Assembly (NCBI GenBank): GCA_964396025.1
Contig: CAYNBT010000001.1
Location: 3,129-66,169, forward strand
Length of the DNA stretch: 63,041 nucleotides
From: an uncultured Candidatus Saccharibacteria bacterium
GTDB taxonomy: Bacteria; Patescibacteriota; WWE3; UBA101185; UBA10185
Direction: 5' to 3'
Part shown: piece after piece, positions 1 through 63,041 of the stretch
Numbering within the stretch: the first letter of the stretch is position 1
Layout of the letters: every line of letters starts with the position of its first letter
The notes under the pieces: generated by a model
The model's input: the letters and a program-made list of their open reading frames with translations, nothing else
The model's database searches: none
What the model was told of the DNA's origin: nothing
Program-made: the position numbers and the translations under genes

Positions 1-213
1 CGAAGAATCTTGAACATGCTTAAAAAGCTTGGCTTGACTATAGAGTTACGATTCATTGCAGATGATCCTATCAATACTGACTGCATTGATATCGTTGTAA
101 ACGGAGAGTTTGTTGGCGTTGTGTTTATTGAACCAGAATCTGATTGGGTAGAACTGTTAATCCGAGATCTTACAGAACTGGCAGAACACCCGGACAAATA
201 CGGCTTTGCTTAG
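1..213 (+). CDS. small conserved hypothetical protein, paralog 1 of 3 (5' end cut by window edge)
   Basis: Frame 1 is open from base 1 (RRILNMLKKLGL...). C-terminal 'WVELLIRDLTELAEHPDKY' aligns with the C-termini of the 252..572 and 701..991 products. Confidence 0.6.
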   Translation, partial: RRILNMLKKLGLTIELRFIADDPINTDCIDIVVNGEFVGVVFIEPESDWVELLIRDLTELAEHPDKYGFA

Positions 214-251
214 GCGATTCTATCTCGGAAAACGAACAAGGAGAGTAACAA

Positions 252-572
252 ATGCTCATCAAAAGCGTTAAACTAACGGACTTTGTAGACTTTGACACAG
301 AGAATGTCCCTGCAAGCATATTGTTAATGCTCAAGGCACCACTAGCGGTGAAACAAGACCTTCTAAAACTGCGCGAACTACCCGAAAAGGTTCGCCTTGT
401 ATATCAAGCTGGTAGATACGAGCGTATCTGGATTTACATGGGAGCCTTAGAAGTTGGTTGTGTAGAAATTTATCTCGACATAACGGGTAAACAATGGGCA
501 ATAGAATTGGTAAATGATCTTGTGGAATTGAGCAAAAACCCTAGCTTGTACCTATCCTTCCAAGAAGATTAG
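252..572 (+). CDS. small conserved hypothetical protein, paralog 2 of 3
   Basis: ATG start preceded by AAGGAGAG SD. C-terminal 'WAIELVNDLVELSKNPSLY' is shared with the neighbouring paralogs. Followed by an intrinsic terminator. Confidence 0.7.
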   Translation: MLIKSVKLTDFVDFDTENVPASILLMLKAPLAVKQDLLKLRELPEKVRLVYQAGRYERIWIYMGALEVGCVEIYLDITGKQWAIELVNDLVELSKNPSLYLSFQED

Positions 573-586
573 CGCAGTGCTTTCAT

Positions 587-621
587 AAAGCGAGCCTTAT
601 CACATAAGTCTCGCTTTTTTC
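587..621 (+). terminator. rho-independent terminator after paralog 2
   Basis: AAAGCGAG...CTCGCTTT stem with inner CTTAT/ATAAG pairing, followed by a T-run. Confidence 0.7.
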
Positions 622-644
622 ATCTCAGCTAGCCATACACAAGT

Positions 645-673
645 TTGATTCACTAGATTGCTCGGGCTAAGAT
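645..673 (+). promoter_or_regulatory. sigma70-like promoter for paralog 3 (TTGATT-N17-TAAGAT)
   Basis: -35/-10 hexamers with 17-nt spacing, counted by hand. Followed by a leader containing a CAGGAG SD before the ATG at 701. Confidence 0.5.
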
Positions 674-700
674 GCCAGAAATCATATTACAGGAGTCTCC

Positions 701-991
701 ATGCTATATCAACGCGTTAGCTTGTTAAAATTCGTCGCATATGAGGACGAGGCAGTACAGCCGCTAAACCACATTCTATTTGCACCGGCTAAAGACATTC
801 CGGAGCTTGAGAAACTGAAAGATCTTCCCGGCCAAGTAACCTTGAAGCTTGTTAGTCATACAAGATTAGGTATTTTCCTGAACGGCGTGCAACTGGGGGA
901 AGTTAGGATGGGCAGATCATATGCATGGGTTAAAACACTGCTAAAAGATCTCAAAGAGCTTGCTACCAACCCAGATGATTACATTTTTTAG
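701..991 (+). CDS. small conserved hypothetical protein, paralog 3 of 3
   Basis: ATG with AGGAG SD. N-terminal 'MLYQRVSLLKFVAYEDEAV' and C-terminal 'WVKTLLKDLKELATNPDDY' align with paralog 2. Confidence 0.7.
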   Translation: MLYQRVSLLKFVAYEDEAVQPLNHILFAPAKDIPELEKLKDLPGQVTLKLVSHTRLGIFLNGVQLGEVRMGRSYAWVKTLLKDLKELATNPDDYIF

Positions 992-995
992 GAGC

Positions 996-1037
996 AAAAG
1001 GCCTGTGATGCTACCCATGCAACACCGGCCTTTTTTT
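996..1037 (+). terminator. rho-independent terminator after paralog 3
   Basis: AAAAGGCCTGTG...CACCGGCCTTTT hairpin followed by T7. Confidence 0.7.
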
Positions 1038-1053
1038 ATACCTATTTAACGCA

Positions 1054-1059
1054 TATAAT
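1054..1059 (+). promoter_or_regulatory. -10 box TATAAT 6 nt upstream of the ATG at 1066 (leaderless-type)
   Basis: TATAAT-ttacgc-ATG with no purine-rich SD. Confidence 0.45.
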
Positions 1060-1065
1060 TTACGC

Positions 1066-1908
1066 ATGAATGCTAATCTCACCGAAGCCCCACGACCTGA
1101 GCTAGAAACCCCTCACGGCTTTGAATCGCTATTTCAAGCCCCAAACAACGAACTGCCATCTAACATTAAAACAGTTCTTGCCAAGGCACCTTCAGAGATC
1201 AAAGCTATTATAGTTGCGCCCTTGGTGAGAATGGAAACCACGCTTACCACCAGCGCAGACAAATTACACCCCACTGTACTAGAAAACTTCAAAAAACAAT
1301 ATGGAGTAGGTATGGAAGCTGTGGCCTTTTTTGATGGATTTTGTGAAAGCGCCAACGGCGTGGGCAAATACGAACTCAGAACCGAAACCGATCCCAATGG
1401 CGGAATCGACATCTTTATGCGCCCGTGGAAAGAAGGCGTAGCATGGGGCAAGATTGGAGAAGACAATGTAGACGAGGTGCAAATCCGAATCCGCACCGGC
1501 GAGAACACTCAAAATTCCAAAGATGCCTACACTCCAATGCAGTTGAATTTTCGGTTTTTGCAGTATGAACACGGTAAAGCCGAAGAAATCACATCACTAA
1601 GAGTCGATATGCACAACAGAGAAAATGCTGAGATTCAAGTTGATGCAATTGTTGGAGGCGACATGATGGACCGAAAGCATGAGGCTGTAAGGTCAATGAA
1701 CAATGGAGACAAAGAGGAGAACTTTAGGGCACTGCAAGCAGCTTTTTTGTTAAATTTCTCAGAGAGATTCCTGCTAAGCAAAGGCGAAGATGACAAGTTT
1801 GACATTAGGGGAGGCATTCAAGTTGATAAATCATCACGTCCACACCTTGAAACACTAGCTAAAGAACTGAACAAGGCACAAAACTTCTTGGATTCATTGA
1901 AGTCCTAA
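1066..1908 (+). CDS. hypothetical protein (280 aa)
   Basis: Long ORF with an ATG start and no recognisable motifs. By eye it is GC-richer than the core genes. Confidence 0.6.
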   Translation: MNANLTEAPRPELETPHGFESLFQAPNNELPSNIKTVLAKAPSEIKAIIVAPLVRMETTLTTSADKLHPTVLENFKKQYGVGMEAVAFFDGFCESANGVGKYELRTETDPNGGIDIFMRPWKEGVAWGKIGEDNVDEVQIRIRTGENTQNSKDAYTPMQLNFRFLQYEHGKAEEITSLRVDMHNRENAEIQVDAIVGGDMMDRKHEAVRSMNNGDKEENFRALQAAFLLNFSERFLLSKGEDDKFDIRGGIQVDKSSRPHLETLAKELNKAQNFLDSLKS

Positions 1909-3890
1909 AGGTCTTTCACCCTTAACAGTGTTGTGTTATCGTCGCCGGCTACATACGTAGTAAGTGCTCGCAAGGCAACTCCAGTATCAAAACCATACTT
2001 TGTTTTTTCCGAAGTACCAATAACAGCATATTCAACATTGTACTTTTTTAGCAGGTAGGTAACTTCAATCAGTGACGTGCTAGTATAAATTTTTTCTACA
2101 TCCCCCATTCTGTTTGCAATTGGCTCCCATTCCCCTCTCCAACCTAGTTCGTGCTCGGTCCAACCTATTACAGTAGGCAACCCTGTATAGGAAGAAACAA
2201 TCGAATCCATGGAGTATGGCCTTCCGGGGGCCTCAAGCAAAATCGGTTGTCCTTCTACATTTTCATTAATCCAAGCTATCACTGATTTTGCACCAATGTC
2301 TTTTTCCTTCAAATATTGTGAACCATCCAAACCCTTAAACACATATTTTGGTCCAATAATATAACGAACACTTGTAACCGAATACGCAAAAACAAACCCC
2401 AATAAAATCAAAACAGGAGAAATACTTAATACAAGATGTAGAGGTCGCTTAAATGCCTGACTGGCCCGAACAAAACAATATGCACCAACTATAGTTAAGA
2501 TTATCCATGCCTGATACCAAATCTTGAACACAGTATTGGCACGATAGTAGGGCGGGTTCAGTTTGTAGTAAATGTCCTTTACAAAAAATGTTTCCGGAAG
2601 AAAAACTAATAACATCCCAAAAAAGATCAAAAAGAGCACGAATTTATTGGTTTTATGAAAACTGTTCTTTACTCCTGTGATAAGGAAAAAAACTACTACC
2701 ACTGCAAAAAACCCAAACATCTTAAAAATAGCCAAAAGGTCATTTTTGGGCCATGTGAAACCTACGCCACCAGATGGGGGCGAAAAGTTAAGATAGAAGG
2801 GAAGGTAAAGCAAAATTGAGAATGCCACCAACAGGGATCCGTAGATTACGGATTTCTTTAAAACTATCTTGTTATCAAACTGCCGTGAAAGTACACTTAA
2901 AACCAATACACCAAGAACAGGCAAGTAGATAAACCAGTCCCAACTATTAGTAGCTCCAAGTGCACCAAAGGATAAAGGTAAAAAAAGCCATTTTTTATCA
3001 AAATCTGCGGAATGCGACGAGTAAATACTAAAACACAGAGCTAAAAACAATAGCACATATGGAATGTTTAAAATGTGTGCGTGCAAATCTCCAATCAAAA
3101 AGCTGTAGGCAGGAAATTCATTTATTGTGTTAGGAATTAAACTTCGAGCCTGCGCATAAAAATAGTTATCTGCTTGCATGACTACTTTGTAATAAAAGAA
3201 GTCAAGGTTTCCCCCAATCAACAAAACAAGAGATGACACCACAGCTGCTATGTATTTGTGTGTAAGGTGATAAATTATAGAAAAAGCAGCAGTACCAACC
3301 ATAGCAAAAAGTGTTGCAACATAAAGATTGTAAAAAACGGCAGAATCTATGCCGCTCAATTGATTTAGTATAGAAACCCCTAAATGACCAAAATAGTAAT
3401 AATTAATCTCAAAACCACTAAACCACACATCTTGTGGTGGAATAGACTCAGAACGATTTAGCCCATTTATAATGGCAAAATCCATAAACTTCTCAATTCC
3501 TTCAATTTGTGGCTGCGCTCCTCTAAACGCAAGCATTGCTACAAAAAGAAGCGCAAACAATAGTTCTTCTTTTACAAATATTTTCAGTTCATCTTTAGTG
3601 ATTTTGGTGTTACTTTGATAAAAAAAGGCGTAATTTACAAAAACTATTATAAGTGTACATATAACAAGTGCAAAAATACCAAATCGAATTTTGAGCAGAT
3701 AAGACAAGTTCAGAATAACGTAAAACCAGTAAAAAATGTTTAATGCTAAAAAGGAAATTGCCAATTGAAATATTATTTTTGCAAACGGATAACCTTTATC
3801 CCTAAATCCTGAGAATAAAGCTCTAGTTAAAGGCAGGCACAAAACACCAAGTACAATTAAAAACAGATAATATACTAAAGCAATTACCAT
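1905..3890 (-). CDS. DUF2298 / 'YYY' multi-pass membrane protein (putative GT-C-like glycosyltransferase)
   Basis: More than 12 predicted TM helices, the hallmark 'FEINYYYFGHLG' motif, and a soluble C-terminal domain. Last gene of the 10180->1905 operon. Confidence 0.7.
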   Translation of the reverse strand: MVIALVYYLFLIVLGVLCLPLTRALFSGFRDKGYPFAKIIFQLAISFLALNIFYWFYVILNLSYLLKIRFGIFALVICTLIIVFVNYAFFYQSNTKITKDELKIFVKEELLFALLFVAMLAFRGAQPQIEGIEKFMDFAIINGLNRSESIPPQDVWFSGFEINYYYFGHLGVSILNQLSGIDSAVFYNLYVATLFAMVGTAAFSIIYHLTHKYIAAVVSSLVLLIGGNLDFFYYKVVMQADNYFYAQARSLIPNTINEFPAYSFLIGDLHAHILNIPYVLLFLALCFSIYSSHSADFDKKWLFLPLSFGALGATNSWDWFIYLPVLGVLVLSVLSRQFDNKIVLKKSVIYGSLLVAFSILLYLPFYLNFSPPSGGVGFTWPKNDLLAIFKMFGFFAVVVVFFLITGVKNSFHKTNKFVLFLIFFGMLLVFLPETFFVKDIYYKLNPPYYRANTVFKIWYQAWIILTIVGAYCFVRASQAFKRPLHLVLSISPVLILLGFVFAYSVTSVRYIIGPKYVFKGLDGSQYLKEKDIGAKSVIAWINENVEGQPILLEAPGRPYSMDSIVSSYTGLPTVIGWTEHELGWRGEWEPIANRMGDVEKIYTSTSLIEVTYLLKKYNVEYAVIGTSEKTKYGFDTGVALRALTTYVAGDDNTTLLRVKDL

Positions 3891-3906
3891 AAGTTAATCA
3901 CTAAAT

Positions 3907-5688
3907 TCAAGGTGTAAAAGTGATAGTAATTTTGGCATCAGAAATGAATTTTCTTGCATAAGCACCACCTGTACCCTTTGCAATGATGCTGAGATTGTTA
4001 CCTGTGGACCAATCAGAACGATCGGTCACTGCACTGATCAACGATTTTACATCTTCGAGTGAGTACCATACTCCTGAGTTCCATGATGTATTGCTGGAGT
4101 GACCTATTTTATCTGACGATAAGGCGCGTGCCCCAGGCAAGGCAGACGAAGAAAATGAGTTGCTACTACTTGAATTCTCAGAGAATAGATCAAGATCTAT
4201 GCTTATCCACTGAGTGCTAGCCGATTTTAGCTCTAGTTTTGCCGAATTTATTGTGGCTCCTTTTGGTATGCTTACATTGGCAAAACGCATTCCTAGATAG
4301 CTTGATGTTTCACTAGCTCCATTTCCAATCCAAGGCGGTGTTGAACCAGAACTACCATCCTGACTATAAAGCTGAGCGTTCAATGTGATAGTCTGTGCAG
4401 TAGGAACAGGTGTCGGAGTTGCCGTTGGAGTTGGTGTAGGAGTTGGCGTAGCCGTGGGCGTAGGCGTAGGTGTTGGAGTTGGTGTTGCAGTTATACTCGG
4501 GGTAGGGGTTGGCGTTGGGGTAGGTGTAGGTGTTACGACTACTGTATTTATTGCAAAATCATCCACTAAAGCTACACCATTAAAACCAAAGTTAACTAGG
4601 CCGAAGTAGACCGGTGCAGAAAGATTCTGTGCGGTAAATGACTTTGTCACTTTTAATTCAACCCAATCTTTTGATGCTTTTTTAGCAGCCTGTGCTTGTC
4701 CATAATCTGCTGTACCAAGATCTTCATACTTACCTACTCTTAGAGAAGGCTTGCCCCAACCCGTACCCGAAGTAGTAACCTTTACCCACGACGAGAATGT
4801 ATAAGATACGTTTGGTTTGAGCAAAGCTGCAATATCTTGTGAAACATAGGCATTAGTGTTTGTTAGCTTTGCGGAGTTGTTGCCCGTTCTGCCGGAAGTG
4901 TTAAGGGATGTGCCTGAATTAACTTTCCAACCACTCAATGAGCCGGATTCAAAACCAGCATTTAGCAAGGCAGTTGGGGTCGGAGTTGGAGCAGGAGTGC
5001 CTGAAGGGGTAGGCGTAGGCGTTGGAGTAGTTGTGGGAGTAGGCGTTGGAGTCGGTGTAGGAGCTAAAACTGCAACTATTGAATTTGTAACTGAATAGAG
5101 AGCGTCAGAAGGAGAATCTGCCACAGACACATTACTATCCGTAGTCGCATCAGGACTAAATTGTATGGTCAGTGGAGTGTTTCCTGCCAAAACCGGTCTA
5201 AAAACTAATGTGGCTATCTGTAACTGAGAATTTCCTGCCAGAGGGGCTGTAACAGCCTGCGCGGTTGCATCATAAGCAAGCAGACTAAAATCTATGAAAC
5301 CTGTAGAGTTTGCATTTGATACTGCTTGTGTGAGTGGTGGCGTATATGTAACTGTCGTTGGTAGATTAGTTGAAGGCAATATTTGTTCCAAAACTAAGTT
5401 TTGAGTTGAAAATTGAATTCTGGAATCCAACCCAACAACTGAACGACCATTTGGATTTAGAATTAAGGGCACATTAAAACTTTTGCCTAAATCAGCAGAG
5501 ATGTTTTGGGGCAAAATCAAAGAGCTTCCAGATGTTAAACCAAGAATCAAACCATTACCTGTACTAAAGTACAAAGAAAAAGAAAAAGAAAGTAAGGCAC
5601 TAAACATGGTTAATAGCCTAAACTCACTGTTGTTTGTAATTAGTGTTTTGAGTGTTTGATTATTTGATAAACTGTCACGTAAACTCAT
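3907..5688 (-). CDS. membrane-anchored surface protein: cohesin-like domain + PT linker + CBM4/9/22-like module + PT linker + unknown C-terminal domain
   Basis: N-terminal hydrophobic anchor. Residues ~58-205 follow a cohesin-like beta-sandwich pattern ('GKSFNVPLILNPNGRSVVGLDSRIQF...LTIQF'). A CBM-like start 'GFESGSLSGWKV' is present, along with two (TP)n linkers. Confidence 0.6.
   Translation of the reverse strand: MSLRDSLSNNQTLKTLITNNSEFRLLTMFSALLSFSFSLYFSTGNGLILGLTSGSSLILPQNISADLGKSFNVPLILNPNGRSVVGLDSRIQFSTQNLVLEQILPSTNLPTTVTYTPPLTQAVSNANSTGFIDFSLLAYDATAQAVTAPLAGNSQLQIATLVFRPVLAGNTPLTIQFSPDATTDSNVSVADSPSDALYSVTNSIVAVLAPTPTPTPTPTTTPTPTPTPSGTPAPTPTPTALLNAGFESGSLSGWKVNSGTSLNTSGRTGNNSAKLTNTNAYVSQDIAALLKPNVSYTFSSWVKVTTSGTGWGKPSLRVGKYEDLGTADYGQAQAAKKASKDWVELKVTKSFTAQNLSAPVYFGLVNFGFNGVALVDDFAINTVVVTPTPTPTPTPTPSITATPTPTPTPTPTATPTPTPTPTATPTPVPTAQTITLNAQLYSQDGSSGSTPPWIGNGASETSSYLGMRFANVSIPKGATINSAKLELKSASTQWISIDLDLFSENSSSSNSFSSSALPGARALSSDKIGHSSNTSWNSGVWYSLEDVKSLISAVTDRSDWSTGNNLSIIAKGTGGAYARKFISDAKITITFTP
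4399..4536 (-). repeat. imperfect (ACN-CCN)n repeat encoding PT linker 2 of the 593-aa protein
   Basis: Residues 385-430 read '[45 protein letters not shown]'. Confidence 0.9.
4972..5064 (-). repeat. imperfect repeat encoding PT linker 1 of the 593-aa protein
   Basis: Residues 209-239 read '[31 protein letters not shown]'. Confidence 0.9.
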
Positions 5689-5689
5689 A

Positions 5690-8600
5690 TTAATTGCCTG
5701 TAAGGTTCTTTAAATAACTACCAACATTTCCAAAGAAAGATGATTCGACTTTTATCTGAGAAGGATCGGTCACAATGATCTCAGGAATCTTTCCATCTGG
5801 CCAATATAGAGATACTGTTCCATTTACTTCAACTGTCTTGCCTTTAAGACTTTCAATGTCATAGTTGAAATCTTGAGCATCTTGAGCAAAGATTCTAACT
5901 AAGAACGTTGAATGGGGATCTTCTGTGAATCCAAGATAATATGCTTTTGGAGTATTGTCTTCAACTACCTTAACAGTTCCTTTTAGAATAACATTCTGAT
6001 TTAAATAGTCTGCTGCTTGATCCCAAGAAATAACTGTAGGAGACTTAACAGTTTGGGCACCAAGTACAGAAGACATGGCGGGCGCTGTACTCATAGCTAA
6101 GTTATCATTTGACGATGCTGTAGGATTGCCATTCTCCAAAGCGATGATAGCACCGTCATTTGTCTTGACTAAGACAAGCCCGTCGGAGACAACAACAAAG
6201 GGTGTAGAACCAGAATTAGGATTGTACGAATTGTGATATTCATAAAAACCAGCAGGAAATGCTCTGGAGTCACCATAGCCATACAAACCGTTGCTACAAT
6301 ATCTTGTGCTTGAGTTGAACGGGCAGTTAGAAGGCCCGTAATTAAACAGCCCATCACCTCCTGGATAAATTGCCGGGTTGCATTGGGTATTTGAAGAATC
6401 GCAGTAGACCTGTCTCCAAATAATGTTTGGTGCTGCTACTGTCTTGATCGGATTCATATACGTATTACCAACTGCAGAACCACGATCAGTGATGGTAAAA
6501 GCCTGACTGGACAACCAGTGATTATGGAATAAGGTGTTTCCTGAACCCGTCATGTTCATCATTTCATCCGTTTGCATGTCGTGATAGTAAGCAGGGCTTG
6601 GGGGAGTTTGATAGTTTCCGGCATCAGCCCATTGAACAAATCTCATATCGCCGCCTGTATAACCTGAAACCGTGGAATTATCTAAAACCATTTCTCCAAC
6701 GCTCGCGTCCTCTCTTCCATCGCACCAGCTATCCCTTGCACAAATTTGCTGATTTCTAAATGGCACGTATGCAACATTCTTGTTTCCTATCTGTCTAACT
6801 ATTGGTTGAGGCCCCATAGGTAGATAGCCACCATCGCCTGCACCACCATTTCCAGCGTTAGGTGCGGTTGCATAGGCATCGTTACCATCATCAAGCCTTA
6901 AAGCATACAATGCTTGCTGGCGCTTAGAATTATCAGTTAAGAATGTTCTTGCTGCTGCATTTTCTGTAGGGAATGTGCCTCCAGCACCTGGTCCGTCCCA
7001 AAGTGTCTGCCAATCTAAGCGATATCTTATAAAAACTATGCCTTGAGCGTCAGCTATAACAGGCCAACCTTCTTCAGCCTGAGCTACCTCTTTATTTGAA
7101 GTACCTGGATCACCATAAGTTCGATCTGTAGGTTTGTTTGGAGCCCACTTTGCAGTACCGTCTGTTGCTTTTACTGCATGTACAAATAAGTCTCGCGTGA
7201 CATACACAACAGTATCTCTTGAACTTGAGTATGACGGTGCGGTAGCTGCGGGAGTGCTTGAACCAGCGTATTCCCAATTCTTAGTCATTGTTGATGTGGC
7301 TACAGATACTAAATGCCCATTTGCTGCAGCTACGACTACATTAGCCCCAATTAACAACGGAGCGTGATTAAGAGCACTACCTGTATCAAAACTTGCAACT
7401 GTTGCACCTGTTGAAGCATTTAGTTTATAAATAGAGTTCCCACCTGCAACATATAAATATTCATTTGCATAGGCAGGGGTAGAGTTTATGTTTCCAAGAT
7501 TATTCTTAGACCATAAAACTGTACCATTTACTTTATCGTTACTGTTTTTATCTAGGGCAAACACTGTATTGTTTGCTACCATGTACACTCTGTTACCACC
7601 TGTAATAGGCTGCACAAGATCGGGAACGCTCAGATGAGAGGATTGAGGTTTTCCGTCAGATCCTGCTCCATTCCATTGCCACTTATATTTCCAAGGTGTC
7701 GCAACGGTCTGTTCTGTGTAGTGTGTTCTCTGAGCATTACCTCCAAATTGATTCCAAGAAACAGCGCTACCTGGCAACGGAGTCGGGGTTGGAGATGGGG
7801 TTGGTGTAGGAGTTGCCGTAGGAGTAGGCGCAGGGGTCGGCGTTGGAGTAGGTGTGGGTGTAGCCGTAGGAGTTGGGGTTGGCGTTGCAGTGGGTGTGGG
7901 TGTGGGAATAAAGATGGAAGCTCCATATACGACTGCAAAGTCCAAGCTGTTGATTTTGTTATCTCTATATTGATCTAACGAATTATTGGGAGTTGCATTC
8001 CAATTCGTGATCAGAGAAATTATATCTGCAGAATCTACAAAGCCATCTCCTGTAACGTCACCATCACCGTAGGCACTGGGAGTGGGTGTTGGAGTTGGAG
8101 TCGGAGTTGCTGTAGGTACTGGAGTTGGAGTCGGAGCTGGAGTTGTAGTACCATTAATCAACTTTACTGCAAAATCATTAGAAAGTGCATTCACTGGTAT
8201 ATCTACATTTCCACCAACTGGTGTTACATTTGTAGTGGAGATTTTCTGTCCTGTATAGGTATTCCAAATCTCTAAAGTGTAAGCAGACTGCAACAAATTC
8301 TTTACAGTGACAGTACCAGATACTGCAGCAGTTGAGTTTGCTGAGTTGTACCAAGTGTTATTTCTGTTCTGAATCCAAATGTATGCATTCTTTTTGTCGG
8401 AACTTCTCATTCCATAAGCTCTTAGGACTGGATTTGAAACTGTAAGTGTTTCGCCTGTATAGCCGGGAATCGTATCGGAAGTGCCCATTAGAAATGTGAA
8501 ACTGCTTCCGGCATAATTGACCCCACTAAAATATTCCTTCGCCGCCTTCCTTTGCTCATAGCGTTTTGCTGTGGTTGCTGAATCCTCTTGATCCCAATAC

Positions 8601-10180
8601 CAGTCCAAAGGCGTAGTCCCAAGAGGCGAGAATAACCCAGCCCACATACTGTTATGAAGCATACGAACGCGACCTTCTCCCGATTTTGCAAGAGGATTTA
8701 CTTCATTCCAATTTGCAGTGCCAGCATCAAATTCGCCCCAAATCCACGGCATTTGTCCTTTTCCAGCAGCCCAAGATGTTCCGTCTCCTAATCCAAGCTG
8801 ACTACAATAGGTACTTGAGGCAGGGCTCTTTGTTATATCTCTCAAACACCACGCAGTTCTATATATAAAATTTGCCTCATCATACTTGAGTTCAGCAGGA
8901 GTCTGGCTAAAATCCATCATATAATTGTGATAGTTTGCAATATCAAAAAAACCGGAAGACCAAAACGCAGGGCTGTAAGCTTGAGAACCCTGAGATGTAG
9001 TTCTTAAGTGTTTATAAGGATCGACTTGCAACTGATACTGACTATATGCCTGATAAAATCTGTACTCAGGACTGTTAGGCAGTACGTGGCCGTGTTCGTT
9101 CCAAGCTTCCCATGCTAAAACAGATGGAGAATAACCCCAACGAGCTACTCTATATCTAAAGTTTCTTTTCCAGTAATTTATATGTCTGAGGCTATCAAAT
9201 GCTTGAGGAGAGGAATTCCAGCTTTCATTGTAGGTTGCCCCATCCCAGATCCAGTAAGGATCGCCATGTGAGGTAATTTGAATGTAAACCCCGTTTTTCT
9301 CTGCCGCCTCAATGATTTTATCTTCTTCATAATTACCTCGCTGATTAAGTTGAGTGCCTTTTTGCGTAGTACTTAGATCTACATTGCGATCGACAGGGTT
9401 AAAATCGTAAGGATAGGAATATGCGTCATAATGCCCTTCGGTTGTAAGACCATAACCATCGTTCTGATCCCATATTCTAGTAAAATTGACGCCATTGGCC
9501 CCAAAGAGTGCAAAGGTATTTTCGTAATCCCAGCTCCTCTTGCCGCAGCAAAGCCACCATTGTCGCCCACTACCTACTGGAACAAAGCTAGTGCCATCAT
9601 CAAATTCCAAGAAACGACTATCTTTACTGGAGACTCTTACAAAACCCTTTTGGCTCGAACTAGTAACTGAAAAATTCAAGTCGCCAAAAACAGGATGCCT
9701 AGTACTGCCGGTTTTGTCTTCAACAGTTAGATAGTATTTATAGGTACCGGTTTCGGAAGGCGTGAATCTAACCTTCCATGAATAATTGTTAGTAGGAGTC
9801 ATTGTCTCAGAAGTAGAATAGGAACCTGTTCTCTGAAAATCCTGATAATAAAAAGCCGGAACCTTAAACGTCTTACCGGACGGTGCAGTAAAGTGAGCAT
9901 CAACAGAAATCCCATCTATTCCATAAGGAGAATTCCTGCCGGGATCAGCAGTAGGAGTATCTGATGAGTCATAATAATAATAGGGCAAGATGGAATCTGC
10001 CGGATACGTCTTGGAAATCTGAAAATCCAGTTCATATTTTTTAAATTTTTGCACGGAAGTAGAAGATGATGATATTGACGTTACATAAGGTGTGGATTGA
10101 GCATAAGTAGACTCAGAAACACAGACAGCTAGAAGCAACAACATCAATATAAACAATGATTTGTAAAAAAGTATCCGCAT
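5690..10180 (-). CDS. 1496-aa secreted multidomain protein: Ig-like N-domain + GH5-like (clan GH-A) barrel + dockerin-like module + PQQ/BamB-like beta-propeller + OB-like C-terminal domain
   Basis: Signal peptide '[15 protein letters not shown]'. Candidate acid/base 'AWEAWNEHG' and nucleophile 'WIWGEFDAG'. Dockerin loops '[12 protein letters not shown]' and '[12 protein letters not shown]'. Repeated '[18 protein letters not shown]'-type propeller blades. Two PT linkers. Confidence 0.75.
7775..7906 (-). repeat. imperfect repeat encoding PT linker B (residues 759-802) of the 1496-aa protein
   Basis: '[44 protein letters not shown]'. Confidence 0.9.
8078..8146 (-). repeat. imperfect repeat encoding PT linker A (residues 679-701) of the 1496-aa protein
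   Basis: '[23 protein letters not shown]'. Confidence 0.9.
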
Positions 10181-10189
10181 TCGAGAACA

Positions 10190-10198
10190 ATTTCAGCA
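10190..10198 (-). promoter_or_regulatory. extended -10 (TGcTGAAAT) 9 nt upstream of the ATG at 10180
   Basis: Minus strand reads TGCTGAAAT-tgttctcga-ATG with no SD. Confidence 0.4.
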
Positions 10199-10238
10199 CT
10201 TATGTCTTACGGTGTCAATACATACACAACAAAATATG

Positions 10239-10244
10239 TATAAT
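10239..10244 (+). promoter_or_regulatory. -10 box TATAAT for the 10283 gene (leadered, with SD)
   Basis: TATAAT is followed by a ~38-nt leader containing an AAAGGAG SD. Confidence 0.4.
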
Positions 10245-10282
10245 ATTATAGATAAGTTTATTTATATAAAAGGAGTCTCTAA

Positions 10283-10843
10283 ATGAAAACAAGTTATAAA
10301 TTTCTAGTTTTGCTAATAGTACTTAGTATTGCATTCGCGGGCAATCAAACAAATGCTGAAGAAACCAATCCTCAAAACAGACGTTTGGAAAACATGGAGA
10401 AAAAAGAGGGCAATATGGAAAGACGCTGCGAGCTAATGCAATCAAACATAGAAAAACGAATAGAAATGTACAACCGGCGAAAAGACGTGCATAAAGCTGC
10501 GTATGAACGCTTTTTGACAAAAGTCGAGGAAATAATCGAACGATTAGAAGCTAAGGGTAAAGACACAACGCAAATTGTGCAGGAAGTTGAAGAACTAAAG
10601 GCTTTGATAAAAGAATTTTCAACAAGTGTAGAAACTTCAGTCACAATGCTCGAAGAAGCTAACGATTACAACTGTGGGCAATCAGAAGGCGAATTTAAAA
10701 CGCGAATCCAAGACACCAAAGTGTCTTTTGAAGCAACACGCGAATCCGCCAAGGCTGTAAGAGAGCAAATGAAGATGGTAAAAGAAACAATTCGTGAAGC
10801 TGTAAAGGCAAGAAACACCTCAGAATCAGAAGGGAGCGAGTAA
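10283..10843 (+). CDS. secreted coiled-coil protein (hypothetical)
   Basis: ATG with AAAGGAG SD, signal peptide 'LVLLIVLSIAFAGNQTNA', and an E/K-rich helical remainder. Confidence 0.65.
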   Translation: MKTSYKFLVLLIVLSIAFAGNQTNAEETNPQNRRLENMEKKEGNMERRCELMQSNIEKRIEMYNRRKDVHKAAYERFLTKVEEIIERLEAKGKDTTQIVQEVEELKALIKEFSTSVETSVTMLEEANDYNCGQSEGEFKTRIQDTKVSFEATRESAKAVREQMKMVKETIREAVKARNTSESEGSE

Positions 10844-10844
10844 T

Positions 10845-11006
10845 ATGGAAAAAAAACTTCTCCCAATTCTTATAACTATTACAGTGTTACTTCTACTGGG
10901 CGGGTTCATATACAATAAAAAGTATCTTAGCGGCCCAGACATTGAGAAGGAGTTGGAAACTACATTACAGGAGACTAATCCTGACGATTTTGAATTCGAA
11001 GAATAG
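10845..11006 (+). CDS. 53-aa single-pass membrane protein (below the ORF-track cutoff)
   Basis: Hand-translated as MEKKLLPILITITVLLLLGGFIYNKKYLSGPDIEKELETTLQETNPDDFEFEE. Its ATG lies 1 nt after the upstream TAA, with GGGAG upstream. Confidence 0.4.
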   Translation: MEKKLLPILITITVLLLLGGFIYNKKYLSGPDIEKELETTLQETNPDDFEFEE

Positions 11007-11022
11007 GTAACACTAACAAGTA

Positions 11023-11712
11023 CTACTTTTTGATGAAACTCGAAAGGTAGTATTTGGTTTGCTTTATTTTGTCGGCAATTTTCTCGTGAATGCCTTTCTT
11101 GTTCTCCTTATAAATGTGAATCATAGGAGGCAGGACGGAAGCCATAATAATAACCAATACAATGGGTAGAAGATACTTGTCTACGTCCGGAATCAAACTA
11201 CCTAAAAAGTATCCCGAGAGCATCAAACCAAACACCCACAAAGTTCCACCAATAAAGTTAAAAAACATGAATTTTCTCAAATTCATGTGGCCTACTCCTG
11301 CAACGATTGGAGCAAATGTGCGTACAACAGGCATAAAACGAGCTAATATTATGGCCTTACCACCGTGTTTTTCATATAATTCTTCAGCTTTAATGAGATG
11401 AGCCTTTTTAAAAAGCAAAGAGTCTTCTCGTCTAAACAGTTTCCTGCCCACCTTAGAGCCAAAATGATAACCAACGTTATCTCCTAAAATTGCCGCAATC
11501 CAACTCCCAATCACTAAGGGTAAAATGTCAAAAAAGGCAACGCTTGGTGATGCTAAAAAACCCGCCGTAAAAAGTAAACTGTCGCCCGGTAGAAAAAAAC
11601 CTACTAACAAACCGGATTCAGCAAAGATCACTAAGTAAATTCCAAAATAGCCAATTTGTTCGATAAATGTTCGCAAATCGTGTTCTATAAAGAGAGTTCT
11701 AAAAATTTCCAT
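11023..11712 (-). CDS. dedA: DedA/SNARE-associated family membrane protein
   Basis: 'GLLVGFFLPGDSLLFTAGFLA' and 'GGKAIILARFMPVVRTFAPIVAG' are DedA hallmarks. Confidence 0.8.
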   Translation of the reverse strand: MEIFRTLFIEHDLRTFIEQIGYFGIYLVIFAESGLLVGFFLPGDSLLFTAGFLASPSVAFFDILPLVIGSWIAAILGDNVGYHFGSKVGRKLFRREDSLLFKKAHLIKAEELYEKHGGKAIILARFMPVVRTFAPIVAGVGHMNLRKFMFFNFIGGTLWVFGLMLSGYFLGSLIPDVDKYLLPIVLVIIMASVLPPMIHIYKENKKGIHEKIADKIKQTKYYLSSFIKK

Positions 11713-11718
11713 TACAGA

Positions 11719-11727
11719 ATAGTATCA
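11719..11727 (-). promoter_or_regulatory. extended -10 (TGaTACTAT) 6 nt upstream of the dedA ATG
   Basis: Minus strand reads TGATACTAT-tctgta-ATG with no SD. Confidence 0.5.
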
Positions 11728-11752
11728 CAAAAGTGGAATTGATTAACAGATG

Positions 11753-12463
11753 TTAAGAGTGTTTGGAAAGCTCGTAAAGAGATATTCCAACGGCAATTGA
11801 AACATTCAGTGGATTATTCCCCAACGTCTTAACTCCAAAGCGTTTACCGTTGAATCCATGAGGGGAGAACAAATCATCGGTAAACAAAACAGCATAAGGT
11901 GCTGATATATCAATGTTTGAAGGGTTGTATTTAGAATCAGACGAGAATGAGATGATTTCATGATTCTGAAAAGCATCCAGATAGGCGTCGTAATCCTCAA
12001 AATATTCGAAGTTAACGCTAAAAAGTTCTCCCATCGATGCGCGTATCACTTTGGGATCAAACACATGAACAGATGGCTTTATAATAGCCAAATCATAAAA
12101 CCCAAAAGCAGCCATAGTTCTAATGATTCCACCCATATTTCCCATATCCCTAATGCCGCCCAAAATAATGTGGTTTCTGGTAGGAGAAAGTTTGGTGTCA
12201 TATTTGTCAAACAATCCAACAACCATGGAATTTTCTTTTGGTGAAAGCTTACCAACCATCTTGTCACTAATCTCAAAAGGGATTTTATGTTTTTTACACA
12301 AAGAAACCAATTCTCGAGCTCCCTGATTCTTACTGCTTCGAGTGGAAAAATAGAGTTTTTTTACATATTCTCTTTTATGATGGAGAAGTTCAAGTGTAGG
12401 ACTAACGCCTAAAGTATAGGAAAAATCAAATTTTCTGTTTTGGGTACTGCTATCTTTATGCAT
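11753..12463 (-). CDS. SpoU/TrmH-family RNA 2'-O-methyltransferase
   Basis: 'GNMGGIIRTMAAFG' and C-terminal 'LNVSIAVGISLYEL' SPOUT motifs. Confidence 0.75.
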   Translation of the reverse strand: MHKDSSTQNRKFDFSYTLGVSPTLELLHHKREYVKKLYFSTRSSKNQGARELVSLCKKHKIPFEISDKMVGKLSPKENSMVVGLFDKYDTKLSPTRNHIILGGIRDMGNMGGIIRTMAAFGFYDLAIIKPSVHVFDPKVIRASMGELFSVNFEYFEDYDAYLDAFQNHEIISFSSDSKYNPSNIDISAPYAVLFTDDLFSPHGFNGKRFGVKTLGNNPLNVSIAVGISLYELSKHS

Positions 12464-12474
12464 TTAACAGAAGA

Positions 12475-12897
12475 TTAAGAAGTAGCTTTTGCTTCTTTGA
12501 TCTTTGTAGCGGATTTGCCCTTGCGATCCCTTAGATAGTAAAGTTTAGCTCTTCTTACTTTACCATGCTTGATTATTTCGACTTTAACTATGTTTGGAGA
12601 AAGTAATGGAAAGATTCTTTCTACGCCAACTCCACCAACACCTATTCTTCTAACGGTAAAGGTCTTAGCCTCGCCTGAGCCCTTTTTTGCTATGACTATG
12701 CCCTCATAGGGCTGTACTCTTTCTTTATCGCCTTCGATGATTTTGTAGTGTACTTTTACAGTATCACCTACATTAAAGGTTGGTATCACGCGCTGAACAA
12801 CGGCTGGAGCATCATAGGTTTCATCAACCACAGCAGTGTCTTCAGGTTCTTGTACAGAATCATTATCTTCAGTTGTATTTGTTATTTCTTCAGTCAT
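12475..12897 (-). CDS. rplS: 50S ribosomal protein L19 with acidic N-terminal extension
   Basis: '[33 protein letters not shown]...TFTVRR' L19 core. It is preceded by ~40 acidic residues with no internal ATG. A downstream GTG start cannot be excluded. Confidence 0.85.
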
Positions 12898-12956
12898 AAG
12901 GCTTTTTGGGAATTAACGAAACGAGATTAACAGAAATACAGCAATAATTCAAGTCT

Positions 12957-15056
12957 TTATGCGGTATCTATAGAAACCTCTGCAACTACGTCTATTTTTA
13001 AACCATCCCCTTCACAAGTAATGTTAACCGCATCACCATCCTGAATTTGAGAAGAAATGATCTTACTTGAGATGGTATTTTCGATTTCCCGTTGAATTAG
13101 TCTTCGTAAAGGTCTGGCTCCATACTCTTCACTAAATCCCTTGTCTGCAAGGTAAACTCTGGCTTTGTCATCAACTGATAGACTTATTTTGTGATCAAGA
13201 AGGAGCTTTTGGGTCTTAGCAATCTCCATGTCGGTGATAGCACTGATATCTGCCCTAGTAAGGCTCTTAAAGAAGACTACTTCGTCTATTCTGTTTAAAA
13301 ATTCTGGTTTAAAGCTGTCTTTTAAGATTTTTTCAACTCTTCTTACTGTTTCCTTTTCTGTACGCTCTTTCTGAGCAACAGTGTCCGTATTATTAAAGCC
13401 TATTTCTGCTTGGCGTAGCACTTCAGAACCAACGTTTGAGGTCATAATGATAATGGTGTTCTTAAAATCAACTGCACGGCCTTTGCTGTCTGTGAGCCTA
13501 CCATCTTCCATGATTTGCAGCAGAGTGTTGTAAATATCCGGATGGGCTTTTTCAATCTCGTCTAAAAGAATGATTGAGAAAGGTTTTCGTCTTACAATCT
13601 CGGTAAGTTGCCCACCCTTTTCAAAACCAATGTACCCCGGGGGAGAACCGATCATTTTGCTAACCGAATGCTTTTCCATATACTCACTCATATCAAGACG
13701 TACAAGCATATCTTCATTACCATAAAGAACTTCAGCAAGCGCCTTAGAAAGCTCAGTTTTACCTACTCCTGTAGGACCTAAGAACAAGAATGAGCCTATC
13801 GGTCTCTTGGGATCTTTGAGCCCAGCGCGGGCACGTCTAATAGCCTCGCTAACTAATTTAACGGGTTCGTTTTGATTTACCATGCGCTCGTGGATTCTAT
13901 CTTCCATATGAATTAAACGTTCTTTTTCTTCCATGCTTAATTCCTCCAGAGGAATACCCGTAGCCCTAGAAACCACCTTAACAACAGAATCCTTGGTTAC
14001 ATCACGAACCTCCTCAAGTTTTGTTTTTGTCCAAATATCAATCAGCTCCTTCTTTACTTTTTCTAGTTGACCAAGTTCGGCCTCAAATTTAGTTTTGAGA
14101 TCGGGTTCGGAATTGGATCGAATTTTTTCTTTAACAGCCGCAATATTATCTTCCACTTGTTTGAGATTTTCAGGCTCACGTACTTGAGAAAGTCTCACCA
14201 AAGCCCCAGCCTCATCGATTAAGTCGATTGATTTGTCGGGCTGGAATCGGTCACTAATATACCTGTTTGAAAGTTTCACCGCATAATCAATAGCTTGGTC
14301 TGTTATTTTCACGTGGTGGTGCTTTTCGTAACGCTCCCGTAGACCTTTTATAATAAGCACGGTTTCTTCTGGCGAAGGCTCGTTGACTAATACAGGCTGA
14401 AATCTTCTTTCCAGAGCTGCGTCCTTCTCTATATGTTTTTGATATTCATCTAAAGTTGTTGCTCCAACCATTTGTAATTCGCCTTTTGCTAATGCCGGCT
14501 TGAGTATGTTTGCAGCGTCCATAGCGCCTTCTGCCGAACCTGTCCCAACAACAGTATGCAACTCATCCAAAAACAGAATAATTTGACCCTGAGCGTTTAT
14601 AACCTCATTTATGATGTCTTTGAGACGGCTTTCAAACATACCTCTGTGAGAAGTTCCTGCAATAACCGAAGCTAAATCTAGCGCAAAAACTCTTTTTCCT
14701 CTTAAAGGCTCGGGTACTTGTCCATTGATGATTCTTTGCGCCAAACCTTCTGCAATCGCGGTTTTACCTACACCAGGTTCGCCTATTAAAACAGGATTAT
14801 TTTTTGTTCTACGGGAAAGTATATGAACAACTCGTTCGATTTCATTTTTTCTACCGATTACAGGATCAAGCTTGTCGTTTTTTGCAAGGTCGGTTAGATC
14901 ACGCCCGAATTTATCTAAGATAGAAGTTGATTTGGTTTCTTTTTGAAGTTCGGCATGGCAAACCTCGCAAAGAGCAATATAGACTTGTCGACCGTCGATG
15001 ATTTTAGTTGTAGGAATTGTTGCAGGACGTTGCCCGCATCTTTGGCAGATTACCAT
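12957..15056 (-). CDS. clpE: ClpE-type Hsp100/Clp ATPase (two AAA+ modules, N-terminal zinc ribbon)
   Basis: N-terminal 'CQRCGQ...CEVCH'. Walker A 'GEPGVGKTA' and 'GPTGVGKTE'. 'AEIGFN' candidate ClpP-docking loop. No Clp_N repeat domain. Confidence 0.8.
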
Positions 15057-15062
15057 AATTGA

Positions 15063-15071
15063 ATTGTATCA
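15063..15071 (-). promoter_or_regulatory. extended -10 (TGaTACAAT) 6 nt upstream of the clpE-like ATG
   Basis: Minus strand reads TGATACAAT-tcaatt-ATG with no SD. Confidence 0.5.
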
Positions 15072-15130
15072 TATTTAGCAGAGTAGTAAATAGAGTGACA
15101 ACTATAAGATTTGAATTACATATAGAAATG

Positions 15131-15139
15131 TGCTATAAG
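15131..15139 (+). promoter_or_regulatory. extended -10 (TGcTATAAG) for the 15177 gene (leadered, with SD)
   Basis: TGCTATAAG is followed by a ~35-nt leader with an AAAGGAGA SD. Confidence 0.4.
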
Positions 15140-15176
15140 TCGTTTAGATTAACCTAAAACGAAAAAGGAGAAACCC

Positions 15177-15500
15177 ATGCGTAAAGTGTACACAATCGAT
15201 GAAGCTTTGACTTCTATGGCGACACCCATTGAAGATGCTATCACATTCACCACCGTACAAACCCTTTTGGGATTTTATGTGGGTCGTGCAGGCCTAACCC
15301 CAGGAATTGGAGATGTGGGACGTTGTATACCTGTATCAAAAGATGATTTTGAGTCGTACATGCAACAACTCATTGCGCAAGGTGCATCTGTACGAGTGCG
15401 CAACTCATACTCATCTCTCGGTCGTACGGACAAGGCATACATCATTACCGGTGTAACAAACCTTATCCCTTTTGTGCTCGAAGAATCAGTTTGCACTTAG
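15177..15500 (+). CDS. hypothetical protein (107 aa), orphan on the opposite strand
   Basis: ATG with a strong SD and its own terminator. GC-richer by eye than the flanking clpE and polA. Confidence 0.6.
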   Translation: MRKVYTIDEALTSMATPIEDAITFTTVQTLLGFYVGRAGLTPGIGDVGRCIPVSKDDFESYMQQLIAQGASVRVRNSYSSLGRTDKAYIITGVTNLIPFVLEESVCT

Positions 15501-15504
15501 CACC

Positions 15505-15542
15505 GTTTGGCGTGTGAAATTATCAAAAAACGCACGCCAAAC
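15505..15542. terminator. bidirectional hairpin terminator between the convergent 15177 gene and polA
   Basis: 10-bp stem GTTTGGCGTG...CACGCCAAAC. Confidence 0.65.
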
Positions 15543-15557
15543 ACTTTCCCTTAACTG

Positions 15558-17387
15558 TTAATGCTCCCAAACATCCCCAACAAATGGATCTGATTCTATT
15601 GGAACCTTTTTAATAAACAACTCCCCCGCCTTAATCATTTCGTGCTGTTGAATCTTTGCCCAATCCTCCGCCTGATCTTCTCGCACTTCACAAACTACCT
15701 CGTCGTGCACGGTTAATATTACTTTTCCATCTACTTTTTCTTTTTGTAATCGATCTTGCAAAAAAACCAGTGCGTATTTTACAGCGTCTGCATTAGTACC
15801 CTGAATTGGGTGATTCTTAGCTTGTCGCTCAATACTCGAAATCTTCTTTTTGAAGTCCGGATCGTTTTGATCGGGACGTTTGTACCAACGCTTTCTACCG
15901 GCTGGGGTACTACTCCACCCATTACGAACAGCATTATGAGCCATTTCCTCTAAAAACTTTTTAACACCAGGAAAGCTCTTAAAATACCTATCCATGTAAT
16001 CTTGCCCTTCTTCTTTAGAAATCCCAAGTCTTCCGGCAAGACCCATGGCACCCATTCCATACATTAATCCAAAGCCAATAGATTTTGCAGCTTGTCTTTT
16101 ATCCTTATGTTTTTCCTTGATATCTTCGTAAGGCAACGAAAACATCAAAGATGCCGTGTAAGAGTGCATATCCAAGCCCTCTTTTAAGGCATGAATGAAT
16201 TTGGCGTCTCCGGAAAGATCCGCCAAAATTCTCATTTCAAAGGAAGAATAGTCTGTAACCACAAATTTGTAGCCTTTACCGGGATTAAAACATTCTCTAA
16301 ACGGCGCTACCTGAGAATTTCTAGGAATTTGTTGCAAGTTTGGATTGTTACAAGAAAAGCGCCCTGTAGCAGCTCCCAACTGATTAAAATCCGGATGGAT
16401 TCTGTCGGTGACTTTGTTTATCTTTGAAAGCAAAGTCTCTCCAAAAGCAGAGATCAACTTTTCATAACCTCGGTAATCTCTCAACAATACTGCAATCGGA
16501 TGATTTACTGTAGCCAAAATCCCATCACCTGTAGAAGGAATGTTTAGCTTGAGTTTGTTGTTAAACAGGTCCATAAGCTGAGCATTACTGTTTATGTTGA
16601 TGGCGTCCGCCATGTTACCAAAGAGATCCTCGCGAGAAATACTAAAGTATGGGCGTACGGCATCTTGCAACTGAGTAGATAACTCGTCGCGTTTTATCAT
16701 GAGAGAAGCAATTATAGATTTCCATTTTTCCCTGTTTATATGTATTCCATTGAGTTCCATTTCGGCAACCACGCGGGTTGCAGCAAACTCGAGTTTAGCA
16801 ATGTTGGTAATATTTTCTTTTTGAAGTAGGGGTAACTGTTTCTCAAAAATCGGGAAAAGTATCAAAGTGTCTGCTCCTGCATATTTTAACTGCTCGTCGC
16901 TAATGTGCGACTTTGGGGTCATTCCCACGAACGATTTCTGCAAAGCTTTATCAATCACCCCAGGACCTACGTATTTATTAGCCAAATCCTTAAGACCAAT
17001 CATACCCGCGCCTAATCCGGCGGTTAAGATTCCTTCCGCCAACATGGTATCGTAAATGTTATCAACACTCACCCCAAGTTTTACTTTCAAAAAGGCGTAA
17101 TCAAATTTACCATTTTGCATTAACTTGATTTGTTTCTTGTTCTCAACGATTTCTTTAAAAAGCGGAATGTTTTTGAGATCTACTTCTCGAGCATCAAATA
17201 TATAACTTATCTCAGAATTTCCGAGCTGAACAAGGAGTAATGTCTGTGTGTATGGATCAAAACCAGTGGTTTCAACGTCAAGCGCCAATACAGGGTCGTT
17301 TAGCATCATAGTTAACACCTCAACTGCACGACCATTATCAGTTACATACTCATATTTAGGATTTTCAGGGTCAAATTTCAATTCCAT
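15558..17387 (-). CDS. polA: DNA polymerase I, Klenow-like (3'-5' exo + polymerase, no 5'-nuclease domain)
   Basis: Exo I 'ALDVETTG'. Family A motifs 'RQAAKSIGFGLMYGMG' and 'TVHDEVVCEV'. At 609 aa it begins directly with the exo domain. Confidence 0.9.
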   Translation of the reverse strand: MELKFDPENPKYEYVTDNGRAVEVLTMMLNDPVLALDVETTGFDPYTQTLLLVQLGNSEISYIFDAREVDLKNIPLFKEIVENKKQIKLMQNGKFDYAFLKVKLGVSVDNIYDTMLAEGILTAGLGAGMIGLKDLANKYVGPGVIDKALQKSFVGMTPKSHISDEQLKYAGADTLILFPIFEKQLPLLQKENITNIAKLEFAATRVVAEMELNGIHINREKWKSIIASLMIKRDELSTQLQDAVRPYFSISREDLFGNMADAININSNAQLMDLFNNKLKLNIPSTGDGILATVNHPIAVLLRDYRGYEKLISAFGETLLSKINKVTDRIHPDFNQLGAATGRFSCNNPNLQQIPRNSQVAPFRECFNPGKGYKFVVTDYSSFEMRILADLSGDAKFIHALKEGLDMHSYTASLMFSLPYEDIKEKHKDKRQAAKSIGFGLMYGMGAMGLAGRLGISKEEGQDYMDRYFKSFPGVKKFLEEMAHNAVRNGWSSTPAGRKRWYKRPDQNDPDFKKKISSIERQAKNHPIQGTNADAVKYALVFLQDRLQKEKVDGKVILTVHDEVVCEVREDQAEDWAKIQQHEMIKAGELFIKKVPIESDPFVGDVWEH

Positions 17388-17402
17388 AAAAGCACTTTAA
17401 TA

Positions 17403-18722
17403 TTAACTTAGTAGTTTTTTAATTATCTGCGTAGAAGCTTGAGGATCGGCTTTACCCTTAGATACTTTCATGACTTGCCCCAACAAAAACTGCAGCGAAG
17501 ACTCTTTACCGTTCTTTAGATCCTCAACCGCTTTTGCATTCTGATCCAACACGCTTTGTATCATGGACAAGAGATCTTCTTCGGTGGTGAGTCTGGAATC
17601 GGCTTGGCTTAAATGAATCTTCATCTCGTCTATACCCGCATTCCTGAATTCAGGGCGATTCAACAAAAGATTGGCAACCTTCACCGGGTCAAGGTTTTGT
17701 GCGCTAAATTCCTCGAACTTCTTTAGAACTTCAAAATTGTCGCTCTTGGCAAGCTCAGTTGCAACACTTTCTTTTAGCCCATATTGACTGGATAATCGAG
17801 CCTTTGTTTGTGATGGAAGCTCTGGCATTGAGTTGCGCAAATCTTCAAAGTACTCTTGCTCAAAATGCATTGGAGGAATGTCAGGTTCAGGAAAGTACCT
17901 ATAATCATGCGCGTCCTCTTTACTCCTCTGTGCTACAGTAACTGCCTTAACGTCGTCCCAACCTCTGTTCTCCTGCGCAACACTACCTCCTGAATCAAGA
18001 ATCTCAGCTTGGCGCTTTATTTCAAAAAGTACAGCTTTTTCCATGAACTTGAACGAGTTAATGTTTTTGACCTCAACTTTGTAGTTAGGCAACTCCCCCG
18101 CCATTTCCATTTCTGACGTACGCAGCGAAATATTGGGTTCTATTCTCAATTGACCTTTTTCCATGTCAGCCTCACTTATTCCAATTGCTCTTACAATGTC
18201 TCTTAGTTTTCTTGCAAATTCAGAAGCTTCATAGGGGCTTGTAAATACGGGCTCGGTTACTATTTCTATCAGAGGCATTCCAGACATATTGAAATCTATC
18301 AAAGTCTTGTCACCTTCATGGAATGACTTGGCGGTGTCTTCTTCAAGATGAATTCTTTTTATAGCAGCTTTAAACCCATTATCCAACTCTAAATACCCAT
18401 GCTCACAAAAAGGCTCCTTATACTGGCTGATCTGATATCCTTTGGGTAAATCAGGATAGAAGTAATGTTTTCGATCAAATTTAGCATTTTCGTTCAGTTT
18501 GCAGTTTAAAGCTAGTCCCAACAGCTGAGTTTTCTGAACAGCTTCGAAGTTTGGCACAGGCAAGGCACCGGGTAATCCCAAACAAGATGGGCATGTTAAC
18601 GAATTTGGTGCATCGCCCATTTGATAAGCCATACAACCGCAAAACATTTTCCTAACCGTTTTTGGCTCCAAATGAATTTCTAAACCCAAAACTAATTTAT
18701 ATTTATCGTGAATGTTAGGCAT
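17403..18722 (-). CDS. gatB: Asp/Glu-tRNA(Asn/Gln) amidotransferase subunit B
   Basis: 'LVLGLEIHLE' and 'RIHLEEDTAKS'. The ORF-track start at 18725 is TTG. The adjacent ATG at 18722 is taken as the start. Confidence 0.9.
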   Translation of the reverse strand: MPNIHDKYKLVLGLEIHLEPKTVRKMFCGCMAYQMGDAPNSLTCPSCLGLPGALPVPNFEAVQKTQLLGLALNCKLNENAKFDRKHYFYPDLPKGYQISQYKEPFCEHGYLELDNGFKAAIKRIHLEEDTAKSFHEGDKTLIDFNMSGMPLIEIVTEPVFTSPYEASEFARKLRDIVRAIGISEADMEKGQLRIEPNISLRTSEMEMAGELPNYKVEVKNINSFKFMEKAVLFEIKRQAEILDSGGSVAQENRGWDDVKAVTVAQRSKEDAHDYRYFPEPDIPPMHFEQEYFEDLRNSMPELPSQTKARLSSQYGLKESVATELAKSDNFEVLKKFEEFSAQNLDPVKVANLLLNRPEFRNAGIDEMKIHLSQADSRLTTEEDLLSMIQSVLDQNAKAVEDLKNGKESSLQFLLGQVMKVSKGKADPQASTQIIKKLLS

Positions 18723-19119
18723 CAACTCTAACTCCTAAAACATACAGGCCATGTTTCAAATCGGCTACGGAACGCACAAGCATGATATGGTTTGGCTCAA
18801 AACCTGCCTCATGAACCATAGCATTTCTAACACGATGAGCTTTCCAAACTTTGGTGTACGTGTCTTTGTCAAACAAATTTCTGGAATTTTTTAAACGCTC
18901 TCCCATGCTCTGACCGTTCACGAGATCTTTGAGTGCAGCATCCAAACATTTATCGGCATCCATAAGCGCCTGCCTAAGCTGGCTTGGTTTACCTTCTTGC
19001 AACAAAATTTTTATTTTATCCCAATCATACTTAATCTTGGAAAGTGTCTCTGCAGTAACACGCCTGTGTACAATTCCCGCACCAAAAAAAATGTCTTTTA
19101 ATATGCCAAAAAAACTCAT
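18715..19119 (-). CDS. small protein with HEPN-like Rx4H motif, nested between gatA and gatB
   Basis: ATGA overlap with the gatA stop and an 8-nt overlap with the gatB start. Predicted helical protein carrying 'AHRVRNAMVHE' (R-N-x3-H). Confidence 0.6.
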   Translation of the reverse strand: MSFFGILKDIFFGAGIVHRRVTAETLSKIKYDWDKIKILLQEGKPSQLRQALMDADKCLDAALKDLVNGQSMGERLKNSRNLFDKDTYTKVWKAHRVRNAMVHEAGFEPNHIMLVRSVADLKHGLYVLGVRVDA

Positions 19120-20555
19120 AGGTCTAGGTTTGGGTACTCCTTATGAAAATCCGTACTTTGCTCGTATAAGTGAGCTGAGGCAAGTAATTTCTCTTCAGAC
19201 AAATGAGGTCCGATAAGCTGAACCCCTACTGGCAAATTTTCACTTAGCCCACATGGTATCGTAATCGCAGGCAATCCTGCGATTGAACTTGGCTCCTGTA
19301 AAAGGTCGGTTAACTCACCAAATAGCGCAGATTTCTCAGATGCACCCATATCTAGGGCAACTGAAGGAAGTGTGGGGGCAATTAATAAATCTACTTTTTC
19401 AAAAACTCGCTTAAAATCATCAACTATAAGAGTTCTTACCCGCTGTGCCTTTGAGTAATATTGATCGTAATAGCCTGCACTCAGCGCATAGGCACCTAAC
19501 ATCATGCGTTTCTTAGCCTCAAAACCAAATGTGCTACGCTCATGCCCAAACCGGATCCCATCAAAACGTGCTAAGTTAGAAGAAACCTCGGATCTTTGCA
19601 AAATCGTGTAAACAGCAATCGAGTAGTGGGGATCAATCAAGTCTACCTCCACGGTTTTTGCCCCTAATTCGGTGAATTTTTCTATAGCAGCAAATATGCG
19701 CTCTTTAACACCGGATTCCATTTCTTCAACAAAATAGGATTTTGGGATCCCTAGTGTCAAATGCTTTAGATTCGCAGTGTGTTCCAAATTTTTAGTGTAA
19801 TCAACAACAGGTGCTGGGGAAGAGGTTGCATCAAAAGCATCCACTCCGGCAATGATATTCAAAATATAGGCTGCATCTTCAACTGATTTTGTGATTGGAC
19901 CGGGAGAATCAGTAGACGAAGCCATTGCAATCACACCATATCTGCTAACACGACCATAAGTTGGCTTTAAGCCAGTAACACCACACCAGCTGGCAGGTAC
20001 TCGAATACTTCCTGCAGTTTCGCTTCCAATAGCAAAGGTACACATGTGGGCAGCCACAGCAGCGCCAGAACCTCCCGAAGAGCCACCAGGTACTTTTTCA
20101 AAGTTCCATGGGTTTTTAGTTGTTCCAAAGTCAGATGTCTCAGTGGATGAACCATGCGCAAAAGCATCCATATTGGTTTTACCCAACAAAATTGCACCTG
20201 CGTCTTTGAGACGTTGGGTCACTGTGGACTCATACGGAGGAATAAAGCCCTTTAAAATTGCGGCAGAGGCTGTTGTTTCGATTCCTTTGGTACAAAAATT
20301 GTCTTTGCAAGCATAGGGAATTCCAAGTAGAGGGTGTTTGTTAAAGATACTTTCGCCCTCAGTTGCCAAAATCTCATCTGCCTTCGCGGCCTCCTTAAGC
20401 GCATTTTCTTCGTTCAGAGATAAAAATGCAAAAATAGACTTGTTATGTCTTTTGATTTGCTCAAAACATGCTTTCACAAGATCCACACTTGAAAACTTTC
20501 CTGCTTTGAGGCCTTCAATGGCTTGGTAAATAGTTAGTTCGTTTAGTTTGCTCAT
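19116..20555 (-). CDS. gatA: Asp/Glu-tRNA(Asn/Gln) amidotransferase subunit A
   Basis: Amidase signature 'GGSSGGSGAAVA' and 'GSETAGSIRVPASWCG'. Confidence 0.92.
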   Translation of the reverse strand: MSKLNELTIYQAIEGLKAGKFSSVDLVKACFEQIKRHNKSIFAFLSLNEENALKEAAKADEILATEGESIFNKHPLLGIPYACKDNFCTKGIETTASAAILKGFIPPYESTVTQRLKDAGAILLGKTNMDAFAHGSSTETSDFGTTKNPWNFEKVPGGSSGGSGAAVAAHMCTFAIGSETAGSIRVPASWCGVTGLKPTYGRVSRYGVIAMASSTDSPGPITKSVEDAAYILNIIAGVDAFDATSSPAPVVDYTKNLEHTANLKHLTLGIPKSYFVEEMESGVKERIFAAIEKFTELGAKTVEVDLIDPHYSIAVYTILQRSEVSSNLARFDGIRFGHERSTFGFEAKKRMMLGAYALSAGYYDQYYSKAQRVRTLIVDDFKRVFEKVDLLIAPTLPSVALDMGASEKSALFGELTDLLQEPSSIAGLPAITIPCGLSENLPVGVQLIGPHLSEEKLLASAHLYEQSTDFHKEYPNLDL

Positions 20556-20556
20556 G

Positions 20557-20853
20557 TTATTTATTAAGAAGCACTGCTTTGGTTACAAATAAATCTCGCT
20601 GAGTTTGTGGTGCATTACTTAATGCTGTTTCTTTTGAAAGGGTTGCTACATTGTCGATACCATAAACATTTGTTAAACCCGTAACTTGATAGGTTTCCTT
20701 AACTTTGCCGGTATCCAACTCGTCTAGTTTGCTTATGTACTGAATTGTTTCAGTAAAAAGCTGGGAGAACTTTTCTAACTCCTGATCAGAAAGATCGAGC
20801 TTACAAAGCATTGCCACATGTTTTACATCTTCTTTAGTTACTTTATTTTCCAT
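20557..20853 (-). CDS. gatC: Asp/Glu-tRNA(Asn/Gln) amidotransferase subunit C
   Basis: 98 aa, 'VKHVAMLCKLDLSDQELEKF'. It lies 1 nt upstream of gatA. Confidence 0.85.
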   Translation of the reverse strand: MENKVTKEDVKHVAMLCKLDLSDQELEKFSQLFTETIQYISKLDELDTGKVKETYQVTGLTNVYGIDNVATLSKETALSNAPQTQRDLFVTKAVLLNK

Positions 20854-20914
20854 AGATTTATAGATCTTAGAGGATTTTAGCAGTTTTTAAAACATTTTGA
20901 ACGAGGAAGTGCCG

Positions 20915-21814
20915 TTACATATCAATAAGCCTTTTTATACGCTCTTCAACAGGAGGATGAGTATTGAATAGGTTTGCAAATACACTTGCCGTTTGTCCTT
21001 TAAGCGGATTTGCAATGTAAAGATGTGCTGTAGCACCATTGGCTGCTTCTAGCACTTCACGATCTTGAGAGATTTTCTTGAGCGCAGAGGCTAAACCATC
21101 CGGATAGCGTGTTAACAAAGCGGCGGAAGAATCAGCCAAAAATTCGCGGTTACGGCTTACGGCTAACTTGATTAATGTAGCAATAACGGGACTGAGAACT
21201 ATAAAGATTATTCCAATGAGAATTATCAAGCCATTACCGCCGGAATTCCTAGAACGACGATTCCCTCCATAGAGCATACCGCGAGTAAACCAATCGGCCA
21301 AAAGTGTTATGGTACCAACCAAAACACTTACAATAGACATCAAACGAATATCATAGTTTCCAATATGAGAAAGCTCGTGAGCAATTACACCTTCCAACTC
21401 CAGTTTTGTGAGTGCAGAAAGAATTCCTGTGGTAAAGCAGATTACGGCGTGATTGGGATCTCTGCCTGTGGCAAAGGCATTCAAAGCAGTATCCTCAATC
21501 ACAAAAATACGAGGTTTTGGCAAACCGGATCCTATGCATAGGTTTTCAACCAAATTATGTAAATAAGGGTTTTCTTGCTCAGTAACTTGTTTTGCGCCGG
21601 AAATCGCTAAAACTATCTTGTCAGAATTGTAGTAACTTACAAAGCTCGATATACCAGAAAAAATCAGCGCTACCCCAATGAAAAATCCGCCCGAACCTTC
21701 AAAGAAAACCTCACCCACAAACCACCCAAGAAACGAAACTATAACCATAAAAATGGCCATGATAATTACTGTATCGCGCTTATTACTCTGTATATGCGTA
21801 TAAACTGTTGCCAT
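20915..21814 (-). CDS. htpX: M48 zinc metalloprotease HtpX
   Basis: 'HELSHIGNYD' HEXXH motif within a four-TM topology. Confidence 0.88.
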   Translation of the reverse strand: MATVYTHIQSNKRDTVIIMAIFMVIVSFLGWFVGEVFFEGSGGFFIGVALIFSGISSFVSYYNSDKIVLAISGAKQVTEQENPYLHNLVENLCIGSGLPKPRIFVIEDTALNAFATGRDPNHAVICFTTGILSALTKLELEGVIAHELSHIGNYDIRLMSIVSVLVGTITLLADWFTRGMLYGGNRRSRNSGGNGLIILIGIIFIVLSPVIATLIKLAVSRNREFLADSSAALLTRYPDGLASALKKISQDREVLEAANGATAHLYIANPLKGQTASVFANLFNTHPPVEERIKRLIDM

Positions 21815-21832
21815 ATGTGCAAATTGCTATTC

Positions 21833-22381
21833 TTAGGCGTTAAAACTTACTTTTACAGCTTCTCGTTCTGCCCCTGAGGCCTCAAAAAAGGATTCTTCTT
21901 TAAAACCAAAGATTGAAGCAATAATATTGCTTGGTAAGGTAACAATCTTGGAATTAAAGTCCCTTACTACAGCGTTGTAAAACTGTCTTGAATAGGCGAT
22001 TTTGTCTTCGGTATCAGTGAGATCCTGCTGTAATTGTTTAAAGTTGCCTGAAGCTTTGAGATCAGGGTAGCTTTCTGCTACTGCAAATAGAGACTTTAAA
22101 GCACCAGTTAGCATGTTGTTTGCTTCCTGAGCTTGGCCTGGGTTTGAAGCACCCATTAATGCTGCACGAGCTTTGGTAACATTTTCAAACACTTCCCTTT
22201 CGTGGGTTGCATAACCTTTTACTGTTTCTACAAGATTAGGAATAAGATCAGTGCGCCTTTTGAGCTGAACATCAATCTGGCTCCATGCCTCTTTGATGCG
22301 AACTTTAAGCTGCGCAAGACCATTGTAAACAAAAACTACATACAAAGCCAAAACTAGAATAATTGCTAAAAGTACAAACAT
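21833..22381 (-). CDS. lemA: LemA family protein
   Basis: N-terminal TM helix plus '[39 protein letters not shown]'. Confidence 0.88.
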
Positions 22382-22418
22382 AGGTTCCTTTCAGGAAATA
22401 ACTAACATGCTAATGATA

Positions 22419-24173
22419 TCACTTTATCCACAAAGATAAAAAGTCTGCTAATGATTGTGTGTTCTGAATATCCTTAGCCTCACACCCTCCACGTCTTGCG
22501 ACGTTAATTCCGTAATGCATAAGCTTGAGATCACTTGTAGAGTGTGAATCTGTATTAATCATAAGTTTAACCCCGTACTTTAACGCCTCTCTAACTAAAT
22601 CATCCGAAAGATCGGATCTGCTAGGTTGGGCATTGATTTCAATAATTTTGTTAAATTCTACTGCTGCTGCAAAAATTTTATCCCAATCAACATCGCAGGG
22701 GTTTCGTTCGTTAAGAACTCTGCCTGAAGGGTGCCCTATAATAGTAATGTGCGGGTTTTTTATAGCATTGAGTAGACGCGCTGTAATTTTTTCTCTAGGT
22801 TGATCAAATGATGTGTGAATTGAAGCTATACCATAATCCAGTTTCGCCATAATTTCATCGGGTAATGCCAAGCTCTCATCATTCAAAATGTTAATTTCGT
22901 ACCCAAATAGTACTCGAATGCTATTCTGTGAACTATTTATTTGTTCGATTTTCCTTCTTTTTGCCTCTATGATAGACAATACTTCCATGCGTCCTCGTGA
23001 TTGAACACTAGGAGCATGATCGGCATTTCCTATATATTCATAACCAAGTTCAATTGCAGCAGCTATCATATCCTCTAGCGAATTGACGCCATCAGAGTCT
23101 GTAGAATGTGTGTGCAGATCTCCTTTGATGTTTTTTAAAGTCACAAGATCAGGTAATTTTCCTTTTACTGCTAATTCAACTTCATCGCGACCCTGACGTA
23201 GCTCAGGAACAATATAGGGAAGCCCGATTTTGTTATAAAATTCCTTCTCATTAGAAAATTTATAGAGTTCATCAGTTTTTTTATCTTTTATTCCGTATTC
23301 TGAGAGAGAATAACCACTTTCCAATGCAAATGTTCGCAGCAACACATTGTGCTGCTTTGAGCCTGTAAAATACTGCATCATGGCACCAAGTGAATTTTCA
23401 TCTATCACGCGTATGTCAACTTGAACATCATTTTTCAGCACCACAGCGGCACGAGAATCTCCTTTGGCTAAAACATCTTCAACCTCAGAAAAACTTACAA
23501 AGTGCTCTATTGTTTTGGCCATATCTGTTGTTGCTACAACAATATCAATATCCCCCACCGTGGCTTCACGGCGCCTTAAAGAACCTAGTGCCTCTGCTTG
23601 GGAAACACATTCTAGTTCTTTGATGTAACTGATGATTCTACCTGCAATTTCTTCTGCTTTAGGAAGAAGCATGCGCTTTTTTTCATTCTTGGTTTTTTTG
23701 GAATCCGAAATTGAAGATAAAATATCGAGTTCAGACTTTTCACCAAACCCCTCTAGAACGCGTATCTTGCCCTTTTCAGCGGCTTTTTTAAGCTTTTCGA
23801 CTGCAGTATCCTTATCGTCCAAATCAAACGCGCTAGCCAATTTAAAAGCCTTCTTTGCACCAATTCCTCTTATACCGATTAATGCAAACATTCCTTGGGG
23901 TAGATCTTTTTTTACAGCTTTGAATTCTTTGACATGGCCTGTCTGAAACAATTCGTCAATATGCTGCCCAAGTGCAGTCCCAACGCCAGCAATCTCATCT
24001 AGGCGCTTTTTTTCCCAAAGATCAAAAACACTGGATGTGAGATCTTGAATAGAGGAAATGGCGTTCTGATAAGCCCTAATCTTGAAACGGTTGACTTCCT
24101 TAACCTCCATAGCAGCTAAAACCTCTTTTAGCTCTTTTACAAGCTCCTCATTGGTGATTTTTGTTATTGTCAT
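22419..24173 (-). CDS. polX: family X DNA polymerase with C-terminal PHP domain
   Basis: HhH / pol-beta-like N-terminal half ('GDIDIVV') and PHP 'GDLHTHSTDSDG'. Confidence 0.88.
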   Translation of the reverse strand: MTITKITNEELVKELKEVLAAMEVKEVNRFKIRAYQNAISSIQDLTSSVFDLWEKKRLDEIAGVGTALGQHIDELFQTGHVKEFKAVKKDLPQGMFALIGIRGIGAKKAFKLASAFDLDDKDTAVEKLKKAAEKGKIRVLEGFGEKSELDILSSISDSKKTKNEKKRMLLPKAEEIAGRIISYIKELECVSQAEALGSLRRREATVGDIDIVVATTDMAKTIEHFVSFSEVEDVLAKGDSRAAVVLKNDVQVDIRVIDENSLGAMMQYFTGSKQHNVLLRTFALESGYSLSEYGIKDKKTDELYKFSNEKEFYNKIGLPYIVPELRQGRDEVELAVKGKLPDLVTLKNIKGDLHTHSTDSDGVNSLEDMIAAAIELGYEYIGNADHAPSVQSRGRMEVLSIIEAKRRKIEQINSSQNSIRVLFGYEINILNDESLALPDEIMAKLDYGIASIHTSFDQPREKITARLLNAIKNPHITIIGHPSGRVLNERNPCDVDWDKIFAAAVEFNKIIEINAQPSRSDLSDDLVREALKYGVKLMINTDSHSTSDLKLMHYGINVARRGGCEAKDIQNTQSLADFLSLWIK

Positions 24174-24179
24174 GGGTAA

Positions 24180-24188
24180 ATGATACCA
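24180..24188 (-). promoter_or_regulatory. extended -10 (TGgTATCAT) 6 nt upstream of the polX ATG
   Basis: Minus strand reads TGGTATCAT-ttaccc-ATG with no SD. Confidence 0.5.
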
Positions 24189-24195
24189 TTTATCA

Positions 24196-24224
24196 TTGAC
24201 TCTAAAATACTCATCTGCTACGAT
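24196..24224 (+). promoter_or_regulatory. promoter for tRNA-Asp (TTGACT-N17-TGcTACGAT)
   Basis: Hand-counted 17-nt spacer. The -10 ends 17 nt before the mature tRNA 5' end. Confidence 0.5.
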
Positions 24225-24241
24225 TTGCGCAGGCTGAACTT

Positions 24242-24318
24242 GGAGCCGTAGCTCAGTTGGTTAGAGCGCTTCCCTGTCACGGAAGAGGTCGCGGGTTCGA
24301 GTCCCGTCGGTTCCGCCA
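24242..24318 (+). tRNA. tRNA-Asp (GTC), CCA encoded
   Basis: Cloverleaf folded by hand: acceptor GGAGCCG/CGGTTCC, anticodon stem CTTCC/GGAAG, loop ctGTCac, T-arm GCGGG-TTCGAGT-CCCGT. Confidence 0.9.
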
Positions 24319-24370
24319 AGGCCGATTCAGCTGCCACGCACTTTTTGTAAAAATTTTTCTGCCGTTAAAA

Positions 24371-25024
24371 ATGTCAAAAAAGAATAGAAATAAAAATAGA
24401 CCGCATCGTTTCCCTAACGAAAACAGTTCCAGCAAACCCCAAAATTTGAATGAAGATATTATAGTAAATCCTTTGCAGATTGAGGAAACTCCCGAGTTTT
24501 TAGAACCAGTAACCAAAACCGAAAAGTTTGAAGAAATTCCAGCACAAAGAAATGATGTAAATGTAAGTTGGCTTCGTATAGCCACAAAACTCTCACTAAT
24601 CCTGATCCTTCTTTTTATAGGTTTTTTGACCTTTAGATACCTAAGTGAGCAAAACATTGGGCAAAACGAAACGTACAAAAGAATTGCGGATACAGTTTCG
24701 GATGCTATCAACAACTCAGGAAATAAAGGCAAACCTGATATTTCCAGTGGGGCTTCAACTAAACGAGACGAAGTTATTAAAGACTCGGGTACAAACAATG
24801 GGCAAATTGCTGAGTGGCATGCAACAAACTACAAAAAAGGAGACATCAACAAAGGCAAATACACGGTAAAAGAAGGCGACACCCTATGGGAAATCTCAGA
24901 GGCTGTAAACGGAAATGGGGCTCAATGGACACAAATACTCAGTGCGAACCAAGGCTCAATTGGGTATTTACCAAACGGGAGTCAAGCGCTCATAGTGCCG
25001 GGGCAAGTTCTTTTGTTGAACTAG
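24371..25024 (+). CDS. membrane-anchored LysM domain protein
   Basis: The ORF-track start at 24257 lies inside tRNA-Asp, so the first ATG after the tRNA is used. Basic N-terminus, TM 'LSLILILLFIGFLTF', and C-terminal LysM 'YTVKEGDTLWEISEAV...LIVPGQVLLL'. Confidence 0.7.
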   Translation: MSKKNRNKNRPHRFPNENSSSKPQNLNEDIIVNPLQIEETPEFLEPVTKTEKFEEIPAQRNDVNVSWLRIATKLSLILILLFIGFLTFRYLSEQNIGQNETYKRIADTVSDAINNSGNKGKPDISSGASTKRDEVIKDSGTNNGQIAEWHATNYKKGDINKGKYTVKEGDTLWEISEAVNGNGAQWTQILSANQGSIGYLPNGSQALIVPGQVLLLN

Positions 25025-25058
25025 GACCGGGTTTGCTATAAAGGTGGGCGGTGTTTAA

Positions 25059-25133
25059 TGGAGCCACCCGTGGGAATTGAACCCACAACCTATCCCTTAC
25101 GAGAGGATTGCTCTACCGTTGAGCTAGGGTGGC
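25059..25133 (-). tRNA. tRNA-Thr (CGT), CCA encoded
   Basis: Reverse complement folds as GCCACCC...GGGTGGC-T-CCA, with anticodon loop ctCGTaa. Confidence 0.9.
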
Positions 25134-25161
25134 AAGACTGTTAAAGCTAAGCAGGCATGCC

Positions 25162-25170
25162 AAGTATATC
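25162..25170 (-). promoter_or_regulatory. extended -10 (TGaTATACT) upstream of tRNA-Thr
   Basis: Minus strand TGATATACT lies 28 nt upstream of the mature 5' end. Confidence 0.35.
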
Positions 25171-25219
25171 AAAGTTGGGTTGTTGGATGTAGCAACAAGG
25201 ACAATGAACTAGACAGGGA

Positions 25220-25261
25220 AAGAAAAAACCGCTCTAGTATTATGAATACCAAAGCGGTTTA
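25220..25261 (-). terminator. intrinsic terminator, copy 1 of a 42-nt repeated module
   Basis: Minus strand reads AAACCGCTttgGTATTcatAATACtagAGCGGTTTTTTCTT. It is 41/42 identical to 25799..25840. Confidence 0.7.
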
Positions 25262-25284
25262 GTGAAACACATGAATCGGGCAAG

Positions 25285-25656
25285 TTAGCTTTGCTTTTGC
25301 TTCTGCAGCTTGCTAAGAACTAGAATTACAACCCACACGGCTGGAACTCCAAACACAAAAGAAAAGATGTAGGCAATAAAAACCCAAACAGAATAGGTAA
25401 ATACCTTGTTTGACTCCACGATAGTCTTACATTGTTCAGCCGTTGCAGGTTGCGCTTGGCCATTTTCCTGCCCTAACTGCCCAGCAAAACTTTCGATCAT
25501 GTCACAGGAAGCTTCTTGTGATTCAATGGCTTTGCCAGCAAAAAACGCTCCTACAAAACCGGGGGCCAACACTACGGCCAAAACAACGACTGCTAAAACT
25601 GCCAAAATAAGTACATAAAGAACATTACCGCCGGATTGAGCTTTCGGACTTTTCAT
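25285..25656 (-). CDS. hypothetical two-TM membrane protein (123 aa)
   Basis: Start moved to the ATG preceded by an AAGGAGA SD (MKSPKAQSGG...). Two hydrophobic helices flank a Cys-containing loop. Confidence 0.6.
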   Translation of the reverse strand: MKSPKAQSGGNVLYVLILAVLAVVVLAVVLAPGFVGAFFAGKAIESQEASCDMIESFAGQLGQENGQAQPATAEQCKTIVESNKVFTYSVWVFIAYIFSFVFGVPAVWVVILVLSKLQKQKQS

Positions 25657-25798
25657 CGCTATCTCCTTAACTGATGTTGAAAAAAGACAACAAACCCGTG
25701 CAAAAGTAATTTCCCTTTGCATTGAGTTGCTCGCTATTATACAAGAGTAATTGGCCCAAGTCAATTGCTATAAGTCTTGCAATGCTGCGCACTAAAGT

Positions 25799-25840
25799 AA
25801 GAAAAAACCGCTCTAGTACTATGAATACCAAAGCGGTTTA
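25799..25840 (-). terminator. intrinsic terminator, copy 2 of the 42-nt repeated module
   Basis: Same hairpin as copy 1. The single difference turns an inner U-A pair into U-G. Confidence 0.7.
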
Positions 25841-25852
25841 AGTTGAGTACTG

Positions 25853-26116
25853 CTACATAAGATCATTCGCGCGTAAAAACTTCCGTATGTCGCGAATCGT
25901 CTTATGCTTTTTCATCTTGTGACCCTTCTTGAATTTCTCAATAGAGTCAAGCTTATCTGTCCACGAACCTTCAAGCTGCACCGCACGATCGTTCAAACGC
26001 ATGGCAGGCACGAGGTTGTAAGGATAATCCTTAGTCTTGCGCACGGCCTTGGCGTAATAGAATTCGCGAGCGGTAAATGAAGTGCGGACACGATCGGAAA
26101 CACAACGATTGCCCAT
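25853..26116 (-). CDS. hypothetical basic protein (87 aa)
   Basis: ATG preceded by a perfect AAGGAGG SD. It has its own promoter and terminator. Confidence 0.65.
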   Translation of the reverse strand: MGNRCVSDRVRTSFTAREFYYAKAVRKTKDYPYNLVPAMRLNDRAVQLEGSWTDKLDSIEKFKKGHKMKKHKTIRDIRKFLRANDLM

Positions 26117-26140
26117 AATTGAACCTCCTTAGTTGGAAAT

Positions 26141-26158
26141 TCAATAGTGGTTATTCAT
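26141..26158 (-). promoter_or_regulatory. 5-codon upstream ORF (MNNHY*) with its own AAGGAGG SD in the leader of the 87-aa gene
   Basis: Minus strand reads AAGGAGGcaaacATGAATAACCACTATTGA, then 12 nt, then a second AAGGAGG and the main ATG. Confidence 0.35.
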
Positions 26159-26193
26159 GTTTGCCTCCTTAAACAAATGGATGAATACCGAGC

Positions 26194-26222
26194 ATTTTAA
26201 CAGAAATGCTCACCGAAGTCAA
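26194..26222 (-). promoter_or_regulatory. promoter TTGACT-N17-TGtTAAAAT for the 87-aa gene
   Basis: Hexamers and 17-nt spacer counted by hand. It lies immediately downstream of the methyltransferase stop. Confidence 0.55.
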
Positions 26223-26240
26223 CACTATGGGTCTGTTGAA

Positions 26241-26915
26241 CTAGCCCCCATATTGCCTTGGAAACACAAACTGACTGAACTCACACCGCGCTAAATCCCC
26301 AAAGTACATAAGATAAGCGCTAAGAACATTGTCGGGGCGCAATTCTTCAATTTCACATGGTCCCAAGCTACGAACCTGATCCAAATCAATGGTCTTAGGG
26401 AGCTTCATGCAGATGTTTGGGCCAAAGTGTGCTGTAAGTGTTTCATGCAAAAGTTGTGTGTTGGGGTCAGTGTCAGTAATGTTCACTGCGTGATCTCGCC
26501 AATCGTTGGTTGAGCTAAAGTTTGCATCTGTGTAGACTGCGCGAATTCGATGAACACTAAGTTCAGCCAGTACATCCGGATCTAGAATATCTCCAACGAT
26601 GGGAAAGAAACGCCCCGATAAACCCAATCTGGCAAGATTCTGCTTGCATATGTCCATGCGGATTGGGTCGATGTCTACAGCATAGAGCCGACGAAAGTGT
26701 CCGGCGAACACAAAAGACGTTGCGCCGATTCCAGTGCAAACCTCCAAGACACTCCAAGCACCCACAGCCTCACGAATTCTCCGCGCAGCATGCTCCGCAG
26801 CGTATTGATAGTTCGATATCTTCAATCCAACTTCATCCCCCAAAAGCTGTATTCTTGGACTGAACCTATGTGCAACCCCCATCTGAGCAGGCGTATACAA
26901 ACGCACTTGATTCAT
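26241..26915 (-). CDS. class I SAM-dependent methyltransferase (Methyltransf_15/Trm-like fold)
   Basis: Motif I 'VLEVCTGIGATSF' and motif II 'LYAVDIDP'. AAGGAGGAAAC-ATG SD. GC clearly above neighbours: 31/60 in one hand-counted 60-mer versus 24/60 in a 60-mer within ftsW. Confidence 0.7.
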   Translation of the reverse strand: MNQVRLYTPAQMGVAHRFSPRIQLLGDEVGLKISNYQYAAEHAARRIREAVGAWSVLEVCTGIGATSFVFAGHFRRLYAVDIDPIRMDICKQNLARLGLSGRFFPIVGDILDPDVLAELSVHRIRAVYTDANFSSTNDWRDHAVNITDTDPNTQLLHETLTAHFGPNICMKLPKTIDLDQVRSLGPCEIEELRPDNVLSAYLMYFGDLARCEFSQFVFPRQYGG

Positions 26916-26954
26916 GTTTCCTCCTTTGTGTTTTAGGGAAGTATACTATATGAG

Positions 26955-27812
26955 TTACTTTAAGTTTTCTAGTGTTCTTAATGTATCTTGTGGGGTGGGA
27001 AAATCAGGGTTTTTATATGCTTGTGCATCCATAATATGATTTACAGTCTCCGCCCAAGGTGTTTCTTCATCAACAGCGTAATAGGCCAGAAGTACTTTGC
27101 GTGATTCGGAGTTAGGTGCTAGCGCCGTCTTTAGTTTTTCTCTTTCATCTTCTAGCAAGCTCTTACTCGCTGCGGGATCACCCTCTTGAAGAGCTTCAAG
27201 AAACATATCCAGCACATTACCGGTATCCGATTGGTCATCCTCTGCCAAGTTTCCGCTCTCTGGATCGAAAAAATTTCCAAAACCAATCTGTGCAGTGCGT
27301 AAGTAACTGAAGATATTATCATTCTTGAGGCTAGTGAGAATGCTATCAATAGAATCTGCGTGCAATGTTTCGGTGGTTTCGGCTACTTGTGACTGCATAG
27401 CGGCAGCATTAACATTAGTTGGCACTCCATGTATCTTACTAAGTAGTACGTCTATACCATTTCTGTACCTAGCATAATATTCTTCGTCAGGATCATCTCT
27501 TACGTAGATCTCTATTAACTCGATGGGCCCTCCTGAACCTAGCTCGTCATCATACTCGCTAAATGATATTTGCCCAAAGCCCAGTCGTAAATCGTCAATC
27601 GGCTCTGGATTTTCTAGCACGTGTATTGAGTTGTCCGCTGTACCCAGATACTTACAGTAGACAAGCGCAATTTTCCTACCGGTTTCTCTATCTGGTACAG
27701 CAAAACTCCACTTATACGCGTCTACCTCTTCCGCATTGATTTTTGACCAATCTACCTCAGTGTGCTCAAGGTCATAGTGTGAAATTGCAGGTTTGTATCC
27801 TTCATCGTTCAT
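26955..27812 (-). CDS. hypothetical highly acidic protein (285 aa)
   Basis: About 55 Asp/Glu versus about 20-25 Lys/Arg by hand count. No recognisable motifs. Confidence 0.6.
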   Translation of the reverse strand: MNDEGYKPAISHYDLEHTEVDWSKINAEEVDAYKWSFAVPDRETGRKIALVYCKYLGTADNSIHVLENPEPIDDLRLGFGQISFSEYDDELGSGGPIELIEIYVRDDPDEEYYARYRNGIDVLLSKIHGVPTNVNAAAMQSQVAETTETLHADSIDSILTSLKNDNIFSYLRTAQIGFGNFFDPESGNLAEDDQSDTGNVLDMFLEALQEGDPAASKSLLEDEREKLKTALAPNSESRKVLLAYYAVDEETPWAETVNHIMDAQAYKNPDFPTPQDTLRTLENLK

Positions 27813-27976
27813 AAAATAATGTTAGCACATACAATGCAAGATACTAAAGAGGACATCCCTTTAGACCCTGAATGTTCTTTGGTACAGAAATCTCGCCCAC
27901 GATGCTCCAGATGAATCATCTCATCTGAGATTTGTCCCCCATTCCAAACATGCTCATATCTGAGCTCTTCAAGCAT
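27809..27976 (-). CDS. possible 55-aa ORF translationally coupled (ATGA) to the 285-aa gene
   Basis: Hand-translated as MLEELRYEHVWNGGQISDEMIHLEHRGRDFCTKEHSGSKGMSSLVSCIVCANIIL. No SD, and it is below the ORF-track cutoff. Confidence 0.25.
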   Translation of the reverse strand: MLEELRYEHVWNGGQISDEMIHLEHRGRDFCTKEHSGSKGMSSLVSCIVCANIIL

Positions 27977-28026
27977 TTATTTTGTTGTTAAAGTGTTTTT
28001 GTTGATGAACTAAGTATGTTGTACTT

Positions 28027-28047
28027 TGGAGCGGGTGATGGGACTCG
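28027..28047 (-). repeat. 21-nt exact duplicate of the tRNA-Gly 3' end (att-like scar)
   Basis: TGGAGCGGGTGATGGGACTCG occurs at 28027..28047 and again at 28200..28220. The second copy is the T-loop-to-CCA end of the intact tRNA. Confidence 0.8.
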
Positions 28048-28164
28048 GTCACATGTCTTTCATTCGTAATTCGCTTTGCTCATAACGTATGAAAGCATTC
28101 GACCCCGCCTCCTTCACTGCGCTAAAGCTTCGTTCAGTCCGGCATTCTCGTCACTTTCACACTA

Positions 28165-28199
28165 GAAAAATGCTGCCCCCTTCGGGAACATCATTTTTC
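28165..28199 (-). terminator. hairpin terminator immediately 3' of tRNA-Gly
   Basis: AAAAATG...C(TTCG)G...CATTTTT hairpin flanked by A/T runs. Confidence 0.55.
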
Positions 28200-28274
28200 T
28201 GGAGCGGGTGATGGGACTCGAACCCACGACCTTCTCCTTGGGAAGGAGACGCTCTACCACTGAACTACACCCGC
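28200..28274 (-). tRNA. tRNA-Gly (CCC), CCA encoded
   Basis: Reverse complement folds as GCGGGTG...CACCCGC-T-CCA, with anticodon stem TCTCC/GGAGA and loop ttCCCaa. Confidence 0.9.
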
Positions 28275-28284
28275 ACACATGTAT

Positions 28285-28293
28285 AGAATACCA
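28285..28293 (-). promoter_or_regulatory. extended -10 (TGgTATTCT) 10 nt upstream of the tRNA-Gly 5' end
   Basis: Minus strand reads TGGTATTCT-atacatgtgt-GCGGGTG. Confidence 0.4.
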
Positions 28294-28393
28294 CACGCTT
28301 TCAAGCCACGGCACCATAACAGCACTATTCCCAAACAGCTGCCCACCCCATGGCAATTCCGCCGCAACACCATTGGAATTGACGCACTGTAAG

Positions 28394-28402
28394 TGCTATC
28401 AT
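28394..28402 (+). promoter_or_regulatory. extended -10 (TGcTATCAT) 10 nt upstream of the ATG at 28413
   Basis: TGCTATCAT-aactacgttc-ATG with no SD. Confidence 0.45.
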
Positions 28403-28412
28403 AACTACGTTC

Positions 28413-29153
28413 ATGCAAAACTATCAGTATAAATCCAATAAAAAACCCGCACCGGGAATGAGCGAAGAAGAGCTCCAGAAAAGGCTCAAAACTAGCCTCG
28501 CAGGAATAGTTATAGTATTACTCATTGTGATCGTTTCCTTCACATTTTTAGGGCCAAAGATCGGCTCGCTGTTTGGACTTATCTCAGTAAACAGGAACGA
28601 AGACAAGAATCAAGATAAAATCGCTCCCGTATCCCCTATCTTTTCTTACATAGACAGTCACACCAACAAAAAAGAATTGAATATTGAAGGCATTGCCGAA
28701 CCGGGAACCACCATCAAGCTGTTTGTAAACGGGCCAATCAAACACACCACAGTAGCAGATCAAAGCGGGGAATTCACATTTGCTAAAGTCACCCTAATCG
28801 AGGGCAAAAACACATTATTTGCCAAAACTACAGATTCTCAAGGAAATGAAAGTGAAAAATCAGAAACACTAAGCGTAACACTAGATACAAAAAAACCAGA
28901 CATTGATCTCATTTCACCAAAGGCAGGGGAAACAGTTAGAAATCTCGACAAAAGAATCAATGTTCAAGGCAAGCTTAATGAAAAAGCCGTGATAAAGGTT
29001 AACGGTAGAACTGCAATCTTCAAACCCGATATGACCTTTGAAGTTATCTTAGGAGTAGAAGAAGGTACTGTAGAGATAAAAGTGGAAGCTACAGACTTGG
29101 CCGGAAACAAGAAAGAAGAAAAAATTACTGTTCAGTACGTAAAAGGCAGCTAA
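28413..29153 (+). CDS. membrane-anchored protein with bacterial Ig-like domains
   Basis: TM 'IVIVLLIVIVSFTFLG', then 'IEGIAEPGTTIKLFVNG...DQSGEFTF...GKNTLFAKTTDSQGNES', a typical Big-like repeat. Confidence 0.65.
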   Translation: MQNYQYKSNKKPAPGMSEEELQKRLKTSLAGIVIVLLIVIVSFTFLGPKIGSLFGLISVNRNEDKNQDKIAPVSPIFSYIDSHTNKKELNIEGIAEPGTTIKLFVNGPIKHTTVADQSGEFTFAKVTLIEGKNTLFAKTTDSQGNESEKSETLSVTLDTKKPDIDLISPKAGETVRNLDKRINVQGKLNEKAVIKVNGRTAIFKPDMTFEVILGVEEGTVEIKVEATDLAGNKKEEKITVQYVKGS

Positions 29154-30324
29154 CCATCATCAACCAAACAAACAAAATCTGGGGGTAAAACAAGGCATTT
29201 ATAAATTGCGACTGCAGCAACAAACCAAAAGTCACGCTGCTCAACGCAAGCTTGTTGTACCCGCCGTTTGCAAAAGCAAAGTACAGTGGGTAAAAATATG
29301 CCACGGCAAAAAACACTACACCAAGTACTCCCGTTGTAGCCATTACAAACAAAAAGCTGGAATCCACTCCTCCCCCTGAATTGCCACCAAAATCCTGCAT
29401 AGATACATAACCTCGTTCAAGTTGCGCATATCTCAAAGTGTTAAAACCAACTCCCAAAAGCAAGTTGTCTTTGGAAAGCTCCCAACCCTTCTGCCATGAA
29501 ATTAATCTAAAATATGCTGAGTCAGATGGATCTGTAATACCACTCAAACGCGTCTGAAACCTTGGCACAGCAAAATATGTTAAAACCACAGTAAAACAAG
29601 CCACAACTAGTAGTTTTGGGTATTTAAACAAACCATAGATAAGCATCATTACACTTAAAGCTCCCCAACTACTGCGCGAAAACGTTAGAAATAGTGCCGC
29701 TAACAAAACTAACATCGCAACAATGTCTAAACGGGTTAATTTGCCGAATCTGGAAAAAAGCAAAACCAAGCATAAAAACAAGTAACACCCCGTAAAATTC
29801 GGGTCAAAAAACGTGGACGCCAACCTGTTTTTGTGGGGATCCCAACCCAAAGATGCCTCAAGAGTTGTAAAATCAGGCAAAACTACAAGTTGGATAAACC
29901 CAATCAAGGCGATCAAAACTCCGGAGACAATAATTGCGTTTTGCATAAAGCGCATGTCTAGAAGCTGTGCCTTGTAAAAATTGAAAAATACAACTGCAAC
30001 CAAAACATAGGAAACAAATCTGAGAAGGTAATATCCTGCAGCTAGCTGCGCACCTGTACCAAACAAAGGCAGAACTCTAATTAAGGATATGCAGGCTACA
30101 AAGCTAAAAAGTAAAAAAAACAAAAGCTGTCTTGGAACCAGCACTTTATGCAAGAACAATGCTACAAATCCCAAACCACCAAACGCAAACATAATCACAA
30201 AAACATCAAAGAGATATAGACGACCATCTATGCTTCGTGTTAAAGCCGAAAACTGACCTAAAGTCAGCATTAATATCACAACCAAAAAGAGACACTTTGA
30301 CAAAAAGCTAAGCTTTTTTTTCAT
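29125..30324 (-). CDS. O-antigen ligase/polymerase-like (Wzy_C) membrane protein
   Basis: About 10 TM helices and the 'FLTFSRSSWGAL' loop motif. Confidence 0.65.
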   Translation of the reverse strand: MKKKLSFLSKCLFLVVILMLTLGQFSALTRSIDGRLYLFDVFVIMFAFGGLGFVALFLHKVLVPRQLLFFLLFSFVACISLIRVLPLFGTGAQLAAGYYLLRFVSYVLVAVVFFNFYKAQLLDMRFMQNAIIVSGVLIALIGFIQLVVLPDFTTLEASLGWDPHKNRLASTFFDPNFTGCYLFLCLVLLFSRFGKLTRLDIVAMLVLLAALFLTFSRSSWGALSVMMLIYGLFKYPKLLVVACFTVVLTYFAVPRFQTRLSGITDPSDSAYFRLISWQKGWELSKDNLLLGVGFNTLRYAQLERGYVSMQDFGGNSGGGVDSSFLFVMATTGVLGVVFFAVAYFYPLYFAFANGGYNKLALSSVTFGLLLQSQFINALFYPQILFVWLMMVSCLLRTEQ

Positions 30325-31609
30325 ATGCTTTCCATGCGTTCTTGGCTGCTAATACAAGCAAGCATAAAATAACAAGCTCTGAAACCCATGTAACAACTGA
30401 AGATGCAAAATAAGAATAACGCGGTATAAGAATCATGTTAGCCGCAAGATTAAACCCCGCACTTATCAAATAAATCACAGGCAACAGTTTTTGACGCCCC
30501 AACGTAACTATCAGCCAAGCTATTGGCTGTGTTACATAAAAAACCACCATCCCTACAAATAAAAGTCTCATAGAAAGTATAGAATCAATAAACGCACTAC
30601 CTCCCAATATATCTATAGCAAGAGGCGCTAACAAAACTCCAAAAACAGACACTAGCACACCTAGGCCACCCAAACCGAACATGGCATATTTAAAAGTTTT
30701 TAACAGCTTCTGCTTGTCTTCTTTTAAGTGGCGCAAAAATATTGGATATGCTGCATTCATAAAAAAAGTAGGAAGAACAAGGGCGACTTCAAATATCTTG
30801 TAAGGTAGTCCGTAGAGTGCAACAACATCAGCATTGTTGTAACCCAGCTGAAAAGGTACCGGGAGAATAGAAAGTAGAATCGCGTCCGCCTTGAAGTTGA
30901 TTTGACTGAATATAAACATTAGGCCTAAGGGCAAAGATTGGGCCAACAAAAGTCTGGTTAGGGACTTGTCGATTTTGAGAGAGATTGCAACACCAAGTCT
31001 TTTGATAAAAACTAGATTGAGCAGAAAGGTGAGAATGCCCCCAAAAATGTAAAACGAGTTAATCCAGACGATATCAAGCTTTAGGGCAACACCAATCAGC
31101 AATAAGGCCAAAACCAACAAACTACCCACAACGTAAGAAATAGTTGAAAGGTCATAGCGAAGCCTGATCTGAAAAATCAAATTAGTTGTTGCATAAAGTG
31201 ATTGAGTAAGCACCAAAAACATGGAGATAGAAATACCTAATTTCAAAGCATTAGCATAAGGAAAAAACAAAATCAGCAACGTACCTAAAAGCATAATAAC
31301 CAACGAAAGCAAGATTCTAAGTACAATGATATTCCCTAAATATTTACCTATCTCATGCTCTTTATGAGCTAATTCTCTTGCAGCAATCGCATTGATACCA
31401 AAGTCAGCAATAATGAAAAAAAGTGCAGGAAAATTCTGCATTAGATTAAACCAACCATAGGCTTCTCTACCGTAATAACGGGTTATTATCAGAGTTGCGA
31501 ATACAGTAACGCTCATACTCACAAATTTGCCTACTAACTGATACAGCGTATTTGTGGCGATCTTGGCAGATACCGACGATTTTTTATCTAACAGTCCAAT
31601 CATTGACAT
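30308..31609 (-). CDS. MOP-superfamily oligosaccharide flippase (Wzx-like)
   Basis: 12-14 TM helices and the N-terminal 'ATNTLYQLVGKFVSMSVTVFATLIITRYYG' pattern. Confidence 0.65.
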   Translation of the reverse strand: MSMIGLLDKKSSVSAKIATNTLYQLVGKFVSMSVTVFATLIITRYYGREAYGWFNLMQNFPALFFIIADFGINAIAARELAHKEHEIGKYLGNIIVLRILLSLVIMLLGTLLILFFPYANALKLGISISMFLVLTQSLYATTNLIFQIRLRYDLSTISYVVGSLLVLALLLIGVALKLDIVWINSFYIFGGILTFLLNLVFIKRLGVAISLKIDKSLTRLLLAQSLPLGLMFIFSQINFKADAILLSILPVPFQLGYNNADVVALYGLPYKIFEVALVLPTFFMNAAYPIFLRHLKEDKQKLLKTFKYAMFGLGGLGVLVSVFGVLLAPLAIDILGGSAFIDSILSMRLLFVGMVVFYVTQPIAWLIVTLGRQKLLPVIYLISAGFNLAANMILIPRYSYFASSVVTWVSELVILCLLVLAAKNAWKAYEKKA

Positions 31610-32775
31610 TTCAGAGGCTCCAATTGCCTTTTTTCAAGTCTTGCAGGGTTTCCTGCCTTTTTTGGCAAATTTTTTACATGTTCAAAATGAATGTATCTAG
31701 AATCATCATCTCTGATCCAAGAAAAATGGTCAAATGGCGCGTCATATCGAATAGTAAAAGGCATCACAGCTTTCACTCTTTCGTCAGGAAGCCAAACTTC
31801 TTTAAACGCAGTCTCCAGATACCTGCTAACTTGAGCCGCCGGAATATAAGAACTGTTGTAGCTATCGCCTTCTGCGTGCGCCCAACCGGTTTCGGTGATG
31901 AACACGGGGAGTGATTTTTTTACACCAAGAATATTTTTTATATAGTTGAGTTCTTCTTGATAAGCTCTAATGCTCCACCACCCTTTATCATAAGGACTTC
32001 CACTGAAGTTGGGTTGAGGATAAGGGTGAGAGGCCCAACCATCGAGTTTGTTAAATATCCCTGGAACAGCCTGATCCATTTTTAGCAAAAAAGTTGCAGG
32101 GGCAATGTAGCCATTACCATTTGGCGCACTTGCGTTAAGTCCTCCGTTTAGCATGAAAAAATCGTTGTTCTCATCTTTAAATGTATCAATTGTGAAAGAT
32201 AATACCCTAGCATAGTTTTCCGGGTCAGCCTTTCCAAACCAAAATTTTGAGTCATTTGGTTCGTTATAAACAGAAATGTAACGTTGTTTAACCGGCCACA
32301 GAAATGAATTAAGAAATTCAGCAGCGTCTTCTGTCCTGTCCTCATAATTATCAAACTCAACCGCCCACAGTTGAACTACAGGGATTAACTGTTTTTCACG
32401 CAACATTTCAAAAACTTTAGCCCATTTACTGTAGTCTCGATCTCTAATGTTGTATGGGATTAAAACATAGCCCCAATCGCCTCCATTCGAGTTAACAAGT
32501 TCATCCGCTGCATCAAACAACTCCTCTTCTTCTGCGTAAACATAGATCCCAAATTTGTTGTTGTCCCCAGAGCCACCTGTGTAGGTATAGTAATCTATTG
32601 AATCTGTTATGGTGCAAGGCTCTTGCTTAGTGGATTCTGGCAGAAAATCAGAGATACTTAACACATCCCCTTGCTTTTGCACTTTTGAATAATCCACCAT
32701 AAAAACAATCAACAACGCAGGTATGGCTAATACAAGCACTTTTGTTAGTTTTACAACATGTTTTATCGATACCAT
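31600..32775 (-). CDS. membrane-anchored clan GH-A-like glycoside hydrolase
   Basis: N-terminal anchor, candidate acid/base 'ISVYNEPND', and candidate nucleophile 'VFITETGWAH'. Confidence 0.55.
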   Translation of the reverse strand: MVSIKHVVKLTKVLVLAIPALLIVFMVDYSKVQKQGDVLSISDFLPESTKQEPCTITDSIDYYTYTGGSGDNNKFGIYVYAEEEELFDAADELVNSNGGDWGYVLIPYNIRDRDYSKWAKVFEMLREKQLIPVVQLWAVEFDNYEDRTEDAAEFLNSFLWPVKQRYISVYNEPNDSKFWFGKADPENYARVLSFTIDTFKDENNDFFMLNGGLNASAPNGNGYIAPATFLLKMDQAVPGIFNKLDGWASHPYPQPNFSGSPYDKGWWSIRAYQEELNYIKNILGVKKSLPVFITETGWAHAEGDSYNSSYIPAAQVSRYLETAFKEVWLPDERVKAVMPFTIRYDAPFDHFSWIRDDDSRYIHFEHVKNLPKKAGNPARLEKRQLEPLKCQ

Positions 32776-32781
32776 ATCAAC

Positions 32782-32790
32782 ATTTTAGCA
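32782..32790 (-). promoter_or_regulatory. extended -10 (TGcTAAAAT) 6 nt upstream of the ATG at 32775
   Basis: Minus strand reads TGCTAAAAT-gttgat-ATG with no SD. Confidence 0.5.
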
Positions 32791-32799
32791 CTTATCTGA

Positions 32800-34122
32800 A
32801 TGCTAAATACGTATTACAATGTACAGGTGAGAAAATACGTTTATCTGCTCTTTGCCCAATATTTCTTGGTCATTGCCGCGGGAATATCAAACTACAAATT
32901 GCAAAATATACAGCCAAGCGCCACTGTGGTAACACCAAAAGGAAACACCTACAGCGTGCTAGCATCTGCGTCTAGTTTTGAGATGCAGCAAAATGTTGTT
33001 TATGGTTTCTTACCTTACTGGACATTGGAAAAAGCAGAAAACATTCAAATGGATAAACTTACTGATATAGCATATTTCGGGCTTCATATTGATAAGTCAG
33101 GAAAAATTATAAAACTTGACGAAGACGGCACCACCGCACCAGGTTACAATCATTGGAGAAACAGTGACACTCTTACTGAAGTCATACAAAAAGCAAAGAT
33201 GGAAGGAGTTCGTGTTGCACTTACCGTTATGTCTCACAACGACGAAACCTCGGATGCATTTTTAAATTGTACTGCTTGCTGGAAGACCCTAGCGGAAGAA
33301 CTTGAGACCGAAATGACTTATAGAAATGTGAAGCATCTCAATCTGGATTTTGAATATGTAGAATACCCAAGACCTGAAATTGCAGCAAGATACACCGAGT
33401 TAACCGCTTACTTAAATAAGTACTTAGATCAAAAATTTGGCGATTCTTTTGTTGTTGTATCAACTTTCGCAGATTCAGTTGTAAAAACCCGCGTAACCGA
33501 AATTGTTGGACTGTCTCGTGCCACGGACGCACTGTTTATCATGGCATATGACTTTCATCATCCTACCTCCGATAATGCTGGTCCTGTCTCCCCTATCAGC
33601 ATAGAAGGCGAAAAGTATGATATTGAGCAAATGATCCAAGACTATCTAACTATAGCTGCGCCGGGAAAACTGATTATGGGAGTGCCATATTATGGGTACA
33701 ATTGGGTTGTAACAGGGGAAGATGCAAAATCAGAAAGAATCGATGGAAACGAAAACATTGGTTTTTCCCAATCCCAGACTTACGAAGCCATTATAGATAC
33801 GCTCTTGGAAACAAATGCTGAAGTACTGTGGGATGAAGAAGCTAAAGTCCCTTACTTTTCTTATGTGAGCAATGAAACAGGTTCAAACAGGCAGGTTTAT
33901 TTTGAGAATACTAAATCCTTGCAATACAAGTACCAGTTGGCAAAGCAGAACAAGTTCGGCGGAGTTGGCATATGGGCACTTGGTTACGACGGAGGTTATC
34001 AGGAACTTTGGGATCTGCTGTCACAAGAATTCCCAAATACAACAAATTCATCAACAGCTGATACTGGTGGCCGCTGTTGGGATCGAACCAACGACCTCTG
34101 CAATGTGAATGCAGCGCTCTAA
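32800..34122 (+). CDS. GH18 (chitinase-like) glycoside hydrolase
   Basis: 'HLNLDFEYVE' (DxxDxDxE-type catalytic strand with E retained), 'MGVPYYGY', and 'FGGVGIWALGYDG'. The last 58 nt run antisense through tRNA-Val. Confidence 0.75.
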   Translation: MLNTYYNVQVRKYVYLLFAQYFLVIAAGISNYKLQNIQPSATVVTPKGNTYSVLASASSFEMQQNVVYGFLPYWTLEKAENIQMDKLTDIAYFGLHIDKSGKIIKLDEDGTTAPGYNHWRNSDTLTEVIQKAKMEGVRVALTVMSHNDETSDAFLNCTACWKTLAEELETEMTYRNVKHLNLDFEYVEYPRPEIAARYTELTAYLNKYLDQKFGDSFVVVSTFADSVVKTRVTEIVGLSRATDALFIMAYDFHHPTSDNAGPVSPISIEGEKYDIEQMIQDYLTIAAPGKLIMGVPYYGYNWVVTGEDAKSERIDGNENIGFSQSQTYEAIIDTLLETNAEVLWDEEAKVPYFSYVSNETGSNRQVYFENTKSLQYKYQLAKQNKFGGVGIWALGYDGGYQELWDLLSQEFPNTTNSSTADTGGRCWDRTNDLCNVNAAL

Positions 34123-34141
34123 CCATCTGAGCTAAGCGGCC
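34065..34141 (-). tRNA. tRNA-Val (CAC), CCA encoded
   Basis: Reverse complement folds as GGCCGCT...AGCGGCC-A-CCA, with anticodon stem CTGCA/TGCAG and loop ttCACat. Confidence 0.9.
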
Positions 34142-34179
34142 CTGTGTTTACTCAGTGTTGAAGTTTTATTCCAGTATCC

Positions 34180-34185
34180 TACAAT
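34180..34185 (+). promoter_or_regulatory. -10 box TACAAT 6 nt upstream of the lepB ATG
   Basis: TACAAT-tacaga-ATG with no SD. Confidence 0.45.
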
Positions 34186-34191
34186 TACAGA

Positions 34192-34794
34192 ATGCTGAGT
34201 TCCGCGTCTAATATATCAAAGTTTATTCTGGATGTCGTGGAGATAACATTTGTTGGAGTTGCTGTATTTATACTTACTTATCTCTTTATAGGCCAACCGT
34301 TACAAATATCTGGAGATTCAATGCACCCAACCTTGGTTGATGGAGAACAGATTGTAGCCGAAAAAATCAGCGGAAAAATTAAACGCGGTGATATTGTTGT
34401 TTTTGCACATCCGGAAAATCCTCAAACCTTAATCATAAAGCGGGTAATAGGGCTTCCCGGGGAAGGCTTCAAAATCAGTGCGAACAAAGTGTATATAGAT
34501 AATATGCAACTGGATGAATCATATTCCTCAAATTTAACTCAAGGAAAAGGTTATCTACAGGAAAATGTTGAATACACAGTCCCTCACAACGCGTATGTTG
34601 TTTTAGGTGATAACAGGGAAAACAGTATTGACTCACGTGACTGGGGTTATCTTGAGAAAAGCAAAATTGTGGGAAAAAGCTTTGTTGTATACTATCCCCT
34701 TACAAAAGTTCGAATATCCGACACCAATGTCGGCGTAAAGGGGCTTGTTGAAACTGGTACAAAATTTTTCGGGAAATTATTTGACTCTATTTAA
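34192..34794 (+). CDS. lepB: signal peptidase I
   Basis: 'GDSMHPTL', 'IIKRVIGLPGE' and 'GDNRENSIDSRDWG' boxes. Confidence 0.9.
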   Translation: MLSSASNISKFILDVVEITFVGVAVFILTYLFIGQPLQISGDSMHPTLVDGEQIVAEKISGKIKRGDIVVFAHPENPQTLIIKRVIGLPGEGFKISANKVYIDNMQLDESYSSNLTQGKGYLQENVEYTVPHNAYVVLGDNRENSIDSRDWGYLEKSKIVGKSFVVYYPLTKVRISDTNVGVKGLVETGTKFFGKLFDSI

Positions 34795-35055
34795 TACTCT
34801 GTCAGGTATTACGTCGATCTTTTTTCTTGTTTTTGTTTTGAAGGCAAATTTAACAATACCAGCTACTGTAGAAAAGATAGTAAAATCTTTACCTAACAAT
34901 ACGTTCTTACCAGGTAAGAAAGTCTTTCCTCGTTGTCTTACAATGATTTGACCAGGGTTTACGTGCCCTTCACCAAAAACTTTTATTCCTAGTCTTTTTC
35001 CTATGACATTGCCGCCCTGGGTAGCTTTTGAGCCCCCGGCTTTCTTATGTGCCAT
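34777..35055 (-). CDS. rpmA: 50S ribosomal protein L27
   Basis: 'MAHKKAGGSKATQGGN...GKRLGIK...GQIIVRQRG'. Confidence 0.92.
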   Translation of the reverse strand: MAHKKAGGSKATQGGNVIGKRLGIKVFGEGHVNPGQIIVRQRGKTFLPGKNVLLGKDFTIFSTVAGIVKFAFKTKTRKKIDVIPDRVLNRVK

Positions 35056-35058
35056 GTT

Positions 35059-35496
35059 TTATTTGTCCTTCTTGGAAGACCCTTTCTTTAAAGCTGCTTT
35101 TGAGGCTACTTTTGCTTTTGTAGCAGGTTTTGCCTCTTTTGCAGAAACTTTCTTTGCGGTTTTCTTTACTACAGGAGTTTCATTATCTGTAGCCACTTCA
35201 CCAGCCTTTAGAATTGAATCAATCTTGATAATACTTACGGGCTGCTTGTGACCCTTTACTTTTCTGTAACGAGATTTAGCTCTAAAACGAGCTATTGTGG
35301 TTTTTTCGTGTGTTTCTTCGAGCAAATGAGCCTTGACTACTACATCTTTAACTACAGGATCGCCTACAAGGGTTTCTCCTGCATTTGAGTAGAGCAAGAC
35401 ATCAAAGGAAATTTCCGGCTGTATTTCAAGCTTTATTGTGCTTCCTTCTGAGACTTTAAATTGTTTTCCACCTAGTTTTACAATAGCGAACTTCAT
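35059..35496 (-). CDS. rplU: 50S ribosomal protein L21 with Lys/Ala-rich C-terminal extension
   Basis: 'MKFAIVKLGGKQFKVSEG' L21 core plus a ~45-aa 'KKTAKKVSAKEAKPATKAKVASKAALKK' tail. Confidence 0.88.
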   Translation of the reverse strand: MKFAIVKLGGKQFKVSEGSTIKLEIQPEISFDVLLYSNAGETLVGDPVVKDVVVKAHLLEETHEKTTIARFRAKSRYRKVKGHKQPVSIIKIDSILKAGEVATDNETPVVKKTAKKVSAKEAKPATKAKVASKAALKKGSSKKDK

Positions 35497-35513
35497 ATAA
35501 CAGGCAGATCTTA

Positions 35514-36677
35514 CTATAAAATCATGGATGTATCAAGCGCAGGATTTAGTTTTAGAAGTGTCACCATCTCCAAGTGTTCAGTATGGGGAAACATGTCAAA
35601 GGCATTAGATGATATCACACTATAGGATTTGGAAAGCGCTTTTAGCTCTTGAGCGAAGGCCTTGTAATTACACGATACATAAATCAAGTAGTCCGGGCGT
35701 TCTTTCAACAAAGCTCTCAATACCTTATCCCCCAACCCAGCTCGCGAAGGATCTACTAAGACAGCGTTCTTCTCTTTGATAGAAAAGAGCGCATCTTCCA
35801 CTTTTGATTTTATAAAAAGAGCTTTTCCGCCGTTTAGCTCCTGATTAATTTTTGCATCATCTAGTGACTCTTGTACAAGCTCAACACCGATAACATTGGC
35901 TACTCTTTGAAATATGGGTATTGTGAAAAATCCAGAACCGCAGTACAGATCCAAAAAATCAACTTGGGTGGGAATGTAAGTTTCGACAAGCCCAAGAACG
36001 TGCGTCTGAAGTTGTTCAGCAACGTAAGGATTAGTTTGAAAAAAAGAGTTAGGGGATATTATGTATCTAAAATTGCCGATAGTTTCAACTAAATACCCAA
36101 TACCCTTTACAACCAAGGCAACGCTGCCGTACGAAGTATCTGAATCCGTATCATTGATTAGCCAAACCAAGCTTGTGATAGATTCGCTCTGGCCTAAACT
36201 AACTAAGGCAGCATTGATTCTAGCTGTTTCTTCATGATTCTGAGGAGCGCTGGTAACAATTGACACCAATACCTCCCCTGCTTTAGTGGCCTTGATCACT
36301 GCATAACGCAGCATACCTGCATGTCTTCGCCTATCATAGAAGCTAACTCCACAAGACGGTAACCATTCTTTTATTACTCTAAAAACCTTCTCGATGCTGG
36401 GCATTGAGATAAAACAATAATTACCATCTAGAACATGCCACCATTTTCCTTTGGATTTGAGGCCAAATGCGCCGTCAAAGCCAATACAAAAGTCCATCCT
36501 GTTTCTATAATGAGTTGTAATAGGGGAAGGCTCTAATGAATCAATTTGCAAAGCTAAACCAAGGTTACTAAACACTTCATTTACCCGAGTACGTTTCTGA
36601 ATCAACTGCTCTGGGTATGCTAGATCTGATAGAGGGCAAGATCCGCAGTTTTTGAAATCAGGACACAAACTTATCAT
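35514..36677 (-). CDS. RNA (uracil-5-)-methyltransferase, RlmD/TrmA family
   Basis: Fe-S Cys cluster 'CPDFKNCGSCP', SAM motif 'LDLYCGSGFFTI', and catalytic 'YVSCNYKAF'. The ATG at 36677 is preferred over the TTG at 36713 in the ORF track. Confidence 0.8.
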   Translation of the reverse strand: MISLCPDFKNCGSCPLSDLAYPEQLIQKRTRVNEVFSNLGLALQIDSLEPSPITTHYRNRMDFCIGFDGAFGLKSKGKWWHVLDGNYCFISMPSIEKVFRVIKEWLPSCGVSFYDRRRHAGMLRYAVIKATKAGEVLVSIVTSAPQNHEETARINAALVSLGQSESITSLVWLINDTDSDTSYGSVALVVKGIGYLVETIGNFRYIISPNSFFQTNPYVAEQLQTHVLGLVETYIPTQVDFLDLYCGSGFFTIPIFQRVANVIGVELVQESLDDAKINQELNGGKALFIKSKVEDALFSIKEKNAVLVDPSRAGLGDKVLRALLKERPDYLIYVSCNYKAFAQELKALSKSYSVISSNAFDMFPHTEHLEMVTLLKLNPALDTSMIL

Positions 36678-36678
36678 A

Positions 36679-36975
36679 TTATAGGGGCAGTGTGTACAAA
36701 GGTAATTTTTCAACTAATGATTCATTATCATCTCCAGCTATTCTATTCTTGCGAACAAATCCACATTTTAGACATTTATGTATAAGCACTTCTTCCCCAT
36801 CTTCTTTCAGAATTTTACCTATAGGAGGCATTAAGCCAAGACAATCGGAGGATCTATCTCCAATGGAATTATCTATATGAAGCGAAAACAAACAGGTAGG
36901 ACAGTGATTTCTATTTTTTGTACCAGGGGCATTAAGAGGAACCTCTTTCTTACAGTTTCTACACGTAAAAAACAC
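36679..36975 (-). CDS. RNHCP domain zinc-ribbon protein
   Basis: 'FTCRNCKKEV...TKNRNHCPTCLFSLHID' and 'CLKCG'. The GTG start abuts the upstream stop. Confidence 0.7.
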   Translation of the reverse strand: MFFTCRNCKKEVPLNAPGTKNRNHCPTCLFSLHIDNSIGDRSSDCLGLMPPIGKILKEDGEEVLIHKCLKCGFVRKNRIAGDDNESLVEKLPLYTLPL

Positions 36976-38343
36976 TTAGTTAAGCCCAATTATAATTAAA
37001 ACATCGTGTTCGGCGGATTCACTTAGAGAATCATCGAACACAACCTCGTAATCATCTTTTATATCATTTATCAAAAGTTCTCTGTAAGAAAGCTTAGACG
37101 GTTTAAACTTTATCAGGGTGTTATCTCTATTGTTACCTTCAAAGTTACCAATCCCCGATACCACGTAACCTAATTCTTCCAGTGTTTGTTGCAATTTTCC
37201 TGCAACACCGGCAACTCCTGCGGCATTCTCAACTCTTATAGAGAGGTCTGACTTGGCTAGTTCTTCTGTTGCTTGAGTTGCATTAGTATCAGGTTTCTCT
37301 ACTACCTTGCTTGGGGTAGACTCTTTAACCTGATTTGTGGAAGTCTTACTTAAAACATTGCTGGCATTTTTTACTACGGTAGATGAGGTTTGCTTGGGGG
37401 AGTTTAGAAAGAACATCCCAGCACCTGCAAACACAAGTAACGCCATAGCTGCACCGGCATACACCAAAGATCTCCCACGTGTATTCACAGGGGCCGGCAA
37501 AGGCAATAAATTCAACAGATTTATAGGAGTATCTAAAATATATCCTAAGGAGTCTGTTACATAAGAAAAAAGCATATGAAGCTTAAAACTGTCGTCCTGA
37601 GTTAAATCCCCGACAGGTACAGGTAACGATGTAACAGAATAATCGTCCCCAAGCTCAAAATCGGCATTATCCAATGTAAAAACTCGCTTAATTGCTGTAG
37701 CTCTTTTGTATACAGAAAGCTCTTTCACTATCTCTTGAATCTCAGAAAGGGATCTTTGCTTGTCAAATACTGCAGAAAAATAGATTCCATTAAGTTCGGA
37801 TAATGCCACAACTTGTTTTTTGCCAACTTTTGACAAAAAGATACTTGGGTCGTTATCAACCAAAAATTTAGGCAGAAGTGCAACCCATGGTACAACGCAT
37901 TTAAGCTCCAAACCAGCCTTGGTGCTGGATTCAAGGTATGATTCCAAGATGGTTTTTTTTATAGCGACGAATTGGTATACAAAAGGTGCTATTTTTTGAT
38001 AAGAGAAATAAAGCTCATCTAATGAAACCCCAACCAACTTATCTTTTATGTCTGCGATAATCTTCTCATTAAGATCGCCACTGGAATCTTTAGAAAGTGT
38101 AACAAATTTTAAAATTACATCGTCAGGTTCAACTAAGAAACTTATTTGTTTTGTCTTTAACTTTTTGGTTGCAAGTTCTGTAACCACCTGCTTAAGTTGT
38201 TCAGCAAACAGATCAGTGTTATTGATTATTGAACCAGAGGCTATATTTTCACCAAGAACTCTATTTGCACCCTGAACAGAATTTTTGTCTAGTACTGATA
38301 CTTTTAATGTGTTTTCACTTAATGAGACAACGAAACCTTCCAT
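36976..38343 (-). CDS. PilM/FtsA-like N-terminal domain - TM - LytR_C domain protein
   Basis: The N-terminal region resembles PilM-type actin-like ATPase folds (weak). Central TM 'LVYAGAAMALLVFAGAGMFF'. C-terminal 'IRVENAAGVAGVAGKLQQTLEELGYVV' is LytR_C-like. Confidence 0.5.
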   Translation of the reverse strand: MEGFVVSLSENTLKVSVLDKNSVQGANRVLGENIASGSIINNTDLFAEQLKQVVTELATKKLKTKQISFLVEPDDVILKFVTLSKDSSGDLNEKIIADIKDKLVGVSLDELYFSYQKIAPFVYQFVAIKKTILESYLESSTKAGLELKCVVPWVALLPKFLVDNDPSIFLSKVGKKQVVALSELNGIYFSAVFDKQRSLSEIQEIVKELSVYKRATAIKRVFTLDNADFELGDDYSVTSLPVPVGDLTQDDSFKLHMLFSYVTDSLGYILDTPINLLNLLPLPAPVNTRGRSLVYAGAAMALLVFAGAGMFFLNSPKQTSSTVVKNASNVLSKTSTNQVKESTPSKVVEKPDTNATQATEELAKSDLSIRVENAAGVAGVAGKLQQTLEELGYVVSGIGNFEGNNRDNTLIKFKPSKLSYRELLINDIKDDYEVVFDDSLSESAEHDVLIIIGLN

Positions 38344-38350
38344 ACATTGA

Positions 38351-38356
38351 ATATTA
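38351..38356 (-). promoter_or_regulatory. -10 box TAATAT 7 nt upstream of the ATG at 38343
   Basis: Minus strand reads TAATAT-tcaatgt-ATG with no SD. Confidence 0.4.
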
Positions 38357-38387
38357 ACATTAATTCGCTACCTAAAAAAGTTAATAA

Positions 38388-39446
38388 TCATTTTGCGCGA
38401 TGTAGCCACACGGATTGTGCCAACCCAAGGAGAAACATTGAAGTAAGCATCGAACTACCACCGTAAGAAAAAAGCGGCAAGGGTATACCTGTCACCGGCA
38501 TAAGACCCAAATTCATTCCAACATTTACTGTAAATTGGAAGAAGATTACAGCAAATACACCAACACACACTACAGATCCAAATGAGTCCTTTGCTTTGAA
38601 GGCAATGTAAAGCAAAATGCCAAGAAGCAAACAAAATAAGGAGACAAGCCCCAACACGCCCAAAAATCCCCACTCTTCAGCAAAGGACGCAAATATAAAA
38701 TCCGTCCAATAGGCGGGTAAAAACCTTAAGTGCGATTGTGTACCTTGTCCAAAACCTCTACCAAACATACCTCCAGATCCAACAGCAATCATAGATTGAA
38801 TCACATTGTAACCAGATCCCAGTACATCAAGTTCAGGATTCAAAAATATCAAAATGCGTCTTTTCTGGTATTCGTGCAAGAGATTCCATGCAGGTGTTGA
38901 AAATATACCCGCAATCAAAAAGGCAGCAATGAAATACATTGAATCTATTCCAGCATAAAGCAACATGGCAGCTAGGCAAAATGCAGCAACTAGTGCTGTA
39001 CCCAAATCCGGTTGGGCTAAAACTAAAATGAGCACAGGCAAAAAAAGTATCAACATCTTGGCTAGATTTAAAATGGAGGTTGCGTGTAGCTTAGTTGAAG
39101 TCAGCATGGAAGCCGCACCTAAAACAACAATGATTTTGGCAAACTCAGAAGGCTGAATTTGTACACTACCGAATCCCAGCCATCTTGCAGACCCATAGCG
39201 TACTAGACCCGAGAAAAAAGTGGTTAACAATAGCGCTAATATGATTATGTAGAAGTATTTCCAGTAATGTTTGAAGATTTCGTAATCAAACAAAGAAACA
39301 AGAATATAGACGAGAATGCCAGCAATAAAAAAACCAGTTTGATCTTTAGCATGGTCTGGTGATACAGAAAGTAATGTTATAAATCCCAGAATATAGATTA
39401 AGATTGGCAAGACAACGAGAGTGAAATTAAACTTTTTTAAGTGCAT
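38388..39446 (-). CDS. rodA: SEDS-family peptidoglycan glycosyltransferase RodA
   Basis: 'GSGYNVIQSMIAVGSGGMFGRGFGQGTQSHLRFLPAYWTDFIFA'. Confidence 0.85.
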   Translation of the reverse strand: MHLKKFNFTLVVLPILIYILGFITLLSVSPDHAKDQTGFFIAGILVYILVSLFDYEIFKHYWKYFYIIILALLLTTFFSGLVRYGSARWLGFGSVQIQPSEFAKIIVVLGAASMLTSTKLHATSILNLAKMLILFLPVLILVLAQPDLGTALVAAFCLAAMLLYAGIDSMYFIAAFLIAGIFSTPAWNLLHEYQKRRILIFLNPELDVLGSGYNVIQSMIAVGSGGMFGRGFGQGTQSHLRFLPAYWTDFIFASFAEEWGFLGVLGLVSLFCLLLGILLYIAFKAKDSFGSVVCVGVFAVIFFQFTVNVGMNLGLMPVTGIPLPLFSYGGSSMLTSMFLLGLAQSVWLHRAK

Positions 39447-42306
39447 ATGAGTCGCCAGGTTTTAGGCTAATTGCTTGTGTTTTAGCCATTATTTCTTTTT
39501 CAAAAGCTGCAACTGCACTATTATTTTCTGCAGTCTCAACATAGGTTATCTCTACGGAATCAGAAACCTTTAGCCCTTGTGTCTTCCTCAAATCCTGCAA
39601 AACTCGGATTAACTCTCTCGCATTGCCCTCAGCAATCAATTCTTCCGTTAGTGTGCTAACTAAACCTACACTTAAACCTGATTCAGCAACTTTAACCAAG
39701 TCTTTTTGATCAGTTAGGGTGGCGTCTAAAATGATTGACTTGATGTTTAATTCGTCTTTGATAATTTCACGTAATTCGGGGGAAAGGTGACTGTCTGAGA
39801 TATCGGAAACTATATGAAGTTCCGAAAGAGGTTGCCTCAATGACCTACCAGCCTCTTTTCTAGCAGCGTTACCAAGGGAACACACTTTACGTACAAAATC
39901 CATATTCTCAAGCAGCTGTTTGTTTTGAGTTACAAAGTCGGCATCATATACGGGAAAATCTTCCAAATGAACTGATTGCTTGGCTGAAGTTGCACTCTCT
40001 GCACATAGAACCTGATAAATATTTTCGGTAAGGAACGGAATGGCGGGCGCCGCAGCCTTGCAATAATCCACAAGTACCGTATACAAAGTAGATAAAGCCT
40101 CCACATTGCCTTCTGTAATACGATCTCTAGACCTTCGCACATACCATCTGGATAAATCATCGGCAAATTCTTCCAAAGCCTGTACCGCAGGAGGCGTCTG
40201 ATAGTTTTCTATGTTCTTTGTAAACGTACCTATTGTTTGCTGCAATCTTGCCTTGATCCAAACATCTAGGACATGTTGAGATTCCATATTTTTGGCAGGA
40301 GACCAATTGTGTAGGTTTGCGAACGTGATAAAAAACTTGGCACAATTCCACAAAGGATTGAGAACACGCTTAGACTTGGTTTTGAGCTCAGTATCGTCAA
40401 AATTGGCGTTTTCTCCCAACATTAATGGCGAAGCCATCAGATATAACCTAAGACTATCTCCACCTATTTCTTCAAGTATTTTTTTTGGGTCAGTGTAGTT
40501 TCCATAGGTCTTGCTCATTTTCCTACCATCAGAACCAGCCATAACTCCAGTAGAGATTACATTTTTAAAGGAATTAGTCTGAAAGAGTGCTGTTGATAAG
40601 ACATGCATAACATAAAACCATGCTCTAACCTGAGCGATGTACTCAACTATGTAATCCCCAGGGAAATTTTTCTCGAATTTTTGTGCGTTTTCAAAGGGAT
40701 AATGTATTTGCGCATAAGGCATTGAACCGGCTTCAAACCATGAATCAAGCACCTCAGGGCGTCTTTTATACTCTTTGCCATTTTTCTTTAACGTTATTGA
40801 ATCTATAAAAGGTCTATGCAAATCCTCAACTCTCTGCCCTGACAACTCCTCTATCTCTTTTATAGAAGAAACTACAATACGATCCCCATCGTCTGATTCC
40901 CATACGGGCATAGGTGTTGCCCAAAAGCGGTTTCTGGAAATACACCAGTCAGGTGCTTGTTCTATACCCGCCTCAAATCTCCCATGCTTTAGATGATCTG
41001 GCACCCAGTTTATATTTTTATTGTGTGTAAAGAGATCGTTTTTTAACTTTTGGATATCTACAAACCATGAATTTTGGGCTCGTTGAATCAACAATGTATT
41101 GCAACGGTCATGATAAGGAAATCTATGTACTATAGTTGACTCCTTGAAAACAAGTTTTCTCTCTTTTAGATCGCTCATTATTAAATCATTCGCTTTTGAG
41201 TAGTAGATGCCTTCGAACGGATTTTTGCCATTGTTACCTTTAACAAATTTCCCATCTTCGTCTATTGTTAGCATTAAGGTTAAACCAAATTCTTTGCCCA
41301 TGTCTGTATCTACAGCCCCAAAGCCAGGAGCAGAGTGAACAATTCCAACTCCTTCAGAAGTACTTGCCATATCTTTGTAGGCATACACAGCAAAATCTTT
41401 TTCGTTTGCAGCATAAAATGTATAAAGAGGGGCATATTTTAGACCAATAAGTTTAGTAGAATCAAACTCAGCATGAATTTTATGGGGAATATCTTTAAAA
41501 ACGTCTTCTAAACGCTCCTTGGCTAAGATAAATTTTTCATCTTGGGCTTCCACTAACACATAGGTTGCAGATGTTGCTACGACCAAACCTCTGTTTGAGG
41601 GAAGTGTCCAAGGGGTCGTAGTCCACGCTAGCATGAAAGCACCCAGAAAATCACCTTCTGATGTTATCTTGAACTTAACAGTTACAGCAGGATCTTCTAC
41701 ATCTTTGTAGGTGTTATCCATCGCAACCTCAAAGTTGGAAACAGGTGTTCCGCACGCAGTACAGTAAAGTGACGTTCTTACACCTTCATAGATAAAACCT
41801 TTATCATAAAGACTCTTAAACACCCACATAACGCTTTCCATGTAATTCTGATCAGTAGTCTTGTAAGCGTGCTCCATATCTACCCAACGGCCAATCCTAT
41901 CTACATACCACTGCCATTCGGAAGATACTTCTGAAGTGTAGATGTAACATTCTTTAGTAAATTTATCCAAACCATATTTTTCAATATCTTTTCTGTTTTT
42001 TATGTTCAATTTCTTTTGAACTTTATTCTCAACAGTTAAGCCGTGCGCATCCCATCCCCAAACTCTTTCCACCCTCTTACCCTTCATGGTCCAGTAACGA
42101 GGAATGATATCTTTAGCTATAGATCCTAACAAATGCCCATGATGTGGAAGGCCGGATATAAATGGCGGCCCATCATAAAACACATACAAATCTTTTTCGG
42201 ATCGTTGAGAAATTGACTTCTCAAAAATCTTGTTAGATTTCCAAAATTCTATAAGTGGGGCTTCCAGTAGAGCGAAATTTGAAGTTGTATCTATATCTCT
42301 ATACAT
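39427..42306 (-). CDS. ileS: isoleucine--tRNA ligase (type 2)
   Basis: HIGH 'PHHGHLLG', KMSKS 'KMSKTYGN', and N-terminal 'FYDGPPFISGLPHHGH', typical of type-2 IleRS. Confidence 0.9.
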   Translation of the reverse strand: MYRDIDTTSNFALLEAPLIEFWKSNKIFEKSISQRSEKDLYVFYDGPPFISGLPHHGHLLGSIAKDIIPRYWTMKGKRVERVWGWDAHGLTVENKVQKKLNIKNRKDIEKYGLDKFTKECYIYTSEVSSEWQWYVDRIGRWVDMEHAYKTTDQNYMESVMWVFKSLYDKGFIYEGVRTSLYCTACGTPVSNFEVAMDNTYKDVEDPAVTVKFKITSEGDFLGAFMLAWTTTPWTLPSNRGLVVATSATYVLVEAQDEKFILAKERLEDVFKDIPHKIHAEFDSTKLIGLKYAPLYTFYAANEKDFAVYAYKDMASTSEGVGIVHSAPGFGAVDTDMGKEFGLTLMLTIDEDGKFVKGNNGKNPFEGIYYSKANDLIMSDLKERKLVFKESTIVHRFPYHDRCNTLLIQRAQNSWFVDIQKLKNDLFTHNKNINWVPDHLKHGRFEAGIEQAPDWCISRNRFWATPMPVWESDDGDRIVVSSIKEIEELSGQRVEDLHRPFIDSITLKKNGKEYKRRPEVLDSWFEAGSMPYAQIHYPFENAQKFEKNFPGDYIVEYIAQVRAWFYVMHVLSTALFQTNSFKNVISTGVMAGSDGRKMSKTYGNYTDPKKILEEIGGDSLRLYLMASPLMLGENANFDDTELKTKSKRVLNPLWNCAKFFITFANLHNWSPAKNMESQHVLDVWIKARLQQTIGTFTKNIENYQTPPAVQALEEFADDLSRWYVRRSRDRITEGNVEALSTLYTVLVDYCKAAAPAIPFLTENIYQVLCAESATSAKQSVHLEDFPVYDADFVTQNKQLLENMDFVRKVCSLGNAARKEAGRSLRQPLSELHIVSDISDSHLSPELREIIKDELNIKSIILDATLTDQKDLVKVAESGLSVGLVSTLTEELIAEGNARELIRVLQDLRKTQGLKVSDSVEITYVETAENNSAVAAFEKEIMAKTQAISLKPGDSYALKKV

Positions 42307-42313
42307 TGTTACT

Positions 42314-42322
42314 ATGTTAGCA
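42314..42322 (-). promoter_or_regulatory. extended -10 (TGcTAACAT) 7 nt upstream of the ileS ATG
   Basis: Minus strand reads TGCTAACAT-agtaaca-ATG with no SD. Confidence 0.4.
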
Positions 42323-42372
42323 AAGCCTCTAAATTTATACTAGCGTAGGACAAAACATTTAGTACACATAAC

Positions 42373-42426
42373 AAAAAAAGCCCTATTATAGGCTTCATAA
42401 AGAGACGTACAAAATACACGTCTCTT
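42373..42426 (-). terminator. tandem hairpin terminator (9-bp stem AAGAGACGT/ACGTCTCTT, then AAGCC/GGCTT + T7)
   Basis: It lies directly after the stop at 42428 and before the ileS promoter. Confidence 0.6.
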
Positions 42427-42427
42427 C

Positions 42428-42529
42428 TTACTTAAAAATTCTGAATATAGCTGTAATGGAACCTACAACTGCCTCTACTACAGAGAATATTGGGGCTGTT
42501 ATGGCTTCCATTATTGCTTGAATTATCAT
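42428..42529 (-). CDS. possible 33-aa hydrophobic micro-protein (leaderless-type start)
   Basis: MIIQAIMEAITAPIFSVVEAVVGSITAIFRIFK. TATAAT lies 6 nt upstream of the ATG, and the ORF is followed by a strong terminator. Confidence 0.35.
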   Translation of the reverse strand: MIIQAIMEAITAPIFSVVEAVVGSITAIFRIFK

Positions 42530-42535
42530 GCAGCC

Positions 42536-42541
42536 ATTATA
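42536..42541 (-). promoter_or_regulatory. -10 box TATAAT 6 nt upstream of the ATG at 42529
   Basis: Minus strand reads TATAAT-ggctgc-ATG. Confidence 0.4.
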
Positions 42542-42560
42542 CCGGTTTTTTGTTGATATG

Positions 42561-43118
42561 TCAAGGTTTGGAAAGGCGATTTGAGGAAAACCACAAAGTA
42601 TCCTGCACATTAAAGGTGTGATTAGCCGTACGTGCCATCACAAAAAGGAGATCCGAAAGCCTATTAATATAGGGTATTGAAACACTCGGTTCAGTAGACT
42701 CGGACTCGCAAAATAGGACCGTAGCTCTCTCAAGCCTACGGCAAACAGCCCGAGCCAAATGTAAATAACCGGATGCAACACTACCTCCAGGTAAAATGAA
42801 ATTTGTAAGGCGCGGCAAAGATTTTTCTAACTTATCAATCTGACGTTCATAGTACCTGCAGCGTTTGTGGAGTGCTTTTTTGTCCAAAGGTTGTTTATAA
42901 ACCATAGAATATAATGCGCCAAGTTCAAACAGATCACTTTGAATAAGCTCAATCAGCATCTGCAAGTCTCTAGTCGAGTGAGCAGCTGCAAGGCCCAAAT
43001 AGCAATTCAATTCGTCTAGAGTACCTAGAATCTCAAATATAATGTGAGACTTGGAAAGTTTTTTCCCACCAAAAAGTGAGGTAGTTCCCTTGTCTCCATT
43101 TCGTGTGTATATTTTCAT
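42561..43118 (-). CDS. ATP:cob(I)alamin adenosyltransferase, PduO type
   Basis: 'MKIYTRNGDKGTTSLFGG' and 'FILPGG...LHLARAVCRRLER'. Confidence 0.85.
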   Translation of the reverse strand: MKIYTRNGDKGTTSLFGGKKLSKSHIIFEILGTLDELNCYLGLAAAHSTRDLQMLIELIQSDLFELGALYSMVYKQPLDKKALHKRCRYYERQIDKLEKSLPRLTNFILPGGSVASGYLHLARAVCRRLERATVLFCESESTEPSVSIPYINRLSDLLFVMARTANHTFNVQDTLWFSSNRLSKP

Positions 43119-43154
43119 ACTTTTAAGCTAAGCATTTCATATGGCAGGGAACAA

Positions 43155-43175
43155 AGGGCCGGCGAAGCCGGCCCT
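43155..43175 (-). terminator. GC-rich hairpin after nrdJ (AGGGCCGGC-gaa-GCCGGCCCT)
   Basis: Perfect 9-bp stem but a weak T-tail. Confidence 0.5.
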
Positions 43176-43201
43176 TCCTCATTCTTGTTAAAATCTAGAT
43201 A

Positions 43202-45472
43202 CTAAAGTTCACAAGCCCCAGCAACACACGCGTATGTCTTAGCTCCCTCTGTTCTATCATCCTTCTCATAGGTCACCAATTTAGAAAAATCTACATTAGA
43301 AACCCTTTTAACCAAATCCTCATAGGTTTTCTTATCAACTTCTTCGTATGGGGCTAGTTGATAAACGTGCTCGCTGCGTGGCAAAAATGATAATCCACCA
43401 ACATTATCCCAATTTGCGTAAACCCAATCTGCAACTTCCAACCATTCGGAATCGCTTACCGAGATGGTTGCAGAGGGATTGTGCTCAGTAAAGTTGCACT
43501 TAAGATTTTTCCAGTGTTCCAATAATTCTATTGCCGTAAGATCGTCCTTAAATACAGAGCCTTTAGGAGATTCAACAGGAAACTCCAATACATAAGTAGT
43601 GGCCGTATCCATTGATTGGCCAACCTCAGGATTGAAAGGTACACCCTGATCCTTTAACATTCTAAAGATCGGATCTGTACTTGAAACTCTAACTCGTCTT
43701 ATATAGTACTTAGAGTGCCTTGGATGCATTCCTGAAGAAGTGTCCAGCAACTGAGATGAGTTACCGGAAGGTTTGACACAAGTTACACATGTGGATGGAT
43801 TGATACCTAATTTCTTGGAATATTTTTTATTTGTGCGTATGGATTCATCGCGCATCTGTTGCAATACTTCCGGCTCCCTAGCCAACTTATTATCCCAATA
43901 CCCTGTTATTGAAACACCTAGGAGAGCTTCTTCTTCACAGTTCTTTTTCCATTCTGGTGATATATAAGGGAACTTAGTTAATGAAGCTTGATATGTTCCT
44001 AGCATAGAAGCTACTCTACTTTTCCTAAGTAAATCAGGCAAAGTATCTTCCATTCTTATCACGATACTTGTAAGGTTACAAAATTGCTTTGACCTAAGTA
44101 TGATTTCACCGCATGGATTGGTACCACTACCTTCCACGTGATCCTGAAATGTCTTCCAACGTCGTTCAGGGAGTTGCTTTTCAAGTCCTCCCCTATTAAA
44201 TATGCCACGTTCTCCTGAACCGCTTTTGGCTAAGGACAACCATTCCTCTATGAAATCTATGGCCGAAGGTTTACTATTGTAGATTGTGGAATTATTCGCC
44301 ATCATCCTCTGTGGATCGGTGTTCCAAAACTGACCCTTTTTAGCATCTCGCATATCTGCGTCATCAAGGTCCGATAAAGAGATGAGGGCACTGCGTCTTA
44401 CACCACCTGCGATCACAATTTCACCAATCTTGCATATTATGTCGTGTACGTCTAAAGGCGTTAGTTTGGAGCCCTGCTTTTTAAGTATCTTGTCTTTAGT
44501 AAATTCCATCAATTCCATCAAGGGTTGTGGACCAGAAGCTCTTCCTCCCATTGTTTTGAGACGAGCCCCTTTTGGTCTAACACGAGAGTAATCAAATTCA
44601 ATATCCTCTCCGTTGAACCAAGTCTTCATTCCAAGTACAAATGCATCTGCCCAACCCTCTTTGCTATCCTTTACAACATGTGTAATAGCTTTTTTTTCAA
44701 CCTGTGGCTTAACTGCAGGCAATTGCTCTACTGCAGTACGTTCAACAGAAAAACCCACACCAGTACCACACATGGAAATGTACATGATTTCTCCAAAATC
44801 TTGGAATGTAGTTGGCGCAATAAACGAACAGTTATATGCAGTGACATTGGTAGCACGCGCAGCAGGTCCCGATGACCAAAACAAACGCATAGATGGAACT
44901 ACTTCCTGTGTTAAGATGGCTTGCTGCATTTCAGCATACTCTTTATCAGAAAACTTATCCTTTGTGTTTTCTTTCATAAAATCCATAAATCTTTGTACTG
45001 TCTCTACCCAAGTCTCACGACGACCTTTCTCATCTAGCCATCTGGCGTAAGAAGTGTAATACACAAACTCACTCAATGGATTTCTGAAATACTGTCTACT
45101 AGTCTCGACTAGCTTTTTGTACTCAGTAGAAATTAAAGTACCACCCTCTCTGATTAACGCACGCTCATAGCGATACAGAATGTATTGCTTTGCTGCACGC
45201 ACCTTTGCACTTAGCATTAGATGCTGTTCAACCAAATCTTGTATATCTTCAACAGATGGGATGTTTGGAGTTTTTTCCGAAAAGATTCGCTCCAAATCTT
45301 TTAGTACAGCTTTAGCAATTTGCTGCGCTTCTTTTTCACCACCTTCTTTAGTTGTAGATAAGGCTTTATATACAGCGGTTGATATTTTGGAGATATCAAA
45401 AGGAACAACGGAACCGTCTCTTTTACGAACACTTCTTATAACATCAACAGATGTTGCAGTTGCACTCTTCAT
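43202..45472 (-). CDS. nrdJ: adenosylcobalamin-dependent ribonucleotide reductase (class II) with N-terminal ATP-cone
   Basis: ATP-cone 'VRKRDGSVVPFDISKISTAVYKAL'. Active-site 'GTNPCGEI'. Single 756-aa chain. Confidence 0.88.
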   Translation of the reverse strand: MKSATATSVDVIRSVRKRDGSVVPFDISKISTAVYKALSTTKEGGEKEAQQIAKAVLKDLERIFSEKTPNIPSVEDIQDLVEQHLMLSAKVRAAKQYILYRYERALIREGGTLISTEYKKLVETSRQYFRNPLSEFVYYTSYARWLDEKGRRETWVETVQRFMDFMKENTKDKFSDKEYAEMQQAILTQEVVPSMRLFWSSGPAARATNVTAYNCSFIAPTTFQDFGEIMYISMCGTGVGFSVERTAVEQLPAVKPQVEKKAITHVVKDSKEGWADAFVLGMKTWFNGEDIEFDYSRVRPKGARLKTMGGRASGPQPLMELMEFTKDKILKKQGSKLTPLDVHDIICKIGEIVIAGGVRRSALISLSDLDDADMRDAKKGQFWNTDPQRMMANNSTIYNSKPSAIDFIEEWLSLAKSGSGERGIFNRGGLEKQLPERRWKTFQDHVEGSGTNPCGEIILRSKQFCNLTSIVIRMEDTLPDLLRKSRVASMLGTYQASLTKFPYISPEWKKNCEEEALLGVSITGYWDNKLAREPEVLQQMRDESIRTNKKYSKKLGINPSTCVTCVKPSGNSSQLLDTSSGMHPRHSKYYIRRVRVSSTDPIFRMLKDQGVPFNPEVGQSMDTATTYVLEFPVESPKGSVFKDDLTAIELLEHWKNLKCNFTEHNPSATISVSDSEWLEVADWVYANWDNVGGLSFLPRSEHVYQLAPYEEVDKKTYEDLVKRVSNVDFSKLVTYEKDDRTEGAKTYACVAGACEL

Positions 45473-45652
45473 GAGCAGAAAGTCTCATAACACAACAACC
45501 TTACACTGCCGCTTAAGGATGTTGAATCACGAAAGCTTTTAAATTTTTTACTACGCGCATTTTTTAATTTAAAAATACGTGTAAAACTATCTAAACATAA
45601 TTGCATTTAGCATGCAATATGTGTAAGTGCAAAAATTTTGTTATGGGAATTT

Positions 45653-46786
45653 TTACTTGCCTCGCAAAAATGCAGGGATATCGTACTTGTCATCATCCCT
45701 AAACGATGTATCCTGTTCTGAATTTCTTTCAGGATGATTTTCTTCTTTGGGAGATTCTGCTTTAGGTACAATATTTTCAGGAAGAATTCTTTTCTTTTCT
45801 ACACGAGGCTGCATACCAAGTTGTGCACGGATATCGTTATCAAAACCTGTAGCAATAACTGTAATTTTAATTTGATCCGTAAGATTTTGATCAATTGTAG
45901 TACCAAAAATAATGTTTGCGTCCGTACCAGCAGCTTCACTGATGATTTTAGCTGCTTTGTTTACTTCTTTAAGTGTAAGATCCATACCACCCGTAACGTT
46001 AAACAATATTCCAGTTGCACCTTCAATAGATACTTCAAGTAATGGAGACGATATTGCGGCTTTTGCTGCGCTTTCTGCTCTATTTTCCCCTGCTCCTATA
46101 CCTATACCCATTAAGGCAGATCCAGCATTTTTCATGATGCTTCTTACATCGGCAAAATCCACATTGATAAGACCTGGAACAACTATAAGATCGGATATTC
46201 CTTGAACGCCTTGAGTCAATATGCTATCCGACAATCTAAATGCATCCAAAATAGACATGTGTTCGTCTGCTATCTCCAATAATTTTTCGTTTGGAATTGT
46301 AATTAGGGCGTCTACTTCGGCTTTTAAGAGCTCAATGCCTCGTTCTGCATTTTGCATTCTTTGGGCACCTTCAAAAGGAAATGGCTTTGTTACTGCACCA
46401 ATTGTTAAAGCTCCAAGTTCTCTTGCAACTGCGGCCACAATTGGCGAGGCACCAGTTCCTGTACCACCACCCATACCTGCGGCAATAAACACCATATCTG
46501 AATCCTGAAGATTTGCCTTTAGTTGTTCTATAGATTCTTCGGCTGCTTTTCTACCAATTTCTGGATCTGCACCCGCACCCAACCCTTTTGTAATATCTTG
46601 TCCGATGGGTATCTTTACTGTTGCTTTGTTGATAGATAAATCCTGTGCGTCGGTATTGATAGCAATAAACTCCACACCGGTTATTTGCTGTGATGCAATC
46701 ATAGTGTCGATCACGTTACAGCCTGCCCCACCAATGCCAACTACTCTAATTTTAGCGAATCTTTCAATTTCTGGTTTTACGAACAT
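45653..46786 (-). CDS. ftsZ: cell division protein FtsZ
   Basis: 'GMGGGTGTGASPIVA' tubulin signature and C-terminal 'DIPAFLR'. Confidence 0.95.
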   Translation of the reverse strand: MFVKPEIERFAKIRVVGIGGAGCNVIDTMIASQQITGVEFIAINTDAQDLSINKATVKIPIGQDITKGLGAGADPEIGRKAAEESIEQLKANLQDSDMVFIAAGMGGGTGTGASPIVAAVARELGALTIGAVTKPFPFEGAQRMQNAERGIELLKAEVDALITIPNEKLLEIADEHMSILDAFRLSDSILTQGVQGISDLIVVPGLINVDFADVRSIMKNAGSALMGIGIGAGENRAESAAKAAISSPLLEVSIEGATGILFNVTGGMDLTLKEVNKAAKIISEAAGTDANIIFGTTIDQNLTDQIKITVIATGFDNDIRAQLGMQPRVEKKRILPENIVPKAESPKEENHPERNSEQDTSFRDDDKYDIPAFLRGK

Positions 46787-46862
46787 ATAAAAAACTAAAA
46801 CTTATCACTCCATCCAAATACGGATAAAGCAAACAAGCAAGCTCTCCAAATTCTCTAATAAA

Positions 46863-48119
46863 TTAGGGCAGAAAAGACCGAACGCGGTCAAATAACTTTG
46901 TAAATATATCACCAATCTTACCTCTTGGGGTATCAAATGACAATAAGGAACCTGCACGAGCTAGGCTTGCTCCATACAATACAGCACCAACAGCAGCTGA
47001 AAAAGGAGGATTTTCTATCTCGTCTATAAGTCCTGTAACACCTCGGGGTTTTCCTATTCTAACAGGCATTTTAAGGTTAGCTTTTGCCACACGCTCAATA
47101 CCTGCAGTTAACGCGCCTCCTCCTGTGAGAACTATACCCGCAGGCAGCTTTCCAGAAAGATCTGCTTTGTTTATATCAAGCGCGATCAATCTAAAAATTT
47201 CATTTAAACGCGCATCTATAATTTCATACAACAGTTTTTTTGGTACGCTAGGAACGTCTAAACCAAATTCTGTAACATTTATCTCTTCGTTCTTGTTGTT
47301 TGAACCAGCAATTGAACCTTTGAACATGTCTTCTTCACTGAGTTTTATTTTGATTTTTTCGGCAGTTTCCAAACGTGCCCTCAAACCAATGGCTAAATCG
47401 TTGGTAACATGCTTACCTCCAATAGGCAAAACATTAGAATACGCAGGACTTCCCTCCACAAAGGCGATTATGGAAGTAGTGCCCCCACCTATATCTACCA
47501 GCATAGTTCCAAGCTCCTTCTCAGTGTCTGTCAAAACAGCTTCTGCAGAAGCCAAACCTGTATAAACTAGTTCTTCAACATTTACACTTACTTGGCTTAC
47601 ACATTTGACCAGGTTCTTTATGGCTGTTGAGGATCCATGAATTATATTCGTTTCAACTTCCAGACGAATACCGGACATTCCAACAGGGTCACGAACACCA
47701 TCTTGACCGTCTACAATAAAATCTCTGGGAATAACGTGAATAAGTTCTCGTGTAGAGGGAAGGGTTACAGCCTGTGCGGCTTCGGTCACGCGCACCACAT
47801 CCTCAGAGGTGATCTCGGCGCCTTGGTGCGACACAGCTACAACGCCGTGTGAATTGAGTGTTTCTATATGACTGCCGCTTATAGTAACAAATGCAGAAGA
47901 TACAGAAACACCTGCCATGCGTTCGGCGCGTTCTAAACTATTGGATATAGATTCAACAGCATCATCTATATCTACTACATTGCCTTTGTTAATGCCTTTG
48001 GAAGGCACATTGCCTGAAACGCCAATTACTGAAATCTTGTTTTCAGACATGGATGCTATAACTGTGCTGATTTTTGTAGAACCAATATCAATGCCTGTAA
48101 TTATTTTTTCTTTGGCCAT
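46863..48119 (-). CDS. ftsA: cell division protein FtsA
   Basis: 'GIDIGSTKIS' and 'VDIGGGTTSI' actin-fold motifs. Confidence 0.92.
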   Translation of the reverse strand: MAKEKIITGIDIGSTKISTVIASMSENKISVIGVSGNVPSKGINKGNVVDIDDAVESISNSLERAERMAGVSVSSAFVTISGSHIETLNSHGVVAVSHQGAEITSEDVVRVTEAAQAVTLPSTRELIHVIPRDFIVDGQDGVRDPVGMSGIRLEVETNIIHGSSTAIKNLVKCVSQVSVNVEELVYTGLASAEAVLTDTEKELGTMLVDIGGGTTSIIAFVEGSPAYSNVLPIGGKHVTNDLAIGLRARLETAEKIKIKLSEEDMFKGSIAGSNNKNEEINVTEFGLDVPSVPKKLLYEIIDARLNEIFRLIALDINKADLSGKLPAGIVLTGGGALTAGIERVAKANLKMPVRIGKPRGVTGLIDEIENPPFSAAVGAVLYGASLARAGSLLSFDTPRGKIGDIFTKLFDRVRSFLP

Positions 48120-48200
48120 ATGTTAGACGCTAAATTAAACTTTCAACTATAGAATTAAAGGCACCGGTAATCAAATATTTCTGAGATAAACTTGAACGCA

Positions 48201-48968
48201 TCATTCATATGATACTATCACTTTGTCGAAGCGTAAATCAATTTTTTTTGGTTTCTTTCCTTCCACAGCCAATTGTTGCAAAAGCTTAGAAAGCACTCGA
48301 ATGCTGTTTCCGCGATCTTTCTCAAACGAGAACAAAGCTAAAACATTGTTAGCATATACTGACACATAATTGCTGTTCGCGCTAATGCTACTTACTTTCA
48401 TTCCTTCCTCGTTTGAGACTGTAAGAATCTCCAAATAAAGTGGCACTAGATGACGAGGTATAAAACTACCTATTTTAATTTCTTCATTATATAGAATCTT
48501 GGGTAAATCTTTTGTACTGGGATCTGCAAATCCCAAAACATAACCATCTTCATCTACAAGATAATTTTCGTTCTTAGTGTTGTAAATTACGGCAAAGGGT
48601 TTTCTTTCTACAACAACAAGGTTAAGTGTGCTTGGAAATCTTTTTGAAACTTTTACTTGGCGTGCACCCTGAAATGAATTCAAGATATCATAGGTCAAGT
48701 TGGATTTATCTAAAAAAATGAGGTTTTTACCAAATGTATTCGAGCGCACTAAAGACTTTAAGTCTGTCTGATTTACAAATCTATGCGTACCACTCACAAC
48801 TATCGCTTTTACCGTAAAAAACTGACTCTTGAACACGATAAGATAAGTAAGTGTTGGAACTAAAATCACTAAACATAGCGTGACTGCAATATTCAATAAC
48901 ATATTGATACGCGCCATAACACCCGTACTTTTTGAACTAATTGTCTTTTTTGAAGCGTAATATCTCAT
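48201..48968 (-). CDS. ftsQ: FtsQ-like POTRA domain cell division protein
   Basis: TM 'IAVTLCLVILVPTLTYLIVF' followed by a POTRA-like 'FTVKAIVVSGTHRFVNQTDL'. An alternative ATG at 48917 is possible. Confidence 0.7.
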   Translation of the reverse strand: MRYYASKKTISSKSTGVMARINMLLNIAVTLCLVILVPTLTYLIVFKSQFFTVKAIVVSGTHRFVNQTDLKSLVRSNTFGKNLIFLDKSNLTYDILNSFQGARQVKVSKRFPSTLNLVVVERKPFAVIYNTKNENYLVDEDGYVLGFADPSTKDLPKILYNEEIKIGSFIPRHLVPLYLEILTVSNEEGMKVSSISANSNYVSVYANNVLALFSFEKDRGNSIRVLSKLLQQLAVEGKKPKKIDLRFDKVIVSYE

Positions 48969-50046
48969 TTATGATTAATTGGTCTGAATCTTTGCTGGTA
49001 TAGCTCAATCGCGAAGATGGATCTATTCTATATTGGGAAAGATTTTCAAGAATCTCTTGTGTTATCTTTAGCAGAGTTTCTTTGTTCAGCATTGGTTCTT
49101 CCAAGATTCTGGCTATACCTGCGTCTTGTAGCAATTTGGCGTTCATATACTGTTCGTTATGAGATACCCAAGGTATAGGTATTATCAAGGCGGGTTTGTT
49201 TAGAGCTATAATCTCCAAACAAGTATGCGCACCACCCCGGCTGATAAACATGTTAGATTTCTGCATAATCTCACCTATCTCATAAGATAAGACAAATTTT
49301 CGTAGTATATATTTACCTGAAACATTACTTTGAATTTTTTTGTAACTTTCCGAAAGACTATCAAAATCTGCAAAAACCGAGTTATCCCCACATTGATGAA
49401 TTACATTGCACATTGTCAATAATTCAGGCAGTGCCCCTTCTACGGCTTGGTTTATTTTATGGGAGCCTGTTTTACCTGCAGTAACATACACTGTTGGTAA
49501 GGAATTGTTCAAAATCAAATCAGTTGAAGTTGACTCAAATATCTCTTTTCTCAAAGGCAAGCCTGTCTTAACTATTTTGTTCTCTTGGAAATATTTTTGG
49601 GAACTTGGCCACGTGATCATAATCTTTTTGGCAAATCTTGCCACAACTAGATTTGCCCAGCCTGCTACTGAGGTCTGTTCGTGAGTGATAGAAGGAATTC
49701 CCATTAACCATGCAACAATTACAACTGGCACAGCTAAATATCCCCCAAATGAAAGTATAAGATCGGGTCTTATAGTAAGTAACAGATACAATGAATGCAC
49801 GAATCCTAATGGGATTCTTGCTAACCGAGTCGGGTTATAGGTTTTATAGAATTTACCCGCAATCAGGTTGTAAAAAGGTATTCCTAGACGGTTTATATCT
49901 ACATATTCAAGCGTAGGGTTTTTGTCCCCTTTACTTGTGTGTTTATGGCCAAACCAGTATAGCTTTATTTCCTTATGCTCATTTAACAATCGGGAAACTA
50001 TGGGCATTGCAGATGTGTGATGACCTCCTGTGATGACAATTTTCAT
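48937..50046 (-). CDS. murG: UDP-GlcNAc:lipid I N-acetylglucosaminyltransferase MurG
   Basis: GT28 fold pattern ('ITGGHHTSAMPIV', 'ISRGGAHTCLEI') and its position in the dcw cluster. Confidence 0.8.
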   Translation of the reverse strand: MKIVITGGHHTSAMPIVSRLLNEHKEIKLYWFGHKHTSKGDKNPTLEYVDINRLGIPFYNLIAGKFYKTYNPTRLARIPLGFVHSLYLLLTIRPDLILSFGGYLAVPVVIVAWLMGIPSITHEQTSVAGWANLVVARFAKKIMITWPSSQKYFQENKIVKTGLPLRKEIFESTSTDLILNNSLPTVYVTAGKTGSHKINQAVEGALPELLTMCNVIHQCGDNSVFADFDSLSESYKKIQSNVSGKYILRKFVLSYEIGEIMQKSNMFISRGGAHTCLEIIALNKPALIIPIPWVSHNEQYMNAKLLQDAGIARILEEPMLNKETLLKITQEILENLSQYRIDPSSRLSYTSKDSDQLIINEILRFKKDN

Positions 50047-50052
50047 ACTAGG

Positions 50053-50061
50053 ATTATTTCA
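50053..50061 (-). promoter_or_regulatory. extended -10-like (TGaAATAAT) 6 nt upstream of the murG ATG
   Basis: Minus strand reads TGAAATAAT-cctagt-ATG. Confidence 0.35.
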
Positions 50062-50082
50062 CACTACAGCTACAAACTAAAG

Positions 50083-51285
50083 TCAGGCAGAATTGCTGCG
50101 AGAAATACTGGCAACAATACCCAAACCCATAAGTCCAAAAAGCATAGAGGAACCTCCATAAGAAATGAGTGGAAGTGGAACACCCGTAAGTGGGATTATT
50201 CTTGTCATAGCTGCAATGTTTATAAAAAACTGCACACCAAACCACGTCATAACACCAACACATATCAATCTACCAAATAGATCTGAAGTATTTATGGCAA
50301 TACTGTAACCTTTGTAAAGAAACAACATAAATACAACCAACAAAGAAGTCGTACCCACAAAACCCAATTCTTCACCAATAATGGCAAAAATCGAATCGGC
50401 AGATACTTCTGGAAGATACTGGAATTTCTGCTTAGATTGTCCAAAGCCAACACCCATAAAGCCTCCAGATCCTAAAGCTATCTGAACTTGTTTTATGTGA
50501 TATCCCATGGAAAGCTCACTTACTTCGTTGGAATTTATAAAAGTCATAATACGAGCTCGGCGATAACTAGAAGAAAACATAAAAGCAATACCAAGCAATA
50601 ACAACAAGGGAAGTGCTATAAACAAGGGTTTCAAAGATGCACCTGAGACAAAATACATGCTAATACCAATTGCAAAAATCAGTATTGCGGTAGATAAATT
50701 TGGTTGAAGAAACACTAAAAAGGCAACAAGGCCCAATACAGAGAAAGTTGTGTAAAACGGTTTGAACTCGTCACCTAAACCACCACGTACATTTTTCATT
50801 AATCTACTAAGAAGCAATGCTAAATAAAGGATAAGGGCTAGTTTGGCAAACTCACTCGTCTGAAACCCGAAAACCCCCACAAACGGTATTCTTGGCAATG
50901 GCGCAGGATTGATATAGAACCACCTACTTGCACCATTAATGCAGGGGATAAACATTGCTTCAGCAGAACATGCTACTAGACCTAACTGTCTTACTAATCC
51001 AATAAGACCTGTAAAAGCTAACGGAACAAGTGATACAAAAAAAACACCATAAGCGTAATTCTCAATCCTCTTGTAGTTCGACCGGTAAAGGATTGCAAAC
51101 ACTGATGTTCCTAGCAAAACCCAGCCCAAATGTAACAAAACGAATCTATACGGTGTGTTGAAGTTATCCTTTGCATAAACAACCGTTGAACTGTATATCA
51201 CCAGTGTTCCAAAGATAAGAAGTAAAAGAATTAAATACAAAAAGGAGTAATCTCTATTTTTTTGTTTTTTGGATGGCAGCTGCAT
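50083..51285 (-). CDS. ftsW: SEDS-family lipid II polymerase FtsW
   Basis: 'GYHIKQVQIALGSGGFMGVGFGQSKQKFQYLPEVSADSIFA'. Confidence 0.85.
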   Translation of the reverse strand: MQLPSKKQKNRDYSFLYLILLLLIFGTLVIYSSTVVYAKDNFNTPYRFVLLHLGWVLLGTSVFAILYRSNYKRIENYAYGVFFVSLVPLAFTGLIGLVRQLGLVACSAEAMFIPCINGASRWFYINPAPLPRIPFVGVFGFQTSEFAKLALILYLALLLSRLMKNVRGGLGDEFKPFYTTFSVLGLVAFLVFLQPNLSTAILIFAIGISMYFVSGASLKPLFIALPLLLLLGIAFMFSSSYRRARIMTFINSNEVSELSMGYHIKQVQIALGSGGFMGVGFGQSKQKFQYLPEVSADSIFAIIGEELGFVGTTSLLVVFMLFLYKGYSIAINTSDLFGRLICVGVMTWFGVQFFINIAAMTRIIPLTGVPLPLISYGGSSMLFGLMGLGIVASISRSNSA

Positions 51286-51297
51286 AAAAACACATAG

Positions 51298-52383
51298 TTA
51301 CAGTAAACAAACAAAGATGCCTATTAAAGACCCAATAGCACCAAATAACCAAAACCTCATTGTCACTTTACTTTCAGGCCAACCTAAAAGCTCAAAGTGA
51401 TGGTGAATAGGCGCCATCCTAAAAAGACGTTTTTTTGTTAGTTTTACCGAAAACTGCTGTAATGGGCTGGAAATTCCATCAACCAAGAAGACAGCGCATA
51501 TAAACAATAACCCTATCTCCCTATGCATTACCACTGCCAAAATCGAAATTGCAGCACCAAGTACATGTGAGCCAACATCACCCATAAAAATTCTGGCTGG
51601 GTGGATATTGAAATAAAGAAAGGGTAAAAGTGCTCCAATGAAAACAGCACAGAGTGTACCTATTGAATTATATTCGAGTGCAGAAGCAACCACCCAAAGT
51701 GCTGTAAATGAGATTGCTGCTAACCCACCGGCTAAACCATCTATACCATCAGTAAAAGCTACAAAATTTAAGACTAGCAAAAAAAGAAAAAAGACGAAGA
51801 TAGGATAAAAAAACCCTATATGCACATCGCCTATAAGAGGCAACCATAAAAAATCCCAACCAAGTTTGAAATAAGTCCAGTATGACACGAATCCTGCTAT
51901 TACAGACTGTATTATGAGCTTCTGGTATGTGTGCAGGCCGCGTCCAGAGGCACTGCCAATAACTCTAGACAATTCCATAAAGTAATACCAAGGCTTAAGC
52001 AGTAACTTAACGAGCTTGGTATCAGAAAATCTTGGTTGCGGGTTTGTTGTTAACGTTAGTTTAAAAACTTCGTTAAGACTTGACCTGCGATATACTTTTG
52101 CAAAATCTTCCATTATGCCAAATAATCCAGCGGCACTTGCGATGAATATGGGAAACAAAGTTTGAGTTCGGGACTTATTAAACAACAACGTCATTACTGC
52201 CGCGGTAAAAATAAAAACCATTCCCCCCATAGTCGGAGTTCCTTTTTTTACCAAATGGCTTTGTGGGCCATCAGCTCGAATTTCCTCACCCATATGATAC
52301 TTATACACAAAGTTGATCCACAATGGATATAAAAGAAAGGTTACGACTAGAGTTATAAGTAGCTGTATCAGCTGATCTATCAT
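51298..52383 (-). CDS. mraY: phospho-N-acetylmuramoyl-pentapeptide transferase MraY
   Basis: 'KKGTPTMGG', 'TDGIDGLAGG', 'FMGDVGSHVLG', 'APIHHHFE'. Confidence 0.92.
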   Translation of the reverse strand: MIDQLIQLLITLVVTFLLYPLWINFVYKYHMGEEIRADGPQSHLVKKGTPTMGGMVFIFTAAVMTLLFNKSRTQTLFPIFIASAAGLFGIMEDFAKVYRRSSLNEVFKLTLTTNPQPRFSDTKLVKLLLKPWYYFMELSRVIGSASGRGLHTYQKLIIQSVIAGFVSYWTYFKLGWDFLWLPLIGDVHIGFFYPIFVFFLFLLVLNFVAFTDGIDGLAGGLAAISFTALWVVASALEYNSIGTLCAVFIGALLPFLYFNIHPARIFMGDVGSHVLGAAISILAVVMHREIGLLFICAVFLVDGISSPLQQFSVKLTKKRLFRMAPIHHHFELLGWPESKVTMRFWLFGAIGSLIGIFVCLL

Positions 52384-52389
52384 GAGTAG

Positions 52390-52398
52390 AGTATATCA
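52390..52398 (-). promoter_or_regulatory. extended -10 (TGaTATACT) 6 nt upstream of the mraY ATG
   Basis: Minus strand reads TGATATACT-ctactc-ATG with no SD. Confidence 0.5.
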
Positions 52399-52419
52399 CC
52401 CATCAGAAGGTATCAGAAC

Positions 52420-53748
52420 CTAAATTTCCTGAATATTAGCTCCTAAGCTAACTAATTTACCTAGTAGATTGTCGTAGCCGCGTTCAATGTGCTCAAGTCC
52501 AGATACCTCACTCTTACCTGAGGCTACAAGTGCAGCCAACACTAAAACAGGCCCGGCCTTCAAATCCTGTATTGCCAGCTTAGAACCTTTTAGAATTGAT
52601 GGGCCACTGACGCGCGCAACAGATTGCGGTTCTCCTTGTTCTGCCACATCATAAGAATCATCGTTTATAATCATGTCCATATTCAACTCGCTTGGTTTGA
52701 AAAGCTGAATTTTAGCACCCATTCTGTTTAGATCTTTTGTAAAATCCCAACGATCTGTGTATACAGTATCATGCACCAAACTCTCACCAGAAGCCTTAGT
52801 CAGTACTAGGGTTATCAAAGGTTGCCAAGCAGGCACAAATCCCGGAGCAAAGGTTGTTGTAACAGTCAAAGGCGTTGTTTCGCCACCAGATGCCCAAACT
52901 CTAAGTTCATCCTTATTGAATTCATACAAACAACCTGCCTTAGATAGTGTGTTTACAAACGAGATTATCGGAGCTCTGCTTATTGGGCGAATGCTAACGT
53001 TACCTCCCGTCGCAAATGCAGCAGCAGCGAAGATACAGGCTTCGTTTTTATCGGGCTGAACAGAAAAAGCTCCGCCTTTAAACACATTTGCGCCCATCAC
53101 TTTTACAGTTCTAGCATCAATTCTCTGAATATTTACACCCAATTGAACCAGAAACGAAATCAGATCGTCAGTCTCAGACTCTTCAACGGCATTGTTAATC
53201 ACTGATTCTCCGGGCATAAAGGAAGCAAACAAAATGGCATTGTCTGTTCCAGAGTGTGTGGGCTTTGGAAAGCTTATTGTTGCGGGTCTTAGTGAATCCG
53301 CACGTAAAACATAGTGTGAAGAATCTTCCAATACTTCAACACCAAATGCTTTCCATGTTTCGATAAGTCTATTTATAGGGCGAGGTCCTATTCTACAACC
53401 CTCAGGCTTTGGAATTATTGCTTTCCCAAATCTATAGATAAGAGCTGCGCTCAAAAAAACAGCAGTTCTATTTTTTGAACCTGCAGCATAAGGTATTTCA
53501 AAAGAATTTATGGAGGATCCATTTAGCAAAAGTTTATTACTTGAAAGCCATTTAAAATTACCCCCTAGTTTCTGAATAATTTCTAAATCCACTTCGAGAT
53601 CTGGAACTCTTGGTACGTTATCAAGCACAATATCTTCACTTGAAAGCATCGACGCAGCTATAAGCCTAAAGGAGGAATTTAAAGATCCTGATAGTCTGAC
53701 ATTTCCTTGTAAAGGTATACCACCTTCAATAGAAATTTTTTTTGACAT
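52420..53748 (-). CDS. murA: UDP-N-acetylglucosamine 1-carboxyvinyltransferase MurA
   Basis: Enolpyruvyl transferase fold with the active-site loop 'PEGCRIGPRPINRLI'. Confidence 0.8.
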   Translation of the reverse strand: MSKKISIEGGIPLQGNVRLSGSLNSSFRLIAASMLSSEDIVLDNVPRVPDLEVDLEIIQKLGGNFKWLSSNKLLLNGSSINSFEIPYAAGSKNRTAVFLSAALIYRFGKAIIPKPEGCRIGPRPINRLIETWKAFGVEVLEDSSHYVLRADSLRPATISFPKPTHSGTDNAILFASFMPGESVINNAVEESETDDLISFLVQLGVNIQRIDARTVKVMGANVFKGGAFSVQPDKNEACIFAAAAFATGGNVSIRPISRAPIISFVNTLSKAGCLYEFNKDELRVWASGGETTPLTVTTTFAPGFVPAWQPLITLVLTKASGESLVHDTVYTDRWDFTKDLNRMGAKIQLFKPSELNMDMIINDDSYDVAEQGEPQSVARVSGPSILKGSKLAIQDLKAGPVLVLAALVASGKSEVSGLEHIERGYDNLLGKLVSLGANIQEI

Positions 53749-53750
53749 AG

Positions 53751-53975
53751 TTATCTGGCAAGAATCAAATAGACAGAATTAACAATAAAAACTAAAAGTA
53801 GAGTTATTGTTAAACCAAACACCACGCGCTCTAAACCTCTACGGGATTTGTAAAAACCGATGCTACTACCAACGGCAGAAGTAAGACCTTTTCCTTTGCT
53901 TTGAATAAGAACTAACGCGACAAGCAAAATAGAAATAATTATCTGTAATATTTGACTTAAAAAAATTATATTCAT
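53751..53975 (-). CDS. secG: preprotein translocase subunit SecG
   Basis: 74 aa, two TM helices, 'LVALVLIQSKGKGL...GSSIGF'. Confidence 0.7.
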   Translation of the reverse strand: MNIIFLSQILQIIISILLVALVLIQSKGKGLTSAVGSSIGFYKSRRGLERVVFGLTITLLLVFIVNSVYLILAR

Positions 53976-54391
53976 TTTTTCTTTTTAACAAAACACAACC
54001 AATTAAGAAAGTTATAGGTTGTACTGATGATTATGGCAGAAACTACGGCAGACCAAAATTTTGTAAGACTTTTAGATGTTAGCACAACAGTAAAAATAAG
54101 CAAATTCGGCGTAGAAGATTCGAGAATATCAAAAAAGGGCAATACCAATGAAAACAGCCGAAGTAAAATGAAAGTCATAACAGAGCTCAGTAACCCAAAC
54201 ATAATGCCTTCGGTTGGTAACGAGATGATCTTAAACACAGGCCCTAAGAACAGATACAACAACGCCAAACCTACTACTACCAAAGACACTGTAAAACCAC
54301 GATTCCCTCCAAAAAAAAGCGCTTGTAAAATATTTTGTGAAAAAAGTACAGCTATGTAAGTAAATGTTAATGCTCTCAAAAACGTCCTCAT
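53972..54391 (-). CDS. hypothetical four-TM membrane protein
   Basis: ATGA-coupled at both ends, between uvrC and secG. Confidence 0.55.
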   Translation of the reverse strand: MRTFLRALTFTYIAVLFSQNILQALFFGGNRGFTVSLVVVGLALLYLFLGPVFKIISLPTEGIMFGLLSSVMTFILLRLFSLVLPFFDILESSTPNLLIFTVVLTSKSLTKFWSAVVSAIIISTTYNFLNWLCFVKKKK

Positions 54392-55761
54392 GTTTTTATT
54401 ATAGTGGTTTTTGAAATACTTTTTAGTCTTAATTTATGATGATAATTTTGAGCAAATCTATGCGCTTCATCTCTGAGGCGTTGAACCAACTTTAAGCCCT
54501 CATTGGTCTTTTCTAAAACAACTTCCTCAAAGCCGTTGCTGGTAGGAACAATTAATGTCTCAAATCTTTTCGCAATGCCTATAACAGGAACTTCAAAATG
54601 GATATCTTTCATAGCTTGCAGCGCCGCAGTTACTTGGCCTTTACCCCCATCTATAATCAGTAAATCTGGAGCTCCCCAAGACCTTGAATTATCGGCATCT
54701 GCTTCTCTTGATAATCGGCGCGTAAGAACTTCCCTTAACATAGCGAAATCATCCGGAGTGTTTTTGGTTTTAATCTTAAATCTCTTGTACTCTGATTTTT
54801 CCAATTTTCCTTCTATTGCTACTGTCATTGAACCGACCGAATCTGTGCCAGAAATATTTGAAATGTCGTAACATTCGATCCTGCCTAGATTTAACTTTTT
54901 TCCGAATATTGCCTGCGACAATTCACTCAAGGACTTACTTCTTAGATCGTCTATCAAATATGGATTATCTATGTAACGTTGAGCAGTTCTAAAATTCTCT
55001 TTTATGTAATTGATTCTATTCAAATCATCACGATATGAAGCTGCAAGTTCGTAGTTCTGATGTCTAGAAGCATTCTTCATAAGGCTACTAATGTTACGCA
55101 CCAAACCCAAACTACCTCCTGACAAAAAACGTTTAATTTTATCAATATCTTTTCTATAGGATACAAGTGAATATGCAACTGTACATGGAGCGTTGCACAG
55201 TTTAAGAAATCCATACAAGCAAGGAGTGTCCGACTTGTGGTGTTTATTAAATTTAGCAGCAGAGCAATCCCTGTAAGGAAATGCGCGACGAATGTAACGC
55301 ATCATTTTTCTAACTGTGTCACCGCTTGGATATGGACCAAAATACTGATCTGAAGGCAAAATGTCCGATTCTCTTGCGGCTAAAACCTTGGGGATTTTAG
55401 CAACTTTACCTGCTTTTTTCAGTTTTTCTACTCTGATTACAATATAGAGATATGATTTATCATCCTTCATTGCAATGTTGTATTTGGGTTGATGTTTTTT
55501 TATCAAAGCGGCTTCAAGTATCAATGCTTCAATCTCAGAACTCACCTCTATATAATTTATAGATTCAATGTGTTGAACAAGATTATAGGTTTTTGAGGCA
55601 GGATCAAGATTTGATGCAAAATAGGATTTAACCCTGTTTTTCAAATTCTTTGCTTTACCTACATAAATAATTGCACCAAGAGAATCTTTATATATGTATA
55701 TTCCCGGAACCTGAGGGAGAGCTTTAATTGTAGTTTTGTCTGCTACTTCAATCTTGTGCAT
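54388..55761 (-). CDS. uvrC: excinuclease ABC subunit C, short form lacking the C-terminal (HhH)2 domain
   Basis: GIY-YIG 'PGIYIYKD...IIYVGKAKNLKNRVKSYF'. UVR 'NYELAASYRDDLNRINYI'. Endonuclease domain 'IECYDISNISG...RDEAHRFA', after which the protein stops at 457 aa. Confidence 0.85.
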   Translation of the reverse strand: MHKIEVADKTTIKALPQVPGIYIYKDSLGAIIYVGKAKNLKNRVKSYFASNLDPASKTYNLVQHIESINYIEVSSEIEALILEAALIKKHQPKYNIAMKDDKSYLYIVIRVEKLKKAGKVAKIPKVLAARESDILPSDQYFGPYPSGDTVRKMMRYIRRAFPYRDCSAAKFNKHHKSDTPCLYGFLKLCNAPCTVAYSLVSYRKDIDKIKRFLSGGSLGLVRNISSLMKNASRHQNYELAASYRDDLNRINYIKENFRTAQRYIDNPYLIDDLRSKSLSELSQAIFGKKLNLGRIECYDISNISGTDSVGSMTVAIEGKLEKSEYKRFKIKTKNTPDDFAMLREVLTRRLSREADADNSRSWGAPDLLIIDGGKGQVTAALQAMKDIHFEVPVIGIAKRFETLIVPTSNGFEEVVLEKTNEGLKLVQRLRDEAHRFAQNYHHKLRLKSISKTTIIKT

Positions 55762-55767
55762 AGTTAG

Positions 55768-55776
55768 ATTGTACCA
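55768..55776 (-). promoter_or_regulatory. extended -10 (TGgTACAAT) 6 nt upstream of the uvrC ATG
   Basis: Minus strand reads TGGTACAAT-ctaact-ATG with no SD. Confidence 0.55.
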
Positions 55777-55783
55777 ATTTTAA

Positions 55784-55792
55784 TGCTAAACT
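55784..55792 (+). promoter_or_regulatory. extended -10 (TGcTAAACT) 7 nt upstream of the ATG at 55800
   Basis: TGCTAAACT-atcttaa-ATG with no SD. It lies back-to-back with the uvrC -10. Confidence 0.5.
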
Positions 55793-55799
55793 ATCTTAA

Positions 55800-57659
55800 A
55801 TGAGAAAATATTTATACTTTGCCCTAATATCGGTTTTTGCTGGCCTAATGCTATGGTCTGATCAAGTGAATGCTCAAAGCAATACTGAACCCATATTTGA
55901 TGTCGAGTACAACATTAGATATGAAATCAAAGAAACCGCCGAAACCTCAGTATTTCAAAGTGTAGGAATCATAAACAGGCAAACTGATGTAATACCTACC
56001 AATTACACACTCTCCATTAACCAAATGTCAGTTTATGATGCAAAAGCATTCATGGACGGAGACGAGCTTGAAACAAAATTGGAACAAGAAAATTCCACTT
56101 ATAAAATTAAAACAAAATTTGAGCAACAAGCCATTGGTGAGGGTAAAAAAACGCAATTTGATATAGAGTACAAAACCAAAGACATTGCTTCACAGGTGGG
56201 CAAGATATGGAACATCAACATCCCCAAAGTGGAAATGTCTAACAATACTAAGCTTTACAATATAGAGCTGTTGGTTCCTAAGTCGTTCGGACCAATGATT
56301 TTTGTATCCCCTACACCGTCTGATATAGAAGAATTAGCAAACCTTACAATATTTAGATTTAGTAAAGATCAGCTAAAAAATGTAGGCATATCTGCCTCGT
56401 TTGGAAGCTACCAACTAGTAAACTTTCGCCTTAGATATCAACTACAAAACCCCTCATCATTTTCATCCTATTATGAGATCGCCTTACCCCCAGATCTAAA
56501 ACAAAGGCAGCAAGTAATATTTCATCAGCTAAAACCTACTCCAACAAAAATGTTCGTGGACGAAGATGGAAACTTTATAGCAAGATATAAGCTAAAAGCG
56601 AAAGAACAGATGGATGTTGAGTTTATAGGTGCGGCAAAGATCTTTGGTCGGCAGATAAATCCAACATTTGGAGGAGAGTTTGAAAAGATACCGCAAAAAA
56701 TAAAAACGGCATATACCAAACCGGATACTTATTGGGAAGTTGAGAGTAGTGAAATTCAAAAAATAGCCGAATCCCTCAAAGACAAAAACGCTAACGTAAC
56801 ACTAAATGCGCAAAAAGCTTATGAGTTCACCGTGGCAAAACTACAGTATGATTTTGATCTGGGAAATAAAGAAACTGTAGTGAGAAAAGGGGCTAAGCAG
56901 GCACTCAATGAACCGGTCAAAGCCGCGTGTATGGAGTTTACAGATCTCTTTATCGCAATAGCGAGAGCTATGGGGATACCTGCAAGAGAGTTAAATGGGT
57001 ATGCAATAGCAAATGACATATCCAATGCCCCATTGTCAGTTAATCTGCGTGGCGGTGATTATCTCCACGCATGGCCAGAATTTTACGACCCAATCTACGG
57101 ATGGATTGCTGTCGATCCAACTTGGGGAAATACCTCAAAGGTCGATTACTTTACAAAGTTGGATACAAATCATTTTGTTTTTTCTGTAAAGGGTTTGGAT
57201 TCGGAATTTCCTGCACCTGCAGGTAGTTATAAATACGACGAAAAGAATAAACAGGTTGAAGTAGATTTTGCGCAAGACACACTACAAAAAACAGAAAAAT
57301 ACGATCTTAGGTTAACAAAGCTGATCTCTCTAAACCCACTCAAAATGTTTAGCAAAGAACAGCTATACCGAGTTGAAAATACAGGTAATGTAACTATCTA
57401 CAACCCAAACAATAATGATTCCATTATTCTCCCAAATGGATCTGCATTAATCTACATTGAAAACTCAAAGTCATATATTTCATACGAAGATTTTATAGGC
57501 TCAAGATACACAGCAGCATTACCCAAATCGGCACCTGTACAAGCAGAAGCTATCTTCAACAAAGTTAACCTCCAAACCCTTATTGGTATTGGCGGAGTGC
57601 TTGTGCTGTATACGATTCTTTATTGGTTCTTAATTCGTCTAGGGATCCGGAGAAAATAA
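55800..57659 (+). CDS. secreted/anchored transglutaminase-like cysteine protease-fold protein
   Basis: Signal peptide. Cys-His-Asp triad context 'ACMEFTDLF', 'YLHAWPEFY' and 'WIAVDPTWG'. C-terminal TM anchor. Confidence 0.75.
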   Translation: MRKYLYFALISVFAGLMLWSDQVNAQSNTEPIFDVEYNIRYEIKETAETSVFQSVGIINRQTDVIPTNYTLSINQMSVYDAKAFMDGDELETKLEQENSTYKIKTKFEQQAIGEGKKTQFDIEYKTKDIASQVGKIWNINIPKVEMSNNTKLYNIELLVPKSFGPMIFVSPTPSDIEELANLTIFRFSKDQLKNVGISASFGSYQLVNFRLRYQLQNPSSFSSYYEIALPPDLKQRQQVIFHQLKPTPTKMFVDEDGNFIARYKLKAKEQMDVEFIGAAKIFGRQINPTFGGEFEKIPQKIKTAYTKPDTYWEVESSEIQKIAESLKDKNANVTLNAQKAYEFTVAKLQYDFDLGNKETVVRKGAKQALNEPVKAACMEFTDLFIAIARAMGIPARELNGYAIANDISNAPLSVNLRGGDYLHAWPEFYDPIYGWIAVDPTWGNTSKVDYFTKLDTNHFVFSVKGLDSEFPAPAGSYKYDEKNKQVEVDFAQDTLQKTEKYDLRLTKLISLNPLKMFSKEQLYRVENTGNVTIYNPNNNDSIILPNGSALIYIENSKSYISYEDFIGSRYTAALPKSAPVQAEAIFNKVNLQTLIGIGGVLVLYTILYWFLIRLGIRRK

Positions 57660-60540
57660 TCTTACCTCCTAAATCTCCACCTTCAGGACCTAAGTCTATC
57701 ACCCAATCGGAATTGTTTATGATATCCAAATTATGTTCAATTACAAGCACGGTATGTCCTCTGCTGGTTAAACGCTTGATTATACCAATTAATCTCTCGA
57801 GATCTGAGAAATGTAGTCCCGTAGTTGGCTCATCCAAAATATAAAGAGTGCTCCCTGTAGGACGTTTAGAGAGTTCTAATGCAAGCTTAACTCTTTGCGC
57901 TTCTCCGCCCGACATAGTAGGTGCAGGTTGCCCAAGATGCATATAACCTAAGCCTACTTCAAACATGGTCTTGAGTTTGCGTCTTATATTGGGAATATTC
58001 TCAAAGAAGGCTAACGCTTCTTCTACGGTCATCTCTAACACATCGCTTATAGATTTCCCCTTGTAGAGCACTTCCTGGGCTTCTCGGTTGTATCGTTTTC
58101 CTTGGCAGACTTCGCAATCAATGTATACGTCAGGCATAAATTGCATTTCAATCTTAACTTGACCCTCACCTGCACAGGCTTCGCATCTACCACCTTTTAC
58201 GTTAAAACTAAACCTTCCAGGCCCATACCCTCGCACACGTGCTTCTTCTGTCTGGGCGTATAGGTCTCTAATGTGATCAAAGGTCTTTGTGTAAGTGGCG
58301 GGATTTGATTTGGGAGTTCGCCCAATTGGGGTTTGATCAATTGCTATAACTTTATCTATGTATTCCAACCCTGCTATATCCTTGTATTCTTCGGGCTTTT
58401 CATCGTTTTTTAGACCATGTTCTTGACGCAAAACTCTGTGTAAAGTGTCCATCACAAGAGTGGATTTTCCAGATCCAGAAACCCCCGTCACACATACAAA
58501 CTTTCCTAGGGGAATGTGCATATCGACATTTTTAAGATTCCTTCCACTGGCACCAGTCAATACCAAATATTTACCTTCTACGGATGCTTTGGGCTCGAAT
58601 TCGTCTTCTGGAAGTTTTACTGTGCCCTTACCTACTTTTTTCTTTCCAGAAAGGTACTTTCCTGTAATGGAGTTGGGGTTTTTCATTATTTCCTGTGGAG
58701 TTCCGTGCGCCATGATGTTACCACCATGTTCGCCAGCACCTGGACCAAAATCAAAGATGTAATCACTTTCCAGCATAGTTTCCGTGTCATGTTCAACTAC
58801 CAAAACAGTGTTACCAAGGTCTCTCAAATGCTTCAAAGTTTTTATAAGCTTCCCCTGATCCCTTTGATGTAATCCAATAGAAGGCTCATCTAGTACATAC
58901 AATACTCCGGAGAGCCCAGAGCCGATTTGGGAAGCCAATCTTATTCTTTGTGCTTCACCCCCAGATAAATGCCCGGATGCACGGCTTAAGGTCAAATATC
59001 CAAGTCCAACATCTAACAAAAATTTGATTCTATAATTGATTTCCTTGTTTATTGAATCGGCTATTGTCGCTTCACGCTCGGAAAATATGTTTGGTAATGA
59101 GTTGAACCAGATCTTAAAATCGTCAATAGAAAGATTAGATACTTCATAAATGTTTTTACTATCTATGTGCACAGAAAGTGACGAGTCTTTTAGACGCGAT
59201 CCTTTGCACTCTAAGCATGGCTCAAGCACCATGTACTTTTCTATATCGTTTCTAATAAAATCGGATTTTGTTTCTTTATGGCGTCTAAGAAGGTTTGGTA
59301 TCACACCTTCATATTTTGCAAAGTAAACACCTGATTTCACATCACCGGAACTGTATGATACCCTAAACTTTCTACCTTCTGGCGCACCATACAATATGAG
59401 CTCAAAGATATCTTTAGGCAAATCGCCTATGGGAACATTGAGGGAAAACTCATATTCCTTTGCCACTGCCTCTATAACTTTAGATATCCAAGTATCCTTT
59501 TCGGCCAAATTCGACCAAGGAAATATGCCACCTTCTAGTATAGATAATCTAGGATTCATAACTTGATTTATATCTACATCTAGTTGAGTACCCAACCCGT
59601 CACATGCAGGACAGGCTCCATGAGGAGAGTTAAAAGAAAATGTTCTGGGTTCTATGTCCGGTAGCGACAAGTTGCATGAAGGACACGCAAAATTTTCAGA
59701 GAACAAATGGTCTTCATAGTCCTTGGGGTCATCAGTAAAATCAAAATCTTTATCTTTAACAAGTGTGATCACCACGTTGCCGTTACTTAGTTTTGCGGCA
59801 ATCTCAACATCTTGGGTTAATCTAGCAATAGTTTCCTTGTAGTCTTCTTCATCTTTCAATCTCTTTGCGCTTAAAATATGACGACTTATCAATGCTTCCA
59901 CAGTGTGTTTGTTGGTCTTTATGAGTGCGAACTTATCGGTTAAGTTCTTCATAGAACCATCGATACGTGCACGAACAATACCTTGTCGTTTCAAATTATC
60001 AAACAATGAGGAGAATTCACCCTTTCTGTCTCTAACTACAGGAGAAAATACAAGAATACGAACACCTCTCTCTGTTGAATAGGAATGTTCGTTCTGAACC
60101 ATACGTACAACTTGATCCGCGATCTGCTGAACGCTTTGTCTACTTATTTCCCTCCCGCACTTAGGACACTTAGGATGCCCTACTCTTGCAAAAAGAAGCC
60201 TTAGAAAATCATATATCTCAGTGATAGTTCCAACAGTAGATCTGGGATTCCTCGAAGTTGTCTTTTGGTCAATCGCGATAGCTGGAGACAATCCCTCAAT
60301 CTTCTGAACCTCAGGCTTTTTCATGACACCAAGAAACTGTCTGGCATATGCGGATAAGCTCTCAACATACCTACGCTGACCTTCAGCATAAATTGTATCC
60401 ATTGCAAGCGAGGATTTGCCAGAGCCCGACACACCGGTAAAAACCACGAACTTGTACTTGGGAATTTCAAGATCTACATTCTTCAAGTTATGCTCGCTGG
60501 CACCTTTTATTATGATTTTATCGTTTGAGAACTCTGACAT
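57580..60540 (-). CDS. uvrA: excinuclease ABC subunit A
   Basis: Walker A 'GVSGSGKSSL' and 'GVSGSGKSTL', ABC signatures 'LSGGEAQR' x2, and zinc modules 'CPKCGREI' and 'CEACAGEG'. Confidence 0.95.
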   Translation of the reverse strand: MSEFSNDKIIIKGASEHNLKNVDLEIPKYKFVVFTGVSGSGKSSLAMDTIYAEGQRRYVESLSAYARQFLGVMKKPEVQKIEGLSPAIAIDQKTTSRNPRSTVGTITEIYDFLRLLFARVGHPKCPKCGREISRQSVQQIADQVVRMVQNEHSYSTERGVRILVFSPVVRDRKGEFSSLFDNLKRQGIVRARIDGSMKNLTDKFALIKTNKHTVEALISRHILSAKRLKDEEDYKETIARLTQDVEIAAKLSNGNVVITLVKDKDFDFTDDPKDYEDHLFSENFACPSCNLSLPDIEPRTFSFNSPHGACPACDGLGTQLDVDINQVMNPRLSILEGGIFPWSNLAEKDTWISKVIEAVAKEYEFSLNVPIGDLPKDIFELILYGAPEGRKFRVSYSSGDVKSGVYFAKYEGVIPNLLRRHKETKSDFIRNDIEKYMVLEPCLECKGSRLKDSSLSVHIDSKNIYEVSNLSIDDFKIWFNSLPNIFSEREATIADSINKEINYRIKFLLDVGLGYLTLSRASGHLSGGEAQRIRLASQIGSGLSGVLYVLDEPSIGLHQRDQGKLIKTLKHLRDLGNTVLVVEHDTETMLESDYIFDFGPGAGEHGGNIMAHGTPQEIMKNPNSITGKYLSGKKKVGKGTVKLPEDEFEPKASVEGKYLVLTGASGRNLKNVDMHIPLGKFVCVTGVSGSGKSTLVMDTLHRVLRQEHGLKNDEKPEEYKDIAGLEYIDKVIAIDQTPIGRTPKSNPATYTKTFDHIRDLYAQTEEARVRGYGPGRFSFNVKGGRCEACAGEGQVKIEMQFMPDVYIDCEVCQGKRYNREAQEVLYKGKSISDVLEMTVEEALAFFENIPNIRRKLKTMFEVGLGYMHLGQPAPTMSGGEAQRVKLALELSKRPTGSTLYILDEPTTGLHFSDLERLIGIIKRLTSRGHTVLVIEHNLDIINNSDWVIDLGPEGGDLGGKIIFSGSLDELRTNKESYTAQALRQYQ

Positions 60541-60548
60541 AGTTATCG

Positions 60549-60554
60549 ATTATA
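60549..60554 (-). promoter_or_regulatory. -10 box TATAAT 8 nt upstream of the uvrA ATG
   Basis: Minus strand reads TATAAT-cgataact-ATG with no SD. Confidence 0.45.
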
Positions 60555-60623
60555 CGGGTTATATTTGGGTTTGTGAAGTGAGATTCCAACACAGGGCAGG
60601 TGCTGGAATTACAATTCGGATAT

Positions 60624-61040
60624 TTACTTAATTTCACAAATTATTTTAAGAACTTGTCCTGTATAGAGTTCCGACCACTCTGTTAAACCATTTCCTTGTG
60701 CTAATGCAACGTACTTTTCACCATCTCCACAAACTCTTTCGGCAACTTGCCATAAACCTTCTCCAGCATTTACGGTTGTTTCGTCTGCTTTTAGTTGATT
60801 TTTACTAGCGTCCTTGGAAGTGTCGGTTTTAACTTTTGTGTCGTTTGCGGATTGATCAGTATCTTTCTGATCTAATTGTTCCAAGTTTATAGTGTTGGAG
60901 TTACTAAAGTACCAAATACTAAAAACTGCCAACATCACTAAGATGCCTATTCCTGTAAAAAGATTTGCCCAATTTGCATCGGGATTTTGTTTTTTTATAT
61001 CTGCTATAAATTGGTTTGCTTTTTCTTGAATTTTTAACAT
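60624..61040 (-). CDS. membrane-anchored LysM-like domain protein
   Basis: The ATG at 61040 is preceded by AGGAGGTGAT. The ORF-track GTG at 61049 is less likely. TM 'IGILVMLAVFSIWYF'. C-terminal 'VNAGEGLWQVAERV...YTGQVLKI'. Confidence 0.65.
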   Translation of the reverse strand: MLKIQEKANQFIADIKKQNPDANWANLFTGIGILVMLAVFSIWYFSNSNTINLEQLDQKDTDQSANDTKVKTDTSKDASKNQLKADETTVNAGEGLWQVAERVCGDGEKYVALAQGNGLTEWSELYTGQVLKIICEIK

Positions 61041-61045
61041 AAATA

Positions 61046-63025
61046 TCACCTCCTGTCTGAATTTTTTTCTTTCTTAGTACATAATGTATCAGGTTCTGTA
61101 CCTTTTACAAAAATTTCACTTCTATTGTCACATTTTTTGTCAATTTTAGTCACAATTGTTTCTGGTCTGGCAAAAGTCTCAGATTTATTATCTGCAAGTA
61201 ATGTAACCATAATACTATTCCATATAGGAGCAGCACCAGAAAGTCCAGAGACTAAGCGTCTGTTCATAGGAGAGTTATCATTATTGCCAACCCAAACTCC
61301 TACAGTGTAGGTTGGAGTGTAGCCAAGTGTTAAGTTATCCCTGTTTTCATCCGTAGTCCCTGTCTTCACAGCTACCTTGCGATTAGGTACAACAAGAGCA
61401 CTGTTAGGACCAAATGCAGCAAGTCTTGCGTTATTGTCAGAAAGTATGTCGGAAACTATATAAGCTGTTTCTTTAGATACTGCTTGAAATTCGTGCGAGC
61501 TGTCTTCAAGAAGCTCAAAGCCTTTCATATCCTTAACGGACAAAAAGTACTTGGTGTCTTTATAAACCCCACCTCGAGCGAAAGTGGCATACATGTTAAC
61601 TAAATCGACAAGGCGAGTTTCTTTACCACCCAGTGTTATGGACCAACCATAGGAATCATCTACTTTCCAACCAGTAAGACCTAAAGATTTGCCTAAATTC
61701 ACCATATCCTCAATACCTACTGTTCTTAGCACTTTAACTGCGGGTATGTTGTAAGAATTTGCAAACGCCTGTCTCAATGTCACACGGCCATGAAACTTAC
61801 CATCATAGTTTTTTGGCGTGTAAGTCTGCCCATCATATTGAATTGTTAGCGGATTATCTTCCAAAATTGTGGCAGCAGTTAAACCTTCTTCCAACCCCTG
61901 CGCATAAGTTAGAATCTTTATGGAAGAGCCTGGTTGTCTAAATGCTCTTGCTACATCGAAAGCACCTCCATCAGGTTTGAAATAATCAACAGAACCTACA
62001 TACGCTAAAATCTCAGCATTACGCGCGTCTAGAACTACTGCAGCACCGTTGGAGATGTTTAATGCTTCGCTCGCAGCAACCTTCTCGGTAACTATATCCT
62101 GAACCTTGTTCTGCAAATCCAAATCTAGTGTAGTCACAACTGTTAGTCCCCCAAAGTCCACCATTCGTTTACCAAAATTAGCTACCAAGGCATCACGTAC
62201 AGCATTAACAAAATGTGGAGCGCGTATATACGAAATCTGATCTACAAAATTCAAATCTTCCTCATATGCGGATTTCGCTTCAACGGAAGATATGTAGCCC
62301 AACTGCACCATACGATCTAGTACAAACTTTTGTCTCTTTTTTGCTAGATTAAAGTCCCCAGATGTTGGGGAATAAATCGAAGGAGCTGAAGGCAATCCTG
62401 CTAACAACGAGCCTTCTGCTAAGGTTAAATCTTGCACAGGCTTACCAAAGAACTTAGTTGCAGCACTTTGTATTCCCCAAGAGGTACCGCCATAAGGTAT
62501 GTTGTTAAAATAAAGCTCTAAAATTTCGTTTTTAGAATACTTTCTCTCAACCATCAAAGCTAAAATCACTTCCTTAACTTTTCTTGAAATGGTGCGTTCT
62601 GGCGATAGGAGCACATTCTTAATCAGTTGTTGTGTAATAGTGGATCCTCCTTGCAAATTATCTTCAAATACGATTGCTTTAACTGCACGAATCATACTAG
62701 AAACTCTAACCCCAGAATGCGAATAAAACTCACTGTCTTCTACTGCAAGGGTTGCACTAACTACATGATTCGGGATTATACTAAGCTCAACCGGATCGTA
62801 TTGTCGATCAACATAGATCTCATAGAGTAATCTACCTTTTCTATCAAGAATTCTTGTTGATTTGTTTTGAACCTCAGCCAACAACTCTGGTCTAGGTAAC
62901 TGCTGTAACCAAAGGTACAAACTAAAAGGCAGATATAAAAAAATTATCGAAAATAAAATCCCAAAGGCAAAAACTGCAAATTCCCGCCTTACTAAACCTT
63001 TCGGAAAGGTAGGCAATTTTGGCAA
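61046..63025 (-). CDS. class A penicillin-binding protein (glycosyltransferase + transpeptidase)
   Basis: GT51 motifs 'EDSEFYSHSGV' and 'GGSTITQQL'. Transpeptidase motifs 'GSSIK', 'SYN' and 'KTGTT'. The track start is TTG, and the frame stays open to the window edge, so the true start may lie beyond 63041. Confidence 0.88.
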   Translation of the reverse strand: MPKLPTFPKGLVRREFAVFAFGILFSIIFLYLPFSLYLWLQQLPRPELLAEVQNKSTRILDRKGRLLYEIYVDRQYDPVELSIIPNHVVSATLAVEDSEFYSHSGVRVSSMIRAVKAIVFEDNLQGGSTITQQLIKNVLLSPERTISRKVKEVILALMVERKYSKNEILELYFNNIPYGGTSWGIQSAATKFFGKPVQDLTLAEGSLLAGLPSAPSIYSPTSGDFNLAKKRQKFVLDRMVQLGYISSVEAKSAYEEDLNFVDQISYIRAPHFVNAVRDALVANFGKRMVDFGGLTVVTTLDLDLQNKVQDIVTEKVAASEALNISNGAAVVLDARNAEILAYVGSVDYFKPDGGAFDVARAFRQPGSSIKILTYAQGLEEGLTAATILEDNPLTIQYDGQTYTPKNYDGKFHGRVTLRQAFANSYNIPAVKVLRTVGIEDMVNLGKSLGLTGWKVDDSYGWSITLGGKETRLVDLVNMYATFARGGVYKDTKYFLSVKDMKGFELLEDSSHEFQAVSKETAYIVSDILSDNNARLAAFGPNSALVVPNRKVAVKTGTTDENRDNLTLGYTPTYTVGVWVGNNDNSPMNRRLVSGLSGAAPIWNSIMVTLLADNKSETFARPETIVTKIDKKCDNRSEIFVKGTEPDTLCTKKEKNSDRR

Positions 63026-63041
63026 ATGGAATGCTTTTGGC

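Follow-up and report, generated by a model that had tools for sequence, protein, structure and literature searches.

In a 63,041-nucleotide stretch of DNA (the window) from the genome of an uncultured wastewater bacterium of the WWE3/Katanobacteria (CPR), a number of gene starts without a Shine-Dalgarno (SD) sequence are preceded by a -10-like box that ends 6–7 nt before the ATG. Are these boxes promoters, and if so, how would translation start on the resulting mRNAs? The GC content of this WWE3 genome is about 40%, and the window can be read cleanly when TGA is taken as a stop codon. A search of the whole window with Rfam at the gathering threshold returned four tRNAs and nothing else, with no 16S rRNA within the window. 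In the wastewater metatranscriptomes that contain the organism, the window is covered only by scattered contigs of 150–400 nt at a depth of 2–5.

Boxes upstream of start codons

A preliminary description of this DNA had listed 16 genes with the motif TGnTAnnnT or TAnAAT close to the ATG, and all 16 strings were read back from the sequence with the spacings given there (Table 1). The motif holds for these genes in general but not for murG, whose hexamer is not TAnnnT. The LytR_C-domain gene had been listed as a plain TAATAT-N7 case; its spacing is correct, and the box is also TGn-extended. Three sites had been overlooked, namely those of the 27812 gene, the 139-aa membrane protein gene (54391 gene), and the PduO gene. 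The start codon is ATG in 18/18 window candidates.

Table 1. Boxes upstream of ATG starts and tRNA genes in the window. Nx is the number of nucleotides between the end of the hexamer and the ATG.
Feature	Gene	Site	Strand	Box and spacing	Remarks
Hypothetical gene, without Pfam match	1066..1908	1054..1068	+	TATAAT-N6-ATG	
1496-aa giant gene	5690..10180	10178..10218	-	TGCTGAAAT-N9	TTGACA-N17(TGC)-TGAAAT-N9-ATG; predicted leader 1–2 nt
DedA/VTT-domain gene (dedA)	11023..11712	11710..11727	-	TGATACTAT-N6-ATG	
Clp-family AAA+ ATPase gene	12957..15056	15054..15071	-	TGATACAAT-N6-ATG	
polX	22419..24173	24171..24188	-	TGGTATCAT-N6-ATG	
tRNA-Asp promoter		24196..24241	+	TTGACT-N17-TACGAT	TGC before hexamer; hexamer end 17 nt from mature 5' end
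tRNA-Thr upstream region		25134..25171	-	TGATATACT (N29) and TGCTTAGCT (N11)	
27812 gene	26955..27812	27810..27827	-	TGCTAACAT-N6-ATG	Absent from the earlier list
tRNA-Gly promoter		28275..28293	-	TGGTATTCT	10 nt from mature 5' end
Big_13/Glucodextran_B gene	28413..29153	28394..28415	+	TGCTATCAT-N10-ATG	Predicted leader ~3–4 nt
391-aa gene	31600..32775	32773..32790	-	TGCTAAAAT-N6-ATG	Divergent GH18 gene starts at 32800, 24 nt away
lepB	34192..34794	34180..34194	+	TACAAT-N6-ATG	Overlapped by opposite-strand TAGGAT box upstream of tRNA-Val
LytR_C-domain gene (38343 gene)	36976..38343	38341..38359	-	TGTTAATAT-N7-ATG	Hexamer TAATAT
ileS	39427..42306	42304..42322	-	TGCTAACAT-N7-ATG	
Micro-ORF unit	42428..42529	42428..42564	-	TTGACA-N17-TATAAT-N6-ATG	33-codon hydrophobic ORF
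PduO-type adenosyltransferase gene	42561..43118	43116..43134	-	TGCTTAGCTTAAAAGT-ATG	i.e. TAGCTT-N6
murG	48937..50046	50044..50061	-	TGAAATAAT-N6-ATG	Deviant hexamer AATAAT
mraY	51298..52383	52381..52398	-	TGATATACT-N6-ATG	
139-aa membrane protein gene	53972..54391	54389..54403	-	TATAAT-N6-ATG	Within uvrC 3' end
uvrC	54388..55761	55759..55776	-	TGGTACAAT-N6-ATG	
Transglutaminase-like gene	55800..57659	55784..55802	+	TGCTAAACT-N7-ATG	Back to back with uvrC box; 38-nt intergenic region
uvrA	57580..60540	60538..60554	-	TATAAT-N8-ATG	

Enrichment at a fixed spacing

The end of a TANNNT element lies at N6 of 12/50 starts and at N7 of 4/50, while the remaining spacings count 0–5 each; the peak at N6/N7 comprises 16/50 starts, where the background amounts to about 2 starts at each spacing. 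The extended form TGNTANNNT (TGnTAnnnT) occurs at N6/7 of 10/50 real starts versus 1/201 control ORFs delimited by the same rule (Fisher 4e-7). A comparison with shuffled sequence had also been proposed, and over 1000 dinucleotide shuffles this count averaged 0.23 ± 0.47 with a maximum of 3, so that the motif at its fixed distance is strongly enriched over shuffles as well as over control ORFs. On both strands of the whole window, TGNTANNNT-N6/7-ATG is found 15 times, and 10 of these 15 strings open genes of 229–959 aa. A generic scan of the window for the -35/-10 consensus gave no promoter excess (38 sites versus 48.5 in shuffles), its sole 12-of-12 match being the micro-ORF promoter; such a scan does not discriminate in DNA this rich in AT, and the signal is limited to the extended box and its fixed distance to the ATG. 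Leaderless candidates and other genes did not differ in the predicted folding energy of their first 45 coding nucleotides.

Promoter architecture

When 18 sites are aligned, T-15 and G-14 are each found in 14, T-12 and A-11 each in 17, A-8 in 16, and T-7 in all 18. The TGn extension (TG at -15/-14, one base 5' of the hexamer) is present at 14/18 sites, and a purine precedes it at -16 in 12. Conservation of the -35 region is limited to TT at -35/-34 (11 and 15 of 18, respectively, at 17-bp spacing), several -35 positions lie inside the neighbouring gene, and a complete TTGACA, 17 bp away, is present at two sites. Region 3.0 of the primary sigma factor in one WWE3 relative carries IPVHMIE; in E. 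coli sigma-70, it is through this segment that the TG of extended -10 promoters is contacted. The upstream regions of tRNA-Asp, tRNA-Gly, and tRNA-Thr had been said to carry a like box, and the strings are in place. The earlier reading of the motif, as a native promoter that yields leaderless mRNAs, is supported by all the sequence-based tests that might have overturned it: its enrichment, the shared TT and TG positions, its restriction to genes with an upstream gap of their own and without an SD, the tRNA boxes, and the geometry at WWE3 orthologues.

Operon position and Shine-Dalgarno sequences

Among the genes that have an upstream gap of their own or face a divergent neighbour, 15/32 carry the core box at N6/7 and 10/32 the extended box, whereas the counts for operon-internal genes are 2/19 and 0/19 (Fisher 0.007 and 0.005, respectively). 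SD sequences are in use as well: AGGAG/GGAGG lies upstream of 8/52 genes versus 3/199 controls. Operon-internal genes with an SD are L27 and gatB. No gene in the window gene set has both a box and an SD, in agreement with the preliminary description, which had reported 13 of the listed genes as lacking an SD. The designation as first in a transcription unit is presumptive for dedA, mraY, murG, and the LytR_C gene; each of these follows a co-directional gene at a distance of 36–44 nt, and read-through may contribute to its expression.

Conservation in WWE3 and other lineages

The N6 peak recurs in eight other WWE3 loci, consisting of the syntenic locus of RAAC2 and seven more (IleRS identity about 60–65%). 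In RAAC2, boxes at N6/7 precede uvrC (TGCTACAAT-N6-GTG), its divergent neighbour, the 139-aa gene (TATAAT-N7), ftsZ, PduO, the LytR_C gene, and lepB. The seven further loci (132 genes, independent gene calls) have TGNTANNNT at N6 in 10 cases, at N7 in 2, and at every other spacing in 0–3. The geometry is kept in several WWE3 orthologues of murG, lepB, the LytR_C gene, the 400-aa gene, and PduO, the last with TGGTATCAT-N6, TGTTAGACT-N6, and TGTTAACTT-N5. Among these loci the spacing of some genes is variable (ileS from N7 to N14, ftsZ from N5 to N12), L27 has an SD in 4/6, and three orthologues of relatives start with GTG.

Counted on first-start ORFs, since including every in-frame ATG of long ORFs had proved too noisy, the extended box lies at N6/7 of 15.9% of ORFs in the window, 10.9% in other WWE3, 0–3% in other CPR, and 0% in low-GC non-CPR loci. 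The peak is weaker in other CPR lineages than in WWE3, and no extended box at N6/7 was seen in loci labelled Peregrinibacteria and Gracilibacteria. The low-GC non-CPR loci, spanning 162 kb, had no peak, and the Bacillota and cyanobacterial controls had none. A metagenome scan with UvrC returned relatives at ≤45% identity only, in which SD and box signals were mixed and which are too distant for footprinting.

Proposed mechanism and alternative explanations

We propose that the boxes are -10 elements of housekeeping (sigma-70-type) promoters, which would mostly be TGn-extended and have a weak -35 element (TTnnnn). Transcription usually initiates at a purine some 7 nt past the hexamer. As the hexamer ends with a T 6–7 nt before the A of the ATG, the transcript would begin at, or one or two bases from, a 5'-AUG. 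Such an mRNA would have no space for an SD, and the ribosome and initiator tRNA would bind the 5'-terminal AUG by the leaderless route. The N8–N10 cases would yield leaders of 1–4 nt instead of zero, and operon-internal genes would depend on an SD (L27, gatB) or on close coupling to the preceding stop codon. Judging from the sequence, about half of the transcription units should have a promoter placed for the mRNA to start at the start codon itself. The motif, its spacing and enrichment, the promoter architecture, the mutual exclusion with SD, and the conservation across WWE3 are observed; where transcription starts and how the mRNAs are translated we infer from them. Leaderless mRNAs from extended -10 promoters, combined with SD or coupling at internal genes, are the best explanation and a probable one.

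Four genes allow a different reading. At dedA, mraY, murG, and the LytR_C gene the box might be a minor internal promoter or functionless, the genes being mainly internal cistrons of longer transcripts. Their short gaps hold no terminator-like hairpin, and mraY and murG of RAAC2 have an SD upstream instead of the box. Yet 0/4 of the genes in the window have an SD, and the box is kept at murG (N6–N9) and at the LytR_C gene (N6–N7) in 5/6 WWE3 loci each; we consider this reading rather unlikely.

The A/T-rich box could also be a translation signal other than an SD on a leadered mRNA, comparable to the AT-rich signal upstream of Bacteroidota genes ('group B' genomes), and not a promoter. It does occupy the usual position of a ribosome-binding site (6–8 nt), and since 13/19 operon-internal genes lack an SD, some SD-independent initiation must exist. 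Such a signal would however be expected at internal genes too, where the extended box is absent (0/19 versus 10/32 others). Moreover, T at -35/-34 and TG at -15/-14 are contacts of the polymerase and not of the ribosome, and tRNA genes are preceded by a like box, which renders this explanation improbable.

We give equally little credence to the idea that the promoters are real while translation in truth begins at codons further downstream, in which case the mRNAs would carry leaders of the usual kind and the N6 ATG would be an artefact of choosing the first in-frame start. Starts were indeed set by ORF logic, the gene call of one relative (L102) is off by two codons, and the L21 gene of RAAC2 probably begins at its second Met. 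However, orthologues of 40–69% identity share the same first residue (FtsZ MFVKPEIERFAK, murG MKIVITGGHH, uvrC, the LytR_C and 400-aa genes), there is no SD within the first codons, and the same rule finds the box in just 1/201 control ORFs. If L102 is taken to start at its second Met, the N6 spacing returns, so that this correction favours the leaderless reading. Finally, it is hardly conceivable that the pattern arose by chance in AT-rich sequence or from in-frame stops (TGA/TAA/TAG), which fall at -15 and -12 when an ORF is opened at the first start after a stop. In favour of this idea, TGn at -15 and TAn at -12 share the frame of the ATG, and TGA begins four boxes; it is refuted by the same-rule control ORFs (1/201), the shuffles (maximum 3 versus 10 observed), and the low-GC non-CPR loci.

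Divergent gene pairs

The window pair 32775/32800 is separated by 24 nt, and its plus-strand box (TAGCAC) is without T-7. A 22-nt gap in another WWE3 locus (L104) has TATAAT on both strands in overlapping -10 boxes (ATTATATAAT), and a divergent 22-nt gap in RAAC2 likewise holds overlapping opposite-strand boxes (ATGCTACAAT). For bidirectional promoters that arise from -10 symmetry, the passage of PMC10268837 citing Warman et al. 2021 gives divergent starts 7–25 bp apart with a mode of 18 bp. The predicted L104, RAAC2, and 32775/32800 starts would fall inside this range, the overlap of opposite-strand boxes being clear in L104 and RAAC2, but their predicted separation is 23–25 bp instead of the modal 18 bp, and both products would here be leaderless protein-coding mRNAs. 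With an extended -10 box, divergent genes would need hardly any non-coding DNA between them, as in the intergenic regions of 22–38 bp.

Significance

Most CPR genomes are annotated by gene finders tuned to SD sequences; should leaderless first genes be numerous, such tools will mis-call their starts, L102 being one likely example, and promoters could be read straight from the sequence instead. The leaderless reading also offers a testable picture of translation initiation in an uncultured lineage whose genome is tiny and whose ribosome is reduced, and it would extend the leaderless-rich bacteria to a low-GC lineage beyond Actinobacteria, Deinococcus-Thermus, and Mollicutes. We are evenly divided on whether leaderless expression from TGn-extended -10 boxes is the default for first cistrons throughout WWE3 (about half or more of units), including bidirectional units of 22–25 bp that give two leaderless mRNAs. 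If this were true, WWE3, with its low GC and standard genetic code, would use leaderless mRNAs as extensively as Actinobacteria and Deinococcus do, and the reduced CPR ribosome would be linked to SD-independent initiation.

Comparison with known systems

Extended -10 promoters (TGn, 'TRTGn') are known from E. coli and low-GC Gram-positive bacteria, where they normally drive leadered mRNAs with a strong SD. The sites described here resemble them in the TG one base before the hexamer, the purine at -16, the weak -35, and the IPVHMIE segment in one relative, but differ in that the box is locked 6–7 nt from the ATG. PMC12641261 cites Mitchell et al. 2003 on such promoters. In archaeal leaderless transcription (group D) the mRNA likewise begins at the start codon, although the element there is a TATA box some 26 nt upstream, as against a bacterial -10 box at 6–7 nt here. 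Unlike the non-SD AT-rich ribosome-binding sites of group B, the present motif is not common to first and internal genes.

Leaderless expression itself is known; no report was found for WWE3, and the literature searched held no paper linking leaderless mRNAs to CPR/Patescibacteria. Among low-GC code-4 members of group C such as Mycoplasma, 30–60% of transcripts are predicted to be leaderless in a reduced genome (bioRxiv 10.1101/2022.07.25.500264). Low GC and a reduced genome are shared with WWE3, whereas the lineage and the genetic code are not, TGA being a stop here. The pattern corresponds to that of GeneMarkS-2 group C (Mycobacterium tuberculosis, Deinococcus deserti), in which a TANNNT Pribnow box lies 6–8 nt from the first genes of operons, SD sites serve other genes, and a quarter to half of transcription units are predicted to be leaderless (PMC6028130). 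The window likewise has a TANNNT peak at N6/N7, concentrated at own-gap rather than internal genes (15/32 versus 2/19), with SD at other genes. Group C genomes with code 11 are almost all high-GC (bioRxiv 10.1101/2022.07.25.500264) and mostly belong to Actinobacteria and Deinococcus-Thermus, whereas the present genome is a CPR genome of about 40% GC in which 14/18 boxes carry the TGn extension.

Position and enrichment of the box

The window is a densely coding 63-kb segment of about 40% GC that carries four tRNA genes and no rRNA gene (hence no 16S rRNA). Its FtsZ shares 65% identity with the FtsZ of Candidate division WWE3 bacterium RAAC2_WWE3_1 (RAAC2), and the window's 34-58 kb are syntenic with a 21-kb RAAC2 stretch. 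The closest IleRS relatives share 58-65% identity, some proteins being labelled WWE3, and the DNA runs that contain the window sequence are wastewater metagenomes. These data identify the source as an uncultured bacterium of the WWE3/Katanobacteria lineage within the candidate phyla radiation (CPR).

The preliminary description named the window's genes and reported -10 boxes, most of them TGn-extended, directly upstream of 16 start codons, which was taken as a sign of leaderless mRNAs. For 51 long ORFs the preceding 60 nt were listed, and every site was then re-extracted by coordinate. The gene names stand (DedA/VTT, a Clp-type AAA+ ATPase, PolX, and others), and all 16 quoted strings and spacings are correct, where N6, for example, means that the start codon follows the hexamer after 6 nt. 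Three sites can be added, namely those of the 27812 gene (TGCTAACAT-N6), the 54391 gene (TATAAT-N6), and PduO (TAGCTT-N6), and the box of the 38343 gene (the LytR_C gene) is actually TGn-extended (TGTTAATAT).

At 50 starts, the core box TANNNT ends at N6 in 12 cases and at N7 in four, with 0-5 at every other spacing; for the extended box TGNTANNNT these counts are seven and three, with 0-1 elsewhere. The extended box stands at N6/7 before 10 of the 50 real starts and one of 201 control ORFs defined by the identical first-ATG-after-stop rule (Fisher 4e-7). These control ORFs also rule out the explanation of TGn at -15 and TAn at -12 as mere in-frame stop codons. Across 1000 dinucleotide shuffles, the extended box occurred at N6/7 0.23 +/- 0.47 times (maximum 3, observed 10) and the core box 3.4 +/- 1.7 times (observed 17), so the motif is clearly enriched and the contrary outcome of the shuffle check proposed earlier is decisively excluded. 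On both window strands there are only 15 TGNTANNNT-N6/7-ATG strings, 10 of which open genes of 229-959 aa.

Promoter character

When 18 sites are aligned on the hexamer, T-15 and G-14 are each present in 14, T-12 and A-11 in 17, A-8 in 16, and T-7 in all 18, and a purine precedes at -16 in 12. T is found at -35 in 11 and at -34 in 15 of the sites; this pair, which was outside the selection criterion, represents the first two bases of the -35 hexamer at the canonical 17-bp spacing. The full TTGACA at 17 bp occurs at two sites, the giant gene (1496 aa) and a micro-ORF. The tRNA genes that had been said to carry the same box indeed do so: a textbook TTGACT-N17-TACGAT with TGC lies upstream of tRNA-Asp, TGGTATTCT stands 10 nt before the mature end of tRNA-Gly, and tRNA-Thr is preceded by two boxes. 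One WWE3 relative's primary sigma factor retains the IPVHMIE segment of region 3.0, which contacts the TG in E. coli sigma-70. The TGn extension may be how promoters fit into gaps of 22-40 bp, in which the -35 position lies inside the neighbouring gene.

A second box (TGTTATGGT) lies ~38 nt upstream of tRNA-Gly. The metatranscriptome contig X27 spans this tRNA and 24 nt upstream, and reaches past the start predicted from TGGTATTCT-N10, at a depth of 4 that is too low to weigh.

The micro-ORF (33 codons, hydrophobic; MIIQAIMEAITAPIFSVVEAVVGSITAIFRIFK) is located between PduO and ileS, is preceded by the perfect consensus TTGACA-N17-TATAAT-N6-ATG, the sole 12/12 match in a generic promoter scan, and is followed by two hairpin terminators. 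Its product could be a small membrane peptide or a toxin-like peptide.

Divergent gene pairs with start codons 22-38 nt apart are found in the window and in other WWE3 loci. The -10 boxes of the two strands share their TA in RAAC2 (ATGCTACAAT) and in the WWE3 locus L104 (ATTATATAAT), where a bidirectional promoter with starts ~23 bp apart would leave both genes leaderless. The plus-strand box of the window pair 32775/32800 is degenerate (TAGCAC).

Coordinates of features in the window and in related WWE3 loci (L003, RAAC2 locus; L101-L104, further fetched loci)
Feature	Locus	Position	Strand
Micro-ORF with consensus promoter	window	42370-42564	-
Divergent pair	window	32776-32799	
Divergent pair	window	55762-55799	
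Divergent pair	L104	17034-17055	
Divergent pair	L003	~1140-1161	
tRNA-Gly contig X27	window	28220-28298	
Operon-internal, no SD-like motif (examples)	window	3907-5688; 19116-20555; 38388-39446; 50083-51285	
SD-led small hypothetical genes	window	25285-26915	
SD-led paralogues	window	252-991	
L21 box	window	35497-35530	-
400-aa gene, database start	L102	17022-17030	
Reductase-leader hairpin	window	~45483-45534	-
Reductase-leader hairpin	L101	~6795-6874	
Reductase-leader hairpin	L102	~6718-6797	
Reductase-leader hairpin	L103	~5635-5714	
Reductase-leader hairpin	L003	~11311-11390	

Operon position and Shine-Dalgarno use

Genes with an upstream gap of their own or a divergent neighbour carry the core box in 15 and the extended box in 10 of 32 cases, as against two and none of 19 operon-internal genes (Fisher 0.007 and 0.005, respectively). 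No window gene combines a box at N6/7 with a Shine-Dalgarno (SD)-like motif; this promoter architecture and the SD are mutually exclusive here. AGGAG or GGAGG lies upstream of eight of 52 genes versus three of 199 control ORFs, and since the motif is commoner at genes, the SD is still used, as exemplified by the operon-internal L27 and gatB and by a few small hypothetical genes.

An SD-like motif is absent from 13 of the 19 operon-internal genes, and it seems that, apart from the leaderless genes, others too commonly initiate independently of an SD, via coupling or re-initiation. Beside tRNA-Thr and tRNA-Asp, in a stretch with a GC content of 0.43 (versus ~0.39), small hypothetical genes carrying strong GGAGG/AGGAG sites form a cluster, and two SD-led paralogues stand at the window's opening. 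These genes may be acquired DNA in which a different initiation signal has persisted.

Conservation and spread across lineages

Amino-acid identities between the window and the RAAC2 locus are 37-69%. The N6/7 geometry is retained in RAAC2 at uvrC (TGCTACAAT-N6-GTG), its divergent neighbour (TAGCAT-N6), the 139-aa gene (TATAAT-N7), ftsZ (TGGTATAGT-N6), PduO (TGGTATCAT-N6), the LytR_C gene (TGTTATAGT-N7), and lepB (TAAAAT-N6). Seven further WWE3-like loci, with gene calls independent of this analysis, were fetched around IleRS; in their 132 genes TGNTANNNT ends at N6 in 10, N7 in two, N8 in three, and N9 in two cases, with 0-1 at other spacings.

Orthologues were compared among the window, RAAC2, and the first four of these loci, six at most, as not all genes are present in all of them. 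The box is found at N6-N9 of murG and at N6-N7 of the LytR_C gene in five of six loci each, at N5-N7 of PduO in four of four, and at N6 of lepB in three of six (N9-N10 in two others). For the 400-aa gene it stands at N6-N7 in all five loci once the L102 start is shifted two codons to a conserved Met. The database start of this L102 gene lies two codons upstream of the orthologue-aligned Met, which itself follows TGGTAGAAT by 6 nt, and is likely a mis-call by an SD-oriented gene finder. L27 is SD-led in four of six loci and the ileS spacing varies from N7 to N14. The L21 box (TAAGAT, TAATAT, or TATTAT) stands at N10-N13 in the window, L003, L102, and L104, with none detected in L101 or L103; this spacing implies a conserved leader of 4-6 nt, so that L21 would not be leaderless.

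A 20-bp hairpin whose loop, GGCAGU, is invariant lies in the 5' leader of the ribonucleotide reductase gene. Compensatory changes affect ten pairs across five WWE3 loci, whichever reductase class lies downstream, and no Rfam family matches. This hairpin is possibly an unnamed regulatory RNA element.

Among first-start ORFs of at least 100 aa from all fetched loci, the extended box at N6/7 precedes 15.9% in the window and 10.9% in other WWE3. The shares are 3.0% for Parcubacteria-labelled, 2.5% for Microgenomates-labelled, and 2.2% for unlabelled CPR loci, 0% for Peregrinibacteria-labelled and Gracilibacteria-labelled loci (the latter with 24 ORFs) as well as for low/mid-GC Bacillota and cyanobacteria, and 0.3% for high-GC controls. 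The non-zero CPR shares outside WWE3 are several-fold over local background. WWE3 shows the trait most strongly, and much of the CPR shows it at a reduced level.

The leaderless reading and known systems

RNA polymerase usually starts ~7 nt downstream of T-7, with a preference for a purine. An N6 spacing would thus place the transcription start on the A of ATG, and N7 on the same A with a discriminator one base longer, while leaders of 1-4 nt would result from N8-N10. A transcript beginning at AUG would have no SD and would require the leaderless route of translation. From the sequence we infer this start point and mode of translation, and it is probable that these genes are leaderless; the earlier observation is confirmed and its interpretation supported in silico. 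When four metatranscriptomes and two runs whose type is unknown were mapped to 60 kb of the window, they yielded a few short contigs at a depth of 2-5, too sparse to show 5' ends.

A full-text literature search returned no paper treating leaderless mRNAs in Patescibacteria, the candidate phyla radiation, or Saccharibacteria. According to a CPR ribosome study, in which leaderless mRNAs are not discussed, the anti-SD has been lost only in a subgroup of the Parcubacteria (PMC9297842). Elsewhere, leaderless-rich bacteria and their signature are already well described, and since 2018 gene finders have included a Pribnow box placed 6-8 nt ahead of the start (PMC6028130, PMC9581028). Group C, the leaderless-rich class of GeneMarkS-2, is reported mainly in Actinobacteria and Deinococcus-Thermus; standard-code members are described as nearly all high-GC, with low-GC cases among the code-4 Mollicutes (bioRxiv 10.1101/2022.07.25.500264). 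The WWE3 pattern is a real, lineage-wide feature that involves no new mechanism, and group C genomes show the same mixture of boxed first genes and SD elsewhere (PMC6028130).

Follow-up and report, generated by a model that had tools for sequence, protein, structure and literature searches.

In Clostridium (Acetivibrio) thermocellum, single-cohesin surface proteins of the OlpA/OlpC type tether individual dockerin-bearing enzymes. The GH5 beta-mannanase ManDH5 of Dictyoglomus thermophilum (PDB 9gmj, 9gpa, 9gpc-g) stands alone as a 568-residue protein and has no dockerin, propeller or OB tail. In the Saccharibacterium Southlakia epibionticum, SEML1_0315 is a dockerin-domain envelope protein for which host-glycan targeting has been speculated, with neither a cohesin partner nor an enzyme architecture described for it (Wang et al. 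2023, PMC10633639).

The window analysed here, a 63-kb stretch of DNA taken as a whole, carries genes that invite comparison with these systems. Our reading, to which we assign a probability of roughly 0.65, is a two-gene unit of a Patescibacteria (CPR) bacterium in which a secreted GH5-like enzyme docks through its dockerin on the cohesin of a surface-anchored protein, P2. The unit is most likely a one-enzyme relative of the cellulosome.

Organisation of the locus

Three co-directional open reading frames occupy the minus strand at 5690-10180, 3907-5688 and 1905-3890, encoding 1496, 593 and 661 aa.

5690..10180, minus strand: giant gene, 1496 aa; signal peptide, DUF5060/GH-A enzyme, PT linker, dockerin, PT linker, propeller, OB-like tail
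3907..5688, minus strand: P2 gene, 593 aa; N-terminal hydrophobic anchor, cohesin-like domain, PT linker, CBM_4_9, PT linker, DOMX
1905..3890, minus strand: DUF2298 / Chlor_Arch_YYY polytopic membrane protein (P3), 661 aa; Pfam, TIGR03662
10190..10218, minus strand: promoter-like site; TTGACA 10218-10213, 17-nt spacer, TGcTGAAAT 10198-10190; read directly from the sequence

The giant gene and the P2 gene meet at TAA-t-ATG, with a 1-nt spacer, and the P2 and DUF2298 genes are separated by 16 nt between TGA and ATG, so the co-directional trio with 1-nt and 16-nt spacers claimed in the sequence-only reading was found in coordinates and junctions alike. The same reading placed an extended -10 at 10190-10198. 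TGcTGAAAT does lie there, with a perfect TTGACA at a spacing of 17 nt upstream, but the site was missing from the output of a consensus promoter scan, its -10 hexamer having no A at position 2. The giant-gene ATG follows 9 nt downstream and Shine-Dalgarno is absent; if the site acts as a promoter, as its layout suggests, the mRNA would be nearly leaderless.

A predicted GH5-like enzyme

10100..10180, minus strand: predicted Sec signal peptide, residues 1-27 (...STYA/QS); hydrophobic segment
8111..10099, minus strand: glycoside hydrolase unit, residues 28-690; DUF5060 Ig-like domain, (beta/alpha)8 clan GH-A barrel, C-terminal beta-sandwich
9095-9097, minus strand: codon of E362, predicted acid/base residue of the GH-A barrel
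8732-8734, minus strand: codon of E483, predicted nucleophile of the GH-A barrel

Residues 1-28 of the giant protein contain a hydrophobic segment (Kyte-Doolittle maximum 2.62), with probable cleavage at ...STYA/QS. Pfam places DUF5060 at residues 85-152 (33.8 bits, cut-off 27.2), and the barrel carries the motifs AWEAWNEHG from residue 356 and WIWGEFDAG from residue 479. E362, part of the conserved pair N361-E362, is kept in 63 of 63 homologues and E483 in 62 of 63. A PDB sequence search with the hydrolase matched ManDH5 (9gmj/9gpc, E 2.5e-32), the alignment setting the depositor's E303Q mutation site, which is the acid/base residue of ManDH5, against E362. In the AF2 model of the unit (pLDDT 93.2), E362 lies shortly past a beta-strand and E483 within one; the top five Foldseek matches of this model were all ManDH5 (E about 1e-42, target TM-score 0.82), with which it shares a three-domain layout. 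The next structural neighbours, the GH140 apiosidase BT_1012 and 'DUF4038/Apiosidase' proteins (5msy, 8t9w, 3kzs), matched much more weakly (E about 1e-13, query TM-score about 0.45). A barrel of the apiosidase type is often preceded by DUF5060, and a Pfam search of the giant protein gave no Apiosidase hit.

The N-terminal part is most likely a retaining clan GH-A, GH5-like glycosidase. Its domain identities and conserved catalytic residues are established at the level of sequence comparison, bearing out an earlier assignment of GH-A plus dockerin to the 1496-aa protein through DUF5060, both quoted motifs, the ManDH5 match and a Dockerin_1 match above cut-off, and upholding the catalytic Glu pair. 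Identity to ManDH5 is only about 21-25% and the Pfam search of the giant protein returned no Cellulase hit, so the enzyme may differ from ManDH5 in specificity. The substrate is expected to be a beta-linked hexose polymer, such as mannan or glucan, probably drawn from the environment, biofilm or host envelope.

Dockerin, propeller and OB-like tail

7913..8071, minus strand: dockerin module, residues 704-756; Pfam Dockerin_1, PT linkers either side (689-703, 759-801)
6131..7765, minus strand: BamB/PQQ_2-type beta-propeller, residues 806-1350; Pfam PQQ_2, Cys-rich inserts
5693..6070, minus strand: OB-like C-terminal tail, residues 1371-1496; sub-threshold tRNA_anti_2

Dockerin_1 covers residues 707-751 of the giant protein, scoring 25.2 bits and so exceeding the cut-off of 22.9. 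In the family consensus, GNGDVNGDGxVN..D ... DQYxDGxxNxxDF, the second calcium loop is non-canonical: it reads DQY, and N or D would be usual at position 3. The suggested BamB/PQQ-like propeller is corroborated by PQQ_2 at residues 872-1043 (55 bits, Pfam). Its family profile found designed 'Cake' propellers at 1.9e-80, the PQQ-repeat protein 3hxj at 2.3e-29 and BamB at 4e-25, with quinoprotein dehydrogenases reached only at about 1e-8, and nothing points to PQQ binding. Besides the window, 26 fetched loci have the hydrolase fused to or adjacent to a propeller.

For the proposed OB-like tail there is a recurring tRNA_anti_2 match that stays below threshold: in the full giant protein Pfam gives residues 1391-1465 at E 0.016, the isolated domain E 0.0018, still sub-threshold, and the tails of 6 of 8 orthologues match at E<=1. 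A PDB sequence search with the tail had zero matches, and the tail is kept in 7 related loci.

P2, a candidate cohesin and CBM anchor protein

5560..5616, minus strand: P2 hydrophobic segment, residues 25-43; presumed signal-anchor, Kyte-Doolittle
5059..5535, minus strand: cohesin-superfamily domain, P2 residues 52-210; family-profile evidence
4534..4974, minus strand: CBM_4_9, P2 residues 239-385; Pfam, PDB 4xup CBM22 tandem
3910..4395, minus strand: DOMX, P2 residues 432-593; unannotated beta-rich domain named in the present analysis

P2 had been described as membrane-anchored, and a hydrophobic segment does lie at the equivalent place in all ten orthologues and in every one of the 50 top-ranking family members, out of 126, that were inspected at the N-terminus. 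In P2 itself its 19-residue Kyte-Doolittle maximum is only 1.43, a weak value against 1.57-3.17 in the ten orthologues, and because the segment is only moderately hydrophobic, anchoring through it is something we infer.

The cohesin-like domain claimed for P2 holds through its family, though not through a Pfam hit of its own: a search with P2 itself gave no Cohesin hit at E<=1, but 37 of 42 family members matched Pfam Cohesin. The profile built from the 126 homologues of the N-terminal domain matched solved cohesins at E-values from 2.8e-7 (3l8q) to 1e-4, with 2y3n and 1tyj among them. Foldseek also returned cohesins (target TM-score about 0.6), starting from a low-confidence model with a mean pLDDT of 57.6, and this fold evidence is soft because the model is poor. 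Residues 52-210 are accordingly confirmed as a cohesin-superfamily domain only at profile level.

The CBM-type module is substantiated by CBM_4_9 at residues 241-354 (39 bits, cut-off 25.9, Pfam), resembling the CBM22 tandem of PDB 4xup by sequence and by fold. DOMX gave no match in Pfam and none of meaning in PDB, and one of 16 family members matches CBM96, weakly (E 0.0022). The domain is found again in cohesin proteins of related loci, and in Acidobacteria (L035-L037) triple DOMX repeats stand beside homologues of the hydrolase. DOMX is a candidate glycan-binding module.

Linkage and reshuffling across genomes

The two-gene architecture of the window recurs in L006, L007, L008, L010 and L027, while L031 has the gene order reversed. 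A GH-dockerin-propeller fusion, called unusual in the sequence-only reading, is real, but it reappears with the same architecture and length in L006, L008, L010 and L027. Elsewhere the parts are split, as GH / PROP-DOC / COH-DOMX in L002 and as GH / (weak DOC)-PROP-OB / COH-DOMX in L022, and in L028 COH-DOMX-GH forms one ORF, with dockerins on two propeller proteins. Across Patescibacteria relatives, hydrolase, dockerin, propeller, cohesin and DOMX thus stay together while being reshuffled in a complementary manner, and by these comparisons the architecture is a recurrent one of which the window is one member, not a one-off. Independently sampled cohesin-family loci comprise a cohesin protein adjoining a dockerin protein (L086), a single protein bearing cohesin as well as dockerin, not far from a DUF5060-GH (L091), a cohesin-propeller fusion (L090) and cohesin plus DOMX (L088). 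Chloroflexi also have the GH-propeller link; there, the fetched regions contained no cohesin, and a single weak match (L015) is the most that was seen of a dockerin.

These patterns bear on whether the two proteins act together. Outside cellulosomes, modules resembling cohesin or dockerin often lack a proven partner. The dockerin-like segment might be a calcium-binding spacer and P2 a free-standing adhesin or glycan-binding protein, the genes being adjacent through a shared substrate; this agrees with the missing direct Cohesin hit and the non-canonical second loop, but it is unlikely given the significant family-profile match to solved cohesins, the renewed adjacency to dockerin proteins in L086 and L091, and the shifting position of the dockerin. 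The dockerin always sits on a part with no covalent link to the cohesin protein (L002, L028, L031), which argues for real docking. Related genomes supply much of this linkage, part of which could be inherited synteny.

The DUF2298 gene as a variable neighbour

P3 was recognised as the DUF2298 'YYY' polytopic protein it had been taken for (DUF2298 315 bits, Pfam; TIGR03662 Chlor_Arch_YYY 435 bits), with many hydrophobic segments. Among the six loci with sequence downstream of the pair, only the window and L007 have DUF2298 there; L004, L006, L008 and L027 have other genes, and in the split loci it is not in the neighbourhood. The conserved unit is therefore two genes, not the three proposed earlier, and the DUF2298 gene is, judging from these loci, a variable neighbour rather than a conserved member, possibly co-transcribed with the pair.

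Its presence raises an improbable alternative, in which the three genes build or remodel the organism's own envelope glycans, DUF2298 being a membrane glycosyltransferase, acting for instance on PT linkers or on a wall polymer that the GH-propeller protein trims. The co-directional trio with 16 nt between P2 and P3, the adjacency repeated in L007, and the envelope genes that relatives have near the pair (L006 an LCP ligase, L008 a weak GT22-like protein) are in keeping with it, as is membership of DUF2298 in the GT-C glycosyltransferase clan of Pfam. It is opposed by the changing downstream genes, by CBM_4_9 on the anchor, which suggests capture of external polysaccharide, and by P3 having no solved relative by sequence (a PDB sequence search found no match).

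Proposed mechanism

In the preferred two-gene reading, the 1496-aa protein would be exported by Sec. Its retaining GH-A part, with DUF5060, barrel and beta-sandwich laid out as in ManDH5, would take its acid/base residue from N361-E362 and its nucleophile from E483, followed through a PT linker by the calcium-type dockerin, the BamB-like propeller and the OB-like tail, the last two most likely binding substrate or positioning the enzyme. P2 would be held at the cell surface by its N-terminal hydrophobic segment, its single cohesin would capture the dockerin, and CBM_4_9 and DOMX, carried on PT linkers, would hold polysaccharide; glycan would therefore be cut at the cell surface. Both the docking and the surface location of the complex are presumed. 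Such cutting would serve an ultrasmall CPR organism that must scavenge sugars. Of the cell-anchored glycan-processing complex first envisaged, the enzyme-dockerin protein beside a cohesin/CBM protein, linked across genomes, survives, whereas the third gene is no conserved part of it.

The window has a single cohesin-like module and a single dockerin, so a surface tether is favoured over a multi-enzyme cellulosome, and the label of mini-cellulosome fails in that sense. A true cellulosome, a multi-enzyme, scaffoldin-based degrader of plant cell walls or cellulose, could draw on the cohesin, dockerin, CBM and GH-A modules all being there, but is highly improbable: a multi-cohesin scaffoldin is absent from the window, the GH, CBM, cohesin and dockerin modules of the locus have no match elsewhere in it, the ten closest ORFs on the flanks, the only ones annotated, are housekeeping genes, and the best-matching enzyme with a known activity is a mannanase rather than a cellulase.

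Comparison with known systems

A close parallel is the OlpA/OlpC type, which, like the arrangement predicted here, combines a single cohesin on a surface-anchored protein with one dockerin-bearing glycosidase in a cell tether rather than a large complex. The differences are several: an N-terminal hydrophobic segment replaces SLH repeats as anchor, P2 itself bears CBM_4_9 and DOMX, the dockerin is internal, between hydrolase and propeller, the cohesin has diverged too far for Pfam to recognise it directly, and the host is a CPR bacterium. Type II scaffoldin cohesins (A. cellulolyticus ScaB, 3l8q; B. cellulosolvens ScaA, 2y3n/1tyj) are the best profile matches of the P2 N-terminal family, but the window is without the multi-cohesin scaffoldin and enzyme set of those systems. 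BamB/PQQ_2 propellers and archaeal PQQ-repeat 'cell surface proteins' (3hxj, 8pr9) share a strongly matched blade motif, yet the match covers only about the first 200 of 545 propeller residues, the remainder having Cys-rich insertions, and the window propeller is predicted to be extracellular and tied to a glycosidase rather than to outer-membrane assembly. Within Patescibacteria, the giant protein resembles SEML1_0315, by its description, in being a dockerin-bearing surface protein (PMC10633639).

Organization of the locus

Three genes lie head-to-tail on the minus strand, with a promoter-like site 5' of the first.

10218-10213 and 10198-10190, minus strand: promoter-like site read from the sequence, TTGACA, 17-nt spacer, TGcTGAAAT
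5690-10180, minus strand: giant gene, 1496 aa (signal peptide, DUF5060/GH-A glycosidase, dockerin, propeller, OB-like tail)
3907-5688, minus strand: P2 gene, 593 aa (cohesin-like domain, CBM_4_9, and DOMX, our name for the unannotated C-terminal domain, residues 432-593)
1905-3890, minus strand: P3 gene, 661 aa (DUF2298 protein)

A single base separates the stop codon of the giant gene from the ATG of P2, and the P2-P3 gap is 16 nt, so that the ORF coordinates and junction sequence agree with the co-directional genes and 1-nt and 16-nt spacers described in the sequence-only reading. The extended -10 element noted there is present at 10198-10190 and has a perfect -35 partner, TTGACA; the site is missing from the consensus promoter scan list because its -10 hexamer has no A at position 2. 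The ATG of the giant gene lies 9 nt past the -10-like element, with no Shine-Dalgarno sequence (window 10181-10218), and its mRNA, judged from these bases, would be nearly leaderless. Four terminator-like sites were predicted, fewer than the shuffled-sequence mean of 7.2, and every one falls within the giant gene; the same scan returned none between the three genes or after P3.

The flanking genes are of housekeeping type, encoding L19, a SpoU methylase, a VTT-domain protein, a Clp-type ATPase, PolA, and GatB. A 186-aa gene starting at 10283 is transcribed divergently from the giant gene, and a 280-aa ORF without a Pfam match (1066-1908, plus strand) is convergent with P3, overlapping its stop codon by 4 nt. 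Nearly all large ORFs of the window are on the minus strand, GC skew is negative across nearly all of 1-63041 (cumulative skew -2.1), and GC content near P3 is 0.355, below that of neighbouring regions.

P3 matches PF10060 (DUF2298) with 315 bits and TIGR03662 (Chlor_Arch_YYY) with 434.8 bits against a cut-off of 300, and carries the NYYYFGH motif and many hydrophobic segments, which upholds its earlier description as a DUF2298 polytopic membrane protein. PDB sequences gave no match to P3, even with a two-sequence profile. We take DUF2298 to belong to the GT-C glycosyltransferase clan. An explanation in which all three genes form a unit remodelling the cell's own envelope, with P3 as the glycosyltransferase, draws on this assignment and on the co-directional position of P3, 16 nt past P2. 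Relatives speak against it, and against the three-gene unit first proposed: only the window and L007, one of the loci compared from other genomes and contigs, have DUF2298 immediately after the cohesin gene. That position holds an Nramp transporter in L006, an unannotated protein in L027, a small ORF and then a PurF-type amidotransferase gene in L004, and nothing on the same strand in L008. P3 may be co-transcribed here with the giant gene and P2 but is not a conserved member of the cohesin-dockerin system, and the envelope-remodelling unit is the less likely explanation.

Glycosidase unit of the giant protein

Residues 84-414 and 506-674 of the giant protein match PDB 9gmj/9gpc by sequence search (E 2.5e-32), with E362, in the motif AWEAWNEHG, aligned to the glutamate that is changed to glutamine in the depositors' ManDH5 mutant, E303Q. 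The AF2 model of residues 28-690, built from a 63-sequence alignment, reached a pLDDT of 93.2 and a pTM of 0.93. Its best five Foldseek matches are all ManDH5, the GH5 beta-mannanase of Dictyoglomus thermophilum (E about 1e-42, target TM-score 0.82, identity 21%), the E303Q-mannotetraose complex among them; the next neighbours, BVU_0362 and GH140 apiosidases, are far weaker. The GH5 label of this nearest solved relative is its depositors' name, and identity to the window enzyme is about 21-25% only.

N361-E362 is invariant in the homologues (63/63), and E483 is kept in 62/63. In the AF2 model, E362 lies shortly past a beta-strand and E483 inside a strand, a predicted placement that is the clan GH-A arrangement of an Asn-Glu acid/base and a Glu nucleophile. 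The ManDH5 match, the model, and this conservation together support the GH5-like clan GH-A barrel with both glutamates that had been proposed. Pfam Cellulase (PF00150) has no match in the giant protein and was found in a few homologues of the family. Identification of 9gmj as the GH148 enzyme EngU was rejected, since EngU has different motifs (INNEN, VTEYN) and an inserted CBM4. The signal-peptide region is strongly hydrophobic, with an N-terminal Kyte-Doolittle value of 2.62.

Dockerin, propeller and OB-like tail

The dockerin-like module is confirmed by Pfam Dockerin_1 at residues 707-751, with 25.2 bits against a cut-off of 22.9, and is flanked by PT-type linkers at residues 689-703 and 759-801. 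Its first 12-residue calcium loop is canonical; the second, also of 12 residues, has tyrosine at position 3, where Asn or Asp is usual, and this deviation is kept across the CPR family, the consensus of related dockerins being GNGDVNGDGxVNxxD ... DQYxDGxxNxxDF. The PQQ_2/BamB-type propeller occupies residues 806-1350 and scores 55 bits with PF13360 (cut-off 27.6), in line with the earlier call. Against the PDB, its family profile matches designed PQQ-blade propellers (1.9e-80), 3hxj (2.3e-29), and BamB (4e-25), with known blades matched by the first ~200 residues only. Matches to quinoprotein dehydrogenases are short and weak (about 1e-8 over roughly 40-130 residues), for which reason a PQQ dehydrogenase was dropped as a candidate identity.

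The OB-like tail gives a sub-threshold tRNA_anti-type match (E 0.0018, 18.9 bits against a cut-off of 27), has an OB match at E<=1 in 6/8 orthologues, is conserved in seven relatives, and has no match among PDB sequences. An assembly chimera was also considered for the giant ORF and dropped, because four orthologues share the same fusion.

The cohesin-like protein P2

The sole Pfam match in P2 is CBM_4_9 at residues 241-354 (39 bits, cut-off 25.9), which establishes the expected CBM-type module; this middle domain resembles the CBM22 tandem 4xup by sequence and by fold. Cohesin PF00963 was not matched at E<=1 by P2 or by residues 45-210 alone. With residues 45-210 as query, an exhaustive representative search recovered 126 homologues, where word-indexed searches had yielded only 3 and then 8. 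The cohesin-like domain lies at about residues 40-220 in nearly all 126, and an N-terminal hydrophobic segment precedes it in the best 50, which were those inspected. A 42-member family profile matches about 20 solved cohesins, with ScaB 3l8q (E 2.8e-7) at the top, and 37/42 members match PF00963 individually (best 1.3e-10). Structure prediction of P2 from 9 sequences was poor (pLDDT 57.6); Foldseek with this low-confidence model matched the first domain to many cohesins at target TM-scores of 0.55-0.62, a fold resemblance that lends soft support. The cohesin-like sandwich claimed for P2 therefore stands at the level of family profile and fold, and fails as a direct PF00963 match.

N-terminal membrane anchoring of P2 would follow from its family, because its own hydrophobic segment is weak and ranks last in strength in a set of eleven orthologues.

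DOMX, the C-terminal 160 residues of P2, matched nothing meaningful in Pfam or PDB sequences, apart from a weak CBM96 match in 1/16 members, and Foldseek of the P2 model assigned it no fold. It is a candidate new carbohydrate-binding domain. In L035-L037, from Acidobacteria/Vicinamibacterales MAGs, proteins of ~1300-1700 aa with three DOMX repeats lie convergent beside DUF5060-GH homologues, so DOMX travels with this GH family outside CPR too. In L087, a JGI metagenome contig, a 723-aa protein (8001-10172) has two DOMX-like domains (iE 2.7e-10 and 0.015). Its gene comes shortly after a Phage_capsid_4 gene, among small genes arrayed as in a phage, and DOMX may have a further use in a structural or receptor-binding protein of a phage.

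In the 63-kb window there is precisely one cohesin-like module, with one dockerin module and no multi-cohesin scaffoldin. A true multi-enzyme cellulosome would share this pair of module types, yet the single copy of each makes it less likely, and the mini-cellulosome of the sequence-only reading is not supported, within the window, in the multi-enzyme sense.

Module arrangement in related loci

The GH alignment was scanned against one genome per species, giving 80 loci, and six-frame ORFs were searched for each module. Members of the GH family are frequent in both Chloroflexi and Patescibacteria.

Table. Module arrangement in the compared loci (GH, glycosidase; DOC, dockerin; PROP, propeller; OB, OB-like tail; COH, cohesin-like domain; CBM, carbohydrate-binding module).
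Window, L006, L007, L008, L010, L027: GH-DOC-PROP(-OB), then COH-CBM-DOMX
L004: COH-CBM-DOMX as second gene; first gene cut by the contig end
L031: the window's two genes in reverse order
L002: GH, then PROP-DOC, then COH-DOMX
L022: GH, then (weak DOC)-PROP-OB, then COH-DOMX
L028: COH-DOMX-GH in a single ORF (8213-13399); dockerins on two upstream propeller proteins
L024: GH-DOC and two DOC-PROP genes
Chloroflexi: PROP-GH fused or adjacent; dockerin at most one weak match (L015)
L086: cohesin protein that also has a polysaccharide lyase domain and a dockerin, beside a dockerin protein
L088: three consecutive cohesin genes, one with DOMX
L090: anchor-cohesin-propeller (homologous propeller) in one ORF (365-2677)
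L091: cohesin and dockerin in one protein, beside a cohesin-like protein and a DUF5060-GH

The fetched Chloroflexi regions yielded no cohesin. L086, L088, L090, and L091 hold further cohesin-family genes chosen independently of the GH, and these four loci repeat the module pattern; a fifth protein chosen in this way, P0254, is a DOMX protein in a phage-like contig. The fusions in L028 and L090 are 'Rosetta stone' links between modules of the window locus. Across the rearrangements the dockerin resides on a cohesin-less polypeptide, a placement that fits the prediction for a docking pair and that mere synteny does not predict. Independent action of the giant protein and P2 would sit easily with the missing PF00963 match in P2 itself; given this placement, it is less likely than docking. 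The complementary placement of modules across reshuffled loci offers indirect support for the putative calcium-dependent dockerin-cohesin binding.

The MAGs that supplied the nearest loci bear the labels Saccharibacteria, Woesebacteria, Microgenomates, Roizmanbacteria, or 'Patescibacteria group', and the taxonomic placement of the locus follows from such relatives. Among clusters of cohesin-family proteins a single one had a name, 'Patescibacteria group bacterium'. L010, L022, L024, and L031 carry Pseudomonadales or Gammaproteobacteria labels yet show the CPR-type cohesin/dockerin/GH architecture, and these labels probably reflect mis-binning. L001, an ENA contig of 4654 bp, has upstream genes in common with the window and a GH of 96% protein and 84% DNA identity; its GH ORF ends past the first PT linker and the sequence diverges thereafter, which points to a GH variant that stands alone or, alternatively, to an assembly that broke in the repeat. 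In L034, a 1.23-Mb contig of a Roizmanbacteria MAG, seven dockerin-bearing ORFs lie within 21 kb (300-21755) beside a DUF5060-GH; several are paralogues that combine an N-terminal dockerin with a PQQ propeller, and one joins a dockerin to a GH140-like Apiosidase domain and Collagen_bind_2. The part of L034 that was fetched showed no cohesin.

Proposed mechanism and significance

CPR, or Patescibacteria, live with tiny genomes in reliance on other cells, and how they acquire sugars and attach to surfaces is, to our knowledge, little understood. Domain identities, catalytic residues, and the linkage of the modules are shown by the results above, and from them we infer docking, anchoring, surface location, and substrate as follows: a secreted GH-dockerin-propeller-OB enzyme would dock onto the single cohesin of surface-anchored P2, whose CBM_4_9 and DOMX would hold polysaccharide, with the PT linkers giving reach. 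If true, a conserved cohesin/dockerin surface tether would be a concrete glycan-capture mechanism in CPR, and the cohesin-dockerin principle would act as a one-enzyme anchor far outside Clostridia.

The literature searched mentions dockerin proteins of Patescibacteria only in passing and yielded no description of a cohesin partner for them. One Saccharibacterium in cultivation requires a dockerin-domain envelope protein whose role is not known (PMC10633639), so it would be valuable to learn what such proteins bind and do. With less than even confidence, we suggest that Patescibacteria possess a lineage-wide modular surface toolkit, mixed by fusion and fission, with which ultrasmall episymbionts grip and digest host or biofilm glycans, and that the GH-propeller pair, which Chloroflexi share, is a previously unrecognised two-part enzyme. 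The parts of this toolkit may include N-terminally anchored divergent cohesins, the 'DQY'-type dockerin, DUF5060/GH5-like and GH140-like glycosidases, PQQ-like propellers, and glycan-binding DOMX. For enzymologists the leads are a divergent GH5-like clade in which the propeller is an obligatory partner, DOMX itself, and a dockerin subtype whose DQY loop is conserved.

Among known systems, the window system, its domains being read from sequence, would work as do the single-cohesin anchors by which cellulolytic clostridia hold enzymes, and differs from the multi-enzyme cellulosome in having a single cohesin and a single dockerin.
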